Shown: piece after piece, positions 1 through 64,000 of the stretch | How the letters are laid out: each line of letters begins with the position of its first letter | Position numbering within the stretch: position 1 is the first letter of the stretch | Origin: Maribacter sp. | GTDB taxonomy: Bacteria; Bacteroidota; Bacteroidia; Flavobacteriales; Flavobacteriaceae | DNA length: 64,000 nucleotides | NCBI RefSeq assembly: GCF_039974175.1 | Contig: NZ_JBDWJN010000012.1 | Span: 60,724-124,723 of the forward strand | Reading direction: 5' to 3' | Translations under genes and position numbers: made by a program | The notes under the pieces: model-generated | Databases searched by the model: none | Seen by the model: the letters and a program-made list of their open reading frames with translations, nothing else | What the model was told of the DNA's origin: nothing

Positions 1-1
1 G

Positions 2-427
2 CGAGCCATGGGATTTGCAGCTTCTACAGATGCAAACACACCTTGCGCCCAGGTAGCTGAGGTTTCAATCGAGGGTAATGAAATTAGAGTGCATAAAGTA
101 ACGCTTGCAATGGATCCGGGAATTTCCGTAAATCCAGATCAAGTAAAAGCCCAATGTGAAGGATGCGTTATTATGGGCATGAGTGCCGCTATGTTTGAAC
201 AAATGCATGTTAGTGATGGCGAACTCAGCCCAACCATCTACGGCCCCTATAACATGGCTTTAATGAAGCATGCTCCTAAAGAAATCGATGTGGTTTTACT
301 ACAGGGTACGGATAAACCAGGAGCGGTAGGTGAGCCTCCTTTAGGACCAATCGGAGCAGCAGTGGCGAATGCTGTTTTTAGACTTACAGGAAAACGATTG
401 CAAAATATGCCATTACAACTTAGCTAA
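2..427 (+). CDS. Molybdopterin-binding oxidoreductase large subunit (aldehyde oxidase/xanthine dehydrogenase family, IorB-like), C-terminal fragment; 5' end lies outside the window
   Basis: Frame is open to the window edge; C-terminal block GAVGEPPLGPIGAAVANAVFRLTGKRL is typical of this family. Confidence 0.75.
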   Translation, partial: RAMGFAASTDANTPCAQVAEVSIEGNEIRVHKVTLAMDPGISVNPDQVKAQCEGCVIMGMSAAMFEQMHVSDGELSPTIYGPYNMALMKHAPKEIDVVLLQGTDKPGAVGEPPLGPIGAAVANAVFRLTGKRLQNMPLQLS

Positions 428-441
428 AAATACAATCCTAT

Positions 442-1485
442 ATGAGCAAACAGTTTGGCGGAAAGGTGACCAAAGCCTTGGAAAATAGTTATGGTCGATC
501 CGAACATTGGGATGGTAAGAAATTCCTAAACATAGAGGAAACTAGCATGAACATTAGCCCCAGTAAGATTCCAAAACTCTTTTACAAACAGTTTTTCGAA
601 AAATCAGGTAGAGCTCCCAAAAAAAAACTCCCTATCCTTCCTTTTGAACAAGATGCCTTTCTTAGTCCTTCCGAAAGAACAAAAATTATTTGGTACGGGC
701 ACTCCGTTGCTTTACTGCGCATAGCTGGCAAGACCATATTAATAGACCCCATGCTCGGGCCAAATGCTGCGCCGATTTCTCCTTTTCCAATCCGCCGGTT
801 TTCCGAAAACACCTTGAATTTGATCAACAGCTTTCCTGAAATTGATCTGGTTCTAATGACGCATGACCACTACGATCATTTAGATCTGGCAAGCATAGCA
901 ATGCTAAAGCCCAAAGTGAAGCAATATTTCGTGGCGCTAGGAACTTCTAGACACTTAGAATCATGGGGTATTTCTAAAGACATCATTCAAGAATTTGACT
1001 GGTGGAATACGGCAAACTTTGAAGACATTGAAATTACCTTCACCCCTACCAGACATTTTTCGGGAAGGGGTTTAACCGATCGGGCAAAATGCCTATGGGG
1101 TGGTTGGGTCTTGAAATACCAAACAGAAAATATATATTTCAGCGGCGATAGCGGCTATGGCCAACACTTCAAGGAAGTTGGATCAAAATTGGGTCCATTT
1201 GATTTAGGCCTTATGGAATGTGGACAATACAACGAAAATTGGCATCAAATACATATGTTTCCTGAAGAAGCGGTACAAGCCGCTCGCGATGCCAAGGCGC
1301 AAACGATTATGCCTGTGCATTGGGCCGGTTTTGCACTTGCGCAGCACCCTTGGAAAGACCCCTTTGAACGATTCATCAAGGCCTGCGCTGATGCGCAACA
1401 AGCGTTTATCGTGCCGAGACTAGGCGAATTGGTCAACTTGAATATACTTACAGATTCAACGGAATATTGGAAGGCATTGGAATAA
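442..1485 (+). CDS. MBL-fold metallo-hydrolase (NAPE-PLD-like)
   Basis: HxHxDH metal motif (MTHDHYDHLD); 347-aa ORF 14 nt after the upstream gene. Confidence 0.85.
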   Translation: MSKQFGGKVTKALENSYGRSEHWDGKKFLNIEETSMNISPSKIPKLFYKQFFEKSGRAPKKKLPILPFEQDAFLSPSERTKIIWYGHSVALLRIAGKTILIDPMLGPNAAPISPFPIRRFSENTLNLINSFPEIDLVLMTHDHYDHLDLASIAMLKPKVKQYFVALGTSRHLESWGISKDIIQEFDWWNTANFEDIEITFTPTRHFSGRGLTDRAKCLWGGWVLKYQTENIYFSGDSGYGQHFKEVGSKLGPFDLGLMECGQYNENWHQIHMFPEEAVQAARDAKAQTIMPVHWAGFALAQHPWKDPFERFIKACADAQQAFIVPRLGELVNLNILTDSTEYWKALE

Positions 1486-1495
1486 ACCCGATTCA

Positions 1496-1900
1496 TTATT
1501 CCAAATCAGGCTTGGTACGATTGGCTTTTTTCAGTGCCGCCTTTTTCTTGTGCATCAACCTTTTTTCAACCGATGCCTTAGATGGTTTCGTTGCCTTTCT
1601 CTTTTTTGGAACTTTTAAGGCAGCTGCTATTAGTTCTAAAAAACGCTTGATAACAAGTGCTTTGTTTTTATGTTGGCTACGACTTTCATCGCCTTGAAGA
1701 TGCAAAATATTTTCTTTGGTAAGGCGATGCCCCAATTTCAATACAATGCGTTCCTTTTCAGTATCAGAAAGCGCATCGGACGCATTCAGGTCAAAAGACA
1801 ATTCGATTTTGGTAGCAACCTTATTGACATGTTGGCCACCTGCTCCACTACTTCGTACTGCTTTAAATTTGAGTTCCTGAATGATTTTCGATCTATCCAT
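1496..1900 (-). CDS. arfB: Alternative ribosome-rescue factor / peptidyl-tRNA hydrolase ArfB
   Basis: 134 aa with GGQ motif (SSGAGGQHVNKV) and a lysine-rich C-terminal tail. Confidence 0.9.
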   Translation of the reverse strand: MDRSKIIQELKFKAVRSSGAGGQHVNKVATKIELSFDLNASDALSDTEKERIVLKLGHRLTKENILHLQGDESRSQHKNKALVIKRFLELIAAALKVPKKRKATKPSKASVEKRLMHKKKAALKKANRTKPDLE

Positions 1901-1902
1901 GC

Positions 1903-2880
1903 CTAGGAGTTACCCATTCGTTGGTTGATGGTTTCTATCGAGATATTTAGAAAAACTTCCTTCCCATCTTCCAAAGCTTCGTTGTGGTTAAAATATACAT
2001 CCTTCCCTTCATAGGTGCCCACAATTAAATATTGCCCTCCCATATAGTAAGACCCCTTAACAGTGGCAGGGAGACCCGACTTGGCAGACACCTTGAATTC
2101 ATGGGCATAAACAATGATCTGGCGTTTGGTATCGGCATAAGATTTTACAATATTGATAGGGATTTTATTGGCTTCCCCAAAAAGAGACGCAACGTAAAGG
2201 TCTTTTGGGTTTCGATATAAATTTTCAGGACTGTCTTTGGCTATAATTCGCTTGTCACGCAGTACTATAACACGATCTGCAAATGGAAGCATGTCATTAT
2301 GGTCATGTGTTGCTGTCAAAACTGTAATATGCTGTTTTCTCAGATATGCGAAAAGATTTCTTCGCATGCTATTCTTTCTAAAGTTGTCAATATGACTAAA
2401 AGGCTCATCAAGCAATAGCAAGCGGGGTTCTTGTGCCAAGACTCTTGCCAAGGCCACGCGCTGCTGCTGCCCACCACTTAAAAAACGCACCTTGGTTTGC
2501 GCGAGATCTGTCATTTCAATCATCGCTAACAACTCATTGGTTCGCTCCTCTAGAAGTTCGGGTTCAAGAACAGAAAGGTATTGGCTTACATTTTCATAAA
2601 CCGTGGTATACGGCATGAGGTCAAAGTCTTGCGAAAGGTATTTCATGTAAGGCTCCCCTGGAACAAGATTATATAACGGCCCTAAAACTTGCGAGTCGTT
2701 CCAATACACTTCTCCAGTTTTTATTTGAAGTAGCCCATAAATTATTTTGAGAAGGGTGCTTTTTCCACAGCCACTCTCCCCGATTACACAAACGTGTTCT
2801 CCTTGATTTACCTTTAGATTGATATCTTCCAAAACGAGGGTCTCGTCATATGCAAAAGAAACATGATCTACTTGAAGCAT
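1903..2880 (-). CDS. ABC transporter ATP-binding protein (no adjacent permease)
   Basis: Walker A GESGCGKST, signature LSGGQQQRVALAR, Walker B LLLLDEP; extra C-terminal domain. Confidence 0.9.
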   Translation of the reverse strand: MLQVDHVSFAYDETLVLEDINLKVNQGEHVCVIGESGCGKSTLLKIIYGLLQIKTGEVYWNDSQVLGPLYNLVPGEPYMKYLSQDFDLMPYTTVYENVSQYLSVLEPELLEERTNELLAMIEMTDLAQTKVRFLSGGQQQRVALARVLAQEPRLLLLDEPFSHIDNFRKNSMRRNLFAYLRKQHITVLTATHDHNDMLPFADRVIVLRDKRIIAKDSPENLYRNPKDLYVASLFGEANKIPINIVKSYADTKRQIIVYAHEFKVSAKSGLPATVKGSYYMGGQYLIVGTYEGKDVYFNHNEALEDGKEVFLNISIETINQRMGNS

Positions 2881-3017
2881 GATATAGGCAGAAATTTGAT
2901 TGAATGTACTCTTTATTCGTTACGGAAATAAAGGTATTCTCTTAAGCAAGAGTCGGGGCCATACATTTAAAAGTACGGCTCTATCAAAGAAACGGACTTT
3001 AACATTAAATATTGAAG

Positions 3018-5174
3018 TTACTCTTTAAATTCTTTTAAAACTGCTTGGTTAGGTAACTCCTTAAACCCCATGTTGTGCAGTGTAAACCCAAAAATATCAG
3101 CATATTGTTCAATGGTTTTGCTCACAGGAGTACCTGCTCCATGCCCGGCGTTGGTTTCGATGCGGATCAAAGTGGGGTTTTTTCCCTCTTGTTTTTCCTG
3201 CAATTCGGCCGCGAATTTAAAACTATGCGCAGGTACAACGCGATCATCGTGGTCTCCTGTTGTTATCAAGGTTGCTGGGTATGCTACCCCTGCTTTCACA
3301 TTGTGAACCGGAGAATATCCTTTTAAATAGTCAAACATTTCCTTGCTATCTTCTGAAGTGCCGTAATCGTAGGCCCATCCGGCGCCCGCAGTAAATGTAT
3401 GATATCGCAACATGTCAAGCACCCCCACGGCCGGCAACGCCACTTTCATCAAATCTGGGCGTTGTGTCATAGTGGCTCCAACAAGCAAGCCACCATTACT
3501 ACCTCCACGTATCGCCAAATAATCAGAAGAAGTATACTTGTTTGCAATTAAATACTCGCCTGCCGCTATAAAATCGTCGAATACATTTTGCTTTTGCATC
3601 TTGGTGCCTGCATCATGCCATTTTTTGCCGTACTCTCCCCCTCCGCGAATGTTAGGTACTGCATAAATACCGCCTTGCTCCATCCAAATCGAATTTACAA
3701 TGCTGAACGACGGGGTGATACTGATATTAAAACCCCCATATGCATACAGAATTGTTGGATTCTTTCCATTCAATTCAATGCCCTTTTTGTGCGTGATCAT
3801 CATTGGAATTTTAGTACCATCTTTAGACTCATAGAAAATCTGGTTACTCTCATATTCTTCGGGATTAAAGTCAATTTCGGGTTTCCAATAGGATTGGTAT
3901 TCGCCTGTTTCTACATTGTATTTATAGGATGAACCAGGAATAATATAGTTCGTAAAATAGAAGTAAAACTCCTTGTCTTCCTTTTTACCTCCAAAGCCAG
4001 AAGCGCTTCCCAAGCCGGGAAGCTTTACCTCTCGAATCAACTTTCCATTATAATCGTATTGCAATATTTTAGAAAGCGCATCGACCATATATTCAGCAAA
4101 AAAGTATCCGCCGCCTGTATTTGGCGTAAGCACGTTTTCCGTTTCAGCAATAAAATCGACCCAATGCTCAGGGGCAGGGTTTTCAGCATCAACGGTAACT
4201 ATTTTAGTGTTAGGGGCATTTCTATCTGTGACGATGAACAGTTTTGAGCCCACATTTTCAATGATCGTATTATCAGATTCAGTGTCTTCTACAACCGGAA
4301 TCAGAAGGGCGTTAGGGTCTTTTAAATTTTGAATGAAAAGTTTATTCCCCGAGGTAGAAGTAGCCGCTGAAAGTACCAAATAGTTTTGATCTTCGGTTAC
4401 ACTAGCACCGATATAACGGTGTTTTTCATCAGGCCTGCCCCCAAAAACAAGTTCATCTTGATCTTGTGAGGTTCCAAGTTTATGAAAATACACCTTGTGT
4501 TGGTCGGTCTTGGCCGAAAGTTCACTCCCTTTGGGTTTGTCATAGCTTGAGTAATAAAACCCCTCATTTCCCCTCCAAGAAAGTCCGCTGAACTTGATAT
4601 CAACAAGGGTGTCTCCTTTAATTTCTTTGGTCTCTGTATCAATTACAATGGCCTTTCGCCAGTCGCTTCCTCCTTCAGAAATGAGATAGGCTGCCATAGT
4701 ACCATCTTTGGTAAAACTCAAGCCCGCTAACGAGGTCGTTCCGTCTTCTGAAAAGGTGTTTGGGTCTAAAAAGACCTCCGCTTCACCTTCGCCCTTTTTC
4801 CGGTAAACTACATATTGGTTTTGGAGTCCATCATTCTTATAGAAATAAGTGTAGTTGCCTTCTTCAAAAGGAGCCGTAATCTTTTCATAATTCCACAGTT
4901 TTTCCAATCGATTTTTGAGGTCATTTCGAAACGGAATTTGCTCTAAGTACCCGAAGGTTGTTCTGTTTTGGGTTTTTACCCATGCCTCGGTTTCAGGGCT
5001 GCGATCGTCCTCTAACCAGCGGTAAGGGTCTTTGACTTCAGTTCCGAAATACGTGTCAATGGTGTCGGCTTTGGCGGTAGTAGGATAATTCACGGCAATA
5101 GGTTCTTTTTTGGTTTGTGTTTGACAGGCGAACAGGAAAAGGGCAAGTGGCGATAAAAGGGCTATTTTCTTCAT
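3018..5174 (-). CDS. Prolyl oligopeptidase (S9A family), exported
   Basis: Catalytic GGSNGGLL block and C-terminal D/H region; start moved to [17 protein letters not shown] signal/lipobox (ATG at 5174) instead of ORF-track 5252. Confidence 0.9.
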
Positions 5175-5269
5175 TACGAATTCATATTGATACACTCTAA
5201 AAATACCATAAAAAAACCTTTGACAACCAACTTGTGCCAAAGGTTTTAACATTCTTTAACGCATTCTAG

Positions 5270-5572
5270 TTAAGATGCGAAAACTTCGTAATGCTGTACG
5301 TTTTCTGAAAATTCTAGTAGAAAGTCGACATCCTCCGGATAATACTTTGCCTTTTCCATATCATCTCCTGCGAACTGCTTTATGACCTCTAAACTCTCCC
5401 AATAGGTAATCAAGGTGAAATGACCTTCTTTATCATTTGGTTGTCTTAGGAAACTAAGATTCACGAAGCCTGGTGTCTTTTGATAATCTGGAATTGCCCT
5501 GGCTTTTAAGAATGCAGTGTAGGCCTCCATATGCTCGATTTTAGTTCTTCCCTTCCAAATTCTGGCTATCAT
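5270..5572 (-). CDS. ABM (antibiotic biosynthesis monooxygenase-like) domain protein
   Basis: 100-aa ORF with the size and pattern of dimeric alpha+beta barrel proteins; function call is weak. Confidence 0.55.
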   Translation of the reverse strand: MIARIWKGRTKIEHMEAYTAFLKARAIPDYQKTPGFVNLSFLRQPNDKEGHFTLITYWESLEVIKQFAGDDMEKAKYYPEDVDFLLEFSENVQHYEVFAS

Positions 5573-5639
5573 AATATGACGTTTACCGTTGCTATACCCG
5601 AATGCCTAAACAAGCAACCTATGACTCCCTACTACGGTT

Positions 5640-6629
5640 TTATACCAGTGCGTTTTCAACCAAATATTCGGCAATCTGCACCGCATTGGTAGCTGCGCCT
5701 TTACGCAAATTATCAGATACAACCCACATGTTCAAGGTATTGCGCTGGGTTTCATCTCTGCGAATGCGCCCTACAAAAACCTCATCCTTGTCATGTGCGT
5801 AAATTGGCATTGGATAAGTATTCGTATCTGGATTGTCTTGAACCGTTACCCCGGTGGTCTCGTTTAGAATTCGACGAACCTCATTAAGTTCAAAATCAGT
5901 ATGAAATTCAACATTTACCGATTCTGAATGCCCCCCAGCCGTTGGAATGCGTACTGCGGTTGCGCTTACTGAAAAGGTTCTGTCATCTAGTATTTTTTGG
6001 GGCTCGCGAGCTAATTTCATCTCTTCTTTGGTATACCCGTTTTCTAAAAACACATCACAGTGTGGCAAGGCGTTTCTACTAATAGGATAAGGATAGGCCA
6101 TCTCTCCTTGAATACCCGCCATCTCATTTTCAAGCTGTTTTACCGCTTTGACACCTGTTCCAGATACTGATTGATATGTTGAAATGACTACACGTTTCAT
6201 TTGATACTTTTTATGCAGCGGAGCCAGGGCCATCACCAATTGAATCGTAGAGCAATTGGGGTTAGCAATAATTTTATCATCGGCAGTCAATAGGTCTGCG
6301 TTAATCTCAGGAACCACCAGCTTTTTAGAGGGATCCATTCGCCAGGCCGATGAATTGTCAATCACAGTAGTACCCACCTCAGCAAACTTTGGTGCCCATT
6401 CTAGGGAGGTATCACCTCCTGCTGAAAATATGGCAATGTCTGCCTGTGATCTTACCGCTTCTGAAAGACCAATGATGGTATGTTCGACTCCTTGATACGA
6501 TAACTTTTTACCAATAGAACGTTCAGATGCTACCAATAGCAACTCTGTAATCGGAAAATTACGTTCCGCCAATACTTTCAACATAACTTCGCCAACCATT
6601 CCGGTGGCACCTACAACGGCTACTTTCAC
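5640..6629 (-). CDS. asd: Aspartate-semialdehyde dehydrogenase
   Basis: N-terminal VAVVGATGMVG Rossmann motif and active-site NPNCSTIQ block. Confidence 0.92.
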   Translation of the reverse strand: MKVAVVGATGMVGEVMLKVLAERNFPITELLLVASERSIGKKLSYQGVEHTIIGLSEAVRSQADIAIFSAGGDTSLEWAPKFAEVGTTVIDNSSAWRMDPSKKLVVPEINADLLTADDKIIANPNCSTIQLVMALAPLHKKYQMKRVVISTYQSVSGTGVKAVKQLENEMAGIQGEMAYPYPISRNALPHCDVFLENGYTKEEMKLAREPQKILDDRTFSVSATAVRIPTAGGHSESVNVEFHTDFELNEVRRILNETTGVTVQDNPDTNTYPMPIYAHDKDEVFVGRIRRDETQRNTLNMWVVSDNLRKGAATNAVQIAEYLVENALV

Positions 6630-6754
6630 TTTTGTATGCGTTTAGAATTCGAGAGGTCAAAGGTAGCCAATGTCTTGAACTGTACAAGCACCAACATCAA
6701 GAATAATTAAAATATAACAAAATGTTATACATATCACAATAAATACTCTTAAAG

Positions 6755-6836
6755 GTCATCCTGAGTGCCTGCCTGACATGGTCGTTCAGGTATGCGAAGA
6801 GGTTGAAAGTTATAGGCTTATTGCGCTGAGGATGAC
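6755..6836. repeat. REP-like structured element: GTCATCCTGAG ... CTGAGGATGAC inverted repeat with an inner hairpin
   Basis: 11-bp arms (one central mismatch) at 6755-6765 and 6826-6836; inner CCTGA/TCAGG stem at 6772-6790. Confidence 0.45.
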
Positions 6837-6843
6837 ATTTGGG

Positions 6844-6888
6844 TATAAAAAACCGCCAAACTCTTTAATAATAAGGAGATTGACGGTT
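6844..6888 (-). terminator. Probable Rho-independent terminator of mscL
   Basis: Stem AACCGCCAA (6851-6859) / TTGACGGTT (6880-6888), 8 of 9 bp, followed on the minus strand by a TTTTAT run; long 20-nt loop. Confidence 0.45.
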
Positions 6889-6943
6889 AAAGGTTGGTTA
6901 GTATAGGGTGGTTATCCTAAAACAATTAGGACAAATATTCCTA

Positions 6944-7345
6944 TTACTTTCTTAATGAATCGCGAATTTCGGTAAGCAATTCTTCTGCAGTAGGTCCTGA
7001 CGGCGCAGCCTCTGGCTCAGGTGCTTTTGTTTTGTTATAGGCCTTAACAATTATGAACATTACAAATCCTACAATTAACAAATTAACAATAGTATTTACC
7101 CATGCGCCCCATCGAATAGCATTTTCAGCCACATAACCATCTGCGCCTTCTACTCCTTGGGCTTCGGTAAGTACAACCTTTAAATTCGCAAAGTCTACTC
7201 CTCCTGCAAAATGACCTACCACAGGCATAATAATATCGGCAACAAAACCATTAATAACAAGACCTATAGCTCCTGCCATAATAACCGCCACGGCAAAGTC
7301 AATGACGTTGCCTGTCATAATAAAATTCTTAAATTCCTTTAACAT
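6944..7345 (-). CDS. mscL: Large-conductance mechanosensitive channel
   Basis: MLKEFKNFIMTGNVIDFAVAVIMAGA N-terminus typical of MscL; 133 aa, two TM segments. Confidence 0.9.
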   Translation of the reverse strand: MLKEFKNFIMTGNVIDFAVAVIMAGAIGLVINGFVADIIMPVVGHFAGGVDFANLKVVLTEAQGVEGADGYVAENAIRWGAWVNTIVNLLIVGFVMFIIVKAYNKTKAPEPEAAPSGPTAEELLTEIRDSLRK

Positions 7346-7444
7346 GATAAATAGTGTTTTAGTTGGTAAATTGTACTATTTGCAAATCAATGCAATGCAA
7401 TGTAAGAAAAAAAAACATTCCTAACGAAATGTTAAATAATAAAT

Positions 7445-8554
7445 TTATAGCTCTGTGTATACGCGTTTTACGCGTTGTGAAATACCTGTCAAGAGTTCGT
7501 AGGAGATTGTATTTGTGGTAGCTGCAAATTCTTCAGCGGTGGGATTTTCGCCGAAAACAACAACCTCATCACCTTCTTTACAATCAATATTTGTAATATC
7601 GATCATGATCATATCCATACAAACATTACCTATAAGAGGAGCCTTTTGTCCATTGACACTGACAAAAGTTTTGCCGTTGCCGTATTGCCTACCAATACCA
7701 TCAGCGTGCCCTATAGGCAGCGTAGCGGTTATTTGGTAGCCGTTTGAAACAAATGCCCTATTATACCCCACGGTTTCACCGGGTTCGATTTTGTGAATTT
7801 GCGAGATGATGGTTTTCAAAGTTGCAACGGGTTTGAGTTCGGCATCAATATGAGGGTTATTACCAAATCCGTAGAGACCAATTCCACTGCGCACCATGTC
7901 GAACTGCGCTTCTGCATAATTGATTATTCCAGAGGTATTTAAAAGGTGTTTGAAAGCGCTATGAGCTATCTTCTCATCAAATTCGCGAGCTATTTTCTTG
8001 AAATTATCGATTTGGGATTGTGTAAATGATTTTTCGTTCAAATCTTCCGAAGCGGCCAAATGTGAGAATAGTGAAGTTACCTTAATCTCGTTTCGGCCAT
8101 CAATTTTTTCCTTGATATAGTCTATATCGTTTTCCCAAAACCCTAAGCGATTTAGGCCGGTGTTGAATTTGATATGACAGGGATAATTTACCTGTTCAAG
8201 TTTTTTCGCCACCTTCAGAAACTCCCTTAAAATTTTGGGAGAATACAAGCTGGGTTCCAAACCACGCTCAATAAGTACCTCAAAATTGGTTGCCTGTGGG
8301 TGCAACACTAAAATCGGGGTTTTGATTCCAGCATCACGAAGTTGTACCCCTTCTTTTACATAAGCTACTGCAAAATAATCAATTCCCAATTGCTCTAATT
8401 TCTGGGCGATTTTGACCGCATCGCTGCCATAGGCAAACGCTTTTACCACTCCGAGAAACTTGGTTTCTTCTTTTAGCTTTCCCTTTAAATAGCGGAAGTT
8501 ATGTTCTAAATGGTTAAGGTTGATTTCTAAAACAGTCTCTGCGGCTTTAGGCAT
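7445..8554 (-). CDS. alr: Alanine racemase
   Basis: PLP-lysine block GVVKAFAYG and overall Alr-like layout; start set to ATG at 8554 (8-nt overlap with tdk stop) rather than TTG at 8593. Confidence 0.88.
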   Translation of the reverse strand: MPKAAETVLEINLNHLEHNFRYLKGKLKEETKFLGVVKAFAYGSDAVKIAQKLEQLGIDYFAVAYVKEGVQLRDAGIKTPILVLHPQATNFEVLIERGLEPSLYSPKILREFLKVAKKLEQVNYPCHIKFNTGLNRLGFWENDIDYIKEKIDGRNEIKVTSLFSHLAASEDLNEKSFTQSQIDNFKKIAREFDEKIAHSAFKHLLNTSGIINYAEAQFDMVRSGIGLYGFGNNPHIDAELKPVATLKTIISQIHKIEPGETVGYNRAFVSNGYQITATLPIGHADGIGRQYGNGKTFVSVNGQKAPLIGNVCMDMIMIDITNIDCKEGDEVVVFGENPTAEEFAATTNTISYELLTGISQRVKRVYTEL

Positions 8555-9191
8555 TGGCGTCCTTTTTGGTTGAAGTGATTTCTTCAGAATCAACTTTCAT
8601 TTCTTTCACCTTTTCTTTGAGCATGGCTTTATAAAAAGCTGCTCTGCTTAGGGGCTCGTATTCTTCGGTTTCTCCTAACATCACCAAATCGTCATTGTTC
8701 GATTTTCGAAAACTGTAGCTGGCCAAATTCCCTGTTCTTGTACAAATGGCATGCACCTTCGTAACATATTCAGCGGTTGCCATCAAGGCCGGCATGGGGC
8801 CGAAAGGATTTCCCTTAAAATCCATATCAAGTCCCGCAACCACAACTCGAACTCCTTTGTTAGCCAAATCGTTGCAAACCGTTACAATCTCATCGTCAAA
8901 AAATTGGGCTTCATCTATACCAACCACGTCGCAGGTATCTCCTAAAATTCGAATATTCGCAGCGGCCGGAACCGGTGTGGAACGGATCTCATTCGCATCG
9001 TGTGACACGACCATATCTTCATCGTAACGAACATCGACCATCGGTTTAAAGATTTCAACTTTTTGTTTGGCGAATTGCGCGCGTTTAAGACGACGAATCA
9101 ATTCCTCGGTTTTACCAGAAAACATGGAGCCGCAGATAACTTCTATCCAGCCGAATTGTTCTTTGTGATTAACGGTATTTTCGAGAAACAT
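8547..9191 (-). CDS. tdk: Thymidine kinase
   Basis: P-loop GSMFSGKTEELI, VIGIDEAQFF block and C-terminal zinc-ribbon-like region. Confidence 0.92.
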   Translation of the reverse strand: MFLENTVNHKEQFGWIEVICGSMFSGKTEELIRRLKRAQFAKQKVEIFKPMVDVRYDEDMVVSHDANEIRSTPVPAAANIRILGDTCDVVGIDEAQFFDDEIVTVCNDLANKGVRVVVAGLDMDFKGNPFGPMPALMATAEYVTKVHAICTRTGNLASYSFRKSNNDDLVMLGETEEYEPLSRAAFYKAMLKEKVKEMKVDSEEITSTKKDANA

Positions 9192-9444
9192 TTTGTAATT
9201 TTAGTGACTTCGATGCAATCTTAAGGTAAACTTGAAATATCTAGAATTACCTAAAAATTTCAACGAAGTTATGTGCTAAATGAGACATAAAAAAGCAATT
9301 GAACCATTTTAAAACAGTCTCTTAAACTAAAATAGGGTGTTTTTTCGTTCTGTTTATACAGAACTTCAAGATTTCCTAAAGAAAGGCATGGGTTTTGCTA
9401 AATAAATTAAAGGAAAGCATTCCGATTTTTTAAAATAAGGCCAG

Positions 9445-10134
9445 ATGAAACGAAAATTAAAAGAAGAGTTGGTAAAACTATCTACGGATATTATCACCTC
9501 TCGCGATATGAACGAGATAACCGATATGTACGAGGCGGCCAAAACCTTGTATGAGAAGCTGGCGGTCTTAAAGTTTATTGATGAGAAATTGACAGATATA
9601 GAAATAGATGTTTCTAAAAATGTTATTGCAGCCAAGTTTGAAAAAATGGCCAACGCGGTACTAAATGCCAATTCTACAGTACCTGAGAGCAATCCGCATG
9701 AAGAAGATATCGTGATTCCCGGTATGGATACCATAAAAGATATGGTTTCCGAAATGCCGACGGAAGCACCTGTTGATGAGGTTTTGGCAGACTTTTTAGG
9801 GAAACCAGATTTGATGAAAAACGACAAAGAGCTTTTTATGCCAACCAAGGAAGCTGGCCTTAAGAAAGAAACAGCGACCAAGTCACTCAACGACAAATTA
9901 AACAGCAAAGAAATAAAGGTAGATTTGAACAACCGTCTGGCTTTTGTAAAACACCTATTCAACGGAAGTACCGAAGATTACAATCGCGTACTGTCACAAT
10001 TAAGTACAATCGATACTGAAGAACGTTCGATTGCATTTATTGAGAATATGGTGAAGCCCGATTACAATCATTGGGAAGGTAAAGAAGAATACGCCGAACG
10101 ATTAATGGAATTAATCGAACGCAGGTTCAATTAA
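9445..10134 (+). CDS. Hypothetical protein (acidic, helical)
   Basis: 229-aa ORF followed by a clean terminator; preferred over the low-complexity antisense ORF 9366-9962. Confidence 0.6.
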   Translation: MKRKLKEELVKLSTDIITSRDMNEITDMYEAAKTLYEKLAVLKFIDEKLTDIEIDVSKNVIAAKFEKMANAVLNANSTVPESNPHEEDIVIPGMDTIKDMVSEMPTEAPVDEVLADFLGKPDLMKNDKELFMPTKEAGLKKETATKSLNDKLNSKEIKVDLNNRLAFVKHLFNGSTEDYNRVLSQLSTIDTEERSIAFIENMVKPDYNHWEGKEEYAERLMELIERRFN

Positions 10135-10156
10135 AGTAAACCACATAAATTTCAAG

Positions 10157-10188
10157 ACCCTTCTCCGAATAGGACGAAGGGTTTTTTT
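10157..10188 (+). terminator. Rho-independent terminator
   Basis: ACCCTTC (10157-10163) / GAAGGGT (10176-10182) stem followed by a T7 run. Confidence 0.75.
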
Positions 10189-10243
10189 ACGCTCAAATTT
10201 ATTTGCTTTCACTACCTTGGTACTTCACAAAAATAATAGGTGT

Positions 10244-10600
10244 ATGAAAACGCAAAAGATTTTGTATTGGATAGCTACAGCTTTGTTATCTCTTATGTTT
10301 TTAGGTTCGGCTACTATGTATTTTGTCAAGAATGCCGATGTAACCTTAGTTTTCGAGAATTTGGGTTTTCCCACTTGGATAATTTACCCTTTGGCCATTT
10401 GTAAAATTGGTGCCGTTGCCGTGATCTTAAGTAATAAAGGAGGGGCCTTAAAGCAATGGGCTTATGCCGGACTCTTTTTTAATACCACCTTAGCCTTTTT
10501 TGCTCATTATATGGTTGGTGATGGTGAAGAAATAGGGGCGTTGATAGCAATGGTCCTTCTGCTTTCCTCCTACTTTTTAGGTAAAAACGTACGCCCTTAA
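10244..10600 (+). CDS. DoxX-family membrane protein
   Basis: About 118 aa with four hydrophobic segments; start set to ATG 10244 (MKTQKILYWIA). Confidence 0.65.
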   Translation: MKTQKILYWIATALLSLMFLGSATMYFVKNADVTLVFENLGFPTWIIYPLAICKIGAVAVILSNKGGALKQWAYAGLFFNTTLAFFAHYMVGDGEEIGALIAMVLLLSSYFLGKNVRP

Positions 10601-10618
10601 CGAAAGAAATACAGTTTC

Positions 10619-11290
10619 ATGGGGAAATTATTTTTGGTTCCTACACCAATAGGCAATTTGGAGGACATCACTTTACGCGCCATTCGCATTTTAAAGGAAG
10701 CTGATGTAATCTTAGCGGAAGACACGCGCACTAGCGGGAAGTTGTTGCAGCACTTCGAAATAACAACGCCTATGCAGCGTCACCATATGCACAATGAACA
10801 TAAAACGGTTGATGCTTTGGTAAAACGAATGTTGGCAGGAGCAACCTTTGCACTAATCTCTGATGCCGGTACCCCAGCGATCTCCGACCCCGGATTTCTA
10901 TTGACCCGTGCTTGTGTTGCAAAGGGTATCGAAGTTGAATGTTTGCCAGGGGCAACAGCGTTTGTTCCTGCCTTGGTGAATAGTGGGCTTCCCAATGATA
11001 AGTTCGTTTTCGAGGGGTTTCTTCCTGTTAAAAAGGGAAGACAAACGCGTTTGACCTTTTTAGCCGAAGAAACGCGCACCATGGTTTTCTATGAATCACC
11101 GCATAAACTACTAAAAACATTGGAGCATTTTGTGGCGTATTTCGGCGCTGATAGGCCGATATCTGTATCACGGGAGTTGAGCAAACTTTACGAAGAAACA
11201 ATTCGCGGAACTGTTAGCGAAGTACTCCAGCACTATATTGAAAAACCGCCTAAGGGAGAAATTGTAATTGTGGTAGGAGGCAAAAAATGA
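10619..11290 (+). CDS. rsmI: 16S rRNA (cytidine1402-2'-O)-methyltransferase
   Basis: LFLVPTPIGNLEDITLRA N-terminus, AEDTR and SDAGTPAISDPG blocks of RsmI. Confidence 0.9.
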   Translation: MGKLFLVPTPIGNLEDITLRAIRILKEADVILAEDTRTSGKLLQHFEITTPMQRHHMHNEHKTVDALVKRMLAGATFALISDAGTPAISDPGFLLTRACVAKGIEVECLPGATAFVPALVNSGLPNDKFVFEGFLPVKKGRQTRLTFLAEETRTMVFYESPHKLLKTLEHFVAYFGADRPISVSRELSKLYEETIRGTVSEVLQHYIEKPPKGEIVIVVGGKK

Positions 11291-11353
11291 CTACACTTTT
11301 GACTGTCAGTACTTTCACTATGCTACGACTAAACCTCTAAAAACCAACACCTC

Positions 11354-12406
11354 GTGGTCAAGAAGCTTCTTCCAGAAATTGATAAGGTTTACTTTATCGA
11401 CAGCTATACGCTACTACATATCCTTAAGGGAACGGGAAATATACAAGTTGATTTTGAAAACTATTTTGATTGGCAAGACAAGGCCATTTACCTTGAGAAG
11501 GGCCAATACATCAAATTTTTATCAGATGATTTTGTAGTGCGTAAAATAGAGTTCCCTGATGAAACAATGTTCAGGAACAAAGACGTTCGTGTTCTTTTTA
11601 AACATCTAATATCTTTAGGATACATTGATTTTGCAGCATGTTCTGATTGCAAGCGTTTTTTAGATAACTCTATTTTTTCAGAAGATACCAAAGAGATTAT
11701 CGATATTTCTTCCAAACAATGGTATTGGCAAAACCCCTTTAAAGCCAGCAAAAGCGAATACCAAATTATTTTCGATGTCAAGGAAGTGATTGATGAACAG
11801 TTTTCCAACAACCTGACCAATACTGACTTGGTCAAGTTGATTAATGAAAACGGGGTGGACGCGCAAGCATTGGTAAATAAAAAAGTTGGCTTGTCAATCA
11901 ACAAATTATTGGGTAAAAAAAGATTGGTAGAGAGCAAACGCAAAATCGCTTTTACCGATAAGAACATACAGGAGATTTCCTATGAAACGGGTTTTAAAGA
12001 CGTTGCATATTTTAACAGAGTATTTAAAAACACCACCGGAAATACACCTTCTGAGTTTCGATTGAATTTCGATTTTAAGGAACGAGATACTTTTGTTCAA
12101 GATATCATTAGTCTTATAAAAGCCTATCACACCGAGCAACGCTCATTGGAGTTCTATGCCGATAAAATGAACCTAGCGGTAAAGACCCTATCTAAAAAAA
12201 CCCGAGATAAACTGAACACTTCCTTGGGGCAATTGATTCGAGCTGAACTGATAAGTTCTTCGAAGATTAGACTGGCAGAAGGTATGCCGATTCAGGAGAT
12301 CGCATATCAAATGGGTTTTGAGGAATCCAATCATTTTTCGAACTTTTTTAAACATTACACAGGCATAACCCCTACAGAATTCAACTCAGAAAAGTACAAT
12401 TCTTAG
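11354..12406 (+). CDS. AraC-family regulator with two tandem AraC-type DNA-binding modules
   Basis: Two separate signature segments (ISYETGFKDVAYFNRVFKNTTGNTPSEFR and IAYQMGFEESNHFSNFFKHYTGITPTEFN); GTG start. Confidence 0.8.
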   Translation: MVKKLLPEIDKVYFIDSYTLLHILKGTGNIQVDFENYFDWQDKAIYLEKGQYIKFLSDDFVVRKIEFPDETMFRNKDVRVLFKHLISLGYIDFAACSDCKRFLDNSIFSEDTKEIIDISSKQWYWQNPFKASKSEYQIIFDVKEVIDEQFSNNLTNTDLVKLINENGVDAQALVNKKVGLSINKLLGKKRLVESKRKIAFTDKNIQEISYETGFKDVAYFNRVFKNTTGNTPSEFRLNFDFKERDTFVQDIISLIKAYHTEQRSLEFYADKMNLAVKTLSKKTRDKLNTSLGQLIRAELISSSKIRLAEGMPIQEIAYQMGFEESNHFSNFFKHYTGITPTEFNSEKYNS

Positions 12407-12480
12407 CGCCTTTTTTGTAGCATTTAAACTTCGCTCTTCCTTCATCTTTGCAGTGTAAAAATTCACTAAAAATTATAAAG

Positions 12481-12834
12481 ATGAATATTAAAGCACAAGT
12501 AACAAAAATGGATGCTATAGTAGCTCAAGGAGCTATTGTTGAAGCCGTAAAAGAATTTTTTGCTGACCATGCCATTACATCAGACTACGGAAATGGCGAA
12601 ACAAACGGAAAGCCCGAAATGATCAATAAGATGGAAGGTTTTGCCGGAGCGATTGCCCAGGTAAATGGTATTACACATCATCATTCTATTGTTGATGGGC
12701 ATGTATCCGCCTCAGAATTCACATTCGATTTTGACATGAAAGATGGCAGTAAAATTTACTGGCACGAAATCATTCGACGTGTATGGAATGACGAAGGGAA
12801 AGTAATTCAAGAAGAATATTTTAACGCAGCATAG
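12481..12834 (+). CDS. Small NTF2/SnoaL-like protein (function uncertain)
   Basis: ATG at 12481; 117-aa ORF; fold call from size and pattern only. Confidence 0.5.
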   Translation: MNIKAQVTKMDAIVAQGAIVEAVKEFFADHAITSDYGNGETNGKPEMINKMEGFAGAIAQVNGITHHHSIVDGHVSASEFTFDFDMKDGSKIYWHEIIRRVWNDEGKVIQEEYFNAA

Positions 12835-12855
12835 TTAGCATAAAAACATCTAATA

Positions 12856-13326
12856 ATGAAAACAATAAAATCAACATTTGTATTAATCACATTCGTTTTT
12901 GCCAGCATCGTATCTGCCCAAGATAAGATGGCGAACAATATTGATAATAGTAATATAGCCCTTGAAGGGTATAGCCCAGTATCCTATTTAGATTTAGGGC
13001 TAGCACAAAGAGGAAGCAAAGAATTTAAGTCTGAGCATAATAAGGTGACGTACTACCTGACCTCTGCAGAGCAGAAAGCCACTTTTGACAAAAACCCAGC
13101 CAGGTACTTACCTCAATATGGTGGGTTCTGTGCTTTTGGAGCATATGCAGGCGCTAAATTTAGAGTAGACCCCAATAAGTTTATCGTTAAAGACGGAAAG
13201 TACTACTTGTACTTGAACAATGTCGAATTAGATGCAAAGCAACTATGGCTGCAAGAAAATAACCATGGCAAGTTAAAACGTATAGCCGATACGAACTGGG
13301 AAAAGTTGAGTAAGACACACAATTAA
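12856..13326 (+). CDS. YHS-domain protein, exported
   Basis: Signal peptide, then GYSPVSYL...YYLTSAEQKATFDKNPARYLPQYGGFCAFG YHS-like block. Confidence 0.7.
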   Translation: MKTIKSTFVLITFVFASIVSAQDKMANNIDNSNIALEGYSPVSYLDLGLAQRGSKEFKSEHNKVTYYLTSAEQKATFDKNPARYLPQYGGFCAFGAYAGAKFRVDPNKFIVKDGKYYLYLNNVELDAKQLWLQENNHGKLKRIADTNWEKLSKTHN

Positions 13327-13358
13327 AATTCTTTTTATAAATTTTTAATACTAAAATC

Positions 13359-13712
13359 ATGAAATTCATAACCAAGAGAATACACGCATTTTTAGATTAC
13401 CCCGTTGCCCTTGCGCTGATAGCCCTTCCCTTCTTGTTGGGTCTAGGGAGCTCAAATCCATTGGCCTTACAGCTTTCAGTTGCTACGGGAATAGCAGCAC
13501 TTATTTTGACCCTGCTAACCAATCATCACTTAGGCGTACTTAAGGTTATTCCTTATACGTTTCACCTAGCTGTTGACTTTTTGGTCGCTATCGTATTCAT
13601 TTTAGCACCTTTTATTTTTTCCTTCGAAGGAATAGATGCCTATTACTATTGGATTAACGGTATCGCCGTACTTGTTGTTGTAAGCTTACACAAGTCAGAA
13701 GTGGCCGTATAG
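13359..13712 (+). CDS. Hypothetical integral membrane protein
   Basis: 117 aa with four hydrophobic helices. Confidence 0.55.
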   Translation: MKFITKRIHAFLDYPVALALIALPFLLGLGSSNPLALQLSVATGIAALILTLLTNHHLGVLKVIPYTFHLAVDFLVAIVFILAPFIFSFEGIDAYYYWINGIAVLVVVSLHKSEVAV

Positions 13713-14020
13713 CATAGCATAATAGCGGCAAATAGAAGTTTGGTTGGTTATGGCACTGGGCATGTCAATCTTATGATTGATGTGCTTGGGGTCTTAGCCA
13801 GTATTTAAAAAACTCAAAATGAAAGTGGTTTTAATCTAAAATAACAGCAAAGAAAAAATGGGAGAACTTCTTTTAAGAACCCAAGCTCGCAATGGTGAAT
13901 GGATTGAATTTAAGCAAAGTAGGTATTCAATTCACAGAATACTACATGCCGAAGACGGAATAAAGTTAATGGTGATAGGTGTTCGCCAGGCTTTTTCATA
14001 CATTTAAGGAAACAGGTTGG

Positions 14021-14599
14021 ATGAAAAAATTACTCTCTGAAATTAGAGCTTGCGAAGTTTGCAAAGCACATTTGCCCTTAGGACCAAGACCTATCGTCAC
14101 CGCGCATTCCGAAGCCAAAATCATAATAATAGGTCAAGCACCGGGCACCAAAGTTCACGAAACGGGAGTGCCATGGGATGATCCCAGCGGGAGACAATTG
14201 CGAAAATGGCTCGGTGTTACGGATGAAGTATTCTATGATGAACGTAAAATTGCGTTAGTCCCAATGGGATTTTGCTACCCTGGAAAAGGAAAAGGTGGTG
14301 ATTTACCGCCACGAACTGAGTGTGCCCCTTTATGGCATCAAAAACTATGGCATGAGATGCCGAATTTAGAACTAATCGTTCTCATTGGCACCTATGCACA
14401 GAAGTACTACTTAAAGGAAGAAATGAAAAAGAACTTGACCGAAACGGTCAAGGCCTATCAAAACTATTTGCCCAAATATTTTCCCTTGCCGCATCCATCT
14501 CCTAGAAACAGATTTTGGTTAGGAAAGAACCCTTGGTTTGAAACCGAGGTGCTACCTCATCTCATAGCACAGACCCAAAAAATTCTAATAACTGACTGA
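14021..14599 (+). CDS. Uracil-DNA glycosylase superfamily protein
   Basis: CEVC...IIIGQAPG motif and C-terminal HPSPRN block; start set to ATG 14021. Confidence 0.85.
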   Translation: MKKLLSEIRACEVCKAHLPLGPRPIVTAHSEAKIIIIGQAPGTKVHETGVPWDDPSGRQLRKWLGVTDEVFYDERKIALVPMGFCYPGKGKGGDLPPRTECAPLWHQKLWHEMPNLELIVLIGTYAQKYYLKEEMKKNLTETVKAYQNYLPKYFPLPHPSPRNRFWLGKNPWFETEVLPHLIAQTQKILITD

Positions 14600-15169
14600 T
14601 GCGCGTAATCTACTAAAGGTCTCAGGTTTCATATTGAGGTACGAGGCCAAATATTTCTGAGGTATTATCTTCAATTCGTCAGGACAGCGTTTCATAAATG
14701 AGATATAGCGATCTTGAGCATTTAGCGTCAGCAGCTCTACCTCTCGAGAAAGTCGCCCTAAAAGCACGGCTTTAAAAAACTCGTGCCCCCATTCATGAAA
14801 TTTTGGATAGTGCTGAAAAAGACGTTGATAGTTTGTATAGCTGATAGCTAATAATTTAGAAGGCTTTAAGGCTTCTAAAAACAAGGTGGCAGGTTTTCTG
14901 TTTACGAAAGAATCGAAAACGCCTGATGGGCTTCCACTATATGAAAAGCCCAATACTACTTTTTCGCCTTTTTCATTTACTAGATACACCGCTTGAACAC
15001 CCTCTAAGACATAATAAAAGAAGTTTTCTATACGCCCTGCTTCAGTGATTAGATCGTATTGTTTGAACGTCTTTATTTGCCATAAATCGCGAAAATAGTG
15101 TTCAGATTCACCAGAGAAATCATTCTGAGGGAAAAACTGAAGAAGCTTTGAAAATTCCGAATCGGTCAT
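14585..15169 (-). CDS. Crp/Fnr-family transcriptional regulator
   Basis: cNMP-binding-like N-terminal domain plus C-terminal HTH (QKYLASYLNMKPETFSRLR). Confidence 0.8.
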   Translation of the reverse strand: MTDSEFSKLLQFFPQNDFSGESEHYFRDLWQIKTFKQYDLITEAGRIENFFYYVLEGVQAVYLVNEKGEKVVLGFSYSGSPSGVFDSFVNRKPATLFLEALKPSKLLAISYTNYQRLFQHYPKFHEWGHEFFKAVLLGRLSREVELLTLNAQDRYISFMKRCPDELKIIPQKYLASYLNMKPETFSRLRASVSY

Positions 15170-15201
15170 TGAGATAAAGTTACCGATTTCAATACTATGT
15201 T

Positions 15202-15783
15202 TTATAGCACACCCTTTTGAATTATTTCATCAATTTGAAGCATATGACGTTCGATATGCGCCAGTAGAAATTCAAAGCATTCGGGTAAATAGAAGGATAC
15301 AATAGGACCAATCGCTGAACTAATTTTGAGTTTAGAACTATTTTTTGAACGACTTTCTACTATGGCATTTTTCAAATGTAAATGCAGTTTTTCAAATCGC
15401 TCAAAAATGGCTTCCATAGCGTCTTGGTCAAGTTTCGCTATTTCTAAAACCGGTTCAAACCTTTTTAGGGTTTTCATTTTCATCTTTCGCTTATTATTCT
15501 TTGGTCGCGTACTGTCAATGACGAAACGCTGCCACCATCTTACCTTAAATGAGGTGTCGGTATTTTCTTTGCATGGAAGATTAACCAGGGTAGTATCGAT
15601 TTTGTCTATATAAAGTTGGTAGGCGATATTCAAATGTTCGATAGTTTCTACTACCGACCATGCCTTTGAATTCGGAGGGGTCATCAGCTGGTGATTATCC
15701 AAAAGTCTAAGCTCATTAACCTTATGCAGAACTGAATTTAGTCGTTGAATTTGATTCTCAGGAGTCACTATGAAGCTCGCCAT
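15202..15783 (-). CDS. DinB-family protein
   Basis: Helical-bundle pattern with conserved His positions (IEHLN ... LAHIERHMLQI). Confidence 0.7.
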   Translation of the reverse strand: MASFIVTPENQIQRLNSVLHKVNELRLLDNHQLMTPPNSKAWSVVETIEHLNIAYQLYIDKIDTTLVNLPCKENTDTSFKVRWWQRFVIDSTRPKNNKRKMKMKTLKRFEPVLEIAKLDQDAMEAIFERFEKLHLHLKNAIVESRSKNSSKLKISSAIGPIVSFYLPECFEFLLAHIERHMLQIDEIIQKGVL

Positions 15784-15901
15784 AACTGTTCGTTTTTGAT
15801 GTTACCAAAGTTCCAGTATTTGAGAGTGATAAATGTTGATTTGCATCAAGAAATTATAGTGCTGCTATTAACATAGTAAATGGGTTTAACAATGTAAGAA
15901 T

Positions 15902-16504
15902 CTAATAGCGAGACCCATCATGCTTCCCTTTCTCCCAACCGTGCTTTCCTAAATATTGGTCGCCACTCTCAACAGCGCCATCTTCGATTGAGGTTCCCAT
16001 TGAATCATTCCATCGATTCAGATATCCAAAGAGTGAAATTACCCCTAGCATTTCTACAATTTCACCTTCATTCCAGTGCTCATATAAACGCGCTTTGATG
16101 TCGGCATCAACGCCGTTGGGTACTTGAGAAGCTTGTAGCGAAAAATCTAAAGCCGCACGTTCTGCTTCAGAGAAGGCAGGATGCGTTCTGTATTCCCAAA
16201 TATTATCCAATTGTTCCTGCTCAGCTCCGTAACGCTCTGCAGCTCGAATGGCGTGCGCTTGGCAATAACGGCACCCGGTCGAATTACTACTTACCCAGGC
16301 TATCATACGCTTTAAGGCTGAGGTCACTCGCCCTTCATTGGCCATAACGGCTTTATTTAAGTTGATGAAAGCTTTTGAAATTGCAGGACGATGTTGCATT
16401 GTCAACACCGAATTGGGGCAAAAGCCAAGGGTTTCATTAAAAAATTTTGCCAGCTCTGCAGTTTCTGGACTATGACTAGGATCAAGCGGGTTTACTAAAG
16501 GCAT
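15902..16504 (-). CDS. Carboxymuconolactone decarboxylase/AhpD-like peroxidase-related protein
   Basis: CxxC-H motif (GCRYCQAH) in an AhpD-like core. Confidence 0.8.
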   Translation of the reverse strand: MPLVNPLDPSHSPETAELAKFFNETLGFCPNSVLTMQHRPAISKAFINLNKAVMANEGRVTSALKRMIAWVSSNSTGCRYCQAHAIRAAERYGAEQEQLDNIWEYRTHPAFSEAERAALDFSLQASQVPNGVDADIKARLYEHWNEGEIVEMLGVISLFGYLNRWNDSMGTSIEDGAVESGDQYLGKHGWEKGKHDGSRY

Positions 16505-16609
16505 ATGCTAAAGTTAGAAGTTAGTATTACAAGGCACGAAAGCAAAAACGAACCATTTTCTAAGGCTCCAAATTATCGTACATTTATCGCTCACAAGAAA
16601 CGAAAATTT

Positions 16610-17038
16610 ATGGCGACTACAAATCATATCACTACGAAATGGCTGGGCAATATGGCCTTTGAAAGTAACAACCCCTCAGGGCATAACTTAACTATCGACA
16701 TTGCAAAAGAAGACGGCGGTGATAGTAGCGGTTTAAGGCCAAAAGCGTTGATGCTAAGTTCGCTTGCTGGTTGCTCTGGTCTTGATGTGGCATCACTGAT
16801 GAAGAAAATGAAACTAGAAGTAGATGAATTTACCATCGAAACCATTGCCAATCTTACTGATGAACATCCAAAATTCTACGACAAGGTAGTTGTGGAATAC
16901 CATTTTCACGGAAAAAAACTACAAGAAAAAAAGCTGCATAAAGCGGTTGACTTATCTATAGAAAAATACTGTGGTGTAATGGAGATGTTTCGGCAGTTTG
17001 CGGAACTTGATATCAAAACTATTTTTCATCATAAATAG
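16610..17038 (+). CDS. OsmC-family peroxiredoxin-like protein
   Basis: SLAGCSGLDV and EKYCGV cysteine blocks; start set to ATG 16610. Confidence 0.8.
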   Translation: MATTNHITTKWLGNMAFESNNPSGHNLTIDIAKEDGGDSSGLRPKALMLSSLAGCSGLDVASLMKKMKLEVDEFTIETIANLTDEHPKFYDKVVVEYHFHGKKLQEKKLHKAVDLSIEKYCGVMEMFRQFAELDIKTIFHHK

Positions 17039-17042
17039 GTAA

Positions 17043-17933
17043 ATGAAATTTATAAGCACCCCTTCAGAACGCTTTGAAAATTTGCCGGGTTTCAGTTTTA
17101 AAGAAAACTACGTGCAATTTCAGGATATGAAAATGCACTATATAGATGAAGGAGCAGGAGAGATCATATTGGCGCTTCATGGAGAACCGAGTTGGTGTTA
17201 TTTGTATCGAAAATTCGTACCCGTATTAGGAGCATATCGCTTCATTGCTCCTGATTTTTTTGGTTTTGGAAAATCGGACAAACCCACTCAAACAAAGGAC
17301 TATTCGTATGAATTTCATTTAGAAACCTTGATTCATTTCTGCAAGCAACTTGCACTTCGAGATATTACCTTAGTTGTTCAAGATTGGGGAGGCTTATTAG
17401 GCCTCGGGCTGCTTGGTCAACAGCCCGAGTTGTTTAAGCGAGTGGTTATTATGAACACTTTTTTGCCTGTTGGAAAAAGTTTGAAATTTCCCTTTAAGAT
17501 GTGGCAGTGGTTTGCCAAATACCACCCTTCAATTCCGGTTGGTGGTGTTATTCAGTTTGCCAGTCACCGCACCATATCAAAAGATATTTTAAAAGCCTAT
17601 GACGCCCCTTTTCCAAGCAGAAAATACAAGGCTGGCGCGCGAATTTTTCCGTCATTAGTACCAGGTAAGAAGAATGACCCTGCAGTGCCGTATCTTAAAA
17701 TGGCACGAGAAGTATTGTCAAAATGGAACAAACCCGCATTGGTTCTTTTTTCAGATAAAGACAAAGTGCTGGGAGGCCTTGAAAAGTTCTTTTATAAACT
17801 AATCCCTACCGCCAAAGACCAACGGAAGATCTTGATTGCCGACGCCGGCCACTTTTTACAGGAAGAAAAAGGAGAGGAGATCGCCAGGTATATTGATGCG
17901 TTTGTAAAAGGGGAATTGGAGATTAAGGCTTAA
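17043..17933 (+). CDS. Haloalkane dehalogenase-like alpha/beta hydrolase
   Basis: HGEPSWCYLYRK, DFFGFGKSDKP and nucleophile block VVQDWGG. Confidence 0.8.
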   Translation: MKFISTPSERFENLPGFSFKENYVQFQDMKMHYIDEGAGEIILALHGEPSWCYLYRKFVPVLGAYRFIAPDFFGFGKSDKPTQTKDYSYEFHLETLIHFCKQLALRDITLVVQDWGGLLGLGLLGQQPELFKRVVIMNTFLPVGKSLKFPFKMWQWFAKYHPSIPVGGVIQFASHRTISKDILKAYDAPFPSRKYKAGARIFPSLVPGKKNDPAVPYLKMAREVLSKWNKPALVLFSDKDKVLGGLEKFFYKLIPTAKDQRKILIADAGHFLQEEKGEEIARYIDAFVKGELEIKA

Positions 17934-17978
17934 TCTCGTGAAATTTTGAACGTGACACTTGAACTTGAATTTTAACCC

Positions 17979-19667
17979 ATGCGCTGGACCATAAAACCCA
18001 AACCAGAACAAAACGAAATCGACCGACTAGCCGCTGAGCTCAAGGTCGATCAACTGGTTGCGCATTTGTTGTTACAACGTGGCATCACTACTTATGACGA
18101 AGCCAAAAAGTTCTTTCGACCTCAACTGTCTGATCTACACGACCCCTTTTTAATGAAGGATATGGATGTAGCTGTTGCCCGCATCGAAAGAGCCATTTCC
18201 AACAGCGAAAACATTCTGATTTTCGGTGATTACGATGTCGACGGAACCACCTCAGTCGCTTTAGTGTCTTCCTATTTGTTGCGCTCCTACCCCAATGTGG
18301 CTACGTATATTCCTGATCGTTATGAGGAAGGATACGGAGTTTCCTACCAGGGCATTGACTTTGCTGAAGACAATGGTTTTTCGCTCATTATCGCTTTAGA
18401 CTGTGGTGTAAAAGCCATTGACAAAATAGCCTACGCCAAGGAAAAAGGCATTGAATTTATCATTTGCGATCATCACCGCCCAGGTGACAATTTACCAGAA
18501 GCTATTGCGGTATTAGACCCCAAAAGGGCAGACTGTGCATACCCCTACGATGAGCTATGTGGTTGTGGGGTTGGTTTTAAATTGATACAGGCCTTGGCTT
18601 CGCAAAAAGGGGAAACCATCGACGATTTGATTCCCTATTTAGATTTGGTGGCGACCGCCATAGGCGCAGATATTGTTCCCATAACCGGAGAGAATCGGGT
18701 ATTGGCCTACCACGGGCTGCAGCTCATCAATTCGAATCCAAGAATAGGCTTTAAAGCTATTATAAGTCAACTAAATAAAACGGTACTCACGATTACCGAT
18801 GTGGTATTTATTATTGCCCCACGTATCAATGCGGCAGGCCGCATGAAACACGGGCAGCACGCGGTTAATCTATTGACCGAAACCAATTTGGAAGTAGCTC
18901 AAAAATTTGCGGCTGAAATTGAAAAATTCAATGTAGACCGTCGAAGTCTTGATAAGGAAATCACTCAGGAAGCCCTGAAGCAGATTCAAGAAAATAATGA
19001 AGAAAAGCGGTTTACCTCTGTTGTTTATAAAGATTCGTGGCACAAGGGAGTAATAGGTATTGTTGCATCTCGCTTAACGGAAACCTATTATAGGCCAACA
19101 TTGGTTTTTACCAAAAGTGGCGATAAACTCGCAGCCTCGGCACGTTCGGTAAAAGGTTTTGATGTCTACAATGCACTGCAAGCTTGCTCAGATTGTATCG
19201 AACAATTTGGCGGGCATAAATATGCTGCAGGCCTAACACTGCTTGAAGAGCAGTACGAAGCGTTCAAAACCCAATTTGAAAAAGTGGTTTCAGAAACAAT
19301 AGACCCTAATTTATTGACCCCCGAAATTACGATTGATACGCGTATTGAGATCAAGGATATTACCCCTAAATTAATGCGGATTATGCGCCAATTTGCTCCA
19401 TTTGGACCTGGTAATATGACCCCTGTTTTTATGGCCGAAAGCCTTCAAGATTCAGGCTATGCAAAAGGGGTTGGGCAAGAAGGGGCACATCTCAAACTTG
19501 CGGTTACCCAAGATGGTTATGGCCCATTGGGTGGCATTGGTTTCAATTTAGGAGATAAACTACCATTGGTCATTAATAGAAATACATTTGACGCTGTTTT
19601 TTCCTTGGATGAAAACGAATGGCAAGGGAAGGTAAGCCTACAGTTGAAGTTAAAAGACTTAAAATGA
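17979..19667 (+). CDS. recJ: Single-stranded-DNA-specific exonuclease RecJ
   Basis: DHH-family motifs (GDYDVDGTTS, DCG, ICDHH) and DHHA1 region. Confidence 0.92.
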   Translation: MRWTIKPKPEQNEIDRLAAELKVDQLVAHLLLQRGITTYDEAKKFFRPQLSDLHDPFLMKDMDVAVARIERAISNSENILIFGDYDVDGTTSVALVSSYLLRSYPNVATYIPDRYEEGYGVSYQGIDFAEDNGFSLIIALDCGVKAIDKIAYAKEKGIEFIICDHHRPGDNLPEAIAVLDPKRADCAYPYDELCGCGVGFKLIQALASQKGETIDDLIPYLDLVATAIGADIVPITGENRVLAYHGLQLINSNPRIGFKAIISQLNKTVLTITDVVFIIAPRINAAGRMKHGQHAVNLLTETNLEVAQKFAAEIEKFNVDRRSLDKEITQEALKQIQENNEEKRFTSVVYKDSWHKGVIGIVASRLTETYYRPTLVFTKSGDKLAASARSVKGFDVYNALQACSDCIEQFGGHKYAAGLTLLEEQYEAFKTQFEKVVSETIDPNLLTPEITIDTRIEIKDITPKLMRIMRQFAPFGPGNMTPVFMAESLQDSGYAKGVGQEGAHLKLAVTQDGYGPLGGIGFNLGDKLPLVINRNTFDAVFSLDENEWQGKVSLQLKLKDLK

Positions 19668-20050
19668 GGATTGAACATATTGCCATTTGGGTGTCAGATA
19701 TAGAACGTATGCGAACGTTTTACGAACACTATTTTGCCGCTAAATCGGGAAAAAAGTATGTAAATTCTAGCAAGAATTTTACTTCATACTTTCTAAGTTT
19801 TGAGGCAGGCACCCGCCTAGAATTGATGCACAAACCTGAAATAGTATCTTTAGATAATGCGGAAAAAGAACATCTTGGGTACATTCATTTTGCTATCTCT
19901 GTAGGTTCAAAAGAGAAGGTAGATTCGCTCTCAGAAAAACTTAGAAAAGATGGATTCACCATTGCTGGTGAGGCAAGAACTACAGGCGACGGCTATTACG
20001 AAAGTGTAGTTTTGGATCCGGAAGGCAACCGAATTGAAATCACCATTTAA
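19664..20050 (+). CDS. VOC/glyoxalase-family protein
   Basis: MRIEHIAIWV...HFAISV...DPEGNRIEI pattern; ATGA overlap with the recJ stop. Confidence 0.75.
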   Translation: MRIEHIAIWVSDIERMRTFYEHYFAAKSGKKYVNSSKNFTSYFLSFEAGTRLELMHKPEIVSLDNAEKEHLGYIHFAISVGSKEKVDSLSEKLRKDGFTIAGEARTTGDGYYESVVLDPEGNRIEITI

Positions 20051-21324
20051 TGTCGAAATCTGTTGACCCTTATGCTGCTCTAAGATTTCGAGAATTCAAT
20101 ATCTTTTTAGTAGCTCGCTTTGCCATGGTATTTGCTTGGTCAATGCAATTCATTGTTATAGAATGGCAGGTATATTCTATGACAAAAGACCCCTGGTCTT
20201 TAGGCATTATCGGACTCATGGAAGTCATTCCTGCCGTATCAACTGCTTTGATTGCAGGTCATATTGTAGACCAAAAGGAAAAAAGAAACTTGCTCCTTAA
20301 ATGCATTATTGGGTTCACTCTTATTGGTTTTGGCTTGTTCTTACTGAGCTCACCAACCATCTCTCTTGAAATGGGGTCAAAGGTAATTCTATATGCCATT
20401 TATGTCTTAGTTTTTCTGGGAGGAATTGTGCGCGCATTTTTAGGGCCCACTATTTTTTCGTTGATCGCTTTGATTGTACCCAAAAAGGCATATCCGAATG
20501 CAGCCACATGGAGCAGTACTACTTGGCAGATGGCAGCGGTTCTAGGGCCTGCAATGGCAGGCTTATGTATTAGTTGGATTGGAGTACAGTGGTCGATGCT
20601 GGTCATTATCGCATTTTCCATCACTGCCTTGTTAATCGTTTTTAACATTTCGCAAAAGCCCATTTTAAACACAAAAATAGGAGAACCTATGCTTCAAAGT
20701 TTAACGGAAGGATTGCGATTTGTATTTCGTTCGAAAGCTATTTTCGGAGCCCTTACCCTTGATATGATCGCTGTTTTATTTGGCGGTGCGGTGGCTTTGC
20801 TTCCTGTTTTTGCGCAAGACATTTTACAAGTGGGGTCAGAAGGCTTTGGCATACTAAGGGCAGCTCCTGCAGTAGGGGCAGCAATTACAATGATAGGGTC
20901 TACGCGCTTCCCTATTCATAAATATGCAGGCAAAAAACTCCTGTGGGCTGTATTCGGTTTTGGCATCAGCATTATCGTATTCGGCCTTTCAACTTCCTTC
21001 TGGCTATCGGTATTTGCATTGTTTATGAGTGGTGCTTTAGATGGCATTTCGATGGTCATTCGGCAAACCATACTACAACTGAAAACTCCAGATGAAATGC
21101 GGGGTCGAGTAGCTTCAGTTAACTCGATGTTTGTAGGCTCTTCGAACGAACTAGGTGCCTTCGAAAGCGGTGCGACAGCCAAACTTATGGGAACGGTGAC
21201 CGCAGTGGTTTTTGGCGGCACCATGACGTTGTTGACGGTTGGTATTACGGCATTCGTTTCGCCAACGTTCAGAAAACTTGATTTACAAACAGCGGTAGCC
21301 GAGCATGAGGCTACTAGTCAGTGA
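20050..21324 (+). CDS. MFS transporter
   Basis: 424 aa, about 12 TM segments; start overlaps the upstream stop by 1 nt. Confidence 0.85.
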   Translation: MSKSVDPYAALRFREFNIFLVARFAMVFAWSMQFIVIEWQVYSMTKDPWSLGIIGLMEVIPAVSTALIAGHIVDQKEKRNLLLKCIIGFTLIGFGLFLLSSPTISLEMGSKVILYAIYVLVFLGGIVRAFLGPTIFSLIALIVPKKAYPNAATWSSTTWQMAAVLGPAMAGLCISWIGVQWSMLVIIAFSITALLIVFNISQKPILNTKIGEPMLQSLTEGLRFVFRSKAIFGALTLDMIAVLFGGAVALLPVFAQDILQVGSEGFGILRAAPAVGAAITMIGSTRFPIHKYAGKKLLWAVFGFGISIIVFGLSTSFWLSVFALFMSGALDGISMVIRQTILQLKTPDEMRGRVASVNSMFVGSSNELGAFESGATAKLMGTVTAVVFGGTMTLLTVGITAFVSPTFRKLDLQTAVAEHEATSQ

Positions 21325-22084
21325 TATATTTTTCTAAGGAAAGCCGTTCACCATCAAAGACGGCATAGGTAAAATATGTGATCCAATCACCAAGATTGGT
21401 GTACCTTGATTTTCGGTTTAAATCAATTTCTAAAGGAAGGTGGCGATGACCGAAAACGAAGTGGTCGTAGTGCTGGGTTTCTAGTTTTCGTTTGGCATAT
21501 TGCACCAGCCATTCTTTATCTTCCCCTAAAAACTGTGCATCTTCGTCACCAGAAATTAACTTGTTCTTTACCGAAAAATACTGTGCTAAGCGAACACCCC
21601 AATCTGGATGCAACCATCGGTATAACCATTTAGAAACCGGATTGGTAAAGACTTTTTTCATTCGTTTGTACCCCTTGTCGTGTGGCCCCAAACCATCGCC
21701 ATGTCCTATAAAGAATGATACCCCGTTGATTTCGTATTGCTGAGGTTTATGAAAAACGGGGATATTGAGTTCTTCCTCAAAGTATCCATCCATCCAAAGA
21801 TCATGATTACCTACGAAATAATAAATAGGAATTCCAGAATCTGAAATTTCTGCAAGTTTCCCTAGTGTTCGGGTAAATCCTTTTGGAATAACGGTTTTGT
21901 ATTCCATCCAGAAATCAAAAAGATCGCCCAAAAGAAAAATAGCTCCGGCATCATCTTTTATTTCATCTAACCAAGCCACAAATTTCTTTTCGCGCGGGGC
22001 GCTCGCTTGCCTTGTGGGGGCGCCCAAGTGATTGTCGCTAGCGAAATAGACCTTCTTACCTTGAGGAATGTTGATGCTTGTCAT
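21314..22084 (-). CDS. lpxH: UDP-2,3-diacylglucosamine diphosphatase
   Basis: Calcineurin-like metallophosphoesterase motifs (FASDNHLG, GDLFD, GNHD, GHRH) in an LpxH-size protein. Confidence 0.8.
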   Translation of the reverse strand: MTSINIPQGKKVYFASDNHLGAPTRQASAPREKKFVAWLDEIKDDAGAIFLLGDLFDFWMEYKTVIPKGFTRTLGKLAEISDSGIPIYYFVGNHDLWMDGYFEEELNIPVFHKPQQYEINGVSFFIGHGDGLGPHDKGYKRMKKVFTNPVSKWLYRWLHPDWGVRLAQYFSVKNKLISGDEDAQFLGEDKEWLVQYAKRKLETQHYDHFVFGHRHLPLEIDLNRKSRYTNLGDWITYFTYAVFDGERLSLEKYITD

Positions 22085-22117
22085 TTGGTTATAAAGATAG
22101 GAAAAAGCAAAGCTGAC

Positions 22118-22567
22118 TTAATTATCTGAAGCATACCACTCTGCAAATGAAGTTTCAGTTTCCTGCAGTTTTAAGGAATGCAATTCAATATTGTTAGGCA
22201 ATCGCGCTTTTATTTTCGCCGCGAAATCAATGACCATATTCTCGCTCGTAGGCTGATAATCGGCCAAGATTACGTTGTGACCCCGTTCTGTTAATTCTTT
22301 GGCCAACTCCACATGCGGCGTATTTTTATTAAAGACCGTGGCATGATCAAATTGACTTACGATTTCTTCTTTTACGATTTTCTTTAGGTCGCCAAAGTCG
22401 ATTACCATACCTAATTTCACATGAGAAGTGTCTGTAATGGGATTACCTATAACGGTTACCGAAAGTTTATAACTGTGCCCATGCACATTTCTGCACTTAC
22501 CGTCATAACCAAATAAGGCATGGCCAGTTTCGAAATTAAATTGCTTGGTGATTCTGATGTTACTCAT
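22118..22567 (-). CDS. queD: 6-carboxytetrahydropterin synthase
   Basis: FNFETGHAL...CRNVHGHSYKL zinc/catalytic motif of the PTPS/QueD family. Confidence 0.85.
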   Translation of the reverse strand: MSNIRITKQFNFETGHALFGYDGKCRNVHGHSYKLSVTVIGNPITDTSHVKLGMVIDFGDLKKIVKEEIVSQFDHATVFNKNTPHVELAKELTERGHNVILADYQPTSENMVIDFAAKIKARLPNNIELHSLKLQETETSFAEWYASDN

Positions 22568-22584
22568 TTGTGTTTTTTGCCTTG

Positions 22585-22592
22585 CAAAGGTA
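22585..22592 (-). promoter_or_regulatory. Bacteroidota-type -7 promoter box (TACCTTTG) upstream of queD
   Basis: Exact TAnnTTTG match on the minus strand 18-25 nt upstream of the queD ATG. Confidence 0.45.
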
Positions 22593-22688
22593 ACTATTTA
22601 CACGATAATCGAACTTTGAATGTACGGTGGCTTAGCTAAATTTTAGCCGCCTTTTCTTCTACCTTATCAGAGATTGCTAAGAGGCGAG

Positions 22689-23909
22689 TTAATCATCTCT
22701 AAGCACAGGTTGTGTCCAGGCCATTTCATACAACATACTTTCAATCGGATTAGCTTGCAATTTTGAAGAGGTAATTCGAGCACGTACAAAATGGAGGTCA
22801 TCGGTGAGTTCAAAATCGGCTTTTGTTCCCTTTATAGACCGCAACTCTTCTGTTGCTGAGGCTCCCTTTCGAAGCCCAATGAACGTTATGGTATAGGCAA
22901 CACCCTCTTCCTTAGCTACTTCAATAGCTAGCTTATTGTTTTCGTGTTTTATGCTCTTCAAGGCGGTTCCGGTACTGGCATAAAACTGCCCTGCTTCTAA
23001 TGCCTTGATTAGGGAAGAGGCAGAGAGGGTATCTGATTGTACCATGACCCATCCTCGGCCCGCATTGCTCCATTCGCTACCTGATTTATGGTAATGATGC
23101 GAGTCATCTGTGGCTAGACCATACATGATAGGCTTGTTATTTTCCAAATAGGAAATATTGATCAGATCCCACATCGTTTCAGTTGAAATATGTGTTGAAT
23201 CACCCATGTTATGTACCATTGGATGACCATTATATAGCTCAAAAAAACGCTCACCGCTTAGAGAAATCATATCATTCAGGGCGATGCCATACCCGAAATT
23301 AGGATGGTTAATATGCGGTAGTATGGGCGCCTCTGTTTGCTGTCTTTGCTGTAGTACTTGATTGATATTATTTTGCAGCACTTGTGACACGCTATTACCA
23401 CCCTGAGGTTCAATTTTGGTTTGAATATTTGTGGCGTTCATATGCAAGGGTTTGCCCTCAAAGTCATCGGTAATTTCTTCTGCTTGAATAACCAAGAAGC
23501 GCCCTTCCTCTTCTGAACGGCTCTTGTACTCGGCATAGGTTTTTAGCTTCACCAGAGTTCGCCCCGAATCTACTTTGTGGTTTACCCAATCTGGCCCAAA
23601 GTCTTCAAGATACCTTTGAAACGCTCTTTGATATATCGAATCTGCCGAAATCTCAATCCATTTTTCACCTTCGGCCAAGGTATTGTGATCTGACAGGGCT
23701 ATAAAATGATAGCCTTGAGATTTATACCAATTCAATATCACTTCGGGAAATTCATCACCATCGCTCCAGTAGGAATGTGTATGTAGATTTCCCTTGTACC
23801 ATTTTTGTGATAGCTCCTTTTCTTTGGAAGCCTGTTTGTTTTCTTTACAGCTAACCGCTGCTAGAAAAACCAACAAAATCACAACCTTAGCGGTTTTGAA
23901 GATGCTCAT
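22689..23909 (-). CDS. PHP-domain (CehA/McbA-like) metallohydrolase, exported
   Basis: Signal/lipobox, then GNLHTHSYWSDGD and ALSDHN PHP-type metal motifs. Confidence 0.6.
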   Translation of the reverse strand: MSIFKTAKVVILLVFLAAVSCKENKQASKEKELSQKWYKGNLHTHSYWSDGDEFPEVILNWYKSQGYHFIALSDHNTLAEGEKWIEISADSIYQRAFQRYLEDFGPDWVNHKVDSGRTLVKLKTYAEYKSRSEEEGRFLVIQAEEITDDFEGKPLHMNATNIQTKIEPQGGNSVSQVLQNNINQVLQQRQQTEAPILPHINHPNFGYGIALNDMISLSGERFFELYNGHPMVHNMGDSTHISTETMWDLINISYLENNKPIMYGLATDDSHHYHKSGSEWSNAGRGWVMVQSDTLSASSLIKALEAGQFYASTGTALKSIKHENNKLAIEVAKEEGVAYTITFIGLRKGASATEELRSIKGTKADFELTDDLHFVRARITSSKLQANPIESMLYEMAWTQPVLRDD

Positions 23910-23974
23910 GGGTTTTAAGAATTGCGTTGAAAGCTAAAGGTAGGAAATTTTGAAGCTGGCCGTTAGGGTTGTAC

Positions 23975-24406
23975 CTAATTGATACTGATATTGGTATCTC
24001 CTATGGCGATATTAACATGGCAGCAATCGGTATCAATGACGTATTCGGCCTCCGCAACTTTTTCCTCATTAATAAAGCCCCTGAAAACAAGGTTTCTTTT
24101 GGTGTTCTGGTTGGTAGCAACAAAAGAGTCGTCATATAAAGGATATTGGCCACTTCGCCTTGCCATTTGAAAAGCATCAAAAGTAATATCTAGGGTAATA
24201 TTTTCAGAAGTTTTTAGATCGACTACCTCAAAACGATCGAGGGGTATCAATGCACCATCGGCATCGGTTACTGTCACGATTAAGGTGACAAATTGTTCGG
24301 TACAAGCAACTACCGAACAGTCTACTGCAATAGGATCAATTGGATTGCTGTCGTCACAATTCGCTAAAAACAAGAAAAGAAAACAGAAAAGAAGCAGCTT
24401 TTTCAT
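23975..24406 (-). CDS. Hypothetical lipoprotein
   Basis: MKKLLLFCFLFLFLANC lipobox; 143 aa. Confidence 0.6.
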   Translation of the reverse strand: MKKLLLFCFLFLFLANCDDSNPIDPIAVDCSVVACTEQFVTLIVTVTDADGALIPLDRFEVVDLKTSENITLDITFDAFQMARRSGQYPLYDDSFVATNQNTKRNLVFRGFINEEKVAEAEYVIDTDCCHVNIAIGDTNISIN

Positions 24407-24477
24407 AGGTGTACATCTTGATAATTATCTATACGAAAGATGCGATTTACTGCGAGCGTTGCGTAAACATTTTAAAT

Positions 24478-24591
24478 TTAACGTTTGAACTTACGTCTTG
24501 TACGAACGCGGTTTACGAAATAAATAACCACCACAAAAAGCGCTAGAATAGGAAAGACCAGGTCTCCGTTAAGAAAATTTAAAATATCCAT
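24478..24591 (-). CDS. Possible 37-aa single-TM small protein
   Basis: ATG-initiated MDILNFLNGDLVFPILALFVVVIYFVNRVRTRRKFKR: hydrophobic core plus basic tail; below the ORF-track length cutoff. Confidence 0.3.
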   Translation of the reverse strand: MDILNFLNGDLVFPILALFVVVIYFVNRVRTRRKFKR

Positions 24592-24640
24592 AGTACTACA
24601 AATCGCATTAGGCAACTAGAACGTAAAATACAGGCGCTTA

Positions 24641-25408
24641 TTATTTTTTAAATTTGGAGAGTGCATTTCTCGTAAATTCAGAAAGTACTAATCTTCCTGT
24701 AATGGCAGCGCGATCGATTAATAAGGTATCCCAATGGGCAGTGTCTTTCCAAAGCACTTTTTTCCATTCCTCCAAAGCTTCTGCATTATAGGCTGATAGT
24801 TTTTCTACAAAGAATTCTAACTCCTTATCAAGCGCTTTCATGCTGTCGAAGACTTTTGAATACAAACCTTTCTCTTGCGCCCAATAAGCGTTTTTCCATT
24901 CTGATGGAGAAAGTGAAAGTTCGGAAATTGCTGCCGTTCCAATTTTGCGTTCTACTGCTGGTTCGATCACCAATGGAGCGATACCGATAGTCAATTCTGA
25001 TAAGCGAATGGAGGCATCTTCGGAGGCAAACACGTAATCACAGGCTGAGGCCAAACCGACACCCCCCCCTACGGTTTTACCCTGAACTCGGCCTACAATC
25101 ACTTTTTTACAGCTTCTCATGGCATTGATAACGTTTGCAAATCCGCTAAAGAATACTTTCCCTTCTTCCAAATTGGAAACCGCCATCAACTCATCAAAAG
25201 AAGCTCCGGCACAAAAGGCGCGGTCTCCTTCAGATTTCAAAACGACCACCGAGATAGCTGAATTATCAGAAAGGGTGTTGAATTCTGCGGTTAGTCTATC
25301 TAAAAGTTCTGCTACAAATGAATTGCTAGCCGGGTGACCGAATTCAACCGTGGCGATTTTGCCGTCAATTTTGGTATATAAGCTTCCGTTTGCTCTGCTC
25401 GTAGGCAT
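24641..25408 (-). CDS. Enoyl-CoA hydratase/isomerase family protein
   Basis: Crotonase-fold blocks (RAFCAGASFDEL, GKTVGGGVGLA). Confidence 0.85.
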   Translation of the reverse strand: MPTSRANGSLYTKIDGKIATVEFGHPASNSFVAELLDRLTAEFNTLSDNSAISVVVLKSEGDRAFCAGASFDELMAVSNLEEGKVFFSGFANVINAMRSCKKVIVGRVQGKTVGGGVGLASACDYVFASEDASIRLSELTIGIAPLVIEPAVERKIGTAAISELSLSPSEWKNAYWAQEKGLYSKVFDSMKALDKELEFFVEKLSAYNAEALEEWKKVLWKDTAHWDTLLIDRAAITGRLVLSEFTRNALSKFKK

Positions 25409-25556
25409 ATTGAAAAAATGTTTGGGGTAAAGGTAGAATTTTATTAGAAAACTAAGGCTGTTTTCAGCGGACTGTCAGCTTGCATGCAGTCGAAATACTT
25501 CGGAACACCAAAAGGCTACCTTTGCATACAGAATGACATCAGCCATAAGGTCACTA

Positions 25557-26894
25557 TCAAGAAAGCAAGGGTCGAAACTTGCTTCGAAACTTCCAGACCA
25601 GCGCCAAACCACGAATCAACATCCAAACGGTAAAGGCAATCCAGATACCGTAAAGCCCCCAATTCAAATACTTTCCCAAAAAAAGAACGGGAATAAAACC
25701 AAGAAAGGTAGCCGTTAGCAGCGTATTTCTAAGGTATTTCATCTCCCCCAGCCCTTTGAACAGCCCATCTAAAACAAAGGCCATGGTATTCATGGGCCAT
25801 CCTAAAATCACAATAAAAAAGATAGCGTAAAAGGTTTGCAACACCACGGTCTCATTGGAGAACAAACGTCCGATAGGGTAATAAAACAAGAATCCGAAGA
25901 GCACCAAAACGAGACTTACGAGTAATCCGTACAACAGTATCCTTTTGGCCAAAAACCAGAGGCCATTGTAATCTTTTGCTCCTAAGAGTCGTCCGCCCAT
26001 AATATTTCCTGCGGCACCATAGCCATCGATAAAGAAGGCAGAGAACAACCAAATGTTCAGGGCTATGGTATGAGCGGCTATGTATTTGTCACCCAAGGCG
26101 GTGGCCTCACGAACTGCTAGTATCAATGCTGTGTTTAAGGCAATTGCTCGAACAAATAGGTTGAGACTCATGATGACCAGTCTTCCCAATTCATCGTGAA
26201 GTGGAAATTTCAGTTTCAGGCTAATATTTGTTTTGGTAAGCAATAGCACAAAAGCCATAATTGCCATGATCGCTTGTGCAATAAGGCTAGCCCAGGCGGC
26301 TCCCTCTAGATACATGGGTGCTATAACACCCTCTATACCGTATACTAGTATCACATCAAGGAGTACGTTTAAAAGCGCTCCAACCAGAGCGATCATCATG
26401 GGCCAATAGGTGTTTTGGAGTCCGCGGAAAATACCCATCACCGCAAACACAAATAAGGTCAACGGAAAGCCCCAAACGCGAATAGCATAGTACGAAATAC
26501 AATACTGCAGTATTTTACCAGAAGCATTGAGAAGCTTAAAGATATCCTCCACAATAAATATGGTCGACAGCAAAATTAGAATGCTCAGACTGATATTCAG
26601 AAAAATAGCTTGGGCCGGAAGTGTTTGTACTTTGTCAAGTTTTCCTGCCCCTAAATATTGAGAAATTATGGCAGAAATCGCACTTCGTGTTTGGCCAAGA
26701 ATCCAGATCAGCATTGATAAAAAAGAGCCTACGATTCCTGCGGCGGCCAGCGATTCAACCCCGTCTACGGGAATATTCCCTACAATCGCCGTATCGGTAA
26801 TTGACAGCAGCGGCTCTGCAATGCCGGCAATGGTTGCAGGAATGGCCAGTTTGTTGATTGTCTTAAAATTGATTGCCGTTTTTTGAACGCTCAT
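25557..26894 (-). CDS. MATE-family efflux transporter
   Basis: 445 aa, 12 TM segments, N-terminal LAIPATIAGIAEPLLSITDTAIVG block. Confidence 0.88.
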   Translation of the reverse strand: MSVQKTAINFKTINKLAIPATIAGIAEPLLSITDTAIVGNIPVDGVESLAAAGIVGSFLSMLIWILGQTRSAISAIISQYLGAGKLDKVQTLPAQAIFLNISLSILILLSTIFIVEDIFKLLNASGKILQYCISYYAIRVWGFPLTLFVFAVMGIFRGLQNTYWPMMIALVGALLNVLLDVILVYGIEGVIAPMYLEGAAWASLIAQAIMAIMAFVLLLTKTNISLKLKFPLHDELGRLVIMSLNLFVRAIALNTALILAVREATALGDKYIAAHTIALNIWLFSAFFIDGYGAAGNIMGGRLLGAKDYNGLWFLAKRILLYGLLVSLVLVLFGFLFYYPIGRLFSNETVVLQTFYAIFFIVILGWPMNTMAFVLDGLFKGLGEMKYLRNTLLTATFLGFIPVLFLGKYLNWGLYGIWIAFTVWMLIRGLALVWKFRSKFRPLLS

Positions 26895-26897
26895 GGG

Positions 26898-27398
26898 CTA
26901 AAAGACGAGTTCATAACAATGAAACGGATGTTCGCTCTGCTTTGGATAGTAAATATCTTCAAGGCGCTGGTAGCCTCTTTTTTCATAGAACCGTTGATTG
27001 CGTTTGTTTTGGCTAAAGGTATCGAGGCGTACTGAAACAAAACCCTGTTCCTTGGCCCGATTTTCGGCAAAATCCATGAGCTTTTGGGCATAACCACTAC
27101 CCTGTTGGTCAGGGTCAATTGACAGGCGGTGAATATAGACGTTCTGCTCATTTGGTGTTAGCCATTTCACGGGTTTATATTCTTCATCTACAAGGGTAGA
27201 TACCACTACAGTTCCAATAATTTTCTTATCGACCTCAAGTACAAACAGTTCGTCTCTTTCAATGTCTTTTTCAAAGGCAGCGGCAGACGGATAATGTTCG
27301 TTCCATTGGTAGATTCCGTTCGAAATCATGTATGCTGCGCAGGCTTTGCAAATAGTAATAATCTCGGGTATTTCCGATATCTTTGCATGTCGAATCAT
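26898..27398 (-). CDS. GNAT-family N-acetyltransferase
   Basis: Acetyl-CoA motif QQGSGYAQKLMDFAE; start at ATG 27398 is preferred, but ATG 27443 is also possible; 3-nt gap to the MATE gene. Confidence 0.8.
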   Translation of the reverse strand: MIRHAKISEIPEIITICKACAAYMISNGIYQWNEHYPSAAAFEKDIERDELFVLEVDKKIIGTVVVSTLVDEEYKPVKWLTPNEQNVYIHRLSIDPDQQGSGYAQKLMDFAENRAKEQGFVSVRLDTFSQNKRNQRFYEKRGYQRLEDIYYPKQSEHPFHCYELVF

Positions 27399-27451
27399 TC
27401 GTACAGTTGAATTTAATTGTAAATTTAGAATATTAATCAACATTCTTTTCC

Positions 27452-28246
27452 ATGAAAAACATTCTTGTTCCTATTGGCACTTCCAATACTGGCGAAACGC
27501 TGCAATATGCAGTTGATTTCGCATCCGAATTTTCAGCACAGGTTTTTGTAATGGATGTTTTTACCGTATCGGCAAAGGCTGGTAGTTTGGCCAATATTTC
27601 GGAAAAAGTAGCAAAAAGCGCCAAAGAACGTTTAAAAGAAGTCATTGACAAAGTCGACGCAAAGGGTGCAGCGATTAAAATTGCCACTTATAATGGGGAG
27701 ATTACTGACGGGCTGAAGGAAATAGACCGTGAATTGGGTATTGATTTGATCATTGTTGCACCGAGAAGTAACGATATCAAAGAGGAACTCTATTTGGGAA
27801 ATACCACCGGTAAAATCATAAAGAAGACTGATATACCTGCACTTATCGTACCCAGGGGCACAGTTTTCGCACCTTTCAAAACGGTTTTGACAGCCTTTAA
27901 ATCGGGTATTTTAAAGAAAAAGCGCATGTTGGAGCCGCTACTATCTATACAAAACAAATTCGGCACTAAAGTGAATTTACTTTTGGTAAAAACACCTGGT
28001 TACGACACTGATGATTTAAAGGTGAATCCGGCTCTGATGGATATCAGTGAACAATTGACACTGACGGAAAATGCAACTACCTACCAAGGGGTGCTAGAAC
28101 ATTTTCAATCGCAGCATCCTGATTTGCTTTGTGTTTTTCGACGAAAGAGAGGTTTCTTCAAAAAGCTTTGGGAAAAGAACACGATTTTGAAATCAGAGTT
28201 CTTTGTCAAAATACCTGTTTTGATGCTTCGTGTGAAGAAGGACTAA
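27452..28246 (+). CDS. Universal stress protein (tandem Usp-like)
   Basis: MKNILVPIGTS...DLIIVAPR...LGNTTGKIIKKTDIPALIVP pattern. Confidence 0.75.
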   Translation: MKNILVPIGTSNTGETLQYAVDFASEFSAQVFVMDVFTVSAKAGSLANISEKVAKSAKERLKEVIDKVDAKGAAIKIATYNGEITDGLKEIDRELGIDLIIVAPRSNDIKEELYLGNTTGKIIKKTDIPALIVPRGTVFAPFKTVLTAFKSGILKKKRMLEPLLSIQNKFGTKVNLLLVKTPGYDTDDLKVNPALMDISEQLTLTENATTYQGVLEHFQSQHPDLLCVFRRKRGFFKKLWEKNTILKSEFFVKIPVLMLRVKKD

Positions 28247-28274
28247 ATAACAGCCGAATTACAGCGGGTTACAT

Positions 28275-28305
28275 TTTGATACTTATACTAAAAGTATTTT
28301 CTTTG
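28275..28305 (+). promoter_or_regulatory. Candidate promoter of tRNA-Ala (TTTG-N19-TTTCTTTG)
   Basis: -33-like TTTG (28275-28278) and -7-like TTTCTTTG (28298-28305) 13 nt upstream of the tRNA; the -7 box deviates from TAnnTTTG at position 2. Confidence 0.35.
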
Positions 28306-28317
28306 CCTCAGCCAAAA

Positions 28318-28395
<78 letters not shown>

Positions 28396-28690
28396 ATATT
28401 TAAAGGCCTTCACAGATGTGGGGGCTTTTTCGTTTTTTAGCAATGCACAGTTTGTGCACACTTTTGAAATTTTCTTCTTTTTCAGTTAAGATTTAACATA
28501 AATAGACTGAATTCAAGTCGAATGAGTGCAACCAAAAGTACAATAATACCTTCGTTTTACGTTTCTGGACATTCTTAAATGATAGGATCCAGAAATTCCC
28601 TTTAAAAAAACTCTGAAGCCAAGGTTATTGTTTGATGGAAGTGATTTTACATAAGAGAACTATTCGAAAAATTACTAAGTTTGTTGTTGA

Positions 28691-28996
28691 ATGAAAAAAA
28701 TCTTAGAACGTTTTAGTGCTGTTCTTTTAATCGGCTTACTGCTGATCAAGGTTTCTGCGTTCCATGTTTATGAGCATCACGATTCTTTAGACGATTCAAA
28801 CGATCATTGTGAGCTCTGTGTATTGACAATCGAAGGACAACAGTCGGAAAGCTTGACACCCCCATTGACAGTTGTCGTACACTCACCGTTACAATTTCCT
28901 TCTCTGCCCAAAATCCACTCCTTAGAGGAAGGATATGTTCAGACTATTGTAAAGGGCAATCTCTTCGCTAGACCCCCGCCACAGCAGTTGGCTTAA
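28691..28996 (+). CDS. Small membrane-anchored His-rich CxxC protein (CELC paralog 1)
   Basis: N-terminal TM, HVYEHHDSLDDSNDHCELC block, C-terminal ARPPP; paralogous to 29782-30117. Confidence 0.65.
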   Translation: MKKILERFSAVLLIGLLLIKVSAFHVYEHHDSLDDSNDHCELCVLTIEGQQSESLTPPLTVVVHSPLQFPSLPKIHSLEEGYVQTIVKGNLFARPPPQQLA

Positions 28997-29164
28997 GAAG
29001 CCACTCTATTATTTTTCTACACTTTCAGAACTATTCAGCTTCTGATTGTACTTCCATTCTTAATTGGGTTTTCCGTACTTATTACGGAGCATTGTGACTT
29101 AAAAACCCAATTTTAGCCGGGAGTAAATCAAACAATATTTTATAATTAATTCTATATACTAGCG

Positions 29165-29722
29165 ATGCGCAAGATTAAATTTTTATCACTATTAGCTTTA
29201 ACCGGATTTCTTTTTATGGGCTGTTCAGAAGACGATAACGGCCCCGAACCTATTAATGAAGAAGAAGTGATTACTACAATACAGGTAACATTAAACCCAG
29301 ACAGCGGGGGAACAGTTATCACCTTATCGTCTCAAGACCTCGACGGTGATGGGCCAGATGCCCCTGTGGTTGAAGTTTCAGGAAACATGGTTGCCGGAAC
29401 AACTTATACTGGCAACATATTGCTATTAAACGAAACCGAGACCCCACCGGAAAACATTACCGCCGAAGTCGAAGAAGAAGATGATGAGCACCAATTCTTT
29501 TATACGGTAGGTGCTGGTCTTGACCTCACTACAGAATATGTCAATTTTGATGGTGATGGCAATCCATTGGGTACACAAATACGAGTAACTGCTGGCGCCC
29601 CCAGTACGGGAACGCTAACGTTCACCTTACGACACGAGCCCAAGAAACCGAATGACGGTACTTTAACCGATGCAGGCGGGGAAACCGATATCGCCCAGAT
29701 ATTTACCATAACCGTCGAATAA
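29165..29722 (+). CDS. Acidic lipoprotein (unknown function)
   Basis: Lipobox LFMGCSEDD; D/E-rich (EVEEEDDEHQFFY); sits between the two CELC paralogs. Confidence 0.7.
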   Translation: MRKIKFLSLLALTGFLFMGCSEDDNGPEPINEEEVITTIQVTLNPDSGGTVITLSSQDLDGDGPDAPVVEVSGNMVAGTTYTGNILLLNETETPPENITAEVEEEDDEHQFFYTVGAGLDLTTEYVNFDGDGNPLGTQIRVTAGAPSTGTLTFTLRHEPKKPNDGTLTDAGGETDIAQIFTITVE

Positions 29723-29781
29723 GGATTGAACTACATTTAAACATAAAATAGGGAGTGGATATACTCCCCTCCCTTTTTCTT

Positions 29782-30117
29782 ATGAGCGCGGAAAAGACAA
29801 AAAAAAAGTTTGGAATACTATTGGCAACGATTCTATTGTTTCAGTTGTCATACCATACTGTGCATGTCTTTACGCAACATAGCTCAGATAATCATATCGA
29901 GCATAGTACTCACGATACCCAAATCGATACAGCCTCTGTAACCTGCGAACTATGCGCCAAATTATTGGGTCACACCCAATACTTTACGGTATATCCCACT
30001 GTTCTTTTAGGTATATATTTCCCTTTGCTTCACTTCAATCTAGGCGAATCCATTGGTACGCTAGGAGTGAAAAAAAATCATCTTCTTAGAGGACCTCCCT
30101 CGCATTTTGTTCGGTAA
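29782..30117 (+). CDS. Small membrane-anchored His-rich CxxC protein (CELC paralog 2)
   Basis: TM, HTVHVFTQHSSDNHIEHSTHD...CELC, C-terminal LLRGPP; start set to ATG 29782. Confidence 0.6.
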   Translation: MSAEKTKKKFGILLATILLFQLSYHTVHVFTQHSSDNHIEHSTHDTQIDTASVTCELCAKLLGHTQYFTVYPTVLLGIYFPLLHFNLGESIGTLGVKKNHLLRGPPSHFVR

Positions 30118-30375
30118 CATTTTCAATGTACAAGGCGGTATGTTTTGAGCATTCAACCTCAACACTTTGTATTAAAACTTTAGTTTGCAAAGTGATTGTT
30201 GCAGCCGATTTGGAAACATTCCTTCAATTTCAAGACTTGCATCATTTGCAATACAAAGAAAGCAGTGCTGCCCTACTGGGGTCTTGATGGGCTTTGGGGA
30301 AATTGGACTTTTAGCAGTACTCATCTTTTTGACTGGGTTCTTCAACATAAATAAAAAATCTAACACGAATCAATA

Positions 30376-32628
30376 ATGAGATATACATTATATTTTTCTG
30401 TGCTATCCATAATCAAGCATCGATTGAACACAATTGCTTTAGCAACAATGCTATCAATTGGTCATTACGTTCAGGCACAACAAACCGACAACTTCCCGCC
30501 CCCTGAAACACCGGTAAGCATTTCCGCATTCAAAACAAATAGCGCCATAACCATTGATGGGCAATTGAACGAAGCGGATTGGAATTTGGCCGTACCCGTT
30601 ACCAACTTTTTCAGGGTTGAGCCAGTACAGGGAGGTAGCATTAAGAATCCTACCGAGGTGCGCATCTTGTTTGATGACAAAAACTTGTATTTTGGGATTT
30701 TTGCTCAAGACTCATTGGGTAAAAAAGGCATTCGAATGCAAGATTTAAGTAGAGATTTCAATGGACTTGAAAATGATGTCTTCGGGATTCAAATCGATGC
30801 CCAGAATACCAAACAATATGCGGTTTCCTTTCAAACAACCCCTTATGGAAACCAGCAAGACGTACAGAGCTTTAACGACAATAACCGGGATGAGGATTGG
30901 AATGCCTTATGGCGTGTTCGCACTGAGCGCACCGATAAGGGCTACTATGCAGAATTTGCCATCCCATTCAAATCCATTCGCTATGACAAACCCATAGAGG
31001 GTGTTCCTGTGGAATGGGGCATCACTTTTTTTCGATTGGCACGTAAAGACTATGAAAAAACGGTTTTCCCCGCTATTCCACAATCCTTTTCTGAAAACCG
31101 GATGACTTATGCCGCCAAACTAATAGGATTGGAAGTTCCCCCACCATCGGCGAACATCAGAATAGAACCGTATGCACTATATCAATATAGCGAAAACAAA
31201 ACGGGTGATCTCGTGACCGATAAATTAAATGAGCCAAAGATCGGAGGCGACGTCAAATGGGCCATCAACCCAAACGCTGTACTCGACTTGACCATAAATA
31301 CAGATTTTGCGCAGGCTGATGTAGATCGAGCGGTAAACAACTTGGAACGCTTTAATATCTTCTTTCCAGAACGGCGGCAGTTCTTTTTAGAAAATTCTGG
31401 TATTTGGGCAGGTGCAGGTGGCTCTAGGGTACGGCCATTTTTCAGTCGCACCATTGGTCTCTCTAATAGCTTTAATGCTTCTCCCGCACCTTTGGATGCC
31501 GGTGCCCGGTATACTGATAGAGACGAAAACCGAACCATAGCCGTATTGGCCGTTCGCCAACGAGAAACAGATGACAGCCCGGGAAGCACTTTTGGTGTGG
31601 CGCGCTATACCAAGAATTATGGTGCGGAAAATAATATGGGGGCCATGGTTACGTATCGGTTGGATGATTCTTTAAATGATTTGGGTGTTGAAAGCCAGAA
31701 TAATACCACGATTTCAATTGATGGATTGATTCGTCCAAAACCAGATCTTACATTCACCTATCTGCTATCTACTTCACTTGATAGTGAGACAGAAGATAAT
31801 GGTTTTGCCGGAAGAATAGGGATAACATCAAGAACAAACAAGTATTATATGGGTTACATCACTGATTTTGTAAGTCGTGATTACGCTCCAGATATGGGAT
31901 TTGTTGCCCAAAAAGATTTCATGCTTCATAGTCCGGGAGGGTATGCCATTCTAAGGCCCAAATGGTTACCTTTTGTGCGCCGTTGGGATCCAGGAGTCTT
32001 TTTTAATTACTTTCATGATTTTGAGGATTTTGGGAAATTTCAACAATCGAATCTCTATATTTTCCCGATCTACACTTGGTTTAAGGACAACAGCTTTGTA
32101 GAAGCTTCCTTTACACCCACATGGCAGAACATCAATTTCGACTTTGCTCCTCTGGGGCTTCAAATCGCCCAGGGCGATTATAGTTACACCCGATACCTCT
32201 TACGATACAACACCGATCAATCTAAGAAATTTTCAGGATCTATCAGCTATGATTTTGGCAACTTTTATGACGGCACTAGAAATACCCTAACGGGTGGCCT
32301 GAGATATGCACCCTTACCCCATATCTCGTTGACCGCAGACTATGAGTATAATAACATAAATGGGGTGGGTGTAGCAAATGATAACTTGGATACCCAACTA
32401 TACACGGGAGGTCTTCGCGTAGCGCTCAACCCAAGGGTGCAACTTTCTACCTTTTACCAATACAATAGTTTTGACGAGCAAGGACGGTGGAACGTGCGCT
32501 TTAGTTGGGAATATATGCCCTTATCGTTTATCTATTTGGTATTTAATGATACACAAACCAATGTTTTCGACCCGGTGCAACAAAGCACCCAGTTTATCAG
32601 TAAGATAACTTTCTTAAAACAGTTTTAA
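30376..32628 (+). CDS. DUF5916 / carbohydrate-binding-family-9-like outer-membrane protein
   Basis: Signal peptide, DGQLNEADW...NFFRVEP CBM9-like start, long beta-rich body ending in KITFLKQF. Confidence 0.75.
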   Translation: MRYTLYFSVLSIIKHRLNTIALATMLSIGHYVQAQQTDNFPPPETPVSISAFKTNSAITIDGQLNEADWNLAVPVTNFFRVEPVQGGSIKNPTEVRILFDDKNLYFGIFAQDSLGKKGIRMQDLSRDFNGLENDVFGIQIDAQNTKQYAVSFQTTPYGNQQDVQSFNDNNRDEDWNALWRVRTERTDKGYYAEFAIPFKSIRYDKPIEGVPVEWGITFFRLARKDYEKTVFPAIPQSFSENRMTYAAKLIGLEVPPPSANIRIEPYALYQYSENKTGDLVTDKLNEPKIGGDVKWAINPNAVLDLTINTDFAQADVDRAVNNLERFNIFFPERRQFFLENSGIWAGAGGSRVRPFFSRTIGLSNSFNASPAPLDAGARYTDRDENRTIAVLAVRQRETDDSPGSTFGVARYTKNYGAENNMGAMVTYRLDDSLNDLGVESQNNTTISIDGLIRPKPDLTFTYLLSTSLDSETEDNGFAGRIGITSRTNKYYMGYITDFVSRDYAPDMGFVAQKDFMLHSPGGYAILRPKWLPFVRRWDPGVFFNYFHDFEDFGKFQQSNLYIFPIYTWFKDNSFVEASFTPTWQNINFDFAPLGLQIAQGDYSYTRYLLRYNTDQSKKFSGSISYDFGNFYDGTRNTLTGGLRYAPLPHISLTADYEYNNINGVGVANDNLDTQLYTGGLRVALNPRVQLSTFYQYNSFDEQGRWNVRFSWEYMPLSFIYLVFNDTQTNVFDPVQQSTQFISKITFLKQF

Positions 32629-32919
32629 ATGAAGCCCAACAAACGAAACTATCTGGTAGTCCTACTGCTGCCGGCTTCATGTCAAAAGAAGGCCCTGAAA
32701 GGCTACGATGATTCGGTTATCGACCGGGAGGAATTTATGATTTCGGAAGGGGCGCCATATATCATAAAAGGGCTTCCTATTGGGCAATTGAATATTCAAC
32801 TAGAACTTGTCGGTGCTGACGGCAATCTAGTTTCAGATTCATTTAATAAGGTGAAGCGCATCGCTACACTTAAACCATACGTATTTAATTCTTATTTCAA
32901 AATACCACTAATTATATGA
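32629..32919 (+). CDS. Small putative lipoprotein
   Basis: LLLPASC lipobox; ATG directly abuts the upstream TAA; ATGA overlap with the downstream gene. Confidence 0.5.
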   Translation: MKPNKRNYLVVLLLPASCQKKALKGYDDSVIDREEFMISEGAPYIIKGLPIGQLNIQLELVGADGNLVSDSFNKVKRIATLKPYVFNSYFKIPLII

Positions 32920-33326
32920 AAGCAATTACAAAATTGAGTGACCACCCCAATATATGGGGTAGTTTTGCTAGCGGATTATGCCTTGCACATTGTGTGGCTA
33001 CCCCTTTTCTATTCGCAGCACACACGGGGCATGTTCAAGGGCATCATTCGCATCCTCAGTGGTGGGGGTTCATAGATATATTATTTATGGTTATATCTTT
33101 CTTGGCTGTGTTTTGGTCCGTAAGAAATACCTCAAAATATTCGATGAAGGTTGCTCTGTGGATTTCTTGGGCTCTATTGGCAATGACAATCGTAAATGAA
33201 AAACTAGAGTTGATTGGGCTTATCGAGGCATTTATATACATTCCCTCTATGGCACTAATTGTATTACATCTTTACAATCGCAAGTATTGTCAGTGCGAGA
33301 AAGAATGTTGCGCTAGTACAAACTAA
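32916..33326 (+). CDS. MerC-like metal-transport membrane protein
   Basis: Four TM segments; GLCLAHCVATP, His-rich loop HTGHVQGHHSHP, Cys-rich tail CQCEKECC. Confidence 0.7.
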   Translation: MKAITKLSDHPNIWGSFASGLCLAHCVATPFLFAAHTGHVQGHHSHPQWWGFIDILFMVISFLAVFWSVRNTSKYSMKVALWISWALLAMTIVNEKLELIGLIEAFIYIPSMALIVLHLYNRKYCQCEKECCASTN

Positions 33327-33461
33327 CTTTTTTACCCTTCTGGATGCATAAATATTTTTAATTCAGGATGCAATAAAAGCATATAGTTGCGCTACGCATA
33401 TACAACTTAATTCTTGGCATTATATACCATAAAGTTGCTTATTAGGTAGCACCGCTTGAAG

Positions 33462-33501
33462 AATATTGTCACTTAAAACGGTCGTTTTAAGTGACAATAT
33501 T
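33462..33501. repeat. Perfect 19-bp inverted repeat with a 2-nt spacer
   Basis: AATATTGTCACTTAAAACG gt CGTTTTAAGTGACAATATT, read directly; lies between the MerC-like gene and the AraC-type gene. Confidence 0.9.
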
Positions 33502-33817
33502 ATGGAATGAATCAACCCGTTTTATCTGAGTCTCATTCGTGTTCTCTTTTAATAGTTTCGTAACACATAGTTTTTTAAGATACCTCTGCACAGCGAGGTA
33601 AGTCTTTGAAATGGGTCTTATCGTAATTTGTACTTGCTACGGAGACTATTCTACGATTAATCTTCCAGCGCGCAACAATTGCTGTTGTTTCCCTCGATTT
33701 TTGCCTCCCTTTCATGCAACTTATGAAAACTTATTTTGTCTTTGGATATGTTATGTAATAGTTAGGGAGCTTAGAACACAATATAAAAAATTGAATAGAA
33801 CAATACTAGACTTTGCG

Positions 33818-34888
33818 ATGATTGCAAGTACGCTCATCGGATATTTTTTAAGTATCGCACTGCTTACAACTTCCTTTTATAGGAGCCGTGCCAACAACTA
33901 TCTCTCCTTCACATTATTCTTAATAGCGAGCCTCACCTTTTTAGAGTGGTATGGCCTTAGTACCGCTCATAGATTGATACAAATTTTTGACAGTCTCAAG
34001 TTAGATTTTCTAATAGCCGCTACTTTATTTACCTATTTTTTGTTTCAGATTAAGCATCCTCTTCTAAATGGTCATCAATACAAATGGATCTACCTGCCTT
34101 TCTTAGGCTCTGTTATTATAGAAATAGCACTATATCTCTTTAATCTTTATGGGTCATATTTCGATATTCTAATATGGTACAGTAAAGATGTCTTGTCGAT
34201 GGTCTTTAATGTGTTTTTAATTTTTTCGGGAAGACACTTCATACGAAAAGCGGAAACTATTTCTGAAGAGAAAAGACGTTGGTTACTGCAATTAAACCTG
34301 TTTATAATAGGTATTATTATCTGCTGGATTTTGTCGCGAGTAGAATTTTACCTTATGAATTCATTATTTACGTATTACACCCTTTGGTTACTACTGTGTT
34401 TGTTCTTATGGTGGGTATTGTATCATGGTATATTTAAACTACGGGTTATCACACACCAAAAAGAACTACATGCGTATTTAGTTTCAACAAAGCATGGGGC
34501 TATCAAGACGACATCACACTCAAAACGACGAAAGGGTACCGCTGTTTCTGAATTAATTTCTGAATTATATAGGGTAATGGAAGAGGAAGAGCTGTACAAA
34601 GACCCGCTTTTAAGCAGGCTAGATTTAGCCACCCGATTGGGAACCAGCGAAGGTTATTTATCACAGATTATTAATCAAGAAATCAATAAAAGTGTCATTC
34701 AATTTGTGAACGACTACCGTGTTGAAGCTGCCAAAAAACTATTGCATACACCTTCATTTAATAAATACGCTGTAGAAGCAATTGGCCTAGAATCTGGGTT
34801 CAAATCCAAGAGTGCATTTTACGCTGTTTTTAAGTCTAGCCTTTCTATGTCACCAGGTGCTTATAGAAAGCTCCAATATCCGTCCTGA
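33818..34888 (+). CDS. Membrane-anchored AraC-family (HTH) regulator
   Basis: Multi-TM N-terminal half plus C-terminal AraC signature (IGLESGFKSKSAFYAVFKSSLSMSPGAYR); start uncertain (ATG 33818 chosen; ORF is open from 33611). Confidence 0.72.
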   Translation: MIASTLIGYFLSIALLTTSFYRSRANNYLSFTLFLIASLTFLEWYGLSTAHRLIQIFDSLKLDFLIAATLFTYFLFQIKHPLLNGHQYKWIYLPFLGSVIIEIALYLFNLYGSYFDILIWYSKDVLSMVFNVFLIFSGRHFIRKAETISEEKRRWLLQLNLFIIGIIICWILSRVEFYLMNSLFTYYTLWLLLCLFLWWVLYHGIFKLRVITHQKELHAYLVSTKHGAIKTTSHSKRRKGTAVSELISELYRVMEEEELYKDPLLSRLDLATRLGTSEGYLSQIINQEINKSVIQFVNDYRVEAAKKLLHTPSFNKYAVEAIGLESGFKSKSAFYAVFKSSLSMSPGAYRKLQYPS

Positions 34889-34990
34889 TTCGTTTATTTA
34901 TGCTGTTTCAGCACCTCTCCAGCACTAAAATTACCCTTTTATTTTTTCGACGGGAATACTTTTACCGCATTAAATAAAAATAATATTTCA

Positions 34991-35917
34991 ATGAAAAAAG
35001 TATTCTTAAAAATGACAAATTCACAGCCTTTTTATTTCCGTACCCATATCATGCTTATTGCATTCTTAGCGCTTCTAACGAGCGGCTGTTCTAATGATGA
35101 CAACCAGCCTACCATTACCCCAGAAGAACCTGCAGTGGCTATTACCGAAATAGCAGATGACATTAAAGAGTTAATTTATTTCCAAGGAGATGAAAAAGCC
35201 GCTACAGTACTGATTGCTGTGCCAGGCGGACCAAGTACAGTATTCGCTACCGATGTGGTAGACGAATTTTTCCCCGTACTTAATCCAAAGAATATATTAA
35301 CTGTTACTGTACATCAGGCGCAAACCTTAGATTCTACTATAGTAAAAAGCGCTGATATCACTTTAGAACAGGCCGTTAACTATAATGCCGAAACTATAGA
35401 TATGCTTGATAAAGTGACTTCGTATTTCAAGAATCAAGGCCGAGCCGTATATGTTTTGGGATTTTCCTTCGGGGCCTTTGTAACACAAGAACTTATTGCA
35501 AAGAAAGGAATAGATAGCGCTGATAAGTACCTTATTATGACAGGGCGATTAGATATGAATGCTGTTATATGGCAAGGGGCTGCCGAAGGAAGAAATGGAT
35601 TTTTCGAAAATGGTGTAACTCCCAATGTAGAGCCAGACCCAGACCCAGAGGTGAAAGAAAGAAACCTCAATAGAATAAGTGCCGGCTTCTCAATGAACAG
35701 GTACACACAACTTTTTAGTACCATTTCAGACTTATCTAGCATAACATACATTTATGGGGCTACAGATCAAGCTGTCGGGAGTCTTACCGATAATGAAGTA
35801 CAGTTCTTAGCGTCAAAAAACACCACTATTATTGCTGGCAGTGGAGATCATGGTGCCACTTTGGAAAATTTAATAGTGCAGGGTTTTAAAGATGCTTTTG
35901 GAATTGATTTAAAATAG
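34991..35917 (+). CDS. Exported alpha/beta-hydrolase-like lipoprotein
   Basis: LTSGCSNDD lipobox; GxSxG-like VLGFSFGAF. Confidence 0.55.
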   Translation: MKKVFLKMTNSQPFYFRTHIMLIAFLALLTSGCSNDDNQPTITPEEPAVAITEIADDIKELIYFQGDEKAATVLIAVPGGPSTVFATDVVDEFFPVLNPKNILTVTVHQAQTLDSTIVKSADITLEQAVNYNAETIDMLDKVTSYFKNQGRAVYVLGFSFGAFVTQELIAKKGIDSADKYLIMTGRLDMNAVIWQGAAEGRNGFFENGVTPNVEPDPDPEVKERNLNRISAGFSMNRYTQLFSTISDLSSITYIYGATDQAVGSLTDNEVQFLASKNTTIIAGSGDHGATLENLIVQGFKDAFGIDLK

Positions 35918-35944
35918 TAAATAACAATACCGCAATTGAAAAAC

Positions 35945-36556
35945 ATGAAAAAATATACGCTTATATTTCTGCTTATCAGTGCCCTACAACTGAAAGGCCA
36001 AGACAAGATCGATGCTTCTACCTTTTTAGCTAAAACAGAATTCAAAATTGGATATTCTGGAACTATTCTATGGAGCAACGGCTTTCTGGTTGGAGCTGAA
36101 TACCTCTTAAAAGAGCTCGATAAAACCAAAGAAAGAAGAGGAGCAAAACGTACGAATACGCATCAATTTCTTTTCAATGGAAATCTAAGTTTTATGACGA
36201 ACTTTTCTTCAAAAACTGATACGGGAGGTTATGCAAACTTTGGACTTACTTGGAGACGTACCAATAAAAAAGGAAAGCAGTTTAGTATCGATTTAAATCC
36301 ACTTGGGTATTATCGCTCCTTCCTACCAGAGACTTATAAAGTGAACGGAGACCGTGTAGATAAGGTGTTTCTGCCAGGACGTGGATACTATAGCCCTTCT
36401 ATTTCTGTTGGCATTGGTAAAAGGCGCAAAGGAAAAGTACGCTCTGGTAGTTATGTAAACATCACCTATAGTCCACGGTTTAATTACAATGCAGGAACGC
36501 TACCAACATTTTCAATTCAATACGGTTTCCGTTTTAATTTTAAAAACAAAAAATAA
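35945..36556 (+). CDS. Putative small outer-membrane beta-barrel protein
   Basis: Signal peptide, alternating beta pattern, aromatic C-terminal region (YGFRFNF); ATG 35945 preferred over TTG 35936. Confidence 0.5.
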   Translation: MKKYTLIFLLISALQLKGQDKIDASTFLAKTEFKIGYSGTILWSNGFLVGAEYLLKELDKTKERRGAKRTNTHQFLFNGNLSFMTNFSSKTDTGGYANFGLTWRRTNKKGKQFSIDLNPLGYYRSFLPETYKVNGDRVDKVFLPGRGYYSPSISVGIGKRRKGKVRSGSYVNITYSPRFNYNAGTLPTFSIQYGFRFNFKNKK

Positions 36557-37608
36557 TGAAACAGTTTAATACAATCTTCTTAAAAATTGCATTCGTCTCA
36601 ATTACCATATGTTTGGCAAGCGCTTGCTCAAACGACTTCGAACTTGACAACTTAGATGAAACGCTATATGTACGACATAAGAATGCAGATATGCCTGCCT
36701 ATATACGAGGCAATAGCAGTGAAAAGGTATTCTTAATTACCTTACATGGTGGTCCTGGTGGTACAGGATTAGGATTTACAGGCAAAGCCTTTGATGCTAT
36801 AGAAAATCAGTTCGGCCTTGTTTATTTTGACCAACGCGGATCTGGAAATTCACAAGGACATTATTCTGAAGATGATGTAAGTATTGATCTTATGGCCGAA
36901 GACGTATTGGCCCTTGTAAAAGTACTACAACGCAAATTTGGAAGCGATTCACGTTTCTTTTTATTAGGTGGCAGCTGGGGAGGAACATTAGGAACCGCTA
37001 CTTTGCTAAAAAATCAAAGCTTTTTCAAAGGGTGGATAGAGGTAGCTGGAGCAAACAATCCGGCTGGACTATACGATTGGTACATAGAAACCTTTACGAC
37101 TACCGCCAACAACCAAATAGCGCTGGGTAATAGTGTTGATTTTTGGGAATCTGTTTTAGAGCTTGTAGCTCAAGTAGGTGCTGTAAATAATTTGGATGAT
37201 TTCTTAGATCTCAATGGAAAAGCTTTTGAGGCCGAGGAAAAATTATTTGAAGATGGCTTTATAGATGCTGTTGAAAATGGTATCGGAGGTAATGAGACAT
37301 TCTTCACCTATAATTTCTTAACCAGAGGATGGAATAATAGTCAAATTGCTTCGATACTCGATAACCAAGGGTTATTTCAAACAACTGACTTTACAAGTCA
37401 ACTTTCAGAAATAAGAATACCATCCTTATTTATATCTGGACGATACGACATGGTCGTACCAATGGTTTCGGCTCAAACTGCCTTTGATGCTATAGGTTCA
37501 ACATCGAAAGAATTAGAAGTATTTGAAAGGTCAGGTCACGGCCCGATGTTTAGTGAGCCCGAGCTTTTTGCAGAGAAAGTAATTGAATTTATGAATGCAC
37601 ATAAGTAA
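36556..37608 (+). CDS. S33-family prolyl aminopeptidase-like alpha/beta hydrolase, lipoprotein
   Basis: HGGPGG oxyanion motif, nucleophile LLGGSWGG, C-terminal SGHGP; TAATG stop/start overlap with the upstream gene. Confidence 0.8.
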   Translation: MKQFNTIFLKIAFVSITICLASACSNDFELDNLDETLYVRHKNADMPAYIRGNSSEKVFLITLHGGPGGTGLGFTGKAFDAIENQFGLVYFDQRGSGNSQGHYSEDDVSIDLMAEDVLALVKVLQRKFGSDSRFFLLGGSWGGTLGTATLLKNQSFFKGWIEVAGANNPAGLYDWYIETFTTTANNQIALGNSVDFWESVLELVAQVGAVNNLDDFLDLNGKAFEAEEKLFEDGFIDAVENGIGGNETFFTYNFLTRGWNNSQIASILDNQGLFQTTDFTSQLSEIRIPSLFISGRYDMVVPMVSAQTAFDAIGSTSKELEVFERSGHGPMFSEPELFAEKVIEFMNAHK

Positions 37609-37708
37609 TTGGTTTTCTAATTTTCCTATCAAGGTTATTTTACCCAAAAAAGTTGTTTTCAGCCAAACCAAATTGCCAGACTAAAAGTATTATCTGCAAT
37701 ACAGTGTT

Positions 37709-37738
37709 AAAACGGTGTGCTTTTAACACCGTTTTTTT
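37709..37738 (+). terminator. Rho-independent terminator
   Basis: AAAACGGTGT / ACACCGTTTT 10-bp stem, 7-nt loop, T-run to 37738; nested within an outer TCAGCCAAA / TTTGGCTGA stem (37659-37744). Confidence 0.75.
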
Positions 37739-38087
37739 GGCTGAGGACTGAAATCAGAATTTGTCAGCTATAACATATTCGTCAGGAGAGCTCGTTGACA
37801 TATTTTGTGCTATTGCCTAACGCCTTGTAGGTTTATTAGTTGCTCTTTAAAGATAAATAATATGGCCTGTTTTTAAACTTCTAAGGGCCTTCAATTGCTA
37901 TAACAAACCGCAATTGCCTGCCATTCACACATAATTTCGATCCAAATATGAAAATAAGGTTTCCTTTGAACTGAAGGTTGTCTATCTTATGGTATCTATC
38001 TCGAATATGCAAGTAGCAATTCTTATTCCTTGTATAGGTTTCCTCCATGATGCTTTGTACATATTGAATAACTTAAAGTTATAGGCC

Positions 38088-38504
38088 ATGAAAAAACAGT
38101 GCGTAAGCTATTGGTACCCCATCTGCTTCCTAGCCATGTGGTGCATACTATCATGTTCTAAAAGCAGTGATGCTCAAGAACCGGAAATCGAACCGCCAGT
38201 AGGTGTTATAGACGCAGCTTTGGTAGGCACTTGGACAGGCACCCTCAATGGTAGTTTTGGGGAAGCCGACATGTCGATGATGCTCACCGACAAGGGCGTT
38301 ATGTCTGCCGAAGGATCAACCTCTTTGTACTGCCCCATAAATGCAACATGGGAGGTTATCGGAGGCAAATTCAAGGCCAAAGGTAATGATGAATGTGACG
38401 GTACGGCCGTAACTTTTGATGCCCCTTATTCCAAAACAAAGTTAGTCGGCTCATGGAATGCAAACAGTGGAAATAGCGGGACTTTTACCGCCGAGAAGCA
38501 ATAA
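38088..38504 (+). CDS. Hypothetical lipoprotein
   Basis: ILSCSKSSD lipobox; 138 aa. Confidence 0.55.
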   Translation: MKKQCVSYWYPICFLAMWCILSCSKSSDAQEPEIEPPVGVIDAALVGTWTGTLNGSFGEADMSMMLTDKGVMSAEGSTSLYCPINATWEVIGGKFKAKGNDECDGTAVTFDAPYSKTKLVGSWNANSGNSGTFTAEKQ

Positions 38505-38574
38505 ATCTTAAGGTGGTTGGCATCAGTGCAACTTAACTACGATTTCAATAGCAATCGTTTTTGAACCTTTCAAT

Positions 38575-39198
38575 TTACAGCGTATTATTTTTAGAATAGC
38601 CAGGGGGTTGAATACCCTTCATGCGTAAATACGTAATGGCCTGGGCCCTGTGATGTGCTGTATGACTTTCACCTCTTAAAATAAGGTCTAGGTTCGAATG
38701 ACCTTCTAGGTACCAAGGCTTCTCTTTAGTTTTCCCTTGCGTTAACACAGCATCACTTAGGTTCTCTAAACTCGAAATCGCATAATCAAAGGTATCGATC
38801 ACATAGTTGGCTACCAGGCCTTTATTGGTATTCGCATCTCTTTGCTTCAAAAAGTCTGGTTGAAACAGGTTTATTGGGTCTGGGCGCTCGAGGAAGAAAG
38901 GTGCGTCTTTAAGAGCGTCATAATCTGGGTAGGTTTTGGCATCAACCAATACCCCTATAAAAGCATTGTTGGTATAGCCTAGGTGCATGAAGTGTTGGGC
39001 AAAAGTCATTTGTTCTTTTGAGGGGCTATATTCCAAATGGTCTGCAGGCATAGCCTCGAATACGGCTAAGGTATACGCCTTAGACTGTTTCCATCTTTTA
39101 ATTAGGTTTTGAACAATGGAGTCAGCGGAAGGAATTTTAGCAGCAATCAATGTTAAAGGGCTTAGCCCTATCAAACTCAATATTAGTCTTCGGTTCAT
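38575..39198 (-). CDS. DinB-family protein with signal peptide
   Basis: HFMHLG ... HTAHHRAQ His triad pattern. Confidence 0.75.
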   Translation of the reverse strand: MNRRLILSLIGLSPLTLIAAKIPSADSIVQNLIKRWKQSKAYTLAVFEAMPADHLEYSPSKEQMTFAQHFMHLGYTNNAFIGVLVDAKTYPDYDALKDAPFFLERPDPINLFQPDFLKQRDANTNKGLVANYVIDTFDYAISSLENLSDAVLTQGKTKEKPWYLEGHSNLDLILRGESHTAHHRAQAITYLRMKGIQPPGYSKNNTL

Positions 39199-39412
39199 CG
39201 CATTCTTTTTAGAGGTTACACGCAGTATAAATGTATTCTATAAAAGATCAAGCCCGAAGCATACCAAATTGAATTTTTGCCAAAGACCTAAAAATCAGAC
39301 GGGACTAGTACTTTTTTAGCTCGTTTACAACTAGTGTTTCTTTAAAAGGAAGCTGCACTAAGTCGTTGACCAAAGTTGCGATCATGGTATCGATGCAACC
39401 AAAACGTAAAAC

Positions 39413-40834
39413 TTAAATTGATGGTCCGCCATCGGTTACGGCTTCTATAACAGCTTCGATACCATCGGGAATATTTTCAAAGAGATCATAGCCTGTTAGG
39501 TTTTCTATGTCATCAACCGTGGTAATGAATTGTGCCCAATCGGTACTAATGGCCTGATCATTGGGTACGTTTATGGCGATAACGCGAGTGCTGGTGGTTA
39601 CACGACCAATATCATTGCCGCCGTTTGGCAAAATTAAAGCTACTTTCCAGAAAGAATCTGGCACGTTTATTTTGCCATTATTAATGGTATTTGCCGCGCC
39701 ATTACTACCCGTACCTCCTGTACCAACTACACCGGCTACTATATATAATTCCATTCCTTCATCGGTAAGGCTTCGTAAGTAGTTTTCAAAATACGCCCAA
39801 GAACGTCTATTGTTATCTGGCGCTTGCGGAGCGACATTGGTCATGTAATAGGTATTTCTATTGGAATCTTCGGTACCATTGCGATCGGCAGAGGCACAAA
39901 GGTGACCGCGATCAAAACCAGAATTGGTGTAATGACTTTTGGCCGCCTTATAAAAGGAGCTTGGCAAATCTTGGTCGGTTCTAAAACAGTTGCACCTAGG
40001 AACGTCACCCAACCATGCGCTACTCAAATGCCAGCTCACCCAATTCGCAGTGCCGTCACTGTTGTTGTACGATAAGCTAAAGTCTGGCTTATCTAAAAAG
40101 TAATTGTTTGCATCTGAGGCAGCGTCAGAAGGGTTGCCAAAGGTGATGTTGCTGTCTGTTGTCGGGTCATTACCAGCTGAAGAAACAACAATTTCTACAT
40201 TATCTATATTGATACGATTAGAGCCCCCTGTTAGTTTTACTACACCATATCGTACGGGTTGCGTATCGTTTACATCAAAGGTTACTGTATTTAAGGTGGT
40301 TTGGTTTGAGGTGACCGTAGCACCTACATCATACCAGGTTACGCCCTGATCATAAGACAATACCAGTTTCCAAGTAGAGTTGCCGTTGGTTCCATACACC
40401 GCATGGCGTATACTGATACTTTCGGCACCGTTGTCCATATCAAAATCCATCAATAGGGTTCCCGTATTTCGTATTCGAATTGACTTGTTACCGTATTTGC
40501 GATCGTTGGCTAGTGAACCCGCTAAGGCATCATCGAGAAACCAAATACCCGTGGTTGCAGTAAGGTCTATAGTACCAGCCGCATAGCTGCCTTTTACTGC
40601 CGATTCAAAGGTTTCAATAAAGCCCGAAGCCTTTGAAGTTTTGGTATTCTTGTGTTTGTGAACCCCATGATTGTCATAAAAGTGGGTAGGAACATCTATT
40701 TTGCCCGAAATGGTTAATTCATTGTCGGCAATAGCAAGGCTATTGTCAATTAGAAGATCATCTTGTTGGCTACAGCTTAACAAAACTAGGGCGCTCGTAA
40801 GCACTGCTACGCTTGCATTTGAAAATAGTTTCAT
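39413..40834 (-). CDS. Secreted DNA/RNA non-specific endonuclease (beta-beta-alpha-Me, DRGH type) with an N-terminal accessory domain
   Basis: SGFDRGHLCASADR...NVAPQ catalytic block; lipobox LLSCSQQ; start set to ATG 40834. Confidence 0.85.
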   Translation of the reverse strand: MKLFSNASVAVLTSALVLLSCSQQDDLLIDNSLAIADNELTISGKIDVPTHFYDNHGVHKHKNTKTSKASGFIETFESAVKGSYAAGTIDLTATTGIWFLDDALAGSLANDRKYGNKSIRIRNTGTLLMDFDMDNGAESISIRHAVYGTNGNSTWKLVLSYDQGVTWYDVGATVTSNQTTLNTVTFDVNDTQPVRYGVVKLTGGSNRINIDNVEIVVSSAGNDPTTDSNITFGNPSDAASDANNYFLDKPDFSLSYNNSDGTANWVSWHLSSAWLGDVPRCNCFRTDQDLPSSFYKAAKSHYTNSGFDRGHLCASADRNGTEDSNRNTYYMTNVAPQAPDNNRRSWAYFENYLRSLTDEGMELYIVAGVVGTGGTGSNGAANTINNGKINVPDSFWKVALILPNGGNDIGRVTTSTRVIAINVPNDQAISTDWAQFITTVDDIENLTGYDLFENIPDGIEAVIEAVTDGGPSI

Positions 40835-40940
40835 AAATAATGGTTTTAGGGGGTGAAGTGTGTTATCAAATATATGTAATATTTTACTTACATTTAACGT
40901 AATCCCAAATTTATGATACACTCATTCAAATGCTTGAGTT

Positions 40941-41747
40941 TCAAATATTAGAATCAATAAAGATTTTCCAATTGCCGTTCGCGTCTTTTTTCCAAACTAG
41001 TATATATTTTCCATTATAGCTGCCGCTGCACTGCCCAATTTCAAAGGCGAAGTTCGCGTTTACTACCCTTAATGTTAAGGGGTGTAGCTGAAGCGAATAA
41101 TTTTCATTATTCATATAGGCATACTCCTTTATCAAGTCTTCCATACCTCTTACCAATGGTTTGTGATTGAAATATATGGTATTGGGGCTGTAGAGTGCAA
41201 TGACCAGCTTTTCGGCATCATGCGCATTGCAAAGCTGCATCCATAATTTTCTGCTATGGGCTATCTCGGTGGTATCTACGTTCACAGCTGCTGCATTACT
41301 TGCCTCGGCAAACTCAAATTCTCGAATGGCCTTATTCGCTTCTTTTTTCCAAATTACAAGCTGAACATATTCTTGAAGGCTATCGGTCTCATAGCGAAGC
41401 AATTCATAATGTATACCCCGTTCTTCGTTTGCCTCTACTTTAAACAAGGTTTCAAGAGCGGTAATTTTATTTTTGCGCATCGTGTAATACTTGGCTATTT
41501 GCGCTGAACCATTGCATACGCTGTCAGCCGTAATCACAGCAATGGCATGAGCGGCATAGTTCTTTTCTAAAGCCTTGGTGTTCTTGTCGTTTATGGCATC
41601 GACCCAATCAATACTATTAGCGGCAATCTTTTTAGAGCGAACTACATCGGTCTTTGCATCGGGCATTTTTTCTCTTTTGCCCTCCGCTTGCTTACAGGCA
41701 ACGATGGTCAAGAGCACGAGTAACAGCAACAAGGTTTTTAATTTCAT
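40941..41747 (-). CDS. Lipoprotein with two SnoaL/DUF4440-like halves
   Basis: LTIVACKQ lipobox; two similar halves, the second ending ...KYILVWKKDANGNWKIFIDSN. Confidence 0.55.
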   Translation of the reverse strand: MKLKTLLLLLVLLTIVACKQAEGKREKMPDAKTDVVRSKKIAANSIDWVDAINDKNTKALEKNYAAHAIAVITADSVCNGSAQIAKYYTMRKNKITALETLFKVEANEERGIHYELLRYETDSLQEYVQLVIWKKEANKAIREFEFAEASNAAAVNVDTTEIAHSRKLWMQLCNAHDAEKLVIALYSPNTIYFNHKPLVRGMEDLIKEYAYMNNENYSLQLHPLTLRVVNANFAFEIGQCSGSYNGKYILVWKKDANGNWKIFIDSNI

Positions 41748-41822
41748 TTGTATTTTCTTAATGATGATTCATTTGTTTAGGGGTAGCTCCTAATTCGAAG
41801 CGACTATTTGAATTTATATGGG

Positions 41823-42125
41823 CTATGGGCTCATCTTGGTTAACTTCAGGTATTCTTTTGCCCTAAAAATAATTCGAAATAGCGAGGGGCCATCTCCACT
41901 TTTTAGCTCAAGCGCGATATGCGAAAGCGTGTCTGCTTCAAATTCAATTAAATTTGAAGAACACCAATCAATTTTTGCCTGAACGGTATGTTTGCCCGTG
42001 GGAACATCCAATTCGAGTTGCTCGCCATTCTTAATGGTTGCAACTATCTTTCCATCAAGGTTTATTTGAATTTTCCTTGCCCGGTTTTCAAATTCTGAAA
42101 TGCGTTTTATGCTTAGTTTTGGCAT
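41823..42125 (-). CDS. Hypothetical 100-aa protein
   Basis: ORF 12 nt downstream of the Crp-family gene on the same strand. Confidence 0.5.
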   Translation of the reverse strand: MPKLSIKRISEFENRARKIQINLDGKIVATIKNGEQLELDVPTGKHTVQAKIDWCSSNLIEFEADTLSHIALELKSGDGPSLFRIIFRAKEYLKLTKMSP

Positions 42126-42137
42126 TGCTTTTGAAGC

Positions 42138-42749
42138 TTATATTTGCTCGGAGTCTAATTTTTTTAGCAAGCGATTCAAGGCTCTTGCAGTTATTCCCAA
42201 ATAACTTGAAATATCACTTTTTATCAATCTTACCTTGGTGTCTTTTGACAGCATCATCAAATTTTTCAAGGTTTTTTCGGTGGAGTAGGTTTGTTGATAC
42301 GAAGCCCTGATGGCCGTATCTTTTAATTTTACGGCAAGGGCCTTTGATAAAAGCACATTAAAGTGCGGATACGCTGCTTTTACCTCAGCGAATGCCAATC
42401 TTGAAATTTTTAGCGCGCTCACTTTGCTGAGTGCGATGACACTGCAAAAGCTTAGGCCACCAAGTAACAGTTCGATCTCTCCGACCAGTTGGCCTTTTCC
42501 GAGGAACTCTTGCACGAATTCTTTTCCATTCTCCTCGGTAACGAAGCATTTTGTCAACCCATCTCTGATCAAAAAAATATCATTTCCCATTTGCCCCTGT
42601 TGAATGATGCTATCACCAGCACCAAAAGATAGCTCAGAAACTCCGGGCAATTCTAGGAATCCTTTTGTATGCTCAAGGAAGTTCAAAATCTCGGAACCCG
42701 TTCGTATTATCGTGTTCGTTGAGACAATTGTCCTTTCAGAACTAAACAT
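42138..42749 (-). CDS. Crp/Fnr-family transcriptional regulator
   Basis: cNMP-binding pattern (IFLIRDG...GEIELLLG) plus C-terminal HTH (ISSYLGITARALNRLLKKL). Confidence 0.75.
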   Translation of the reverse strand: MFSSERTIVSTNTIIRTGSEILNFLEHTKGFLELPGVSELSFGAGDSIIQQGQMGNDIFLIRDGLTKCFVTEENGKEFVQEFLGKGQLVGEIELLLGGLSFCSVIALSKVSALKISRLAFAEVKAAYPHFNVLLSKALAVKLKDTAIRASYQQTYSTEKTLKNLMMLSKDTKVRLIKSDISSYLGITARALNRLLKKLDSEQI

Positions 42750-42784
42750 ATTTATTTTTCTTTGAATATAATTAATAATTCACC

Positions 42785-43744
42785 ATGAAAAAACTGATAA
42801 TCGACACCGACCCTGGTATAGATGACGCCATGGCAATTCAGATGGCTTTGAACGCTCAAGAACTTGATATTATGGGTTTAACCACTGTCTTCGGGAATGT
42901 CAATATTGACCTTACTACGAGCAATGCCCTACGAATACTTGATCTTGCCGGAAGAAACGACATTGCCGTGGCAAAGGGAGCCGAGCACCCTTTAAAGACT
43001 AAGTTTGCCGGCGGTGTTCCGTTTGTTCATGGTGATGATGGGCAGGGCAATACCTATAAGCCAGCCAGCAAGAGTTCAGCAGTGGAGCTTTCCGCTTCGG
43101 CATTCTTAGTCGAACATATTCTAAGGTATCCTGGAGAAGTGACCATAGCGGCGCTGGGGCCTTTGACCAATCTGGCAATGGCCTTACAAATGGAACCTCA
43201 GATACAGCAGCTTGTAAAAGAGATCGTCATTATGGGCGGCAATGCTTTTTGCGCTGGCAATGCCACCCCTGCTGCCGAGGCGAATATGTATTCCGATCCG
43301 GAGGCAGCAGATATCGTATTTGGTGCTGATTGGTCATTGACAATGGTCGGGCTTGATGTTACCCATAAAACCGTACTCTCAAAGCACGATATTGCTGAAA
43401 TTTCTACCTCGAAGACGCCCTTGAATCGCCATGTGATGGAGGCCTATAAATTCTATCAAGACTTTTTCAAGAAAGCCAATAAAATGGACGGAACATATCT
43501 TCATGATGCTTCGGTAATTGCCTACCTACTAGATCGTAGTCTGTACCAAACCGCCGCCTACCCCATACGTGTTGAAACTAGCGATTGCCTCGGAAAGGGT
43601 AAGGTTTGGCCATCTGATGGAGCCTCAGATCAGGAAGAAAGACCCGCTTTGCGCCCATGGCGAAACCGGCCTTTGGTGAATGTATGTGTTGATGTGAACG
43701 CCAAGGAGGTCATCGACTTGGTGAAAAGTAAGCTGATGCTATAA
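42785..43744 (+). CDS. Nucleoside hydrolase (IUNH family)
   Basis: N-terminal DTDPGIDDAMAI aspartate cluster. Confidence 0.9.
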   Translation: MKKLIIDTDPGIDDAMAIQMALNAQELDIMGLTTVFGNVNIDLTTSNALRILDLAGRNDIAVAKGAEHPLKTKFAGGVPFVHGDDGQGNTYKPASKSSAVELSASAFLVEHILRYPGEVTIAALGPLTNLAMALQMEPQIQQLVKEIVIMGGNAFCAGNATPAAEANMYSDPEAADIVFGADWSLTMVGLDVTHKTVLSKHDIAEISTSKTPLNRHVMEAYKFYQDFFKKANKMDGTYLHDASVIAYLLDRSLYQTAAYPIRVETSDCLGKGKVWPSDGASDQEERPALRPWRNRPLVNVCVDVNAKEVIDLVKSKLML

Positions 43745-43787
43745 TACCCTGTTCAACGCCTGAGCGGCATATAGAGGTGCCGCACTT

Positions 43788-44159
43788 TTAATCTTTGATC
43801 AGCTTGTCGCTAAGTATTTTGTTTTGCACGTCAAAACGGTATTCAAAGGTATACTTGCCTTCGGCTAGGGGCGTTTCACCTACGTAATCAATAGGTATCC
43901 AACCGTAGGCCTCACCATCAATGGTAATACTGACACTCCCATAATGATAGGCCCCTTTAAAAAGTCTGTATTCCGATTTTTCATTGGGCGCCAAGTTGCC
44001 AAAATTCTCACCGTTAAAGGTGGCGTCTTCAAAGGCAACCGTACTGGTATTGGCTAACCTGATCTGCACCTCGGTGTTAGCATCACCGCCATCGTCGGTA
44101 TCGGAACATGATACCAACAAGCAGACGGAAAGTATAAAAAAAACAGTTCGAATAACCAT
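43788..44159 (-). CDS. Hypothetical lipoprotein
   Basis: LLVSCSDTDD lipobox; 123 aa. Confidence 0.6.
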   Translation of the reverse strand: MVIRTVFFILSVCLLVSCSDTDDGGDANTEVQIRLANTSTVAFEDATFNGENFGNLAPNEKSEYRLFKGAYHYGSVSITIDGEAYGWIPIDYVGETPLAEGKYTFEYRFDVQNKILSDKLIKD

Positions 44160-44336
44160 ATCAGTTTATTGATAAGATTCGGATTTGCTTTAGGGGTTGC
44201 GTCTTTGTGTAAGAATCTTAATAGTTGCATGTTTATTAAAGCCTAATAAATTTAACCATTATACTTTAGCGCATCGATATAAGGCTATTCTGAGCGCTTT
44301 TGTTCGCCCGTTTTGTTTTCAAAAAAGCGCATTTCC

Positions 44337-44657
44337 TTATCGAGATGAACTAATACCCACCAAACTCCATATAATAAATAGTCCGATTAATCCTATTCGT
44401 GCATACCCAAGGAAGGCACTTAGCAATAGTAAAAGACTTAGAATCATTACTATGGTTTTTATGCCTTTACCGAGTTTTCCTTTCGGCTTAGCGGTCTTGT
44501 TATTACGATGTAGTCGATTTAAGAAAATTTCATCCGATCTTTTGAGATAGTGGTCTATTTCAGATTCCTCAAACCCGTTCTCTTTCATTTTCTTTTTTAT
44601 CGCATTAGCATCAAAACCTTTTTCTCTCAACGAAATACTATATTCTAATTTTTTCAT
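44337..44657 (-). CDS. Hypothetical small membrane protein
   Basis: Charged N-terminal half plus two C-terminal TM segments; preferred over the overlapping plus-strand ORF 44197-44550. Confidence 0.45.
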   Translation of the reverse strand: MKKLEYSISLREKGFDANAIKKKMKENGFEESEIDHYLKRSDEIFLNRLHRNNKTAKPKGKLGKGIKTIVMILSLLLLLSAFLGYARIGLIGLFIIWSLVGISSSR

Positions 44658-44716
44658 AACCCGATTGATTGTTACTACGGTCTAGGCTTGTATATCAGTG
44701 CGTGCTGTGTTTTTAC

Positions 44717-45331
44717 TTATTTGAGTTCCAATGCATTTATCTGGGCCGCTACTTCTTCAACTTGGGTTCTATTACCATCGGTTTGAAATCTATTTCCAAA
44801 AACCATTTGATATGTTCTCCCAAGATACAACGAGAATGCATTGTAATCTAGCTCTCCTTCTTTATAAGCTTGGTATATTTTGCTAAAATGCTTTTTTCTT
44901 GCTGCTATAGAATTTGAATGATGAATAATGGCCCATGGAGCCATAAATGCTTTAGTTCCGTGTTTATTTTTACTTGGATAGCCGTGTTTCAGAAGATACC
45001 CGTCGATTTTGATGAAATTTAAGGAATCAAGTCTCACGAACTTCTTTGAAAACTCAATATCTTCCTTTGAATTCCGACCAAATTCAAGAACGATTTTTGA
45101 ACTTTGGTTTTGTCTCAATCTTTGATCTTCGTCTGCTAAAAATTCAAGATACTCCTTTTGTGATTGGAAGGTTGTTAATTTGTCAATGTTTGAGTTAATC
45201 CTTGCTAAATCAAATTCCGAATTTTGCCTACATCCAAGCAGAATGCATAGAAAGGCAATAACGATATTCAATTTTTTGATTTTAAGCCAAAGAAATACCC
45301 GCGCTTTTAAAGCGCTATTAAAAATATCCAT
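44717..45331 (-). CDS. Hypothetical lipoprotein
   Basis: LLGCRQN lipobox; start codon abuts a junction-motif copy. Confidence 0.55.
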   Translation of the reverse strand: MDIFNSALKARVFLWLKIKKLNIVIAFLCILLGCRQNSEFDLARINSNIDKLTTFQSQKEYLEFLADEDQRLRQNQSSKIVLEFGRNSKEDIEFSKKFVRLDSLNFIKIDGYLLKHGYPSKNKHGTKAFMAPWAIIHHSNSIAARKKHFSKIYQAYKEGELDYNAFSLYLGRTYQMVFGNRFQTDGNRTQVEEVAAQINALELK

Positions 45332-45343
45332 TATTTGAACTTC
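45330..45343 (-). repeat. Junction motif copy (plus strand aTTATTTGAACTTc; 12/14 to TTTATTTGAACTTT)
   Basis: Lies between the TPR gene stop (45351) and the next start (45331). Confidence 0.7.
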
Positions 45344-45350
45344 ACTATTC

Positions 45351-46472
45351 TTAATTGCAATGTTTTTCTATAAACTCATTCGCGTCAGAATCTCCCAACT
45401 GTATAGCTCTTTTGAAGTCGATACAAGCCTGTGAATTTTGTTTTAGTTCAATTCTTGATTTGCCCCGGTTGCGATATGAAAAGGCATAATTCGGATCGAG
45501 TTCAATTGCCTTATCAAAATCATCCATTGATTCCCTAAAATAACCTAGATTATACTTGGAAAGACCACGATTGTTATATGGTAATGCCATATTAGGAGCC
45601 ATTTGAATTGCTTTTGTAAAATCTTTTATAGAACCCTTATAATCTTTTCGATTACTTCTTACCCGGGCAACTCCTCTATTGATATAAGGTATGGGGTAAC
45701 TAGGATCGACTTTAATTGCTTTAGTGTGGTCCTTTATAGCACTTCTAAAATCATTTTGTTTACTCCTTAAGTTACCTCTATTGGTGTAAGAAATTGCATG
45801 CTTGGGGTCAATTTTAATTGCTCGATTATAATCCGATAGCGCACCGGAAGGATTTTTAAGACTTTCCTTCAGTAAACCTCTATTGCAATAAAAAGGCGCG
45901 TGATTAGGATTAATTGAAAGAGCCTGATTATAATCATCCATCGCACCCTCATAATCTCCTAAATGAAACTTAGACCTACCTCTACCACCGAAAACTAAAT
46001 CACTTCTCAAACCTAATTGAAAAGCCTTATTTAAATCATCCAATGCTTTTTCATAATTCTTCAAATCGTTTTTGGCCGTACCTCGACTAGAATATGCCTC
46101 ACTGTAATCTGACTTTAGGGTAATGGCCTCAGAAAAGTCTTCAATTGCATTTTCGAAGTTCTTAAGCCTTGCTTTGGCAAGACCTCTTTGGTAATATGCT
46201 TCGGGAAATTTGGGGCGAAGTTCCAATGCTGTGGTAAAATCCACAATTGCAGATTCATAGTTCTTGAGATGTAACTTACCTTGCCCAATGTTAAAATATG
46301 CTCCAGGGGAATCGCCTTCATTCTTAATGACCTTTTTAAAATTCCTTATAGATTGTTTGAACTTCCCCTTGGCAAGAAGGAATTGTGCGTTTTTATATAA
46401 TTTACTATCGGTTTGACCTTGTGAAGGAATACAGGCACATAAAAAACAAAGTGTTATAATAAATGGTTTCAT
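45351..46472 (-). CDS. Tetratricopeptide-repeat protein, exported
   Basis: About 9 consecutive 34-aa TPR units (A..Y..RG......Y..A..D...A....P). Confidence 0.85.
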   Translation of the reverse strand: MKPFIITLCFLCACIPSQGQTDSKLYKNAQFLLAKGKFKQSIRNFKKVIKNEGDSPGAYFNIGQGKLHLKNYESAIVDFTTALELRPKFPEAYYQRGLAKARLKNFENAIEDFSEAITLKSDYSEAYSSRGTAKNDLKNYEKALDDLNKAFQLGLRSDLVFGGRGRSKFHLGDYEGAMDDYNQALSINPNHAPFYCNRGLLKESLKNPSGALSDYNRAIKIDPKHAISYTNRGNLRSKQNDFRSAIKDHTKAIKVDPSYPIPYINRGVARVRSNRKDYKGSIKDFTKAIQMAPNMALPYNNRGLSKYNLGYFRESMDDFDKAIELDPNYAFSYRNRGKSRIELKQNSQACIDFKRAIQLGDSDANEFIEKHCN

Positions 46473-46550
46473 TGGTTGGGATTACTTATTAATATTAATT
46501 TAATTTTTGATGAGTAATTAGTATTATCTATAATTTAGAGCTATTCATCG

Positions 46551-46564
46551 TTTAACTGAACTTT
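46551..46564 (-). repeat. Degenerate junction motif copy (TTTAACTGAACTTT; 12/14)
   Basis: Overlaps the stop codon of 46563-47000, upstream of the TPR gene. Confidence 0.45.
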
Positions 46565-47000
46565 AAATGGAGGTGTCTCCAGTCTGAATCAATTTTTTGA
46601 ATTCATTTAATTTGGAATCGCTTGCTCCTATCCAGAACTTTAATTTTTCATCCATGGAGTTTTGATTGATAAATACCATCTGATGAAGATAAAACGGGAT
46701 GCCTAATAACCGTATTCTTGTAGATGTCGACTCGATTGACTTTATCTTCTGTATTTTAACTCTCCTGTTTTCATGTTTGCTTTTTAAATATAAAAAATCA
46801 GAGTCGTAAAAGAAGTTGAATGTAGTAGAATCAATTTTCTTAAGCCAGAAATATGATAGTCCACTTACGCTGACCAAAGCACAAAGTAACCAATAGTAGT
46901 CGTTTCTTAAAAAGACATAGGATAGGAGAAATCCAATTAATCCAAAAATTATTGGAGTAGACATCCGTATGTTTCGATTATTTGCTGAAAGTTCCTTCAC
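46563..47000 (-). CDS. Hypothetical membrane protein
   Basis: Two N-terminal TM segments; GTG at 47000 or ATG at 46964 as start. Confidence 0.5.
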   Translation of the reverse strand: MKELSANNRNIRMSTPIIFGLIGFLLSYVFLRNDYYWLLCALVSVSGLSYFWLKKIDSTTFNFFYDSDFLYLKSKHENRRVKIQKIKSIESTSTRIRLLGIPFYLHQMVFINQNSMDEKLKFWIGASDSKLNEFKKLIQTGDTSI

Positions 47001-47012
47001 AAATTGTTATCC

Positions 47013-47026
47013 TTTATTTGAACTTT
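47013..47026 (-). repeat. Junction motif copy (TTTATTTGAACTTT; 14/14)
   Basis: 13 nt upstream of the GTG at 47000. Confidence 0.8.
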
Positions 47027-47110
47027 GGTTATGCTTACTAAAATAGGCATATCAATTAATCTTTAAAGAACAGAACTATAGCTTTTCATATGAGGTTTTG
47101 TTAGCAACCG

Positions 47111-48037
47111 TTATTTTACCTTCAATAATCGTTGCCGAGCAATATTCCTAAATCCTGTCCAAGCATTTACTGAGTCAAATGGTAAATCCATTTCAATTTG
47201 GTTATCGGTGAACCTTGTTTTCCAATTTCCTCCTTTAGAAATTCCATTGTTAGAGGTCAGTTCAGAGACATTTCCGAGAATCCCATACAATCCATAAATG
47301 TTTGCTCCCAAAGCCATTGCTTCGCATGTTGCAATTCCACATCTACTTTTCTTAATTTTCGTTTTGGCTTTTGAATGGAATTCTGTTGTATTATATAAGT
47401 AATTGTACTTCTTTAATGTTTTTTTATTTTCTCTCCAATTAGAATCAATTCCATTAGGAAAATTTGAGCCCCGTCCGGCGATTAATTCCCATTCATTTTT
47501 GTTCGGTAAAATGTATTCAGGAACTAATATATTTTCTTTGGATATTATCCAGTCGTAATTACCGTTTATATATTTTTCTATTGTAAAATAATTGTCCTTT
47601 GTATAAGTGAATTCGGGTTTAATCAGACCCTTTCTAATTAGTAATATTTCAGCAACCCTATCCGTTCTCCATTTACTAAATAATTCTGCCTGTTTAAGAG
47701 AAATTCCAACAACAGGATACTCAGCAAAATGTGGTTGGGTAAAATACTGTTCATTTAATTTGCCAGAAAATTCGGTGTTATCCCAAATCGATTTATCCAA
47801 CTGTATTTGTTTAAATTCAATAGAGTTTTTTCCAAATATTTCTTCAGTCCAATCTATAAATTCTAGGTACATTACATTGGTGGTTTCTGTTTCGTCGGCA
47901 TAGAGATTTTCATTAATAAATATAAGCCCCGGTCCAGTAACAACTTCATATTGTTGATTGTCAATCATCAAATATTTGGTTGTATCACAGGATGATAAAA
48001 GGATAAAAAAAAGAATTAATGTAATTCTATAAATCAT
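47111..48037 (-). CDS. FGE-sulfatase (SUMF1/GldJ-like) domain lipoprotein
   Basis: LLSSCDTT lipobox; C-terminal NVSELT...KGGNW...AWTGFRNIA pattern of the formylglycine-generating-enzyme fold. Confidence 0.65.
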   Translation of the reverse strand: MIYRITLILFFILLSSCDTTKYLMIDNQQYEVVTGPGLIFINENLYADETETTNVMYLEFIDWTEEIFGKNSIEFKQIQLDKSIWDNTEFSGKLNEQYFTQPHFAEYPVVGISLKQAELFSKWRTDRVAEILLIRKGLIKPEFTYTKDNYFTIEKYINGNYDWIISKENILVPEYILPNKNEWELIAGRGSNFPNGIDSNWRENKKTLKKYNYLYNTTEFHSKAKTKIKKSRCGIATCEAMALGANIYGLYGILGNVSELTSNNGISKGGNWKTRFTDNQIEMDLPFDSVNAWTGFRNIARQRLLKVK

Positions 48038-48081
48038 TTATTAATGGTTGCTAACGGTTGGGCTCGCATGTTAAATTATCC

Positions 48082-48094
48082 TTTATTAAACTTT
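48082..48094 (-). repeat. Variant junction motif copy (TTTATTAAACTTT)
   Basis: Preceded by the same ATCC as the 47013 and 60171 copies; 45 nt upstream of the 48037 start. Confidence 0.5.
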
Positions 48095-48153
48095 AGAAAA
48101 CTTTTAAACGGCTTTGTAAAAGACACCTTAAAGCTTAAGCTTGCTTGCCAAAA

Positions 48154-49005
48154 CTACACATAAACATATAGCGGTGAAACTATTCGTTTTTCTCCATTCC
48201 TTTCGGTCATCGCTAGCTTAGCCGGGTCAGCATTAGGCAATACCACAGTCTTAGTTGTAGTAGCGATATCGGTATACGTTAATTGAAATTTAGGTTTGAT
48301 AATTCCTAAGGGTATTGCAAATTCGCTGGTCAGTTGCCATGCGTTCTGGCCATTTGCAAGGGTGGTTTCTACTGCTTTGCTAAAGGGTATGTCAGCAGCA
48401 CCGTCAATAGATCGAATATTCAATTGCGAAATACCATGGCCAAATATATGATATTGCCAAAGCGTGTGTCTAGTTTCGAAGCGAATTTCAAATTGACCAG
48501 GGCTATTGGTATCAAAAGATGCCTTCATGCTGGCACTAGCAATTTGTAATGTACCCAGCTTAAGTGCATCTGGCTGATCAACAAATCGAGGATGGAGCGT
48601 TACACTTTCATTGTTGCTTTGGTTGAGTTCATCTTCACTTGCATAAACCAAAAGCCCCTGAAAATCTGTGGGAAGCTTGGTATAATTGAAAAAATTGGGG
48701 TCGGTGCTTGCGATATTAAAATCAAGTGGCGCCCTCTCATCGAAATAGGCATCATAAGAAGCTTCGGTTTCGGCATAAAGTTGAACCCCGTTTTGCACCT
48801 GCCTCAGAATAAAAGCATGCCTGGCAAGCAATGCAATTGTAGCTTGGCTGGGGCTACATCGTAAAAAAGAATGCGGCTTATTTTCAAAATAGGCATGCCG
48901 TGCTTGCATTGAAAACAAGAGTTTGTAATTCGTTCTGTTCATTGTTTCGCTTGATTGATTTAGTGATAGTTCTTCATCGTTGAATTGGACTTTAATTCTA
49001 TTCAA
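48154..49005 (-). CDS. Hypothetical cytoplasmic protein (orphan)
   Basis: 283-aa ORF from TTG 49005; ATG at 48942 is an alternative start; no recognisable motif. Confidence 0.55.
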   Translation of the reverse strand: MNRIKVQFNDEELSLNQSSETMNRTNYKLLFSMQARHAYFENKPHSFLRCSPSQATIALLARHAFILRQVQNGVQLYAETEASYDAYFDERAPLDFNIASTDPNFFNYTKLPTDFQGLLVYASEDELNQSNNESVTLHPRFVDQPDALKLGTLQIASASMKASFDTNSPGQFEIRFETRHTLWQYHIFGHGISQLNIRSIDGAADIPFSKAVETTLANGQNAWQLTSEFAIPLGIIKPKFQLTYTDIATTTKTVVLPNADPAKLAMTERNGEKRIVSPLYVYV

Positions 49006-49111
49006 GAATTGAAACGGTAAGCTGGAGACACCACTTTAAAGCCATCCTCATAAGTTTCACCTCTTTCATTCAGACTTCAGGTTCGCACCCTTACCCTAAG
49101 TTGGTATACTT

Positions 49112-49531
49112 TTATTTTTGTTGGTTCAGGTTTTCATCGCTATCAAGTCTTTCATTAAAGGCATTATTTTGCTGAAGTATCTTTTTTTGTTGCATTCCTC
49201 TAATCAAAAAAGAAATTCCCGAAAATGTAATTATAGCACCGAATAATAGAGAAAGAAATAGCAGCACAAAAACTCCTGAGATCATTAAAAAGATACCGTA
49301 ATTAATGTTTTTCTTAGGATGCAGAGAACCCTTTTGAGATTGGGCATTTCCAGCGGCATCAAGTTTAAGATTTAACTTTCTATCAGCTTCTTTTTCATCT
49401 TTCAAGAATAGCTCACAGCTATCTTCAAAGTCAGGTTTTTCATTGGTTAAGGCACAAAGCAGCCCTTTTTCGAAATCAATCTTTCTATTTTGACAAATGG
49501 TACAAAATACGAGTCTTTCATTTAATGTCAT
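49112..49531 (-). CDS. Zinc-ribbon-like N-terminal domain plus two-TM membrane protein
   Basis: CTICQNRK...C...C cysteine pattern, then hydrophobic segments; start set to ATG 49531. Confidence 0.55.
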   Translation of the reverse strand: MTLNERLVFCTICQNRKIDFEKGLLCALTNEKPDFEDSCELFLKDEKEADRKLNLKLDAAGNAQSQKGSLHPKKNINYGIFLMISGVFVLLFLSLLFGAIITFSGISFLIRGMQQKKILQQNNAFNERLDSDENLNQQK

Positions 49532-49547
49532 TAGAATGTTTTTAGCG

Positions 49548-49561
49548 TTTCTTTGAACTTT
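49548..49561 (-). repeat. Junction motif copy (TTTCTTTGAACTTT; 13/14)
   Basis: Lies in the 34-nt gap between the beta-barrel gene stop (49566) and ATG 49531. Confidence 0.65.
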
Positions 49562-49565
49562 TGAG

Positions 49566-50132
49566 TTAGAATCGAAAACCAACCCCAATTTTTAGCAGGT
49601 TGATGTTGGTGTTGAATTTGAGGTCGGGAGCACCGTCAACTGGTGAAAGCTTGATAATATCATAGTGTAGGAGAGCGAAAAATCTGGAGCTGAAATTGAT
49701 CGATAATCCAGCGTTTGCATTAAATCCGCTTTGGTTCTGATTTAAATCGGCACTATCTAATAAAAATGAATTTGCCCTAAAATTCACAAAAGTATACCCT
49801 ATACCCAAGGAGGGTGTGATTTTTTGCAAACCAGGCAAGTGTAACGCTCCAAAAATACCTGGTTGAATAAATAAAGCCTTAACCGTACTTGATTGAGGAA
49901 CTAAATCATTGTCAAAAACCAGGTAACTCCCATTGGCTGATGCGCCTATTTTCACAATACCCGTATCAACAAAACGGTACTGTACCCCCATATCTGCAAC
50001 TCCCGTATAATTTTCACCTATAAAATTCTTATCAATAGGCAAGGGGTAGGATAGGGTTACACTAAATTTAGTGTCTTGCGCATAACTGACGGAAACAAAA
50101 AGAAAACAAACTATAGGTACTAGATATTTCAA
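49566..50132 (-). CDS. Small outer-membrane beta-barrel (porin-family) protein
   Basis: Signal peptide ending SYAQ, alternating beta pattern, C-terminal GVGFRF; TTG start. Confidence 0.65.
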   Translation of the reverse strand: MKYLVPIVCFLFVSVSYAQDTKFSVTLSYPLPIDKNFIGENYTGVADMGVQYRFVDTGIVKIGASANGSYLVFDNDLVPQSSTVKALFIQPGIFGALHLPGLQKITPSLGIGYTFVNFRANSFLLDSADLNQNQSGFNANAGLSINFSSRFFALLHYDIIKLSPVDGAPDLKFNTNINLLKIGVGFRF

Positions 50133-50747
50133 AGTTTAGAGCAAATTGGATTTGATAGCCAAAATTAGCGGTTTTCTAAACTTTTCAACCTAAATTTCGT
50201 CAAAACACATAGGATTGCCCCAATACGAATCTTGACGTCTTGGCAGTTTGGGTTCTCCGGAGGTAAGTAGAGCTTTCTAAATTTTACCTCGACCCTGGCA
50301 CTTTTATTTATTGTCATATGATCCGCGTTTTAAGCTCATGAGCACGCGCCAAAATCAAGCTGAGCCTTTGCTATTTTGTGCGTTTTATCGATAATCACGA
50401 ATTACTGTGGCTTTTTTTATTATTTTACTTACTCTAATACCAACCACTTCCCTATTTGCGGTGATATACCCAAAGTATCAACCCTTGTATAATATTAATT
50501 GTGGTTCGGTGTACCTAAAAACTGAAGATGCCTATTATTCGTTAGTATTTTGAGTTAAAAGATTTATAGAAGTCTTTAGGAATAAGGACAGAACTTAAAT
50601 TGGAAATGAAAAGGTCTGCTGATAATGTGTTTGCCGAAGATTTATTACTTAAAATAATATTTTTGTCAGTTCAAGAGCATATGACAGTAGGCATCAATCT
50701 TAATTTAACATTCTTGTTGAAGTAAATAATTGACTAAAACCTATTGA

Positions 50748-52400
50748 ATGTGGAAAACTAATCTCATTTGGGTTATTTTATATATTGCATTTGTACCACC
50801 AATATTTGGTCAAGACAGTTTTGAGGACAAAACACTGGAGGAAATTGACAAACTAACCCTTGCTGCTTGGCGAAATGGTGATATACAAAAGAGCCGGATT
50901 TATGCAGATTATCAAATAGAAAAAGCTAAAAAATTGAAAGATAGTTTAGCTATAGCGTTTGCCTTTTATACTTACATGTATTCCGAAAATTTTGAAGAAG
51001 CATTAAACTATTGCGATTCCACAATAATCTTTACAAAAAATTCAAAGAACAAATTTTACCCTACGTTAGGATACTTAGTAAAAGGCAAAATATATAAGCA
51101 GAAAAAAATGTTTAAGCTTGCTTTAGACAATTTACTTATTGCAGATAGTTTAGCAAAAGTAAAGCAAAATATCGCCCAACAGTCTTCAGTTAAGCAAGTT
51201 ATTGCCAATATTTATAGTCATTTAGGCAAATATGAGGAAGCCCTTGAAATGCATAAGAAATATTACTTGCAAAAGTCTGAATATGGTGGTGAAAATTGGG
51301 AAATAAGTCGGAACCATACTATAGCACTTTACAATCTATCTTTATCATACCTCAAGGTAAAGAAAAGAGACTCCGCCCGTCTTTTTTATCAGTATGCTGC
51401 AAACAAAGCAGAGCAAGCAAACTTCCATGATTTCTATACCAGCAAACTTGTTAGCATCCATGCTCAAATCGATTTTTACGACAAAAGATACGATAGTGCC
51501 CTAGATACTTTAAGGAAATATAGGTTTGATAATTCCGGCAACTGGTTGGCTAATAACTATTATTATTCAGGTAAAATCCACAGATTTAAAAATAACAATG
51601 ACAAGGCGATTGAGTTCTTTACCAAAATGGATTCAATGCTCACAGCTGATAAGGAGCCCTTTTTTCATGCAAAAGATGGTTTGGCTGAACTTTCAAACAT
51701 TTTTAAAGAACTAGGAGACTCCGAGAACCAGCTAAAATATATTAACAGATATCTATGGGTTGACAGTATTCTTATTGAGCAAAAAGAAACCATTGACCCA
51801 CTTATTGTTAACAAATATCAGAAGCCAATTATGCTTGAAGAAAAGCGGAAACTTCTTGACCAAGCTTCAAGGAAGCAAGTACTTTTAAATTACCTCTATG
51901 TTACCTTAGGTGCCTTTGTGAGTGTAGGGGTTTACTTTGGGATCAAATCACGAGAACATTCCAGAAGAATTCAGTACCTCATTGAAAACGGAATCCCAAC
52001 TTCAAGTGCGTCATCTATTAGAAACAAAACACCCAATTCAATCCCCGAAGAAGTTGCGGAACTTTTAACAAGAGGGCTTGACGAATTTGAAAACGCTAAA
52101 CTATTCTTGGACAAAGAACTTACCCTATCAAATTTGGCGAAACAATTTGATACCAATTCAACTTATTTATCAAAATACATTAATGAGAAAAAAGGGGAAA
52201 ATTTTCCTAGTTATATAAAAGGTTTAAGAATAAAATATGCCATAGAAGCACTTAAAGAAAATCCCGGCTTACTTAAATTCAATATTAAAGGTCTGGCCTC
52301 AGAATTTGGATTCCAAACACCTGATGCCTTCTCACGGGCATTTCAAAAAGAAACCAATGTGAAGCCGTCACAGTTTATTAAACAACTTCGAAAACTCTAA
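50748..52400 (+). CDS. TPR-containing, membrane-anchored AraC-type HTH regulator
   Basis: Signal/TM, TPR-like repeats, one TM near aa 390, C-terminal LASEFGFQTPDAFSRAFQKETNVKPSQF. Confidence 0.75.
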   Translation: MWKTNLIWVILYIAFVPPIFGQDSFEDKTLEEIDKLTLAAWRNGDIQKSRIYADYQIEKAKKLKDSLAIAFAFYTYMYSENFEEALNYCDSTIIFTKNSKNKFYPTLGYLVKGKIYKQKKMFKLALDNLLIADSLAKVKQNIAQQSSVKQVIANIYSHLGKYEEALEMHKKYYLQKSEYGGENWEISRNHTIALYNLSLSYLKVKKRDSARLFYQYAANKAEQANFHDFYTSKLVSIHAQIDFYDKRYDSALDTLRKYRFDNSGNWLANNYYYSGKIHRFKNNNDKAIEFFTKMDSMLTADKEPFFHAKDGLAELSNIFKELGDSENQLKYINRYLWVDSILIEQKETIDPLIVNKYQKPIMLEEKRKLLDQASRKQVLLNYLYVTLGAFVSVGVYFGIKSREHSRRIQYLIENGIPTSSASSIRNKTPNSIPEEVAELLTRGLDEFENAKLFLDKELTLSNLAKQFDTNSTYLSKYINEKKGENFPSYIKGLRIKYAIEALKENPGLLKFNIKGLASEFGFQTPDAFSRAFQKETNVKPSQFIKQLRKL

Positions 52401-52500
52401 TTAAGCGACGATTTGCAAATGAAAAGCAAGGAGAATTTTTTTTGGAATTTGCTGCTCAAAAAATAGTAGTGAGGCCGGTGCTCCGGATTAAAATTAATAG

Positions 52501-52528
52501 TTTAGTTGTCGTAACTAAATATTTAGTT
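52501..52528. promoter_or_regulatory. Candidate BlaI-type operator (TTTAGTT-N5-AACTAAA plus a third TTTAGTT half-site)
   Basis: 7-5-7 inverted repeat at 52501-52519 and a direct half-site at 52522-52528, 12 nt upstream of the GTG start. Confidence 0.4.
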
Positions 52529-52539
52529 ATATTTATATC

Positions 52540-52917
52540 GTGACGAACATTAAATTAACCAAGGCGGAAGAATCGGTTCTCAAAATTCTTTGGGAAAAAG
52601 AAAAAGCCTTTATCAAAGAAATCATAGCAGAAATACCGGGCAAAAAACCGGCATACTCTACCGTTTCTACCATTGTACGTATACTAGAACGCAAAGGCTA
52701 TGTCGCCTATGAAAGTTTTGGAAAAAGCCACCGGTATTACCCCTTGATACAACGCGAAGACTATACCAAGGGCGTACTTTCTCATATGATGAATACCTAT
52801 TTCGGGGGTGATTTTAAACAAATCGTAAGTTTTATGTCGAACTCCAACAACATTTCGATCGCAGAACTTGATGAAATTTTGTCTGAACTAAAAAAAGAAA
52901 AGCTAAATGGTACTTGA
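52540..52917 (+). CDS. BlaI/MecI/CopY-family transcriptional repressor
   Basis: Winged-helix pattern (LTKAEESVLKILW...STVSTIVRILERKGYV); GTG start. Confidence 0.85.
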   Translation: MTNIKLTKAEESVLKILWEKEKAFIKEIIAEIPGKKPAYSTVSTIVRILERKGYVAYESFGKSHRYYPLIQREDYTKGVLSHMMNTYFGGDFKQIVSFMSNSNNISIAELDEILSELKKEKLNGT

Positions 52918-54127
52918 TAGCAATGCCATTCTTATCACAGTGGGTATCACCGGCCTCGGGCTGCTGCTTTATGAGGTGTTGTTAAAATATGCTGTACCCA
53001 CAAAGGGTATTCGATTGTACTTCTATTTCCTTTTTGCGCTTCATATCGTGGCCTTTCTAGACCTTGATATCCTTAACGAATTACACTTTGCTGGCGGTTT
53101 GACCACTTTGCATTTAGAAACCTATATCAAGCCTATTGACCTTGATGCACCAATAGGAAATCGCTTAGAAAATACGGTGGTACTCCTTTATGTTTCGGGG
53201 GTAGCTTTCGGCTTGCTCAAAATGACGCTCGGCATTGTCAAGCTGATCAAGCTAATACGCATGTCCTCCGCCGGAAAACACAAATTTGAAAGATTGGTGC
53301 CGGTTTCCAATTTTCAACCTTGCACTTTTTTCAACTACATCTTAATGCCGACCGATCTTCCAAAAACCCTCTATGATACGGTATATCAACATGAACGTTA
53401 TCATGTGCGTCAGTTACATACGCTTGATATGGTGTTATGGCGTTTGTTAAGTGTGCTCTTTTGGTTTAATCCGTTCGTGCATATCATTCGATCAAGGCAG
53501 TCACAAAATTTAGAGTACGACACTGATGCCTATATCACCCAATCAATTCCGAAAGACTACTACTGTGCACAATTGTTGCGTTCGACCTTTAATTCGCGAA
53601 AAATTGATTTTTTCCCCATGTTTAACCGATCTAATGTTTATCGTAGAATTAAAAGGCTACAGCAGTATCGCGACCGAAAAAGACCTTGGTCTAACTTGAC
53701 TTTACTGCTTGCTGTCGTACTACTTTTTACAGGTACCATGATGTCAAAAGCCAGTTTGTTACCGCAGACGCGAACGGGTATGGCCAATACTATCTCAAAA
53801 CCTGAATTTCCACCTGAGGGCCTAGGGTATTATATAGACTCGGTCTTGCAAGCCCGTATCGGAGATACATTCGATGACATAAATACAAGTTATAGGTTGC
53901 AGCTCTTCTTAGACATCACTATTGATGAAAAAGGAAAGGTCATCAAGGTGCGTACTGATGATAGCCAATCTAAACAAGCAGGTGATACCAATACCAACTA
54001 CGTTATAAGCAAGCTGTTACTAGAAACTATAGCAAATATGCCCCCTTGGATACCCGCTAAACAAAACAACAGGGCGGTTAGATCAACCATACATGAAGAA
54101 TTTCTTTTTACAGGTGAAAGCGAATAA
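52907..54127 (+). CDS. M56-family (BlaR1-like) membrane metallopeptidase/sensor
   Basis: HExxH (YQHERYHVRQLH) after TM segments; overlaps the blaI-like gene by 11 nt. Confidence 0.8.
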   Translation: MVLDSNAILITVGITGLGLLLYEVLLKYAVPTKGIRLYFYFLFALHIVAFLDLDILNELHFAGGLTTLHLETYIKPIDLDAPIGNRLENTVVLLYVSGVAFGLLKMTLGIVKLIKLIRMSSAGKHKFERLVPVSNFQPCTFFNYILMPTDLPKTLYDTVYQHERYHVRQLHTLDMVLWRLLSVLFWFNPFVHIIRSRQSQNLEYDTDAYITQSIPKDYYCAQLLRSTFNSRKIDFFPMFNRSNVYRRIKRLQQYRDRKRPWSNLTLLLAVVLLFTGTMMSKASLLPQTRTGMANTISKPEFPPEGLGYYIDSVLQARIGDTFDDINTSYRLQLFLDITIDEKGKVIKVRTDDSQSKQAGDTNTNYVISKLLLETIANMPPWIPAKQNNRAVRSTIHEEFLFTGESE

Positions 54128-54267
54128 CAAAGAGGCCTCGAGACTCTGAACCATATAGAAAGAACCCGCCGTTTTTAGTTGCCTTTCGGTTATGACATAT
54201 TCAATGTGCACTATTTCAATGACCATAGCAGCCTTAAAACGCGCATCACTAATTTAAAAATGATACG

Positions 54268-54831
54268 ATGAACACGCTAAAGAAAACAACTGCTTTATTA
54301 ATGGTATGCTGCTCACTTTCATTGGCGCATGCCCAATACGAAATCAAACCCTCAGCAGACTACACGCCCCATATTGGTGTATTGGTGAGTATGCTTGAAG
54401 ATTTAAAAGGTAGAATAACCGAACAGGTAAAAGATTTAGACCAATCACAAACCGACTTTTTATATGACGAAGACGCCAACAGCATTGGGTCGTTGGTGAT
54501 GCATTTGGTGTCGACAGAAGCCTATTACCAAATAGAAACCTTGGAGGGAAGGCCATGGACTGATGCCGAGCAAAAGCGATTGGGTGTGGCTGGCGGACTT
54601 AATGATGAAACAAAAAAATTACTTCGAGGAAAACCGATACAGCACTATTTGGATTTGTGGGATGAGGTACGCCAAAAAACCCTTGCCGGATTGAAAACCA
54701 AAGACGATGCATGGTTCGCATCGAATATCGAAGAGGGTATTAACTACCACTGGGTTTGGTTTCATGTTATGGAGCATTCGGCCAATCATATGGGCCAAAT
54801 AGGCACCATCAAGAACCGATTGCCAAAGTAA
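54268..54831 (+). CDS. DinB-family protein with signal peptide
   Basis: HLVSTE ... VMEHSANHMGQ His pattern. Confidence 0.75.
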   Translation: MNTLKKTTALLMVCCSLSLAHAQYEIKPSADYTPHIGVLVSMLEDLKGRITEQVKDLDQSQTDFLYDEDANSIGSLVMHLVSTEAYYQIETLEGRPWTDAEQKRLGVAGGLNDETKKLLRGKPIQHYLDLWDEVRQKTLAGLKTKDDAWFASNIEEGINYHWVWFHVMEHSANHMGQIGTIKNRLPK

Positions 54832-55150
54832 GCTGGTAAAACTCAACTATAGGAACGATCTGAAATCATTACCCTTGATAAGCGATTCGTAATGATGTGA
54901 GGTCAATGCCCCCTCCTTTCTTTTGATAGCACTTTTGTTCTTGGCTATGCTATCGTTTTCGTTTTGGTAATGCAAGGAGCATTTCGGATACTGAAATTGA
55001 GTAATTAAGAGGAACGCACTTACCTAGTCGCTCAGTGTACAAATCACCCACTTTTCCAATTACTTACTAAATTGTAGAATAAATAAAATATTTCTTTATA
55101 TATTTGTTCTACATTCTAGGAGTATATAAGCACCTTATCCCGTATTCAAA

Positions 55151-55489
55151 ATGAAAGAAGCACGTTTAGGAGAGTTTGAAGAGATCATATTATTATTGGT
55201 GGGCATTCTTGAAGAGCAGGCCTACGCCTTTAAAATTGCCGAAGAATTTGAAGCTCAAACCGGAAAATCTGTTTCTATTGGAGCCACCCACTCCACCCTA
55301 GACCGATTGTGCAAAAAAGGATTCTTAAGCTCTGAATTAAGCAGGCCGACTGCCGTACGAGGAGGTCGTAGAAAACGCATATACACCATCTCGGCCAGCG
55401 GTCAACGGGCACTTACAGCATCGAAAGAGCTGCGAATGTCTTTATGGAACCAATACCCGGCATTTACAAAATTTACCTTTCAAGCATAA
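55151..55489 (+). CDS. PadR-family transcriptional regulator
   Basis: 112-aa winged helix (GATHSTLDRLCKKGFL). Confidence 0.85.
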   Translation: MKEARLGEFEEIILLLVGILEEQAYAFKIAEEFEAQTGKSVSIGATHSTLDRLCKKGFLSSELSRPTAVRGGRRKRIYTISASGQRALTASKELRMSLWNQYPAFTKFTFQA

Positions 55490-55491
55490 AA

Positions 55492-58119
55492 ATGGCAGAG
55501 CGAAAACACATACCCCCAAAAATGGCCAAGCGCCTGCTAAAATGGTTTGTCAAAGAAGCCTTGGCCGAAGAAGTGCTGGGTGATTTAGAGGAGAAGTTTT
55601 ATGCAGATGCAGAGAAAAAAACCACGCTGTCTATAAAGCTCAACTACTGGTACCAGGTTCTTAACTATTTGCGCCCTTTTGCGCTACGAAAATCACTAGC
55701 AATCACATCAATCAACTACGGCATGTATAAAAATCATTTTAAAATCGGGTATCGCAATCTGCTTTCTGACAAGTGGCATTCATTTTTTAATATTATCGGT
55801 CTTGCCATGGGAATGGCCGCAACCCTACTCATGGGTATTTGGGTTTTCGATGAGCTTTCCTATAATAAAGGCTTTGAAAATTATGATGCCATCGCACAGG
55901 CAATGCAGACCCAAACCTTTAACGGAGAAGTACAAACAGCTGTTAATCAACCCATGCAGTTGGCGCCAGAACTCCGGGCGCTTTACAAAGATCATTTTAA
56001 GCATGTGGTGACCAGTTCGTTTATAGACAATGAGCTCTTAACCGTAGGAGACACCAAAGTATCTCGCCCGGGTAACTTTATGGAACCCGGCATTGCCCAT
56101 ATGTTGTCACTTCAGATGATAAGCGGAAGCCGAGATGCCCTGCAAGACCCTACATCTATGCTACTATCTGAATCGACAGCAAATGCCCTCTTCGGCAATG
56201 CAGACCCCATGGGTCAAAACGTGGAAATTGGCAGCGGTATGAAAGCTCAAGTAGCTGGGGTATACCAAGATCTTCCCAAAAATTCAGACTTTGCCAACCT
56301 CAGCTTTATCGCACCTTGGCAGTTGCTGAATACCACCGCAAATTTTGAAGCACGGGTAGGCTGGGGCAACAATTGGTTTCAAACCTTCGTGCAATTAGCA
56401 GACGGTGCTGATCTTACCGAGGTATCTTCCTTAATAGCCGATGTAAAATACGATAACATAAAAAATGAGGGTAATCCTCGCGGGGTAAAAACCAAACCGG
56501 TCATTCATTTGCACCCCATGAAAAAGTGGCATTTGTATTCGCGTTTTGAAAATGGAATCAGTACCGGTGGGGCCATAGAACGTGTCTGGCTGTTTGGTAC
56601 CATCGGCATTTTTATACTGCTTTTGGCCTGTATCAATTTTATGAACCTTTCTACCGCGAAATCGGTAAAAAGGGCAAAAGAAGTGGGTATTCGCAAGACT
56701 ATTGGTTCGGTCAAAAATCAATTGATCTTCCAATTTTTGAACGAATCTTTTTTGGTAGTAGCGCTGGCCTTCGTGATTTCACTTTTCTTAGTTTTATTGG
56801 CACTACCATTTTTCAACGGCCTTACAGATAAAACCATGACAATTCCTTATGCCAAGCCTGTATTTTGGTTAAGTTGCCTGTTGTTCATCTTATGCACCGG
56901 CATAGTGGCTGGAAGTTACCCCGCTTTTTACCTTTCATCTTTCAATCCTGTTAAAGTATTAAAAGGCACTTTCAACAGCGGACAGGGCGCATCTAATTTA
57001 CGTAGGGCGCTTGTGGTGTTCCAGTTTACGATCTCTGTAGTGCTCATTATTGGTACCATTACCATTTACAGGCAGATACAATACGTAAAGGATAGACCGC
57101 TAGGTTACGACAAAGAGCAGATGCTCTATGTTCCCATAAATGGCCCAGCAGTGCGCCATAGTTTTGAAACCATACGAAACGAACTTTTACTTTCCAATGC
57201 TATCAAAGACGTAGCAGCCTCAGATGTTCTCGTAACGGGTACCTTCGTTACCAATAGTGGTTTTGACTGGAAAGGCAAGGACCCCGAGATGAGTGAAGAA
57301 TTCAATACGCTGCGGGCTACCCATGGCTTTGGAGCAATGATTGATTGGGAAATTAAGGAGGGTCGCGACTTTTTACGTGACTTTAGAAGTGATTCCTTAG
57401 CCTTGATCATCAACGAAACAGCAGCGCGCTATATGGGACTTGAAAAGCCCGTAGGAGAATCAGTAAAATGGGGAGACATGGGGCCATTCAAAATAATTGG
57501 TGTCGCCAAAGATATGGTGACGCGTTCGCCCTACGATCAAGTGCGACCTACAATTTTTAGCTTGCACAATGGTAATTTTCTAAATTTTGTGAACATAAAA
57601 ATTGGTCAAGAGGCACCTATGGGCGAGGCATTGACCCATATCGAAAAAGTGTTTCACAAACACGACCCCAAAAGCCTGTTCACCTATAATTTTTTAGATG
57701 ATGATTACGCACGTAATTTCATTGATGAAGAACGCACGGGTAAATTGGCAAGCTTTTTTGCGTTTTTGGCTATCTGCATCAGTTGCTTGGGCATCTTCGG
57801 GCTTTCGGCCTTTGTGGCAGAACAACGCACCAAGGAAATAGGCGTACGCAAAGTACTTGGCGCCTCGGTCATGAGCCTATGGAAATTACTCTCCAAAGAT
57901 TTTGTATTCATGGTCATCTTATCTTGCTTTATCGCTATACCCATCGGCCATTATTATATGAACCTATGGATTCAAGACTATAGCTATCGCACCGAACTGA
58001 ACTGGTGGATTTTTGCCATCGCCACCTTAGGTGCTTTGGCCATCACGCTGTTGACCGTAAGTTTCCAAGCGATCAAAGCAGCGGTGCATAACCCCGTTAA
58101 AAGTTTAAGAGCAGAATAA
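55492..58119 (+). CDS. FtsX/MacB-like ABC transporter permease (duplicated FtsX domains)
   Basis: Two FtsX-like 4-TM modules with large periplasmic domains; start set to ATG 55492, 2 nt after the PadR stop. Confidence 0.85.
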   Translation: MAERKHIPPKMAKRLLKWFVKEALAEEVLGDLEEKFYADAEKKTTLSIKLNYWYQVLNYLRPFALRKSLAITSINYGMYKNHFKIGYRNLLSDKWHSFFNIIGLAMGMAATLLMGIWVFDELSYNKGFENYDAIAQAMQTQTFNGEVQTAVNQPMQLAPELRALYKDHFKHVVTSSFIDNELLTVGDTKVSRPGNFMEPGIAHMLSLQMISGSRDALQDPTSMLLSESTANALFGNADPMGQNVEIGSGMKAQVAGVYQDLPKNSDFANLSFIAPWQLLNTTANFEARVGWGNNWFQTFVQLADGADLTEVSSLIADVKYDNIKNEGNPRGVKTKPVIHLHPMKKWHLYSRFENGISTGGAIERVWLFGTIGIFILLLACINFMNLSTAKSVKRAKEVGIRKTIGSVKNQLIFQFLNESFLVVALAFVISLFLVLLALPFFNGLTDKTMTIPYAKPVFWLSCLLFILCTGIVAGSYPAFYLSSFNPVKVLKGTFNSGQGASNLRRALVVFQFTISVVLIIGTITIYRQIQYVKDRPLGYDKEQMLYVPINGPAVRHSFETIRNELLLSNAIKDVAASDVLVTGTFVTNSGFDWKGKDPEMSEEFNTLRATHGFGAMIDWEIKEGRDFLRDFRSDSLALIINETAARYMGLEKPVGESVKWGDMGPFKIIGVAKDMVTRSPYDQVRPTIFSLHNGNFLNFVNIKIGQEAPMGEALTHIEKVFHKHDPKSLFTYNFLDDDYARNFIDEERTGKLASFFAFLAICISCLGIFGLSAFVAEQRTKEIGVRKVLGASVMSLWKLLSKDFVFMVILSCFIAIPIGHYYMNLWIQDYSYRTELNWWIFAIATLGALAITLLTVSFQAIKAAVHNPVKSLRAE

Positions 58120-58150
58120 CCTCTTGATGCACCCTTAGGTCGATGTAGCA

Positions 58151-58178
58151 AACAAAAAACCCTTCAATTTCTTGAAGG
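58151..58178 (-). terminator. Hairpin plus T-run (minus-strand orientation), possible terminator of the 58.5-64 kb operon
   Basis: CCTTCAA (58161-58167) / TTGAAGG (58172-58178), 4-nt loop; minus strand continues GTTTTTTGTTT; about 325 nt past the PhyH stop. Confidence 0.45.
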
Positions 58179-58254
58179 ATTAATCATTACTATTGTGGAC
58201 CCCCTAATTATAAGTCAGAAAATAATTGTTTTCAATACTCCTATTCTTTACTAT

Positions 58255-58272
58255 TCCTTCCAATTGGAAGGA
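58255..58272. repeat. Perfect 18-bp palindrome TCCTTCCAATTGGAAGGA
   Basis: Read directly; lies in the 384-bp convergent intergenic region. Confidence 0.85.
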
Positions 58273-58503
58273 TAGAGAGGAGAAAAGATATATATGTTTT
58301 TAGGTATTTACTATTCACTCGTAACTAGACTTATTAAAATACTCTTGTTTTATGCAACTCTTAACACTACACCTTTCGAACATGGCTTCAGGAGTGTAAT
58401 TGTCGCCCATAAAAAATACCACAAAGAAGTATATCTCTTTGCAAAATTCGCTTTATGTAAAGAGTTTAAAGTCATCCTTCATTTGAATGTTAAGTAAATT
58501 GAG

Positions 58504-59226
58504 TTAAACTATTTCTAGTCTTTCCTTCCAATCTAATTCTTCAGGTAATGGTTTATCACAAAACTCAAGATGAATTACCCTTCTGTTGCTATGACCCGAC
58601 GCTTTACTTGATGCATGAAAGGTAAGTGGCCTCATTAACATTATACCGCCTGATTTCACTTCACAGGTAAACTCTTTGCTATTTTGCGAGCGTTCTTCCG
58701 TCCTAACTACTCCGTTTAAATGTGATTCTGGGACAACCCTTAATGCTCCATTAGTTTCATCAGTATCATCTAGATGAATTCGTATTGTAATTGTTCTATC
58801 TAAATACTCTGTTGGAGGTTGAACTCCAATTTGGCCTCTCTTATTAGTCCAATTTTTGAACCCTTCTATTTGCTTTTGTTCAATTACATTGATTGTTAAG
58901 TCTTGATGATATGCTACGAACCAATTTGAACCTTCGAGCTTGTCAAAATAGATGGCTTTGCTTAAGAACAATTTACCTTCCTGATGAAGTTTAACTAATA
59001 GTCTTCTTAGATTTTTATTAAATAATACTCTTGCCAGTTCTGGAATCTCATTTACTAATTCCCTAATCGCAAAAAGGTCTTTCGACTTTGAAATCGAATT
59101 GCTATCCAATTCTTTTTCAGCTATCACTTTAGTTATTTCGAATATCTCAGACTCAGAATAGACATTAGGAATAATTGAGTAACCCTTATTATTCAGTTGT
59201 GATATATGTTCATTCACTTTCATCAT
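58504..59226 (-). CDS. Phytanoyl-CoA dioxygenase (PhyH) family Fe(II)/2-oxoglutarate dioxygenase
   Basis: HxD (AYHQDL) and distal His (LTFHAS) in a 240-aa PhyH-like layout. Confidence 0.72.
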   Translation of the reverse strand: MMKVNEHISQLNNKGYSIIPNVYSESEIFEITKVIAEKELDSNSISKSKDLFAIRELVNEIPELARVLFNKNLRRLLVKLHQEGKLFLSKAIYFDKLEGSNWFVAYHQDLTINVIEQKQIEGFKNWTNKRGQIGVQPPTEYLDRTITIRIHLDDTDETNGALRVVPESHLNGVVRTEERSQNSKEFTCEVKSGGIMLMRPLTFHASSKASGHSNRRVIHLEFCDKPLPEELDWKERLEIV

Positions 59227-59239
59227 TTATTTGAACTCT
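59226..59239 (-). repeat. Junction motif copy (TTTATTTGAACTCT; 13/14)
   Basis: Abuts the ATG at 59226, in the 27-nt gap after the stop at 59254. Confidence 0.75.
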
Positions 59240-59253
59240 AGTTTAGCATTCAA

Positions 59254-59715
59254 TTAATTATCCGTTTGCTGGAGCTGCCATTTTATCTCTTTATCATTTA
59301 GGTTTGGATATCTATCACTTACTTGAAAATCAACAGAGTCAAACATAAAATTGGCAATGTCGAAAATATGCTTGTCATTTGAATTTAATACAAATTTCAG
59401 CATCTCAGAAACCGACGCCGCGGCATTAAGTGCCAAAAATCCAATCAATTCGCCATAATCTTCGGTATCTGGAGTAACAGATTTTATCTTCAGAATTAAA
59501 TCGTTGATTTCTTTTTCTGAGAATTTGGACTTCTCATATTTTCGACAAACATCGATACCCTTTTCAAGTAATTCAGGGTTTCCAAAGTCATTTAGTTCGT
59601 AAAACTTTAAGTATTCGGGATAAATCCGTTCACAAATTTGAATGGCAAAATTCAGCTTCCTTTTGAAGGAAATCTTTTGGAGGTTATTTCGTAACTGAAT
59701 ATGATATTTAATCAA
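59254..59715 (-). CDS. YjaG/DUF416-like protein
   Basis: FAIQICERIYPEYLKFYELNDFG resembles my recollection of the E. coli YjaG N-terminal block (CERMYPNY...GFG); TTG start. Confidence 0.55.
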   Translation of the reverse strand: MIKYHIQLRNNLQKISFKRKLNFAIQICERIYPEYLKFYELNDFGNPELLEKGIDVCRKYEKSKFSEKEINDLILKIKSVTPDTEDYGELIGFLALNAAASVSEMLKFVLNSNDKHIFDIANFMFDSVDFQVSDRYPNLNDKEIKWQLQQTDN

Positions 59716-59726
59716 ATTTTCTATGA

Positions 59727-59740
59727 TTTATTTGAACTTT
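59727..59740 (-). repeat. Junction motif copy (TTTATTTGAACTTT; 14/14)
   Basis: Lies in the 32-nt gap between stop 59748 and TTG 59715. Confidence 0.8.
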
Positions 59741-59747
59741 GATTTCA

Positions 59748-60158
59748 TCATATCGGCTTAAAATGAACTTCGACATTTGGTATTCCAGGAGGGTCATTTT
59801 CACCAGATACAAGAATCAATATTAATTTGCTTTCATCAATTGATTTAATCCTAGATGTAATCTTATCTTTTATTGAAAGTTCGACATACTTATTTTCAGG
59901 AAAATATTTCCAAATTCCACTCTCATTATTGCCATCTTTTCGAATCAAGTCATATTTACCATCTGAAATAAATTTGAAATCAAAGTCGGCTGCTCCTGGC
60001 ATCTGTTTGATTTTCATTCCACCCATTAAGGCATATTCAATTTGCCACTGCTTACATAAAACTGTTTCTAACTGTGTTTTACTTAAACCAATATCTTGGG
60101 CGGATAGGCCATTACTCAGTCCCACTAAAAACCCAAAAATTAAGAGTATTCCTTTCAT
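59748..60158 (-). CDS. Lipocalin-like small exported protein
   Basis: Signal peptide MKGILLIFGFLVGLSNGLSAQ; start set to ATG 60158. Confidence 0.5.
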   Translation of the reverse strand: MKGILLIFGFLVGLSNGLSAQDIGLSKTQLETVLCKQWQIEYALMGGMKIKQMPGAADFDFKFISDGKYDLIRKDGNNESGIWKYFPENKYVELSIKDKITSRIKSIDESKLILILVSGENDPPGIPNVEVHFKPI

Positions 60159-60170
60159 ATATTTTAATCC

Positions 60171-60184
60171 TTTATTTGAACTTT
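60171..60184 (-). repeat. Junction motif copy (TTTATTTGAACTTT; 14/14)
   Basis: Lies in the 28-nt gap between stop 60187 and ATG 60158. Confidence 0.8.
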
Positions 60185-60186
60185 TA

Positions 60187-60909
60187 TTAACTAAACAGTC
60201 TAGCAAAAAAACCTTTCTTCTTTTTCTTAATCACCCAAATCAATTCATTTGGATGTCGTTTGGTTAAATTATTAGGTCCAAATTTCCCCCAAGCAAATCC
60301 ATCTTTATTCTTTGCTTTTCTCATATCCGCAACTACCCACTCGTTTCCTTCAAATTCGCTCAGAAACTTATTAAATTCTTTGTTGCTAAGTACAAAGGCC
60401 TCTTTTTCAAAAATAGAACCGCCGCTTGACCAAATGTCAAATACAACTTTGTCATGTATTTCGTTCAGATAGTTTTCTGATGGAGATTCATAAAACTCAA
60501 TCAAACCGTTTAGAAACTCATTTAGAGTATCTGAATACTTTACAAAAACAGCTGGGTCATGACATGCATAGTATACTTGCCCAAGGGTTCCGTCGTCCAA
60601 AATATCTAGTATCCAAAAATTACCAAATCCATCATGGCCAAGAGTTATAGAGTTTGGAGATAATTCTAAAAATCCGAATTGACCTATTGATGAAAAATCA
60701 ACTTGCTCCAAACCGTATCCTTCCCATCCTCTTGTCTCCTTCAATATCTCGACAAGCTCGATATCAATAATGTTGCTTGGAAATAAGTTTGAAAGGTCTT
60801 TAACTTCAGAATCAGTTAATCCTGCTTGGAAGTCGAGATCGTATTCTTCCCCATCTTCATCCGTAAAGGTTGCTCCTCTTAACTTTTTAATGATTTCGAG
60901 ATTTTTCAT
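60187..60909 (-). CDS. SMI1/KNR4 (SUKH-1) family protein
   Basis: GHDGFGNFWILDILDDGTLGQVYYACHD core typical of SUKH; ATGA overlap with the upstream gene. Confidence 0.7.
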   Translation of the reverse strand: MKNLEIIKKLRGATFTDEDGEEYDLDFQAGLTDSEVKDLSNLFPSNIIDIELVEILKETRGWEGYGLEQVDFSSIGQFGFLELSPNSITLGHDGFGNFWILDILDDGTLGQVYYACHDPAVFVKYSDTLNEFLNGLIEFYESPSENYLNEIHDKVVFDIWSSGGSIFEKEAFVLSNKEFNKFLSEFEGNEWVVADMRKAKNKDGFAWGKFGPNNLTKRHPNELIWVIKKKKKGFFARLFS

Positions 60910-63404
60910 CTATTAATTTGGCTAATTATTGTCCTATCCTTGATTTTCGTGTCTTCAGCTAACATGAATGCCTTACTTAAAATGACCGATAGGGTAGTAT
61001 CTCCTTCAAAAGGCAAGAATACATTATCCTTACTCTTAGATCTATCAGCTACAATACACAAATATTGATCATTTGGCTTCATTAAGATATTACCACTACC
61101 CATATGAATTTTGTAAATTCTTAAACTCCCCTTTACAACAAGAAAATTGCCTTCGAAAGAGCATTGACCAGCAATCTTTAGTTTGGGAATAATATTTTCA
61201 AGAAGTTTCTTTCTCTCCTTTCCACTAATGGCAAGATCTCCAAATGAAAAGTCAGACCAATATCCATGAAATCTTTCTTCTCCGCCATCTCTCCAGTTCG
61301 GGTCCGCACCAATGCTTGTAACACCAACAAAGAGGTCAACATCTCTCATTGCTTCTGAAAAAACAATAGCTGGAACATTAGCCATATCGACTTGACTTTC
61401 TTCATCATAAAACCGTACTTGATCCGTTTGCAAATAATTGAAAATAGCTGATTCATTTGCAGATCCTTCAACACCATCTGCCCAAAATTCTATGCTATAT
61501 TTCCAAGCAGGTATTTTTAAAGTAGGCGTATTATGAGAGTCCCACTGACCTTGAAGGGTATACCCCCATCCACGCTCTCTACAAAGGGCGATAAAAATAT
61601 GCTGTCTTAAAATATGTGCAGCAAACCGATTAGAATAACTGTTTGTGTTTTTCTCTGCATCGGTGACAATATATAGTTCACGGTGTGCTTGCTTGAATGG
61701 CTGTTTTACTTCATTCGTCTCTAACCAGTTCCGCCAAGATTGGACTTCTTCTACTGAAGCGTTTACCGGGTGCCATAATTCAACTTTGGCGTTTTCAAAA
61801 CTTTCTAAGATTACTCCATTATAGCTTACAAACTCATTGCTTCTAAAAATAGCGCTGGTAGTCTTGTTGTCTATCGTAAAACTCCAAATCAGTTTCGTGC
61901 CAAAAAAACCTAAAAGCTTATTTTCTATATAGAGTTTTTTCCATTGGTCATACTCCCATTCTCGTTTGCCTAAAAAAATCTTTTCTATTCTGCTTTTTTG
62001 GGCAGTTAGATTTGATTGAATGTCTTTTATTTTTTTCTTAAAATCTTTTAATTCCTCAGGATAATTATCCTTTACATATTTGGGAATCGACTTAATTTGT
62101 TTGCCTTTATCGTTTTGCCATAGTAAACTAAAAGTAGAGCTATTTACAATTACTCCTAACCCTATGTAATTACCAAAATTTTGAATTAATTGGTAGTTGG
62201 CATCTAAGCCAAAATCTTGAACGGCAAGTTCTTCAATCTCATCCATGGTTTTTCCCTCGGCTTTGGCGACTCTGCCGATAGCCTTACCAATGGTGTTTCT
62301 TACCGATGGGTATTTGATTTTCATTCTAAATTTTGTGAGTCGAGAGATGCCATCTTGGTACGGTAGTTTTGAAAAAGCATAAATACAACCATTACCAAGT
62401 TTTACACTGACTGCACCGTGACCTGATAGTTTTTTAAAGCTCCATAATCCTAAATCTTCAATAGATTGATTTAAATCTTTATCATTAATAAGAGCTCCAC
62501 TCCAAACTGCCGCCCTTAATAATTGAAGGTTCTCATCAGAAACAAAACGAAATTCGTAGCTCCTATCCTTATGTATCTTTTGGAATATGCCGATGATTGC
62601 TTCAATCCATAAAATGAAATTTTTTGACAATTCTTTCTTACCAATATTTTCTATTTGTGTATCAGAAGACTTTAGCCAAGAAATGGTAGGTGTACTTTTT
62701 TCGCTTCCCTTTGCGAAATGCTTTAAAAGGTTTTGAAAGAGAAGTTGCTTATCTGTTTTAAAAGAACGAATCGTGCTATCAATACTTTTTCCTAATTTAT
62801 CTCTTGTATCAATAGAGAATTCGGTAGGTTTTTGTCTAATGCTCTTTATGCGCTTAAGAATTTTTTGTTCATCAGAATAGATATAGTTCCGTTTTGAAAT
62901 TGCGCTTTTAATTACAACTAAACATTGATTTAAGGTAGAATTAAGTCCTTCTTCTTGAGACCTTTGTTGTATTTTACTAAGAATTGGATTAAACGGCCAT
63001 TCAGAAATATGAAAATAACCTCTTTTCTTAGAGACAAATCCCTTAACAAGATCTAGCAACTCTTCATCGCTAAAACTTAATTCAGAAGACCTTACCGACA
63101 GACTCAATGTTCTAGACCATATATCTTTTACCCAATAGGAAGAATTTGCCCATGGCCCGCCGTCATTTGCAAGTCCGTTTTTATTATTGATTAATGCAAA
63201 AATGAATTCTTTTTTAAACTCTTCTGGTTTGTTTTTAAGTTCCTTGTACTTAGTTACCCTAGTTAGTTTTACACTATAGTCCTCCCTCTTTTCAAGGGCC
63301 TCTTCGGTAAAATCTTTTAAAAATTTACGTACGTCATCACTCACATGGAAAGTAGCCTTTTGCTCTTTTTCATACCCAAATAATTTTTTAAAAGCATCTA
63401 ACAT
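60906..63404 (-). CDS. DUF4132-domain protein (MolR/YehI-like), 832 aa
   Basis: C-terminal third carries the KQPFKQAHRELY... block I associate with DUF4132; N-terminal about 500 aa unassigned. Confidence 0.65.
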   Translation of the reverse strand: MLDAFKKLFGYEKEQKATFHVSDDVRKFLKDFTEEALEKREDYSVKLTRVTKYKELKNKPEEFKKEFIFALINNKNGLANDGGPWANSSYWVKDIWSRTLSLSVRSSELSFSDEELLDLVKGFVSKKRGYFHISEWPFNPILSKIQQRSQEEGLNSTLNQCLVVIKSAISKRNYIYSDEQKILKRIKSIRQKPTEFSIDTRDKLGKSIDSTIRSFKTDKQLLFQNLLKHFAKGSEKSTPTISWLKSSDTQIENIGKKELSKNFILWIEAIIGIFQKIHKDRSYEFRFVSDENLQLLRAAVWSGALINDKDLNQSIEDLGLWSFKKLSGHGAVSVKLGNGCIYAFSKLPYQDGISRLTKFRMKIKYPSVRNTIGKAIGRVAKAEGKTMDEIEELAVQDFGLDANYQLIQNFGNYIGLGVIVNSSTFSLLWQNDKGKQIKSIPKYVKDNYPEELKDFKKKIKDIQSNLTAQKSRIEKIFLGKREWEYDQWKKLYIENKLLGFFGTKLIWSFTIDNKTTSAIFRSNEFVSYNGVILESFENAKVELWHPVNASVEEVQSWRNWLETNEVKQPFKQAHRELYIVTDAEKNTNSYSNRFAAHILRQHIFIALCRERGWGYTLQGQWDSHNTPTLKIPAWKYSIEFWADGVEGSANESAIFNYLQTDQVRFYDEESQVDMANVPAIVFSEAMRDVDLFVGVTSIGADPNWRDGGEERFHGYWSDFSFGDLAISGKERKKLLENIIPKLKIAGQCSFEGNFLVVKGSLRIYKIHMGSGNILMKPNDQYLCIVADRSKSKDNVFLPFEGDTTLSVILSKAFMLAEDTKIKDRTIISQINR

Positions 63405-63407
63405 AGA

Positions 63408-63800
63408 CTATCCTCCAACTAATTGCGTAAGTTTTACAAAACTAATCGCTGTTGTTTTACCTACTAAAACCTCTTGTTCTAAGTCTTCAGCTTGTTGATT
63501 ATTTATAAGTATGAAATACCCATTCTTTTGAAAGGCATCTAAAGCAGTCCAGATTTGTTTTTCTACATCGATTTTCTTTTCCCTTCTCTTTAGCCGAAAC
63601 CCATTTAAAGTCTTCTCCGCTTCAGAAGGTTGAATAAGTCCTTTAAAATATTCAGGTAGTTTTTCATTGTAGGATTTCACCTCAGAAGCTACACGGGCGG
63701 CAATAAGGTCTTTGACCGTGGTACGTTCGTTTTGAACTGCAATCTCTATTTCATTTAAAATATCTCCTGAGAAGGTGGCATCTTTTATAGTAATAACCAT
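63408..63800 (-). CDS. ThiS/MoaD-like beta-grasp candidate ending in Gly-Gly (130 aa, with an internal insert)
   Basis: N-terminal VITIKD...ERTTVKDLIAARV and C-terminal ILINNQQ...VGKTTAISFVKLTQLVGG-stop mimic the ThiS/MoaD pattern; 3-nt gap to the DUF4132 gene. Confidence 0.5.
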   Translation of the reverse strand: MVITIKDATFSGDILNEIEIAVQNERTTVKDLIAARVASEVKSYNEKLPEYFKGLIQPSEAEKTLNGFRLKRREKKIDVEKQIWTALDAFQKNGYFILINNQQAEDLEQEVLVGKTTAISFVKLTQLVGG

Positions 63801-63918
63801 ATCATATTTTTCTTGAATGTATTCATTTTTTGACTTTCTACGATAATTTCTCGATGAGATTAATTTAAATCCTAGTAATTGACAGCTTTTACCAATTTCT
63901 TTGTAATTCGTTTTAAAA

Positions 63919-64000
63919 TCAAAACTTCAAACTCCCAACCTCAAGTTCATCTTCTTCTTTGTCAAGTCTTACAACCGTTATTTTACGTTCTTCATTTGGC
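63919..64000 (-). CDS. 3' end of a further minus-strand ORF truncated by the window edge
   Basis: Open frame ...PNEERKITVVRLDKEEDELEVGSLKF-stop (TGA at 63919-63921); only 26 codons are visible. Confidence 0.3.
   Translation of the reverse strand, partial: PNEERKITVVRLDKEEDELEVGSLKF

Follow-up and report, generated by a model that had tools for sequence, protein, structure and literature searches.

An 18-nt motif at the gene junctions of low-GC cassette arrays in marine Flavobacteriaceae, a probable recombination site

Results

The window, the whole 64-kb stretch of Maribacter DNA analyzed here, carries two arrays of co-oriented minus-strand ORFs, in stretches with a GC content of 32%–37%, compared with 40%–44% elsewhere in the window. 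Array 1 (43788..50132; 32%–39% GC) comprises nine short accessory ORFs, encoding an OMP beta-barrel, a DUF308-like protein, a 283-aa protein of unknown function, an FGE-sulfatase-like protein, a 145-aa membrane protein, a TPR protein, a lipoprotein, and two small proteins. Array 2 (58350..63800), the 5' end of which may lie outside the window, opens with a three-gene unit lacking an internal motif (a 130-aa ORF, DUF4132/DUF7737, and the single SUKH gene of the window), followed by three single-gene cassettes, each with a copy of the motif after it. On the gene (minus) strand, this motif is a sharply bounded 18-mer, AAAGTTCAAATAAA[G/C]GAT, and its full unit in the window takes the form AAAGTTCAAATAAAGGAT.

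All motif copies in the window were found on the minus strand. In array 2, an exact 18-mer (60167..60184) separates the SUKH/SMI1 gene (60187-60909) from an ORF for a secreted protein of 137–152 aa. Copies with two mismatches lie upstream of a DUF416 ORF at 59254-59715 (AAAGTTCAAATAAATCAT, 59723..59740) and at the start of a PhyH-family ORF at 58504-59226, the ATG of which overlaps the motif end (AGAGTTCAAATAAATGAT, 59222..59239). A terminal copy with three mismatches (AACATTCAAATGAAGGAT, 58474..58491) sits past the last gene, and what follows is limited to a 41-codon ORF and a hairpin of terminator type (about 58150-58180). In array 1, a copy with three mismatches (AAAGTTCAAAGAAACGCT, 49544..49561) lies between the OMP beta-barrel ORF (49566-50132) and the DUF308-like membrane ORF (49112-49588), and a probable degenerate copy matching at 14/18 positions (AAAGTCCAATTCAACGAT, 48976..48993), read from the sequence and its translation, precedes the ATG at which the 283-aa ORF (48154-49005) probably starts. 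An indel variant (TAAAGTTTAATAAAGGAT, 48078..48095) precedes the FGE-sulfatase-like ORF (47111-48037), and a second exact 18-mer (47009..47026) precedes the 145-aa membrane ORF (46563-47000). The stop codon of the latter is overlapped by a copy with three mismatches upstream of the TPR ORF at 45351-46472 (AAAGTTCAGTTAAACGAT, 46547..46564), and a copy with two mismatches (GAAGTTCAAATAATGGAT, 45326..45343) contains the ATG of the 204-aa lipoprotein ORF (44717-45331).

An earlier note on this DNA had described the motif as a 14-mer, TTTATTTGAACTTT on the plus strand, and its coordinates were reproduced: exact copies at 47013, 59727, and 60171, copies with a single mismatch at 49548 and 59226, others with two at 45330 and 46551, and an indel variant near 48082. 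Its list had omitted the terminal copy at 58474-58491 and the probable degenerate copy at 48976-48993. The claim of non-random recurrence holds for the 18-mer, with eight copies at three or fewer mismatches, besides the indel variant, versus 0.25 expected, and with 0 of 100 shuffles of the window reaching eight; for the 14-mer alone, nine matches at two or fewer mismatches versus 3.4 expected make a weak statistic. A one-mismatch 14-mer at 42061, inside an ORF and outside the arrays, is probably a chance match. Copies of the 18-mer shared one orientation relative to the genes, as claimed, and were likewise confined to the two AT-rich stretches, in stop-to-start gaps of co-oriented ORFs, with none among the non-array genes of the window. 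Distances to the next start were longer than claimed in two cases (~75 nt for the copy at 46551 and ~40 nt for that at 48082).

Across the motif copies, all 18 positions were conserved, the flanks stood at background composition, and position 15 alternated between G and C. The 18-mer has neither dyad symmetry nor a hairpin, which is unusual for the core site of a tyrosine or serine recombinase. REP- or MITE-type repeats, palindromic units scattered across the genome in both orientations, do not match the motif, which is non-palindromic, restricted to a single strand in 76 of the 79 loci with several copies, and confined to the arrays in the window.

The exact 18-mer was detected in >100 loci, nearly all in marine Flavobacteriaceae, including Maribacter, Flagellimonas/Allomuricauda, Arenibacter, Pricia, Eudoraea, Kriegella, Psychroserpens, and relatives. 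As many as 14 copies lay on one strand within 8 kb, and a single genome could hold several arrays. Viral contigs yielded only single matches, at chance level. Only 3 of the 79 fetched loci with at least two copies had copies on both strands. The motif was the usual junction within arrays, where 76 of 93 ORF-ORF junctions matched it at 11 or more of 18 positions and 52 of 93 at 16 or more, many junctions consisting of little beyond the motif itself. The ORFs parted by the motif were short (median 140 aa), very diverse, and mostly co-oriented (233 versus 33 opposite); a real reversed DUF2807 gene was flanked by co-oriented motifs, and ORF-less cassettes of 45 nt recurred among the arrays. In a Pfam census, 141 ORFs matched 93 families, including ParD antitoxins (the most frequent, with nine ORFs), glyoxalase, NUDIX, DinB, and beta-lactamase, and the majority of cassette ORFs matched no family. 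This broadly accessory cargo looks like that of chromosomal integrons.

Comparisons between loci revealed that homology begins and ends at the motif. Alignments between loci started at the motif start in 87 of 273 cases and ended at the motif end in 96 of 282. The earlier note had also suggested comparing strains for the presence or absence of motif-bounded genes, and two locus pairs were found to differ by blocks cut at the motif: L058 is 97% identical to L052 in its flanks and carries an extra 5.4 kb with six motif copies, and L084 and L010 are set apart by a single 364-nt cassette. The sequence overlapping at the junction is, in each of the two pairs, the motif. We note that deletion between 18-bp direct repeats is also possible without an enzyme. 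Contigs of the sequencing runs X27-X30, which come from related samples, matched cassettes of locus L037 at 97%–99% identity, ended at motif copies, and had different neighbors; one real junction (2164|7689) contained 17 ambiguous letters, which correspond to the motif. These matches point to reshuffling in the recent past.

Variants of the motif are passed on together with the gene upstream of it, in the manner of integron attC sites. Homologous cassettes shared 32 of 125 variant positions in the motif on the 3' side and 6 of 121 in that on the 5' side (P = 5.6e-6, for pairs that are not phylogenetically independent). Identical non-consensus motifs, in pairs with the same dependence, occurred in 7 of 56 on the 3' side and 0 of 49 on the 5' side. 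A test of first versus last motifs gave only a weak trend (11/26 versus 8/33).

Some motif arrays continue from attI/attC-type arrays headed by an XerC/D-IntI-like tyrosine recombinase gene that is divergent from the array. In locus L068, a single array runs from an IntI-like gene through attC-type cassettes to the motif. Ten loci contained attC-like repeats of ~210 nt with R''/R' boxes, co-oriented inside motif arrays. An attC-like R' box directly preceded 14 of 418 motif copies, versus 0.36% of control positions, and locus L078 has an attC-like repeat split by a group II intron, the end of which lies ~12–15 nt upstream of a motif copy. The IntI-like recombinase fell below the NCBIfam integron-integrase cut-off, with a two-stretch match that skipped the middle region of the model, which we take to be the location of the IntI-specific domain. 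Six arrays directly beside an IntI-like gene had no 18-mer in their first 3–10 kb and ~210-nt attC-like repeats instead; the IntI-like gene and the motif are therefore not strictly coupled. No recombinase gene was found in the 64-kb window, which thus also lacks an integron-type head (a divergent intI gene with an attI site and a Pc promoter) up to the possibly truncated 5' end of array 2. Most arrays, including both in the window, had no integrase nearby, and ORF censuses on both sides of arrays identified no dominant family (Phage_integrase in 4 of 114 upstream ORFs).

Two segments of the window resemble the 3' end of attC. One, a putative remnant between the indel variant and the ATG of the FGE-sulfatase-like ORF (AGCCCAACCGTTAGCAACC..., 48036..48064, minus strand), is the best match in the window to a 3' model from Flavobacteriaceae attC-like repeats, a weak match at E = 0.043. 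The other, after the lipoprotein ORF (GCACGCACTGATATACAAGCCTAGACCGTAGTAAC, 44668..44700, minus strand), is below the statistical threshold and was identified as a possible remnant through comparison by eye with CCGCACTACGCTTAGCCTAGACCGTTGTAT of locus L118.

Discussion

We consider it probable that the motif marks 18-bp recombination junctions in a gene-cassette system that lacks attC and is common to many marine Flavobacteriaceae; on this reading, both AT-rich stretches of the window are arrays of such cassettes. The arrays are modular, breakpoints fall at the motif, its variants go with the gene upstream, and some arrays are continuous with those headed by IntI-like genes. The proposed cassette would consist of one ORF (sometimes two or three) plus the site copy after it, and cassettes would be stacked head to tail, co-oriented, in low-GC arrays. 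Recombination that breaks at the site would insert, delete, and reorder cassettes, and the same cassette would therefore come to lie beside different neighbors in different genomes. Such exchange may be catalyzed by a site-specific recombinase acting in trans, either an IntI-like integrase or another enzyme, and recognition by this enzyme would explain the invariance of the site across genera. More tentatively, the arrays could represent a second, attC-independent class of mobile cassettes in marine Flavobacteriaceae, with an asymmetric 18-bp site recognized in trans by an XerC/D-like integrase or another enzyme. A cassette boundary of this type was not found in a limited literature search. 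The earlier note had listed a cassette boundary among its readings, likening it to integron attC sites and Bacteroidales immunity-gene arrays, and this reading is supported by homology blocks and indels cut at the motif, one-stranded arrays, and continuity with integron-like arrays.

Alternatively, the 18-mer could serve the expression of the genes beside it. Shine-Dalgarno pairing is little used in Bacteroidota, and a dedicated expression signal could therefore be needed, in which case the motif would be a shared leader for translation initiation or re-initiation of promoterless ORFs in a polycistronic array, with exchange a by-product of microhomology recombination. It invariably reads in the sense direction ahead of ORFs, its final AT plus a G makes the ATG in 46 of 309 copies, and its first A's are frequently shared with a stop codon, in a minimal arrangement of stop, 14 nt, and start. 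Its A-rich sequence also contains AAAGGA, which could pair with the UCCUUU at the 3' end of Bacteroidota 16S rRNA. However, the distance from motif to start varies from −2 to >100 nt (median, 22 nt; interquartile range, 2.5–74 nt), an ATG that overlaps the motif leaves no room for spacing of the Shine-Dalgarno type, 98 of 309 copies have no ATG-initiated ORF of at least 60 aa within 150 nt, and some copies are followed by a reversed gene, a 27-nt spacer, or nothing. Together with the linkage of variants to the upstream rather than the downstream gene, these results weaken the translation reading of the earlier note, and we regard it as unlikely; the non-array genes of the window lack the motif, and selection on expression alone fails to explain the same 18-mer at hundreds of unrelated genes.

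Linkage to the upstream gene would instead suit an RNA-level 3' element of that gene, close to the RNA processing or binding site suggested in the earlier note. Such an element could mark where the transcript is processed, determine its stability, or bind a protein or small RNA by which the polycistronic array transcript is cut or regulated. Strict strand specificity is consistent with such a role, the near-invariant 18 positions and sharp edges would fit pairing with a conserved trans-acting RNA, and one metatranscriptome contig spans a motif junction, which is weak evidence. We judge this reading to be improbable, since comparison with Rfam gave no match, the flanks have no conserved structure, position 15 alternates between G and C, a transversion that does not fit wobble pairing, and breakpoints and indels exactly at the motif are left unexplained. 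Least plausible of all, and very improbable, is the suggestion of the earlier note that plus-strand TTTATTTG acts as a Bacteroidota −7 box, which would make the copies antisense promoters. Although TTTATTTG fits TAnnTTTG at five of six specified positions, its consensus lacks the A at box position 2, there is no conservation where the −33 TTTG would fall, conservation is uniform over 18 positions and extends well past the 8-position box, and neither cassette modularity nor upstream-gene linkage would follow. The gene strand of the motif likewise contains no TAnnTTTG of the Bacteroidota sigma-A promoter (−33 TTTG/−7 TAnnTTTG).

Returning to the recombination junction, the textbook case of gene capture in bacteria is the integron, which is defined by its structured attC sites. 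According to the IntegronFinder 2.0 study, the previous survey had found in Bacteroidetes only integrases without detectable attC ("In0"), and the new one added one complete Bacteroidetes integron, in Salinibacter (PMC9024848). In the data presented here, a major marine family carries large arrays of swappable cassettes, at several loci per genome, bounded by a simple 18-bp site. If an attC-independent class exists, it would explain the scoring of Bacteroidota integrases as "In0" and reveal a large cassette pool common to several genera. If the site is a true recombination substrate, the concept of the cassette platform would extend beyond attC, and the site would provide an easy sequence tag for mining accessory genes of abundant marine heterotrophs. 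It would also offer a tractable relative of the rAID-1 arrays of gut Bacteroidales and could help explain gene acquisition there.

Among known systems, integrons share with the motif arrays co-orientation, short, mostly promoterless, and very diverse ORFs, a recurrent site located 3' of every ORF and passed on with it, the gain, loss, and reordering of cassettes, the tolerance of reversed cassettes, and a cargo including toxin-antitoxin, glyoxalase, NUDIX, and DinB genes. They differ in that attC spans 57–141 nt and is conserved in structure, whereas the motif spans 18 nt, is conserved in sequence across genera, and lacks both the R''/R' or L''/L' inverted repeats and a foldable hairpin. With its flanks at background composition as well, the motif does not have the structure of attC, on the folded bottom strand of which IntI catalyzes recombination.

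The recombinase-associated acquired interbacterial defense arrays (rAID-1) of Bacteroidales have intergenic motifs described as "reminiscent of integrons", have as their defining trait a recombinase gene at the 5' end that points the same way as the array, and have close homologs reported only in Bacteroidales (Ross et al., bioRxiv 10.1101/471110; PMC12247911). Shared features are the phylum, low-GC co-oriented arrays of short genes (about 100–300 codons), SUKH-type genes, an association with an XerD-family tyrosine recombinase, and a conserved repetitive intergenic motif, likened here by description, as the rAID-1 motif sequence is published as a figure only. The window arrays, at 32%–39% GC and with all genes on the minus strand, lie within the rAID-1 bounds of at least two co-directional downstream genes and GC ≤41%. 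In contrast to rAID-1, the window has no recombinase, the IntI-like genes found elsewhere are divergent from their arrays rather than co-directional, and the cargo appears to consist of general accessory rather than mainly immunity genes.

The sfx sites of the plasmid R64 shufflon, recombined by the tyrosine recombinase Rci, are short (~19 bp), asymmetric, and sharply bounded, and a recombination site therefore need not be palindromic. Sites of the sfx type lie in inverted orientation and give inversions within the 3' end of one gene, whereas the motif copies are direct repeats between independent cassettes.

The cassette boundary and its copies

Genes in the two AT-rich arrays of the window (array 1, 43788-50132; array 2, 58350-63800; both minus strand) fit a system of modular cassettes whose breakpoints lie at a repeated 18-nt sequence owned by the gene upstream of it. 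The exact 14-mer of the earlier note (TTTATTTGAACTTT, plus strand) was recovered by sequence check at the three positions claimed, 47013, 59727 and 60171, as were its copies with one mismatch (49548 and 59226) and with two (45330 and 46551), and the reported indel variant was confirmed at 48078-48095. All listed copies were thus real, but the list had overlooked a terminal copy at the end of array 2 (58474-58491, minus strand) and a probable degenerate copy at 48976-48993 (minus strand). The described placement of the copies also holds: they occupy the short spaces separating minus-strand ORFs of one orientation, within two AT-rich stretches with 32%–37% GC versus 40%–44% in the rest of the window. 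The repeated unit is longer than first described, being an 18-mer that reads AAAGTTCAAATAAAGGAT on the gene (minus) strand, hereafter the motif. With up to three mismatches the window holds eight copies, all on the minus strand, versus 0.25 expected, with no shuffle reaching eight. A 14-mer with one mismatch at 42061, inside an ORF outside the arrays, is probably due to chance. No Rfam match was found at the motif in a scan of 43-64 kb of the window with E up to 1.

The breakpoints became apparent when loci fetched from other genomes (L handles) were oriented and compared all versus all by blastn, giving 146 alignments between different loci. Alignment starts clustered at the motif start (87 of 273 within -6 to +5) and alignment ends at the motif end (96 of 282 at +12 to +23); beyond these points sequence continues on both sides, whereas homology does not. 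Loci L052 and L058 have both flanks in common at 97% identity, the flanks meeting at a single motif in L052 and being parted in L058 by 5.4 kb with six motif copies, while a single 364-nt cassette distinguishes L084 from L010; the overlap of the two alignments is exactly the motif in either pair. About one-third of the words in the Maribacter array L037 are present in four public sequencing runs (X27-X30), whose contigs match single L037 cassettes at 97%–99%, ending at motif copies (e.g., 5881-7336 and 7318-7571). One well-supported junction in these runs joins L037 position 2164 to 7689, with 17 letters fitting either side; most other apparent joints, with only about 21 nt on one side, were discounted as simple motif matches. 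Assembly chimeras are an unlikely source of these patterns because the 18-nt repeat is shorter than the 31-letter Logan words (the k-mers of other assemblies are assumed to be longer too), and the same arrays are present in complete genomes.

Ownership of the motif was assessed in pairs of homologous cassettes with non-homologous outer flanks, by comparing motif variants. Variants common to both copies made up 32 of 125 variant positions in the 3' motif versus 6 of 121 in the 5' motif (Fisher p = 5.6e-6), and the 3' side had identical non-consensus motifs in 7 of 56 pairs, the 5' side in 0 of 49; the unit is therefore an ORF plus its downstream motif, which parallels the ORF plus attC (the structured cassette site) of integrons. 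The same unit fits the end of array 2, where the motif is followed by no real gene, and fits both the unit at 63800-60187 and the OMP gene at 50132-49566, each with a motif after it and none clearly before it. Across loci, a co-oriented ORF preceded the first motif in 11 of 26 cases and followed the last in 8 of 33, a weak trend in the same direction.

Distribution, anatomy and cargo

A wider scan for the exact 18-mer, with one genome per species, matched at least 117 stretches, nearly all of those listed being from marine Flavobacteriaceae (Maribacter, Flagellimonas/Allomuricauda, Arenibacter, Pricia, Eudoraea and Kriegella, and further Croceitalea, Ulvibacterium, Psychroserpens, Leeuwenhoekiella and others). 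Among the matches listed, arrays were also present on two contigs labelled Saprospiraceae, nine single matches in unrelated phyla look like chance, density reached 14 copies per 8 kb, and copies occurred on both strands in only 3 of 79 loci holding at least two. The listed loci (872 kb) contain at least 176 exact copies, at least 98 with one mismatch, at least 94 with two and at least 69 with three. Viral contigs yielded 13 single matches only, at chance level, and a full-text literature search with the motif sequence returned unrelated primer matches only. Arrays are also carried by the complete genome of Allomuricauda sp. R78024 (CP138995). The complete genome of Maribacter sp. IgM3_T14_3 (CP187138) has arrays at at least four places, some exceeding 24 kb. 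Two of them (L037+L005, 1.248-1.264 Mb; L051+L078+L081, 1.928-1.952 Mb) contain IS elements with IS110-family DEDD, IS1182-like DDE and IS481-like rve transposases, as well as a TIR/SEFIR-domain gene.

Conservation has abrupt edges, with 18 of 18 positions conserved (least so 7, 11 and 15) and flanks of background composition. Threshold-free sampling of ORF–ORF junctions within arrays gave a match of at least 11/18 in 76 of 93 and of at least 16/18 in 52 of 93. Since only about 11% of upstream ORFs read into the TAA of the motif, it is non-coding; the upstream stop precedes it by 22 nt (median) and overlaps its first A's in 34 of 225 cases. No second conserved element emerged from k-mer enrichment around the motif except a rare mini-cassette, GTTAGGACAC. 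This ORF-less 45-nt unit, the motif plus GAGTTAGGACACCATGTCGTAATTCGT, recurs in several genomes (L024:5096-5158; L056:1299-1361; L058, oriented, 5913-5975; L083:2187-2249), and its spacer holds a 7-bp imperfect inverted repeat (TTAGGAC...GTCGTAA).

ORFs within arrays have a median length of 140 aa, are co-oriented in 233 cases versus 33 opposite, and are extremely diverse, the biggest blastp cluster comprising 14 of 767 ORFs. Pfam assigned 141 cassette ORFs to 93 families, led by ParD antitoxin with nine matches; other cargo includes beta-lactamase, thioesterase, glyoxalase, NUDIX, DinB and thioredoxin folds. Cargo of this kind has been reported for chromosomal integrons. The window arrays encode mixed accessory genes, among them a TPR protein, an FGE-sulfatase-like protein, an OMP beta-barrel, PhyH, DUF416, SUKH/SMI1 and DUF4132. 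One three-gene unit at 60187-63800 (minus strand; a 130-aa ORF, an 832-aa DUF4132/DUF7737 protein and a 240-aa SUKH/SMI1 protein) is tightly packed, its stop and start codons overlapping or adjoining; it lacks an internal motif and behaves as a single multi-gene cassette.

Alternative roles and mechanism

One rival reading is a translation leader for the downstream ORF; an ATG is made from the last AT of the motif plus G in 46 of 309 copies. This reading is weakened by the variable spacing on both sides (median 22 nt to the next ATG), by copies with no gene to serve (98 of 309 lack an ATG-initiated ORF of at least 60 aa within 150 nt) and by the linkage of the motif to the upstream gene; moreover, a pure leader is at odds with a real reversed gene (DUF2807, 80 bits) standing between co-oriented motifs and with the recurring ORF-less unit. 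A role at the RNA level, as a 3' processing or stability element, would fit the strand specificity and upstream linkage, and sediment metatranscriptome contigs on cassette ORFs, one of them across a motif, are weak evidence; this reading leaves the DNA breakpoints unexplained. RNA-seq runs with the species label of the window organism contained zero reads from it, and public run X2 is the window strain itself at low coverage. The earlier suggestion of antisense plus-strand promoters with a -7 box fails on both the sequence and its conservation pattern.

Cassette movement would best be attributed to site-specific recombination at the 18-mer by a recombinase acting in trans, and from the variant linkage the crossover is predicted at the 3' edge of the motif or close to it. 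Enzyme-independent deletion at 18-bp direct repeats could be a source of cassette losses, but does not easily explain insertions and reordering, nor the same 18-mer on hundreds of unrelated genes, invariant across genera. A simple integron mechanism is argued against by the lack of hairpin or dyad symmetry in the 18-mer, by the absence of any consistently adjacent recombinase family and by the loose coupling of IntI-like gene and motif. In the shufflon sfx/Rci system, a tyrosine recombinase does use asymmetric sites of about 19 bp. Censuses of flanking ORFs on both sides of arrays revealed no dominant recombinase family. Look-ups of two window proteins, intended to reach an integrase past the end of the window, gave no record. 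IntDOT/NBU-type integrases (Phage_int_SAM_5 plus Phage_integrase) occur sporadically at array 3' ends (L013:7366-7923; L069, oriented, 4928-5389; L012:4634-5866; L022, oriented, 6334-7330), abutting the last motif in L013, where the integrase stop is 3 nt from it, and in L069. For integrative elements, either the motif or the end of an array may serve as the attachment site.

Relationship to integrons and rAID-1 arrays

Among known systems, chromosomal integrons and the Bacteroidales rAID-1 arrays come closest. An rAID-1 array is described as an XerD-family recombinase with short, low-GC genes of one orientation behind it and, between the genes, conserved repetitive motifs "reminiscent of integrons" (bioRxiv 10.1101/471110; PMC12247911). 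The 18-mer arrays work like both, but lack the attC structure that defines the former and the co-directional 5' recombinase that defines the latter.

Array-edge recombinases in L068 (4586-5656) and L036 (1329-2453) are XerC/D-IntI-like (NF040815, 202-227 bits) and score about 200 bits, under the cut-off of 265, against the integron integrase model TIGR02249, which they match in two stretches, skipping a middle region that we take to hold the IntI-specific domain. Both fall within a 355-aa family whose members in different Flavobacteriaceae genera are 64%–76% identical to the query; one of these was deposited as "Integron integrase". The family gene stands divergent from a short-ORF array in Maribacter LLG6340-A2, two Winogradskyella strains, Pseudozobellia, Allomuricauda and Arenibacter (fetched loci with this arrangement: L118:1-11068, L120, L121, L122, L123, L124 and L068:2799-5656). 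The two Winogradskyella strains have the housekeeping flank and sequence in common up to ...TATACGAGTTG and then diverge completely, which is the behaviour of an attI site. IntI-like arrays have an attI-like junction, ...TATACGT|GTTRRRY. The Maribacter IntI-like array contains repeats of about 210 nt whose R'' box is complementary to the start of its own cassette (GCCTAAC with GTTAGGC; ATACAAC with GTTGTAT), and the 355-aa recombinase, the junction and these repeats together have the look of a chromosomal integron whose attC-like sites are unusually long. The repeats are also conserved in sequence. An IntI-like enzyme as the dedicated partner of the motif was rejected, as arrays stand beside an IntI-like gene in six loci without the 18-mer in their first 3-10 kb.

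Searches with nhmmer models built from the L118 repeats placed the element of about 210 nt within motif arrays of ten loci, in the same orientation; L068 has the IntI-like gene first, then attC-type cassettes and then the motif. The motif directly follows an attC-like R' box (...CCGTT plus 0-4 nt) in 14 of 418 copies versus 0.36% of control positions. Weak candidates for attC 3'-end remnants in the window are 48064-48036 (E = 0.043, the best window match to the 3' model) and 44700-44668 (by eye). An Rfam scan of five loci at gathering score returned only group II introns (RF00029 and RF01999; L078:~845-2735, with an RT/maturase ORF at 1377-2630, and L051:233-308). In L078 the intron splits an attC-like repeat, and about 12-15 nt separate its end from the 18-mer copy downstream, a placement that recalls the class C-attC introns of integrons. 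The same order of intron end, attC end and motif is seen at L010:92.

According to IntegronFinder 2.0, its previous survey detected nothing but In0 in Bacteroidetes, to which the new one contributed a single complete integron, from Salinibacter (PMC9024848); arrays with the 18-mer or an IntI-like gene may be what such integrase-only (In0) calls missed.

Other features near the window arrays

A higher-GC plus-strand gene block (50748-58119) stands between the two arrays and encodes a TPR/AraC-family regulator, a BlaI-like repressor with a BlaR1/M56 sensor, a DinB/MST-family protein, a PadR regulator and a MacB/FtsX-type permease. Just outside array 1 (39413-41747, minus strand), a 502-aa DNA/RNA non-specific endonuclease-domain protein adjoins a DUF4440/SnoaL-like protein, and the two may form a pair of toxin/immunity type. 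A hairpin-like sequence, GCGCGTGCTCATGAGCTTAAAACGCGGATCATATGACAATAAATAAAAG (50290-50340, minus strand), in the 5' leader region of array 1 resembles the "hairpin + CATAT..GAC/CGTT" sequences 5' of the motif in L002, L007, L005, L041 and L046.

Follow-up and report, generated by a model that had tools for sequence, protein, structure and literature searches.

Two adjacent minus-strand genes, one encoding a small protein that ends in Gly-Gly and the other a giant protein with DUF4132 and DUF7737 domains, probably form an uncharacterised two-component module of ubiquitin-like (Ubl) or sulfur-carrier-like type, followed here by an unrelated accessory cassette. An earlier note on the window (the whole stretch of 64,000 nucleotides that was analysed) had treated this pair and the four genes behind it, g1 to g6, as a six-gene system. 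That reading is largely refuted by a census of gene neighbourhoods. The balance of the evidence instead favors a self-contained module at 60906-63800 on the minus strand, with g3 to g6 as a lineage-specific accessory cassette that is not part of it. Table 1 presents an overview of the features.

Table 1. Features of the pair and its surroundings in the window, all on the minus strand where a strand is given.
Feature	Position (nt)	Strand	Description
Upstream leader of the pair	63801-63913	-	95% conserved with L001
g1	63408-63800	-	130 aa, ends LVGG; predicted ubiquitin/MoaD-like beta-grasp; core member 1 of the pair
g2	60906-63404	-	832 aa; DUF4132 + DUF7737; core member 2 of the pair
g2, N-terminal alpha-solenoid			aa 1-400, predicted from AF2 model
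g2, DUF4132	61566-62105	-	aa 434-613
g2, conserved C-terminal module	60909-61697	-	aa 570-832; ends in DUF7737
g2, DUF7737	60915-61220	-	aa 729-830
g3	60187-60909	-	240 aa; SUKH-1/SMI1_KNR4-like; accessory
g4	59748-60206	-	152 aa from TTG, 136 aa if ATG at 60158; accessory
g5	59254-59715	-	153 aa; DUF416 (YjaG-like); accessory
g6	58504-59226	-	240 aa; PhyH-family Fe(II)/2-oxoglutarate dioxygenase; accessory
27-nt junction repeats (3 copies)	60162-60188, 59718-59744, 59217-59243	-	core AGTTCAAATAAA
Intrinsic-terminator-like hairpin and T-run	58148-58181	-	320 nt downstream of g6 stop

All six ORFs that the earlier note had placed on the minus strand were found at its coordinates, and their junctions match its description. 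A 3-nt gap separates g1 from g2, an ATGA overlap joins g2 to g3, and the intergenic gaps before g4, g5 and g6 (28, 32 and 27 nt) all contain AGTTCAAATAAA inside a 27-nt repeat situated just upstream of the start codon of g4, g5 or g6. Since this 10-mer also precedes unrelated genes starting at 47000 and 45331, some 12-15 kb away, the motif is a local signal, for expression or of a cassette, and does not define a system. The hairpin with a T-run predicted downstream is present as a terminator-like element, its hairpin and T-run being located at 58158-58181, and a scan with Rfam matched nothing in the region, the 320-nt tail included. The G+C content of 58504-64000 is 34.1% compared with 40.0% for the rest of the window, in keeping with the AT-richness described earlier, although this property is not unique to the region. 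The stretch from 44 to 53 kb is equally AT-rich at 32-37% G+C. On the upstream side, a separate ORF ends at 63919, as had been stated. Positions 63860-63913 are what is left of the 3' end of a WYL/WCX regulator gene that has decayed, as judged by aligning KRITKKLVKAVNY from the window with KRIAKKLVKAVSYYDLN from the WYL protein of locus L001, each followed by a stop. The promoter of the pair presumably lies inside the leader (63801-63913).

The census comprised 81 DUF4132/DUF7737 loci from more than 10 phyla. In 75 of them a g1 homologue accompanies the DUF4132/DUF7737 gene, usually 0-10 nt apart. The small gene lies directly upstream in 62 loci, where the median gap is about 4 nt. In 5 others it is directly downstream. 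It is missing from six loci, three of which are truncated by the end of a contig. The pair occurs in Bacteroidota, Planctomycetota, Verrucomicrobiota, Cyanobacteria, Acidobacteriota, Chloroflexota, Gemmatimonadota, Armatimonadota, Deinococcota, Actinomycetota and Myxococcota; some plasmids and megaplasmids carry it as well, among them an alphaproteobacterial megaplasmid. Clustering of the neighbors within 6 genes of the pair revealed no other recurrent family across the 81 loci. A copy of the pair in another contig (L001) is 95% identical and has unrelated genes on both sides, and blastn of the window against it gives homology over exactly 60908-63913, stopping at the borders of the pair. A look-up of the exact sequence of the window's giant gave no match, and a giant 97% identical to it (P0001) lies in a contig with different flanks. 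The suggestion that a Gly-Gly beta-grasp protein beside a DUF4132 giant is unusual and undescribed was borne out, and the pair proves to be a deeply conserved unit.

The AF2 model of g1 has a pLDDT of 71.8, with a disordered insert of about 30 residues and a floppy tail. When this model was compared with the PDB by Foldseek, the top 50 matches were nearly all ubiquitin, NEDD8, SUMO or MoaD/MOCS2A, at probabilities up to 0.99, TMt up to 0.64 and weak E-values of 0.02-0.15. The best TM-scores belong to MoaD/MOCS2A (TMt 0.64, probability 0.99). The beta-grasp fold proposed earlier for g1 is supported at moderate confidence by this modeling. At the sequence level, a search of g1 against Pfam (E<=0.1) gave only a sub-threshold match to MComp1, and none to ThiS (PF02597), ubiquitin (PF00240) or Urm1; NCBIfam gave no match, and a profile search of PDB sequences found no Ubl. 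At 50% identity the g1 family falls into about 2,300 clusters, and it has neither a Pfam entry nor a described function. In g1, a second helix accompanies the insert of about 30 residues, which is conserved (LVQPT-AE-TLNG), and the C-terminal F-x-x-L-x-x-L-x-G-G is invariant across phyla (F121, L124, L127, G129 and G130 in g1), with both glycines invariant in 26 cross-phylum sequences. A Gly-Gly ending is found in 74 of the 78 small-protein ORFs of the locus census. As for the other four, L004 contains an assembly frameshift, L055 has a 13-residue extension after the Gly-Gly, and the second copy in L081 and the unlisted ORF of L051 are unexplained. Among the best 150 representatives of the family, nearly all end at the last position of the profile. 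The Gly-Gly is a true natural terminus for which no propeptide needs to be removed.

Turning to g2, Pfam upholds the DUF4132 assignment (PF13569, 157 bits, E 6e-46; cut-off 27) and adds DUF7737 (PF24879, 139.6 bits, E 4e-41; cut-off 27), in an order that recurs among g2 homologues. The C-terminal 280 residues are 51-67% identical across phyla, and several of their His, Cys, Asp, Glu and Arg positions, among them H767 and C783, are invariant. Profile searches of the PDB and Pfam with the C-terminal module found nothing, and a PDB sequence search with g2 found no relative. The Foldseek comparison that the earlier note recommended for the AF2 models was informative for g1, which it led to the Ub/MoaD fold; for g2 it returned generic ARM/HEAT (solenoid) matches only. 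The best-conserved part of the protein (aa 574-724) is modeled at a pLDDT below 50 and matches nothing. Two unusual ORFs were set aside: a single 969-aa 'DUF4132-Ubl fusion' (P0338) is an artefact of frameshift read-through, and a 757-aa ORF ending in Gly-Gly (L074) has an extension without a domain match and probably reflects faulty ORF calling in a genome of high GC content. The E. coli protein YehI/MolR shares DUF4132 with g2 (21% identity over aa 352-591) but has neither DUF7737 nor the conserved C-terminal module. The E. coli partners yehF (WGR) and yehLMPQ (MoxR-vWA-SWIM) have no counterpart in the window and do not recur across the 81 loci, and YehK was rejected as a counterpart of g1, as it has no Gly-Gly ending and no similarity. 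Since YehI is without DUF7737 and the adjacent YehK is not Gly-Gly-ended, the Gly-Gly partner goes with the combination DUF4132+DUF7737 rather than with DUF4132 itself.

Of the partner types named in the earlier note (E1, E2, JAB and MoxR/vWA), the E1 is the only recurrent one. In three Bacteroidota loci (L010, L022 and L075), the gene for a MoeB/ThiF/UbaA-like adenylyltransferase (194-236 aa) follows the giant so closely that it overlaps or abuts its stop codon. These E1s come nearest to MoeB, ThiF and MoeZ, score below the equivalog cut-offs and so make up a distinct subfamily. No E1 is linked to the pair in the remaining 78 of 81 loci, and the 64-kb window contains no ThiF-like ORF. Neighbor clustering and a Pfam census found no recurrent E2, JAB/DUB, rhodanese or MoaE/ThiG-like partner. 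In the Pfam census of 101 operonic neighbors, screened for integrase, E2, JAB, MoxR and vWA, only ThiF (3) and vWA (3 of 101) recurred; MoxR and WGR were not recurrent, and no cysteine desulfurase or known synthase was linked to the pair. The six proteins had no match in PADLOC-DB v2 (E<=0.1), and tblastn of the giant against phage genomes returned nothing. The surroundings of the pair consist of ordinary genes for metabolism and regulation and do not resemble defence islands.

To date, the Deinococcus operon DR_A0165-DR_A0166 is the only member of the family with experimental data. Like the pair of the window, to which it is orthologous, it places a Gly-Gly-ended small protein immediately upstream of a DUF4132+DUF7737 protein. 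DR_A0165 is a g1 homologue (hhalign probability 97.7%, E 2.5e-12) with a full length of 134 aa, ending in LAGG as opposed to the LVGG of g1. DR_A0166 starts 2 nt downstream and is organized as DUF5724+DUF4132+DUF7737; it is twice as long as g2, with DUF5724 as an extra N-terminal domain, and about 29% identical to it in the C-terminus. The operon has an RDRM site, its induction by DNA damage is DdrO/IrrE-dependent, and mitomycin C induces the DRA0166 protein in an IrrE-dependent manner (PMC8533742). For the product of the small gene, described as SEP068184, irradiation-induced peptide levels have been reported, together with a mild knockout phenotype of greater H2O2 tolerance and a MoaD-like fold prediction, which lists MOCS2A, SAMP1, Urm1-like and MoaD entries and independently agrees with the model of g1 (PMC9650054). 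The same study dealt with a truncated 'small peptide' of 83 aa, judged it to be Deinococcus-specific, and drew no connection to the Gly-Gly terminus, Ubl chemistry or DUF4132 (PMC9650054). A search by locus tag did not find DR_A0166 in the published co-IP supplement, a result that is uninformative on an interaction with DR_A0165. In Meiothermus, the pair is preceded at a distance of 27 nt by a perfect RDRM-like palindrome. Outside Deinococcota, none of six known types of LexA/SOS motif turned up in a regex scan upstream of the pair, so DNA-damage control is documented for Deinococcota only. Taken by analogy, the Deinococcus data suggest that the module is deployed in the response to DNA damage and oxidative stress, and we infer that it may serve in the same way in other phyla.

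The genes downstream of the pair present a different picture. SUKH domains are often immunity proteins, and g3 matches PF09346 (SUKH/SMI1_KNR4) over aa 62-134 at 27.1 bits against a cut-off of 25.4, so that the SUKH assignment of the earlier note stands above the cut-off while remaining marginal. Its assignments of DUF416 to g5 (Pfam E 1.5e-13) and PhyH to g6 (Pfam E 6.5e-16) are secure. For g4, the ATG at 60158 is the more likely start compared with the TTG, and the resulting protein, putatively lipocalin-like in the earlier note, has a signal-peptide-like N-terminal segment and no match in Pfam or among PDB sequences. Homologues of g3, g4 and g6 adjoin the pair in 0 of 81 loci each, and DUF416 does so in one, where it is convergent (L022). 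Of the Gly-Gly protein and the SUKH gene, only the former is thus kept as a neighbor by DUF4132/DUF7737 homologues, and it is because the neighborhood is not conserved that the six-gene system fails. The possibility that g3 to g6 form a conserved module of their own was also examined in a SUKH-centred metagenome scan and rejected, as there was no co-occurrence: none of 24 metagenome loci with g3 homologues has any of the other five genes. These homologues occur singly in heterogeneous contexts, among unrelated housekeeping-type or small accessory genes, and no toxins were seen there. No toxin-like ORF is present in the 58.1-64.0 kb region either. With its marginal SUKH-1 match and its place among small unrelated genes in an AT-rich stretch, g3 resembles SUKH immunity and poly-immunity loci; it differs from them in having no adjacent toxin gene and homologues that are single. 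Because of the ATGA overlap between g2 and g3, the SUKH gene may well be co-expressed with the pair in the genome of the window.

Among known systems, MoaD/ThiS/CysO, Urm1, SAMP and TtuB come closest to g1, being small beta-grasp proteins with a native Gly-Gly and no processing. The MoeB/ThiF/UbaA-type E1 of the Urm1, SAMP and MoaD systems has its counterpart in the three operons where an adenylyltransferase is coupled to the pair, and Urm1/SAMP-type systems, like the pair, have no linked E2, E3 or DUB. Unlike MoaD, ThiS and Urm1, however, g1 belongs to none of these families by sequence and carries the insert and second helix. Its obligate partner is an 830-aa solenoid-DUF4132-DUF7737 protein instead of MoaE, ThiG or CysM, and its E1 is usually unlinked. 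Bil, Bub and CBASS Cap2/Cap3 share with the pair a beta-grasp protein with a reactive-looking Gly terminus in a compact operon; yet they encode an E1 (often E2-fused), an E2 and a JAB or other DUB beside the Ubl, none of which the pair has, and its context is not a defence island.

In the mechanism proposed for the pair, a MoeB/ThiF-type E1 adenylyltransferase would activate the C-terminal glycine of the small protein. Such an enzyme is operon-encoded in a few Bacteroidota and, in the organism of the window, would presumably act in trans from elsewhere in the genome. The activated tail, as an acyl-adenylate or thiocarboxylate, could then be handled by the conserved C-terminal module of the giant, while the solenoid may recruit clients. 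The giant could serve either as a dedicated acceptor or conjugation factor, comparable to those of Urm1, SAMP and TtuB, or as a 'synthase' partner, in the way that MoaE serves MoaD. The four downstream genes form a cassette, stitched together by the 27-nt junction repeat, that happens to follow the pair here. A bolder version is offered tentatively, as a possibility short of an expectation: the Gly-Gly protein would be an unrecognised and widespread bacterial Ubl modifier, and the giant a new class of Ubl-handling enzyme (a ligase, an E2/E3-like factor or an obligate conjugation platform), in a minimal two-gene system for protein modification that borrows a MoeB/ThiF-type E1 and is induced by DNA or oxidative damage.

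Within the same general explanation, a sulfur-carrier pathway may be considered as a sub-variant, in which the small protein is thiocarboxylated and the giant acts as a new 'synthase' that inserts sulfur to make a cofactor or thio-modified nucleoside, with no protein conjugation. The closeness of g1 to MoaD/MOCS2A and of the linked E1s to MoeB, ThiF and MoeZ argues for it, as does a native Gly-Gly without a propeptide, which is typical of sulfur carriers. Near the Deinococcus operon lie trxC, modA, thiD and thiG, and an old 'molR' molybdate phenotype at the E. coli DUF4132 locus is cited in PMC8533742. That link may not transfer to the pair, however, given that YehI has no DUF7737 or Gly-Gly partner. 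Against it, the pair has no linked rhodanese, cysteine desulfurase or known synthase, no known sulfur-insertion enzyme resembles an 830-aa solenoid protein, and molybdenum-cofactor genes were not co-regulated in Deinococcus (PMC8533742). This sub-variant is unlikely. Also rather unlikely, if slightly less so, is a purely non-covalent arrangement in which the beta-grasp protein is a bound regulatory or structural subunit whose Gly-Gly plugs a pocket of the giant, with no adenylation, thiocarboxylation or conjugation. Beta-grasp domains are often adaptors, and E1, E2 and DUB are unlinked in 78 of 81 loci. Translational coupling of the two genes suggests stoichiometric co-production, and the poor modeling of the giant's best-conserved region alone would be expected if it folds against a partner. 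Yet a Gly-Gly at the exact terminus in essentially all of the family, across its roughly 2,300 clusters and more than 10 phyla, is a hallmark of C-terminal carboxylate chemistry as in ThiS, MoaD, Urm1, SAMP and Ub, and the terminus is normally not conserved in beta-grasp adaptors without Gly-Gly. The translational coupling of a MoeB/ThiF-like adenylyltransferase in three independent Bacteroidota operons speaks against a passive subunit as well.

Readings that place the locus in conflict or defence fare worse. It is very unlikely that the pair is a minimal anti-phage system of the Bil, Bub or CBASS-Cap2 type that conjugates a Ubl to phage proteins. Bacterial Ubl conjugation is known in defence (PMC10557695, PMC10097602), the flanks of the pair differ in close relatives, and there is some carriage by plasmids and megaplasmids. 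Against this, PADLOC gave no match, no E1 with a catalytic-Cys domain, E2 or JAB/DUB is linked, and the neighbors are ordinary genes. The pair is also very highly conserved across phyla, whereas defence genes usually diversify fast, and the Deinococcus orthologue belongs to a DNA-damage regulon. A six-gene conflict or defence operon of a new kind is more improbable still and can scarcely be entertained. While the genes lie tightly spaced on one strand with the ATGA overlap and a shared junction repeat, are followed by a single terminator-like hairpin and are uniformly low in G+C, and SUKH domains lend it some color, the neighbor counts, the SUKH-homologue loci, the 95%-identical copy with different flanks and the junction motif before distant genes all contradict it. 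The polymorphic-toxin reading of the earlier note finds no PADLOC match, phage homologue or toxin gene to sustain it.

Bacterial Gly-Gly-ended Ubls are known in two settings, as sulfur carriers with defined synthases and in recent anti-phage conjugation systems. The pair, with a Gly-Gly beta-grasp protein locked to a large solenoid protein, fits neither. It is almost unstudied, the literature consisting of the two Deinococcus papers, neither of which recognised the nature of the small protein, even though the C-terminal domain of the giant is among the most conserved and least understood of bacterial protein modules. Recognising the pair provides a concrete, testable biochemical hypothesis for DUF4132/DUF7737, recasts the SEP068184 'small peptide' as a truncated form of a Ubl, and brings a Ubl into the bacterial response to DNA damage. 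Should the giant turn out to be a new kind of Ubl ligase or acceptor, the prokaryotic antecedents of ubiquitin signalling would gain a further branch.

The conserved unit at this locus is the pair of genes that encode a 130-aa protein ending in Gly-Gly (the small protein) and, directly downstream, an 832-aa DUF4132 protein (the giant). One genome per GTDB species was scanned with an alignment of the giant, which gave at least 584 confirmed matches, and 79 loci were kept with 10-kb flanks. These span Bacteroidota, Planctomycetota, Verrucomicrobiota, Cyanobacteria, Acidobacteriota, Chloroflexota, Gemmatimonadota, Armatimonadota, Deinococcota, Actinomycetota and Myxococcota, while a Novosphingobium megaplasmid that carries the pair extends the range to Alphaproteobacteria. 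When all ORFs of the loci were searched with the six window proteins, a homologue of the small protein was found in 75 of the 81 loci with a complete giant ORF. Its gene immediately precedes that of the giant, in the same orientation, in 62 loci (gaps mostly of -11 to +30 nt), follows directly after a longer giant of about 1,110 aa in five, and lies elsewhere within the locus in eight; three of the six loci that lack it end at a contig edge. An earlier note had joined four more genes to the pair in a six-gene operon of possible conflict type, and this wider neighborhood is not conserved: homologues of the SUKH, 136-aa and PhyH proteins each occur in 0/81 loci and DUF416 in 1/81. Unsupervised clustering of neighbors within six genes returned the small protein as the sole recurrent family, and the other five genes are absent from all 24 metagenomic loci centered on SUKH homologues, whose contexts are heterogeneous. 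The conserved unit is therefore reduced to the pair, which is obligate and translationally coupled, and the remaining four genes are a local accessory cassette.

Some Verrucomicrobiota and Planctomycetota duplicate members of the pair, either as tandem giant paralogues with one small gene or as two small genes near one giant. In a Bacteroidota locus (L022), a convergent DUF416 gene follows right after a GG-DUF4132-ThiF operon; as the only such case besides the window, it is probably a coincidence.

Features of the window and of loci holding homologues of the giant
Locus	Coordinates	Strand	Feature
Window	63408-63800	-	small protein gene
Window	60906-63404	-	giant gene
Window	60187-60909	-	SUKH-like gene
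Window	59748-60158	-	136-aa protein gene
Window	59254-59715	-	DUF416 gene
Window	58504-59226	-	PhyH gene
Window	58182-58503		non-coding stretch
Window	58256-58271		palindrome
Window	58158-58181	-	terminator-like hairpin
Window	60182, 59738, 59237	-	12-mer, 8-25 nt upstream of the 136-aa, DUF416 and PhyH start codons
Window	47024, 45341	-	core 10-mer, before genes starting at 47000 and 45331
Window	49559, 42072, 2731	-	one-mismatch motif copies
Window	44700-53000		second AT-rich block
Window	60908-63913		homology to L001
Window	63860-63913	-	WYL/WCX gene remnant
Window	63919		end of unrelated upstream ORF
L010 (Cyclobacteriaceae)	12436-13134		ThiF-like gene
L075 (Flavobacterium)	12562-13272		ThiF-like gene
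L022 (Bacteroidota)	3880-4464		ThiF-like gene
L022	4560-5084	-	DUF416 gene
L029	12017-14458		duplicated pair members
L033	7178-9763		duplicated pair members
L060			two small genes
L112 (Bacteroides finegoldii plasmid)	1-48		variant C-terminus
L055 (Akkermansiaceae)	830-1273		variant C-terminus
L068 (Meiothermus sp.)	8984		small gene with upstream palindrome
L108 (D. radiodurans chromosome II / 'plasmid 3')	249-11089		pair and neighbors

Within the window, ORF calling recovers six minus-strand ORFs just where the earlier note had placed them. The junctions it described are also seen, namely a 3-nt gap between the small gene and the giant, an ATGA overlap between the giant and the SUKH-like gene, and three further gaps of 28, 32 and 27 nt (taking the ATG at 60158 as the start of the 136-aa gene), each with the 12-mer AGTTCAAATAAA in a 27-nt repeat common to the four cassette genes. 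The downstream hairpin with a T-run is present as a terminator-like hairpin, 320 nt past the PhyH stop codon; the intervening non-coding sequence has no Rfam match and holds a perfect 16-nt palindrome, CCTTCCAATTGGAAGG. The six-gene stretch is AT-rich as proposed (34.1% G+C, versus 40.0% elsewhere in the window), but this is not peculiar to it, as the block at 44-53 kb is equally so. Pfam supports DUF4132 in the giant (E 6e-46), DUF416 (E 1.5e-13) and PhyH (E 6.5e-16), and adds a DUF7737 domain at the C-terminus of the giant (E 4e-41) that the note had not named. The SUKH assignment stands above the SUKH-1 cut-off but is marginal, at 27.1 bits against 25.4. The 136-aa protein, the putative lipocalin-like member of the note, which from the 60158 start has a signal-peptide-like N-terminus (MKGILLIFGFLVGLSNGLSAQD), has no family match in Pfam, NCBIfam or PADLOC, nor does the small protein.

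The core 10-mer of the junction motif recurs ahead of two unrelated genes in the second AT-rich block. This block (32-37% G+C, mostly minus-strand genes) encodes a TPR protein, an FGE-sulfatase-domain protein, an OMP beta-barrel and several proteins without a family match. All eight matches with at most one mismatch lie on the minus strand near start codons, and the chance expectation for a given 10-mer is well below once per 128 kb. The motif resembles a signal particular to this genome, tied to expression or to cassettes, rather than the hallmark of a system; it may act in translation initiation or as a cassette signal. Given the ATGA overlap, the four cassette genes may be expressed together with the pair in this genome.

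The closest relative of the giant (97% amino-acid identity) is found in locus L001, where a 130-aa gene is again positioned 3 nt upstream. By blastn, the homology between this locus and the window (95% nucleotide identity) covers exactly the two genes and a leader of about 110 nt. The flanks of L001 are unlike those of the window: there the pair is preceded by an intact WYL/WCX regulator gene, opposite a divergent RNA-repair set (RlaP-RlaP-RtcB), and followed by an AraC regulator. Maribacter sp. BPC-D8 likewise keeps the pair alone and none of the other neighbors. The window leader contains a decayed 3' remnant of the WYL/WCX gene, in which ~14 terminal codons survive and TAC has become TAG relative to L001, and an unrelated ORF stands where L001 has the regulator. 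The window genome has therefore undergone a rearrangement or insertion immediately ahead of the pair.

Across phyla, the small protein is 129-136 aa long and ends in F-[VIL]-[KR]-L-x-x-L-[VIM]-G-G immediately before the stop codon. Invariant positions in the cross-phylum alignment are V41, E62, N66, Q103, L107, F121, L124, L127, G129 and G130. Curated sequence families (Pfam, NCBIfam and a PDB profile search) give no match. Its AF2 model (pLDDT 71.8) has beta1 at 2-9, beta2 at 14-21, a long helix at 29-52, a second helix at 79-91 and three more strands. A low-confidence insert bears a conserved LVQPT-AE-TLNG motif, and the tail (126-130) is floppy. Nearly all of the top 50 Foldseek matches in the PDB are ubiquitin, NEDD8, SUMO, ISG15 or MoaD/MOCS2A, with probability up to 0.99 and TM to target up to 0.64 (5mpo_A); the E-values of only 0.02-0.15 are expected given the insert. 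With moderate confidence, the small protein is a beta-grasp protein, and its terminal Gly-Gly is invariant. A single-sequence query finds 503 family members and the cross-phylum profile at least 4,547; at the 50% identity level the family numbers 2,310 clusters, 1,208 of them with E<=1e-10, and no member bears a name. Almost every one is a stand-alone protein of ~130 aa whose sequence stops at the last profile position. One apparent fusion to DUF4132 proved to be a frameshift artefact. Two C-termini vary: the upstream gene of L112 ends ...FIRLAMLSGRLW with no GG terminus, and the L055 copy has LVGG followed by 13 extra residues. Divergence, processing or sequencing errors could each account for these ends.

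In the AF2 model of the giant (pLDDT 74), an alpha-solenoid spans aa 1-400 and DUF4132 forms an alpha/beta region at 405-570. Confidence is low over 574-724; residues 745-832 comprise a beta-rich DUF7737 region and then helices. Foldseek returned generic ARM/HEAT repeat matches only. Identity between phyla is 51-67% over the last 280 residues, where most of the invariant polar positions lie, among them R575, E576, E584, H597, E684, R687, D688, D690, D701, H767, C783 and D802; the motifs at H767 and C783 are kept even in a divergent Deinococcus protein. A profile of this region matched DUF4132 and DUF7737 themselves, and nothing else, among PDB sequences and Pfam. E. coli YehI has DUF4132 alone in common with the giant; it lacks DUF7737, and its next gene, yehK, encodes a protein that does not end in GG; WGR, MoxR, vWA and SWIM genes lie nearby. 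The GG partner therefore tracks the DUF4132+DUF7737 architecture.

An E1/ThiF-type partner, of the kind that the earlier note proposed to look for, occurs in some other genomes; the 64 kb of the window contain no ThiF-like ORF. When 101 same-strand, closely spaced neighbors of the pair were assigned to Pfam families, ThiF ranked top with three members. In three lineages, then, the operon includes an E1 of the MoeB/ThiF type. These genes encode 194-236 aa and either overlap the stop codon of the giant or begin 3 nt past it. Among NCBIfam models they score best against MoeB, ThiF, MoeZ and the SAMP-activating E1 UbaA rather than TcdA, always below the equivalog cut-offs; these scores suggest a separate E1 subfamily that serves this module.

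The published literature on DUF4132 is nearly empty. In Deinococcus radiodurans, DR_A0165 (134 aa, ending LTALAGG) aligns to the family profile with an hhalign probability of 97.7% and an E-value of 2.5e-12, and lies 2 nt upstream of DR_A0166, which combines DUF5724, DUF4132 and DUF7737; on sequence grounds, these two genes represent the same module. An RDRM operator with DdrO binding is located upstream of them, and mitomycin C induces DRA0166 in an IrrE-dependent manner (PMC8533742), making this one orthologue damage-induced. The 'small peptide' SEP068184, as studied, is an 83-aa truncated form of DR_A0165; its level rises after irradiation and its knockout gives greater H2O2 tolerance. In the same study it bound the neighboring thioredoxin in vitro, was predicted to have a fold like that of MOCS2A, SAMP1 and MoaD, and was deemed Deinococcus-specific (PMC9650054). 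The pair directly follows the thioredoxin gene trxC, with modA (molybdate transport), thiD and thiazole synthase (thiamine genes) less than 5 kb away, which in this one genome is suggestive of a sulfur-carrier role. In Meiothermus sp., a perfect palindrome (TTATGCTAAGAACATAA) lies about 27 nt ahead of the small gene; it matches the RDRM, the radiation/desiccation response motif of Deinococcus, which suggests that DdrO control is conserved across Deinococcota. In other phyla, no canonical LexA boxes were seen upstream of the pair.

A plausible mechanism is that a MoeB/ThiF-type E1, usually encoded elsewhere, would adenylate the C-terminal glycine of the small protein. The conserved C-terminal module of the giant could then use the activated tail, or the tail could be attached through that module, while the solenoid may recruit clients. 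The outcome would be either protein conjugation, as for Urm1, SAMP and TtuB, or sulfur transfer, as for MoaD-MoaE. The main rival to such activation is that the small protein serves as a purely non-covalent subunit, a reading that the strict terminal GG and the linked E1s make less likely. A six-gene conflict system is poorly supported, and so is an anti-phage Ubl system. None of the six proteins matches PADLOC, and phage genomes yielded no homologues of the giant. Some copies of the pair reside on plasmids or megaplasmids.

It is less likely than not, but a real possibility, that the giant constitutes a new class of Ubl-handling enzyme. A GG-terminated beta-grasp protein working with an E1-type activator is of an already known kind. 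What is new is a family without description, with no known synthase, E2 or DUB, that is broadly distributed and has an obligate DUF4132-DUF7737 partner.

Follow-up and report, generated by a model that had tools for sequence, protein, structure and literature searches.

A widespread family of predicted bacterial ubiquitin-like proteins with a conserved Gly-Gly terminus, encoded beside DUF4132-DUF7737 proteins

Introduction

Surveys have repeatedly listed prokaryotic ubiquitin-like proteins, and recent work has shown that several of them drive antiviral conjugation. The described systems that most resemble the one reported here are those of ThiS, MoaD, Urm1, SAMP, and TtuB, which use a small beta-grasp protein with a free Gly-Gly end; the ThiS/MoaD/Urm1-type systems are E2-independent and involve no JAB enzyme. 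In the moaD-moaE, thiS-thiG, and cysO-cysM layouts, such a carrier is encoded with a large partner (Iyer et al. 2006, PMC1779556, together with established knowledge). The Bil, Bub/6E, and CBASS Cap2-Cap3 defense operons likewise combine a GG-terminal ubiquitin-like protein with an E1-type enzyme, in variable neighborhoods.

Here we analyze a locus of Maribacter sp. within a stretch of 64,000 nucleotides (the window), in which a 130-residue protein ending in Gly-Gly is encoded beside a DUF4132-DUF7737 protein. The pair marks a widespread, undescribed bacterial ubiquitin-like system, the chemistry of which is putative. As in the ThiS/MoaD/Urm1/SAMP/TtuB systems, the small protein has a beta-grasp fold (predicted here) and a free Gly-Gly end, E2 and JAB are lacking, and the E1 found in 18 related operons belongs to the MoeB/ThiF/UbaA clade with its adenylation residues and Cys intact. 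Unlike the ThiS/MoaD-type carriers, however, the window protein contains a conserved insert of ≈45 residues and has no membership in their family HMM (PF02597); its obligate neighbor is DUF4132-DUF7737 instead of MoaE, ThiG, CysM, or TtuA; and sulfur-metabolism genes are absent near its gene. The linked E1 also differs from MoeB/ThiF/UbaA-type enzymes in lacking both the Zn-binding CxxC pairs and a rhodanese domain. The defense operons share with our loci the GG-terminal protein, the E1-type enzyme, and the variable surroundings, and the PADLOC "E1-E2" models are matched by the linked E1 through its adenylation domain; in contrast to those operons, the loci described here contain no E2 domain, JAB/DUB, or typical effector, and most of them lack the E1. 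The 2006 operon survey (PMC1779556) contains no operon composed of the small protein and DUF4132-DUF7737, and our literature search found no paper connecting DUF4132 or DUF7737 to a ubiquitin-like protein.

The locus and the protein family

The features of the locus are collected in Table 1. A preliminary description of this DNA had reported a 130-residue open reading frame with a terminal Gly-Gly directly upstream of a DUF4132 gene, and it is found as described, on the minus strand, which that description had omitted. The encoded protein is MVITIKDATFSGDILNEIEIAVQNERTTVKDLIAARV...ISFVKLTQLVGG-stop. The 3' end of the gene reads GTT GGA GGA TAG TCT ATG on the minus strand, in agreement with the earlier reading that the two Gly codons are GGAGGA and that the DUF4132 ATG (63402-63404) follows the second of them by 6 nt. 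Upstream, the operon is preceded by non-coding DNA almost identical to a Zobellia uliginosa locus, with the homology ending at ≈63925. As a remnant of a WYL-WCX regulator gene, this region retains ≈45 nt of the gene's 3' end, and intact upstream genes in three related loci (L003, L009, and L056) match the Pfam models WYL and WCX. A WYL regulator as a general upstream partner was rejected, as it lies directly upstream in three loci only.

Table 1 Features of the Maribacter sp. locus (coordinates refer to the window)
Feature	Position	Strand	Basis
832-aa DUF4132-DUF7737 partner gene	60906..63404	-	Pfam DUF4132 E 6e-46, DUF7737 E 4e-41
DUF7737 domain (PF24879), partner aa 729-830	60915..61220	-	Pfam E 4e-41
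Motif YKIHxGSxNILMxPNDQYLCIV in DUF7737, partner aa 764-785, nearly invariant; Cys783 invariant	61050-61115	-	Alignments
DUF4132 domain (PF13569), partner aa 434-613	61566..62105	-	Pfam E 6e-46
Gene of the 130-aa ubiquitin-like (predicted beta-grasp) protein, free C-terminus ...F-V-K-L-T-Q-L-V-G-G	63408..63800	-	ORF and translation
Gly129 and Gly130 codons GGA GGA (63411-63416) and TAG stop (63408-63410); exposed GG carboxy-terminus	63408..63416	-	Sequence
Family-specific insert, ≈aa 43-94, first helix to strand 3	63519..63674	-	AlphaFold2 secondary structure, low pLDDT 47-78, conserved columns
Upstream non-coding region of the operon	63801..63925	-	DNA alignment with Zobellia uliginosa locus

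The window protein has no match in Pfam, NCBIfam, or the PDB sequences, and neither single-sequence nor profile searches recovered relatives of its family among the latter. The family, which no Pfam or NCBIfam model covers, comprises at least 6,544 clusters at 90% identity and, in an HMM search, 1,716 at 50% identity, which places it among the larger prokaryotic ubiquitin-like ones. Its members occur in Bacteroidota, Actinomycetota, Planctomycetota, Pseudomonadota, Deinococcota, and Armatimonadota, and all that are named carry the label "hypothetical protein"; no homologue was found in the phage collection. We conclude that the small protein is a member of a very large, unannotated bacterial family of predicted ubiquitin-like beta-grasp proteins.

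A predicted beta-grasp fold with a conserved insert

The fold was predicted with AlphaFold2 (mean pLDDT 71, pTM 0.65). The model runs strand-strand-helix, then the insert with a further helix, then three strands, the last two split by a loop, and ends in a free tail. In a Foldseek comparison with the PDB, all 50 matches listed are beta-grasp proteins, and 47 of them are ubiquitin-like or sulfur-carrier proteins; the list is completed by Staphylococcus aureus EapH1, which occurs twice, and by a single chain from entry 8rmc, the FDX2-bound ISC complex. The best matches are MOCS2A (probability 0.96, TMt 0.64), ISG15, Urm1, ubiquitin, SUMO, MoaD, and SAMP1, with probabilities up to 0.96 and target-normalized TM scores of ≈0.6 at E-values of only 0.06 to 0.25. 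The beta-grasp fold that the preliminary description had proposed is thus predicted here with moderate confidence. No ThiS or ubiquitin HMM scores above threshold for the small protein, ThiS being absent even at E≤1, and the ThiS Pfam model (PF02597) gives sub-threshold matches in only 4 of 132 family members (best E, 0.063). A ThiS/MoaD-type layout had also been put forward, and it is supported by the predicted fold and the terminal GG; the ThiS HMM match is missing, and neither a sulfur-acceptor enzyme nor a sulfurtransferase is among the conserved neighbors.

The earlier suggestion that ≈45 residues are inserted agrees with the model, in which strands 2 and 3 are separated by a helix (residues 29-46), a low-confidence stretch (47-78), and a second helix (79-91) that belongs to the insert. 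Judged from the alignment, this insert is not loose sequence, because it holds the family's best-conserved motif, YN..PEYFxGLxQP..AEKTLNG (Y44 N45 .. P49 E50 Y51 F52 x G54 L55 x x P58 .. E62 K63 T64 L65 N66 G67). Its invariant or near-invariant columns are N45, F52, G54, L55, P58, E62, and G67.

The terminal Gly-Gly is conserved as protein

The terminal Gly-Gly is present in 118 of the 120 closest homologues, and it forms the last two residues in 143 of 150 representatives of the 50%-identity clusters, a count that is unbiased because the representatives were drawn from the HMM search without selection for the tail. Only five columns are invariant in an alignment of 132 sequences with a mean identity of 41%, and G129 and G130 are among them. 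The GG-stop is also found in every related locus whose 3' end is complete (87 loci), although the pattern used for the genome-locus search contained "LVG", which partly biases the GG counts obtained there. On sequence grounds, a terminal GG in this small protein is far beyond chance.

The preliminary description had cautioned that the GGAGGA of the window, so close to the next start codon, might be constrained because it serves the DUF4132 gene as a Shine-Dalgarno-like element, with the terminal Gly-Gly incidental. Apart from that placement in the window, the evidence speaks against such a nucleotide-level artefact, the probability of which we consider negligible. Fourteen synonymous codon pairs, including GGCGGC, GGTGGT, and GGGGGG, encode the Gly-Gly among the loci, and GGAGGA is used in just 16 of 79, which already refutes the idea. 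The position of the next ATG is also variable, since it may overlap the stop codon of the small gene or lie more than 20 nt away, and the GG-stop persists where DUF4132 lies upstream or where no gene follows directly (L037, L052, L058, L084, and L086). Because the Gly codons vary synonymously, the terminus is constrained at the protein level and not as a Shine-Dalgarno-like site. Bacteroidota make little use of Shine-Dalgarno pairing.

In a distant sister branch, the homologous small proteins end in ...LSGRLW, ...LAGSIW, or ...LAGSTY and not in a GG-stop; their partners are giant DUF5724-DUF4132-DUF7737 proteins of Bacteroidota.

The DUF4132-DUF7737 partner

Of 81 evaluable genome loci, 79 have a DUF4132-DUF7737 gene next to the small gene, and so do the metagenomic high-GC loci whenever their downstream sequence extends for ≈1.5 kb or more. 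It is likewise adjacent in Nonomuraea, Novosphingobium, Phycisphaerae, and Deinococcus, and partners in other phyla have the same DUF4132 plus DUF7737 architecture; wherever the ubiquitin-like protein was examined with its DUF4132 partner, that partner had DUF7737 as well. Even where the gene order is reversed (L058, L084, and L086), the two genes remain adjacent. The conserved neighbors of the small gene are DUF4132-DUF7737 and, in a subset of loci, an E1, with no others; a third conserved gene was sought in the high-GC loci, and all that clustering yielded were shadow-frame ORFs from the two core genes. Partner paralogues occur as five tandem copies in one locus (L036), and one Mariniflexile genome carries two modules; on an Acetobacter plasmid, one DUF4132-DUF7737 gene has no small-protein neighbor.

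Across 69 homologues, the N-terminal helical-repeat region of the partner (aa 1-400) is variable, and the C-terminal module (aa 540-832) is strongly conserved. The motif of DUF7737, including its Cys, is kept throughout this Bacteroidota alignment of 69 sequences and in all 32 sequences from 30 loci, which include Actinomycetota, Planctomycetota, and many unassigned metagenome contigs. An AlphaFold2 model of the partner (pLDDT 79) gave ARM/HEAT-like fold matches. In the whole-partner search of the PDB, ARM/HEAT-like repeats from the N-terminal half were the only matches, and the BFVD search returned noise; a profile of the DUF4132 C-terminal module found nothing significant among PDB sequences.

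Two further leads were followed and set aside. An apparent 969-aa DUF4132-Ubl fusion (P0187), considered as Rosetta-stone evidence, is probably artefactual, arising from read-through or a frameshift on a contig of 2x coverage, where tblastn places the DUF7737 part in a frame other than that of the called gene and Pfam misses DUF7737. DUF7737 has a suggestive likeness to E2 enzymes in its order of helix, strands, and helices and in an "EPN...C" motif with the invariant Cys; as a divergent E2, it was rejected at an hhalign probability below 1% against four E2s (approximate sequences).

An E1 enzyme in a subset of loci

In 18 of 82 related loci, the DUF4132 stop is overlapped or directly followed by a gene for a ThiF/MoeB-type E1; these loci span Kordia, Pedobacter, Chitinophagaceae, Saprospiraceae, and Flavobacterium. 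Its start lies within a few nt of that stop in 17 loci and directly after the small gene in L058. The enzymes match Pfam ThiF over the full length (E 1e-58 to 1e-68), and among the NCBIfam models they match MoeB, ThiF, and UbaA best (E about 1e-50 to 1e-60); their NCBIfam scores of 110 to 205 bits all fall below the curated cut-offs (159 to 647 bits), so the linked E1s form a distinct subgroup. Compared with Escherichia coli MoeB and ThiF, the GxGGLG loop (G38-G43), R73, DCxDN (D127-C-x-D130), and C187 are invariant, and thus the nucleotide loop, the Arg finger, the Mg-binding Asp, and the crossover-loop Cys are all present, whereas both Zn-binding CxxC pairs of MoeB and ThiF are missing.

The preliminary description had called for an adenylating or cleaving partner in the genome context. 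Related loci provide the former, whereas the 64-kb window itself contains no E1 gene. Every locus with a DUF4132 partner of the window's subclass (about 830 aa) likewise lacks an adjacent E1, as do 80 metagenomic loci and the Planctomycetota contexts, so the E1 is encoded in cis in a minority only. The conserved neighbors include no E2, JAB/DUB, rhodanese, or cysteine desulfurase, and an E2-like gene was found in none of the neighborhoods. JAB/DUB processing is not required, because the GG is already exposed in the protein as made. The PADLOC models gave no match for the small protein, DUF4132, or the SUKH gene.

Our preferred reading, to which we assign a probability of roughly 0.6, is that the small protein is an E1-activatable ubiquitin-like protein that works with its DUF4132-DUF7737 partner, both the activation and the role of the partner being deduced. 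The scarcity of the E1 could instead indicate that the beta-grasp protein serves DUF4132-DUF7737 as a stoichiometric adaptor or regulatory subunit and is never adenylated or transferred. Its tail would then dock in a pocket of the C-terminal module, as the MoaD tail does in MoaE, and where an operon does encode an E1, that enzyme would do something else or merely assist. Such non-covalent action fits the two-gene modules without E1 in ≈80% of Bacteroidota loci and in all sampled high-GC and Planctomycetota loci, as well as the lack of a conserved E2, JAB, or sulfurtransferase nearby. The sister-branch tails LAGSIW, LSGRLW, and LAGSTY would suit a docking peptide better than an adenylation substrate, and the conserved insert, modeled at low confidence alone, resembles a partner-binding element. 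Against it stand the translationally coupled E1s in 18 loci from several families, which keep all adenylation residues and the Cys; to our knowledge, the known substrates of the ThiF/MoeB E1 clade are C-terminal GG carboxylates. The GG is, moreover, strictly last and without extension in more than 95% of a multi-phylum family, which is stricter than docking needs. We regard a purely non-covalent subunit as somewhat unlikely.

Molybdenum metabolism and the Deinococcus operon

The small protein might also be a metabolic sulfur carrier of the MoaD/ThiS type that delivers a thiocarboxylate for a cofactor or thio-metabolite, with DUF4132-DUF7737 as the "synthase", in keeping with the MolR label of DUF4132 proteins. 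The moaD-moaE, thiS-thiG, and cysO-cysM systems typically have just such an arrangement of a carrier with a large partner, without E2 or JAB and with an E1 encoded nearby only in some cases; MOCS2A, MoaD, and Urm1 are among the best fold matches; the linked E1 is nearest to MoeB and ThiF; and the sub-threshold ThiS matches in the 4 of 132 members point the same way. The surroundings of the module, however, contain no conserved genes for molybdopterin, thiamin, cysteine, or sulfurtransferases, and the fast-evolving repeat region and multiple partner paralogues are untypical of a biosynthetic enzyme.

The molybdate hint of the preliminary description found no support either. E. coli YehI ("MolR", YehI/YehH) shares the DUF4132 Pfam domain with the window partner, but it carries this domain at its C-terminus without DUF7737, has no related small neighbor, and lies among WGR, MoxR-AAA, VWA, and SWIM genes. 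The molR pseudogene resembles YehI in having neither DUF7737 nor such a small protein alongside. YehK, encoded by the small gene after yehI, was tried as a homologue and is unrelated (hhalign probability 0.4%). For the DUF4132-DUF7737 architecture, a misleading "molybdate regulator" association is thereby removed.

A published operon of Deinococcus radiodurans also bears on the carrier question. DR_A0165 matches the profile of the small-protein family (hhalign probability 98.4%, E 7e-15, 25% identity), ends in LAGG-stop, and lies 3 nt before DR_A0166, a protein of 1,626 aa with DUF5724, DUF4132, and DUF7737. The pair resembles that of the window in its homologous small protein, its DUF4132 plus DUF7737 C-terminus, its gene order, and its tight spacing, and differs in that an N-terminal DUF5724 replaces the 400-aa repeat region and in its DdrO/IrrE regulation, which Bacteroidota lack. 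The drA0165-drA0166 operon, part of the radiation/desiccation response regulon, is repressed by DdrO and induced by DNA damage, the DRA0166 protein increases after mitomycin C in an IrrE-dependent manner, and moeA and moeB do not share the regulation of the operon (PMC8533742); we find the published DdrO site upstream of DR_A0165. That study did not recognize DR_A0165 as ubiquitin-like (PMC8533742), and the unexplained operon can now be re-read as a ubiquitin-like protein with its partner, in an organism that is easy for genetics and proteomics. At least in Deinococcus, the induction of the pair by DNA damage suggests a role in stress or conflict rather than in the biosynthesis of a cofactor. 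With this regulation, and with YehI and the molR pseudogene lacking both DUF7737 and the small protein, we judge a metabolic sulfur carrier to be quite improbable.

Proposed mode of action

In the preferred reading, the E1-activatable protein would be co-transcribed with the DUF4132-DUF7737 gene and functionally tied to its product, and its function would depend on the exposed ...P/Q-L-V-G-G carboxy-terminus. This terminus would most likely be adenylated by a MoeB/ThiF-type E1. In about a fifth of Bacteroidota loci, that enzyme is the product of a third gene in the operon, translationally coupled to the others; elsewhere, including in this window, it presumably acts in trans. The highly conserved C-terminal module of the partner could be the site where the activated tail, an acyl-adenylate and then perhaps a thiocarboxylate or thioester, is used, or could itself transfer that tail, and the variable N-terminal helical-repeat or DUF5724 region may serve in sensing or target binding. 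The pairing opens the DUF4132-DUF7737 proteins to concrete tests for the first time, by way of a partner whose tail looks reactive, an E1 dedicated to some of the operons, and a motif with an invariant Cys.

A more specific version, which we consider doubtful, is a minimal transfer system without an E2, in which the GG would pass from the Zn-less ThiF-type E1 to the DUF7737 Cys and then to the partner or its targets. The domain with the motif YKIHxGSxNILMEPNxQYLCIV would act as an E2/E3-like acceptor without detectable relation to UBC, the E1 would act in cis or in trans, and targets would be chosen by the fast-evolving helical-repeat or DUF5724 region. If so, thousands of bacteria would possess a switch of this kind, induced by DNA damage or infection.

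The small protein and its C-terminal Gly-Gly

The 130-aa small protein encoded immediately upstream of the DUF4132 gene has no match among Pfam or NCBIfam models or PDB sequences, and the only database name seen for it is "hypothetical." It is nevertheless the product of a real gene and a member of a very large family. A word-indexed search returned 503 homologous clusters at 90% identity. Its top 120, from sources including Maribacter, Zobellia, Mariniflexile, Kordia, and Tenacibaculum, share 65-95% identity with the window protein and are all named "hypothetical protein." An HMM search of 50%-identity cluster representatives retrieved 1,716 proteins at E≤1e-3 (760 at E≤1e-10), and a profile of high-GC members matched at least 6,544 clusters at 90% identity, among them Planctomycetes, Phycisphaerae, and Chthonomonadaceae. 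The family range is widened by tblastn matches in Nonomuraea and Novosphingobium and by an hhalign match in Deinococcus. The closest named relative, from Zobellia uliginosa (L003; 90% identity), is annotated as 117 aa ending in SKTT; by tblastn, its DNA aligns over residues 1-130 to ...LVGG-stop, whereas the called ORF stops 12 codons before that end. This discrepancy points to a premature stop or a sequencing error, and the gene may be a pseudogene.

Coordinates of the module, its relatives, and neighboring features
Feature	Locus	Coordinates	Strand	Remarks
Small gene	window	63408..63800	minus	130-aa ORF, MVITIKDATFSG... to ...ISFVKLTQLVGG-stop
Partner gene	window	60906..63404	minus	832 aa; Pfam DUF4132 E 6e-46, DUF7737 E 4e-41
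SUKH-1/SMI1_KNR4 gene	window	60187-60909	minus	overlaps DUF4132 stop by 4 nt
SUKH gene and following genes	window	58504-60909	minus	SUKH, lipoprotein-like 152-aa ORF, DUF416, PhyH dioxygenase, in this order on the same strand
Upstream flank	window	63801-64000		similarity to Z. uliginosa lost past ~63925
Small gene	L003	10001-10390		Z. uliginosa
Paralog array	L036	3264-17838		Rapidithrix thailandica
P0187 gene	L084	731-3640		969 aa
Sister small protein	L178	1236-1655		tail ...LSGRLW
Sister small protein	L180	1187-1612		tail ...LAGSIW
Sister small protein	L183	2949-3422	minus	tail ...LAGSTY
LexA gene	L176	14553-15164		metagenomic contig
Molybdate/thiamin-type genes	L177	6647-10753		molybdate ABC transporter (modA and permease), thiD, thiazole synthase gene; D. 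radiodurans chromosome II

The coding-strand 3′ end of the gene, GTT GGA GGA TAG TCT ATG, agrees exactly with the preliminary description, which noted that the two glycine codons lie 6 nt from the next ATG and could be kept as a Shine-Dalgarno-like element rather than as a protein terminus. GGAGGA occurs in only 16 of 79 loci; 14 different codon pairs are used in all (among them GGAGGT 10, GGGGGA 8, GGCGGA 8, GGTGGA 8, and GGCGGC 5), all three stop codons follow them, and the distance to the next ATG varies from stop-codon overlap to more than 20 nt. The glycines are therefore conserved and the GGAGG nucleotides are not, which refutes the Shine-Dalgarno explanation. A GG C terminus is present in 118 of 120 close homologs and in 143 of the 150 best-scoring representatives, the latter an unbiased figure in that the HMM search involved no selection for the tail. 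GG-stop without extension was likewise read in every one of the 87 fetched loci whose 3′ end is complete; this count is partly biased because the genome loci were located by a peptide pattern containing "LVG." The tail consensus among representatives is F-x-K-L-x-P-L-V-G-G, and the only invariant columns of a 132-sequence alignment (41% mean identity) are D7, A86, F121, G129, and G130. The constraint on the Gly-Gly end acts on the protein. Three of the seven non-GG representatives depart from the family well before the C terminus, in frameshift-like fashion. Another, P0261, was rejected as a family member: it is a 6,458-aa repetitive protein, the last 160 residues of which end in RNQNF, and the 26 places where it matches positions 69-116 of the profile probably reflect repeats or composition.

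Predicted fold of the small protein

The preliminary description had proposed a beta-grasp fold interrupted by about 45 inserted residues. An AlphaFold2 model from a 40-sequence alignment (pLDDT 71, pTM 0.65) has strands at residues 2-9 and 14-21, a short strand at 26-28, and a helix at 29-46, followed by a poorly defined stretch (47-78, with a short helix at 60-64), a helix at 79-91, strands at 95-99, 110-112, and 119-123, and a free tail. All 50 Foldseek matches listed against the PDB are beta-grasp, 47 of them being ubiquitin-like or sulfur-carrier proteins. These comprise MOCS2A (5mpo; probability 0.95-0.96, TMt 0.59-0.64), ISG15, Urm1 (1wgk), ubiquitin, SUMO, MoaD (1jwb, 1fm0), SAMP1, and bacterial multi-ubiquitin proteins. 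EapH1, which appears twice, and a chain from an FDX2-bound ISC complex (8rmc) make up the remainder. Since the E-values are weak (0.06-0.25), this support is moderate and consistent, short of proof. At the sequence level the family stands outside ThiS/MoaD; ThiS gave sub-threshold matches from only 4 of 132 members. The insert is present as described, and the strongest conservation in the family falls within it, in the motif YN..PEYFxGLxQP..AEKTLNG, which suggests a binding surface.

The DUF4132-DUF7737 partner

The gene directly downstream encodes DUF4132, as first described, and DUF7737 as well. Of 82 genome loci compared, two are MAG contigs under other labels and the rest come from Bacteroidota. 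The small gene is followed directly by a DUF4132-DUF7737 gene in 78 of them and preceded by one in L058; another locus is cut short by its contig end, and in two Saprospiraceae MAG loci (L037, L052) the small gene is an orphan. High-GC soil metagenome contigs carry the pair too, provided that the sequence is long enough, and it is also found in other metagenomic contigs, Nonomuraea, Novosphingobium, and Phycisphaerae. Where gene order is reversed (L084, L086, L058), the two remain adjacent. The core unit is two genes, one for a ubiquitin-like protein with an exposed Gly-Gly and one for a DUF4132-DUF7737 protein. A 969-aa "DUF4132-Ubl fusion" (P0187) was discarded as probably a gene-calling artefact, its DUF7737 segment lying in another frame on a 2x-coverage contig.

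Partners in these loci fall into class A (~830 aa, 60-66% identity to the window partner) and class B (~860-870 aa, 33-37%). The small protein is far better conserved and does not track these classes; in Z. uliginosa it is 90% identical, and the partner, of the other class, 35%. Mariniflexile sp. HMF6888 has two complete modules (L011, L055), one per class, with small proteins 74% and 61% identical to that of the window, and Rapidithrix thailandica (L036) has five tandem partner paralogs with one small gene between the second and third.

In an AlphaFold2 model of the partner (pLDDT 79), residues 1-400 form all-helical repeats, followed by mixed alpha/beta domains; ARM/HEAT-like repeats were the sole match in fold searches. 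The repeat region is poorly conserved (~20-30% identity per block), and conservation from residue 540 to the end is very high (50-80%). Among 69 sequences, 126 positions are at least 95% identical, many of them polar (H545, R558, K571, R575, E576, S591, N592, R593, H597, H602, D661, R664, E684, R687, D688, D690, D701, D706, K765, H767, S770, N772, N778, D779, C783, E800, and D802). The DUF7737 motif Y(K/R)IHxGSxNIxMEPNxQYLC(I/V)V, cysteine included, is unchanged in 32 of 32 sequences from 30 loci that include Actinomycetota, Planctomycetota, and many unassigned metagenome contigs, and is likewise kept in the Bacteroidota alignment. This C-terminal module looks like an active or ligand-binding site; searches matched it to no known fold or activity.

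An accessory adenylating enzyme and a likely mechanism

Neighbor clustering revealed one further conserved gene, in 18 loci (Kordia, Pedobacter and other Sphingobacteriaceae, Chitinophagaceae, Saprospiraceae, Flavobacterium, and others), with a ~235-aa product that belongs over its full length to the ThiF family (Pfam E 1e-58 to 1e-68). Its start overlaps the DUF4132 stop or sits a few nucleotides away in 17 of 18 loci; L058 is the exception, with the gene placed right after the small gene. A gap or strand switch comes after it in the contexts listed, so it closes a three-gene operon. Its best NCBIfam matches (MoeB, ThiF, and the archaeal SAMP-activating UbaA) all score under curated cut-offs, which marks a separate subgroup. 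Like E. coli MoeB and ThiF, it has the GxGGLG loop, R73, the DCxDN motif with D130, and C187; unlike them, it lacks both Zn-binding CxxC pairs. All 18 E1-bearing modules have a class B partner, and no E1 was found nearby in any class A locus, any high-GC locus, or the 64-kb window. The conserved neighbors do not include an E2, JAB, rhodanese, or desulfurase. Of the E1-like and JAB enzymes suggested earlier as possible partners, the former thus exist in related loci as an accessory third gene.

E1 enzymes of the MoeB/ThiF clade act on the C-terminal glycines of beta-grasp proteins, and a single E1 can serve several carriers in trans, as do Thermus TtuC, Haloferax UbaA, and mycobacterial MoeZ. 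On these grounds, E1-dependent activation of the small-protein tail is the most likely mechanism (probability roughly 0.6). The E1 would activate the Gly-Gly tail, which would then be used at the conserved C-terminal module of the partner, with a thiocarboxylate, a thioester on Cys783, or an isopeptide as candidate products. The main rival, in which the protein is a strictly non-covalent subunit and its tail docks in the partner, is a possibility we consider unlikely. In a sister branch, a homologous small protein precedes the giant DUF5724-DUF4132-DUF7737 genes of Bacteroides finegoldii, Chondrinema (hhalign probability 96-98% for both), and Fulvitalea (62%): the tails read ...LAMLSGRLW, ...LTFLAGSIW, and ...LTFLAGSTY instead of GG-stop, so that either they are processed or the tail merely docks. 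A cofactor-type sulfur carrier is less likely still; moeA and moeB are not co-regulated with the Deinococcus counterpart of the module (PMC8533742).

The gene upstream of an Acetobacter plasmid DUF4132-DUF7737 gene is unrelated to the small-protein family. E. coli YehI has DUF4132 in common with the window partner but lacks DUF7737, and its neighbor YehK, considered as a small-protein homolog, is unrelated; the MolR label is therefore uninformative for this module, and the molybdate connection once hinted at is not supported. An operon survey of prokaryotic ubiquitin-like systems from 2006 (PMC1779556) has no entry of this kind, and full-text searches of openly accessible papers on DUF4132, DUF7737, and related terms gave nothing relevant. 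We rate the obligate partner, the insert, and the E1 subgroup as new, and the combination of a ubiquitin-like protein with an E1-type system as of a known kind.

A DNA damage-induced homolog and genomic context

A tblastn search with the conserved partner module located a related operon on D. radiodurans chromosome II. DR_A0165, a 134-aa hypothetical protein adjoining trxC, ends in ...LRLTALAGG-stop, 3 nt before DR_A0166 (1,626 aa; DUF5724+DUF4132+DUF7737), and matches the family profile with an hhalign probability of 98.4% (E 7e-15). D. ficus and D. psychrotolerans carry the same gene pair with the same tail. The upstream palindrome GGTTATGCTATTTACATAACC is the DdrO site reported in PMC8533742, according to which DdrO depletion strongly derepresses the operon and mitomycin C raises DRA0166 protein in an IrrE-dependent manner; DR_A0165 was not recognized there as ubiquitin-like. 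Molybdate and thiamin-type genes lie less than 5 kb away (L177). They are not shared by D. ficus or D. psychrotolerans, so their presence, though curious given the MolR label, is probably a coincidence.

We favor a role in stress or conflict over one in metabolism because of this DNA-damage induction, the variable repeat region and paralog expansion of the partner, the small SUKH, SUFU, and DUF4265-type genes among the neighbors, and a WYL-WCX regulator gene directly upstream in three loci, of which only a remnant is left in the window. The first ~125 nt upstream of the window small gene are nearly identical to the Z. uliginosa locus and include the last ~45 nt of the regulator gene, intact in that species. 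Farther upstream, where the similarity is lost, another minus-strand ORF ends (...DELEVGSLKF-stop); it seems that a replacement of the regulator gene took place, and the site near 63925 looks like a rearrangement breakpoint. Small SUKH, SUFU, DUF4265, and DUF7668-type genes occur near the module in L001 and L087/L088; these neighbors and those in the window are not conserved in close relatives such as L002. In the metagenomic contig L176, a LexA gene lies ~3.5 kb downstream of the module.
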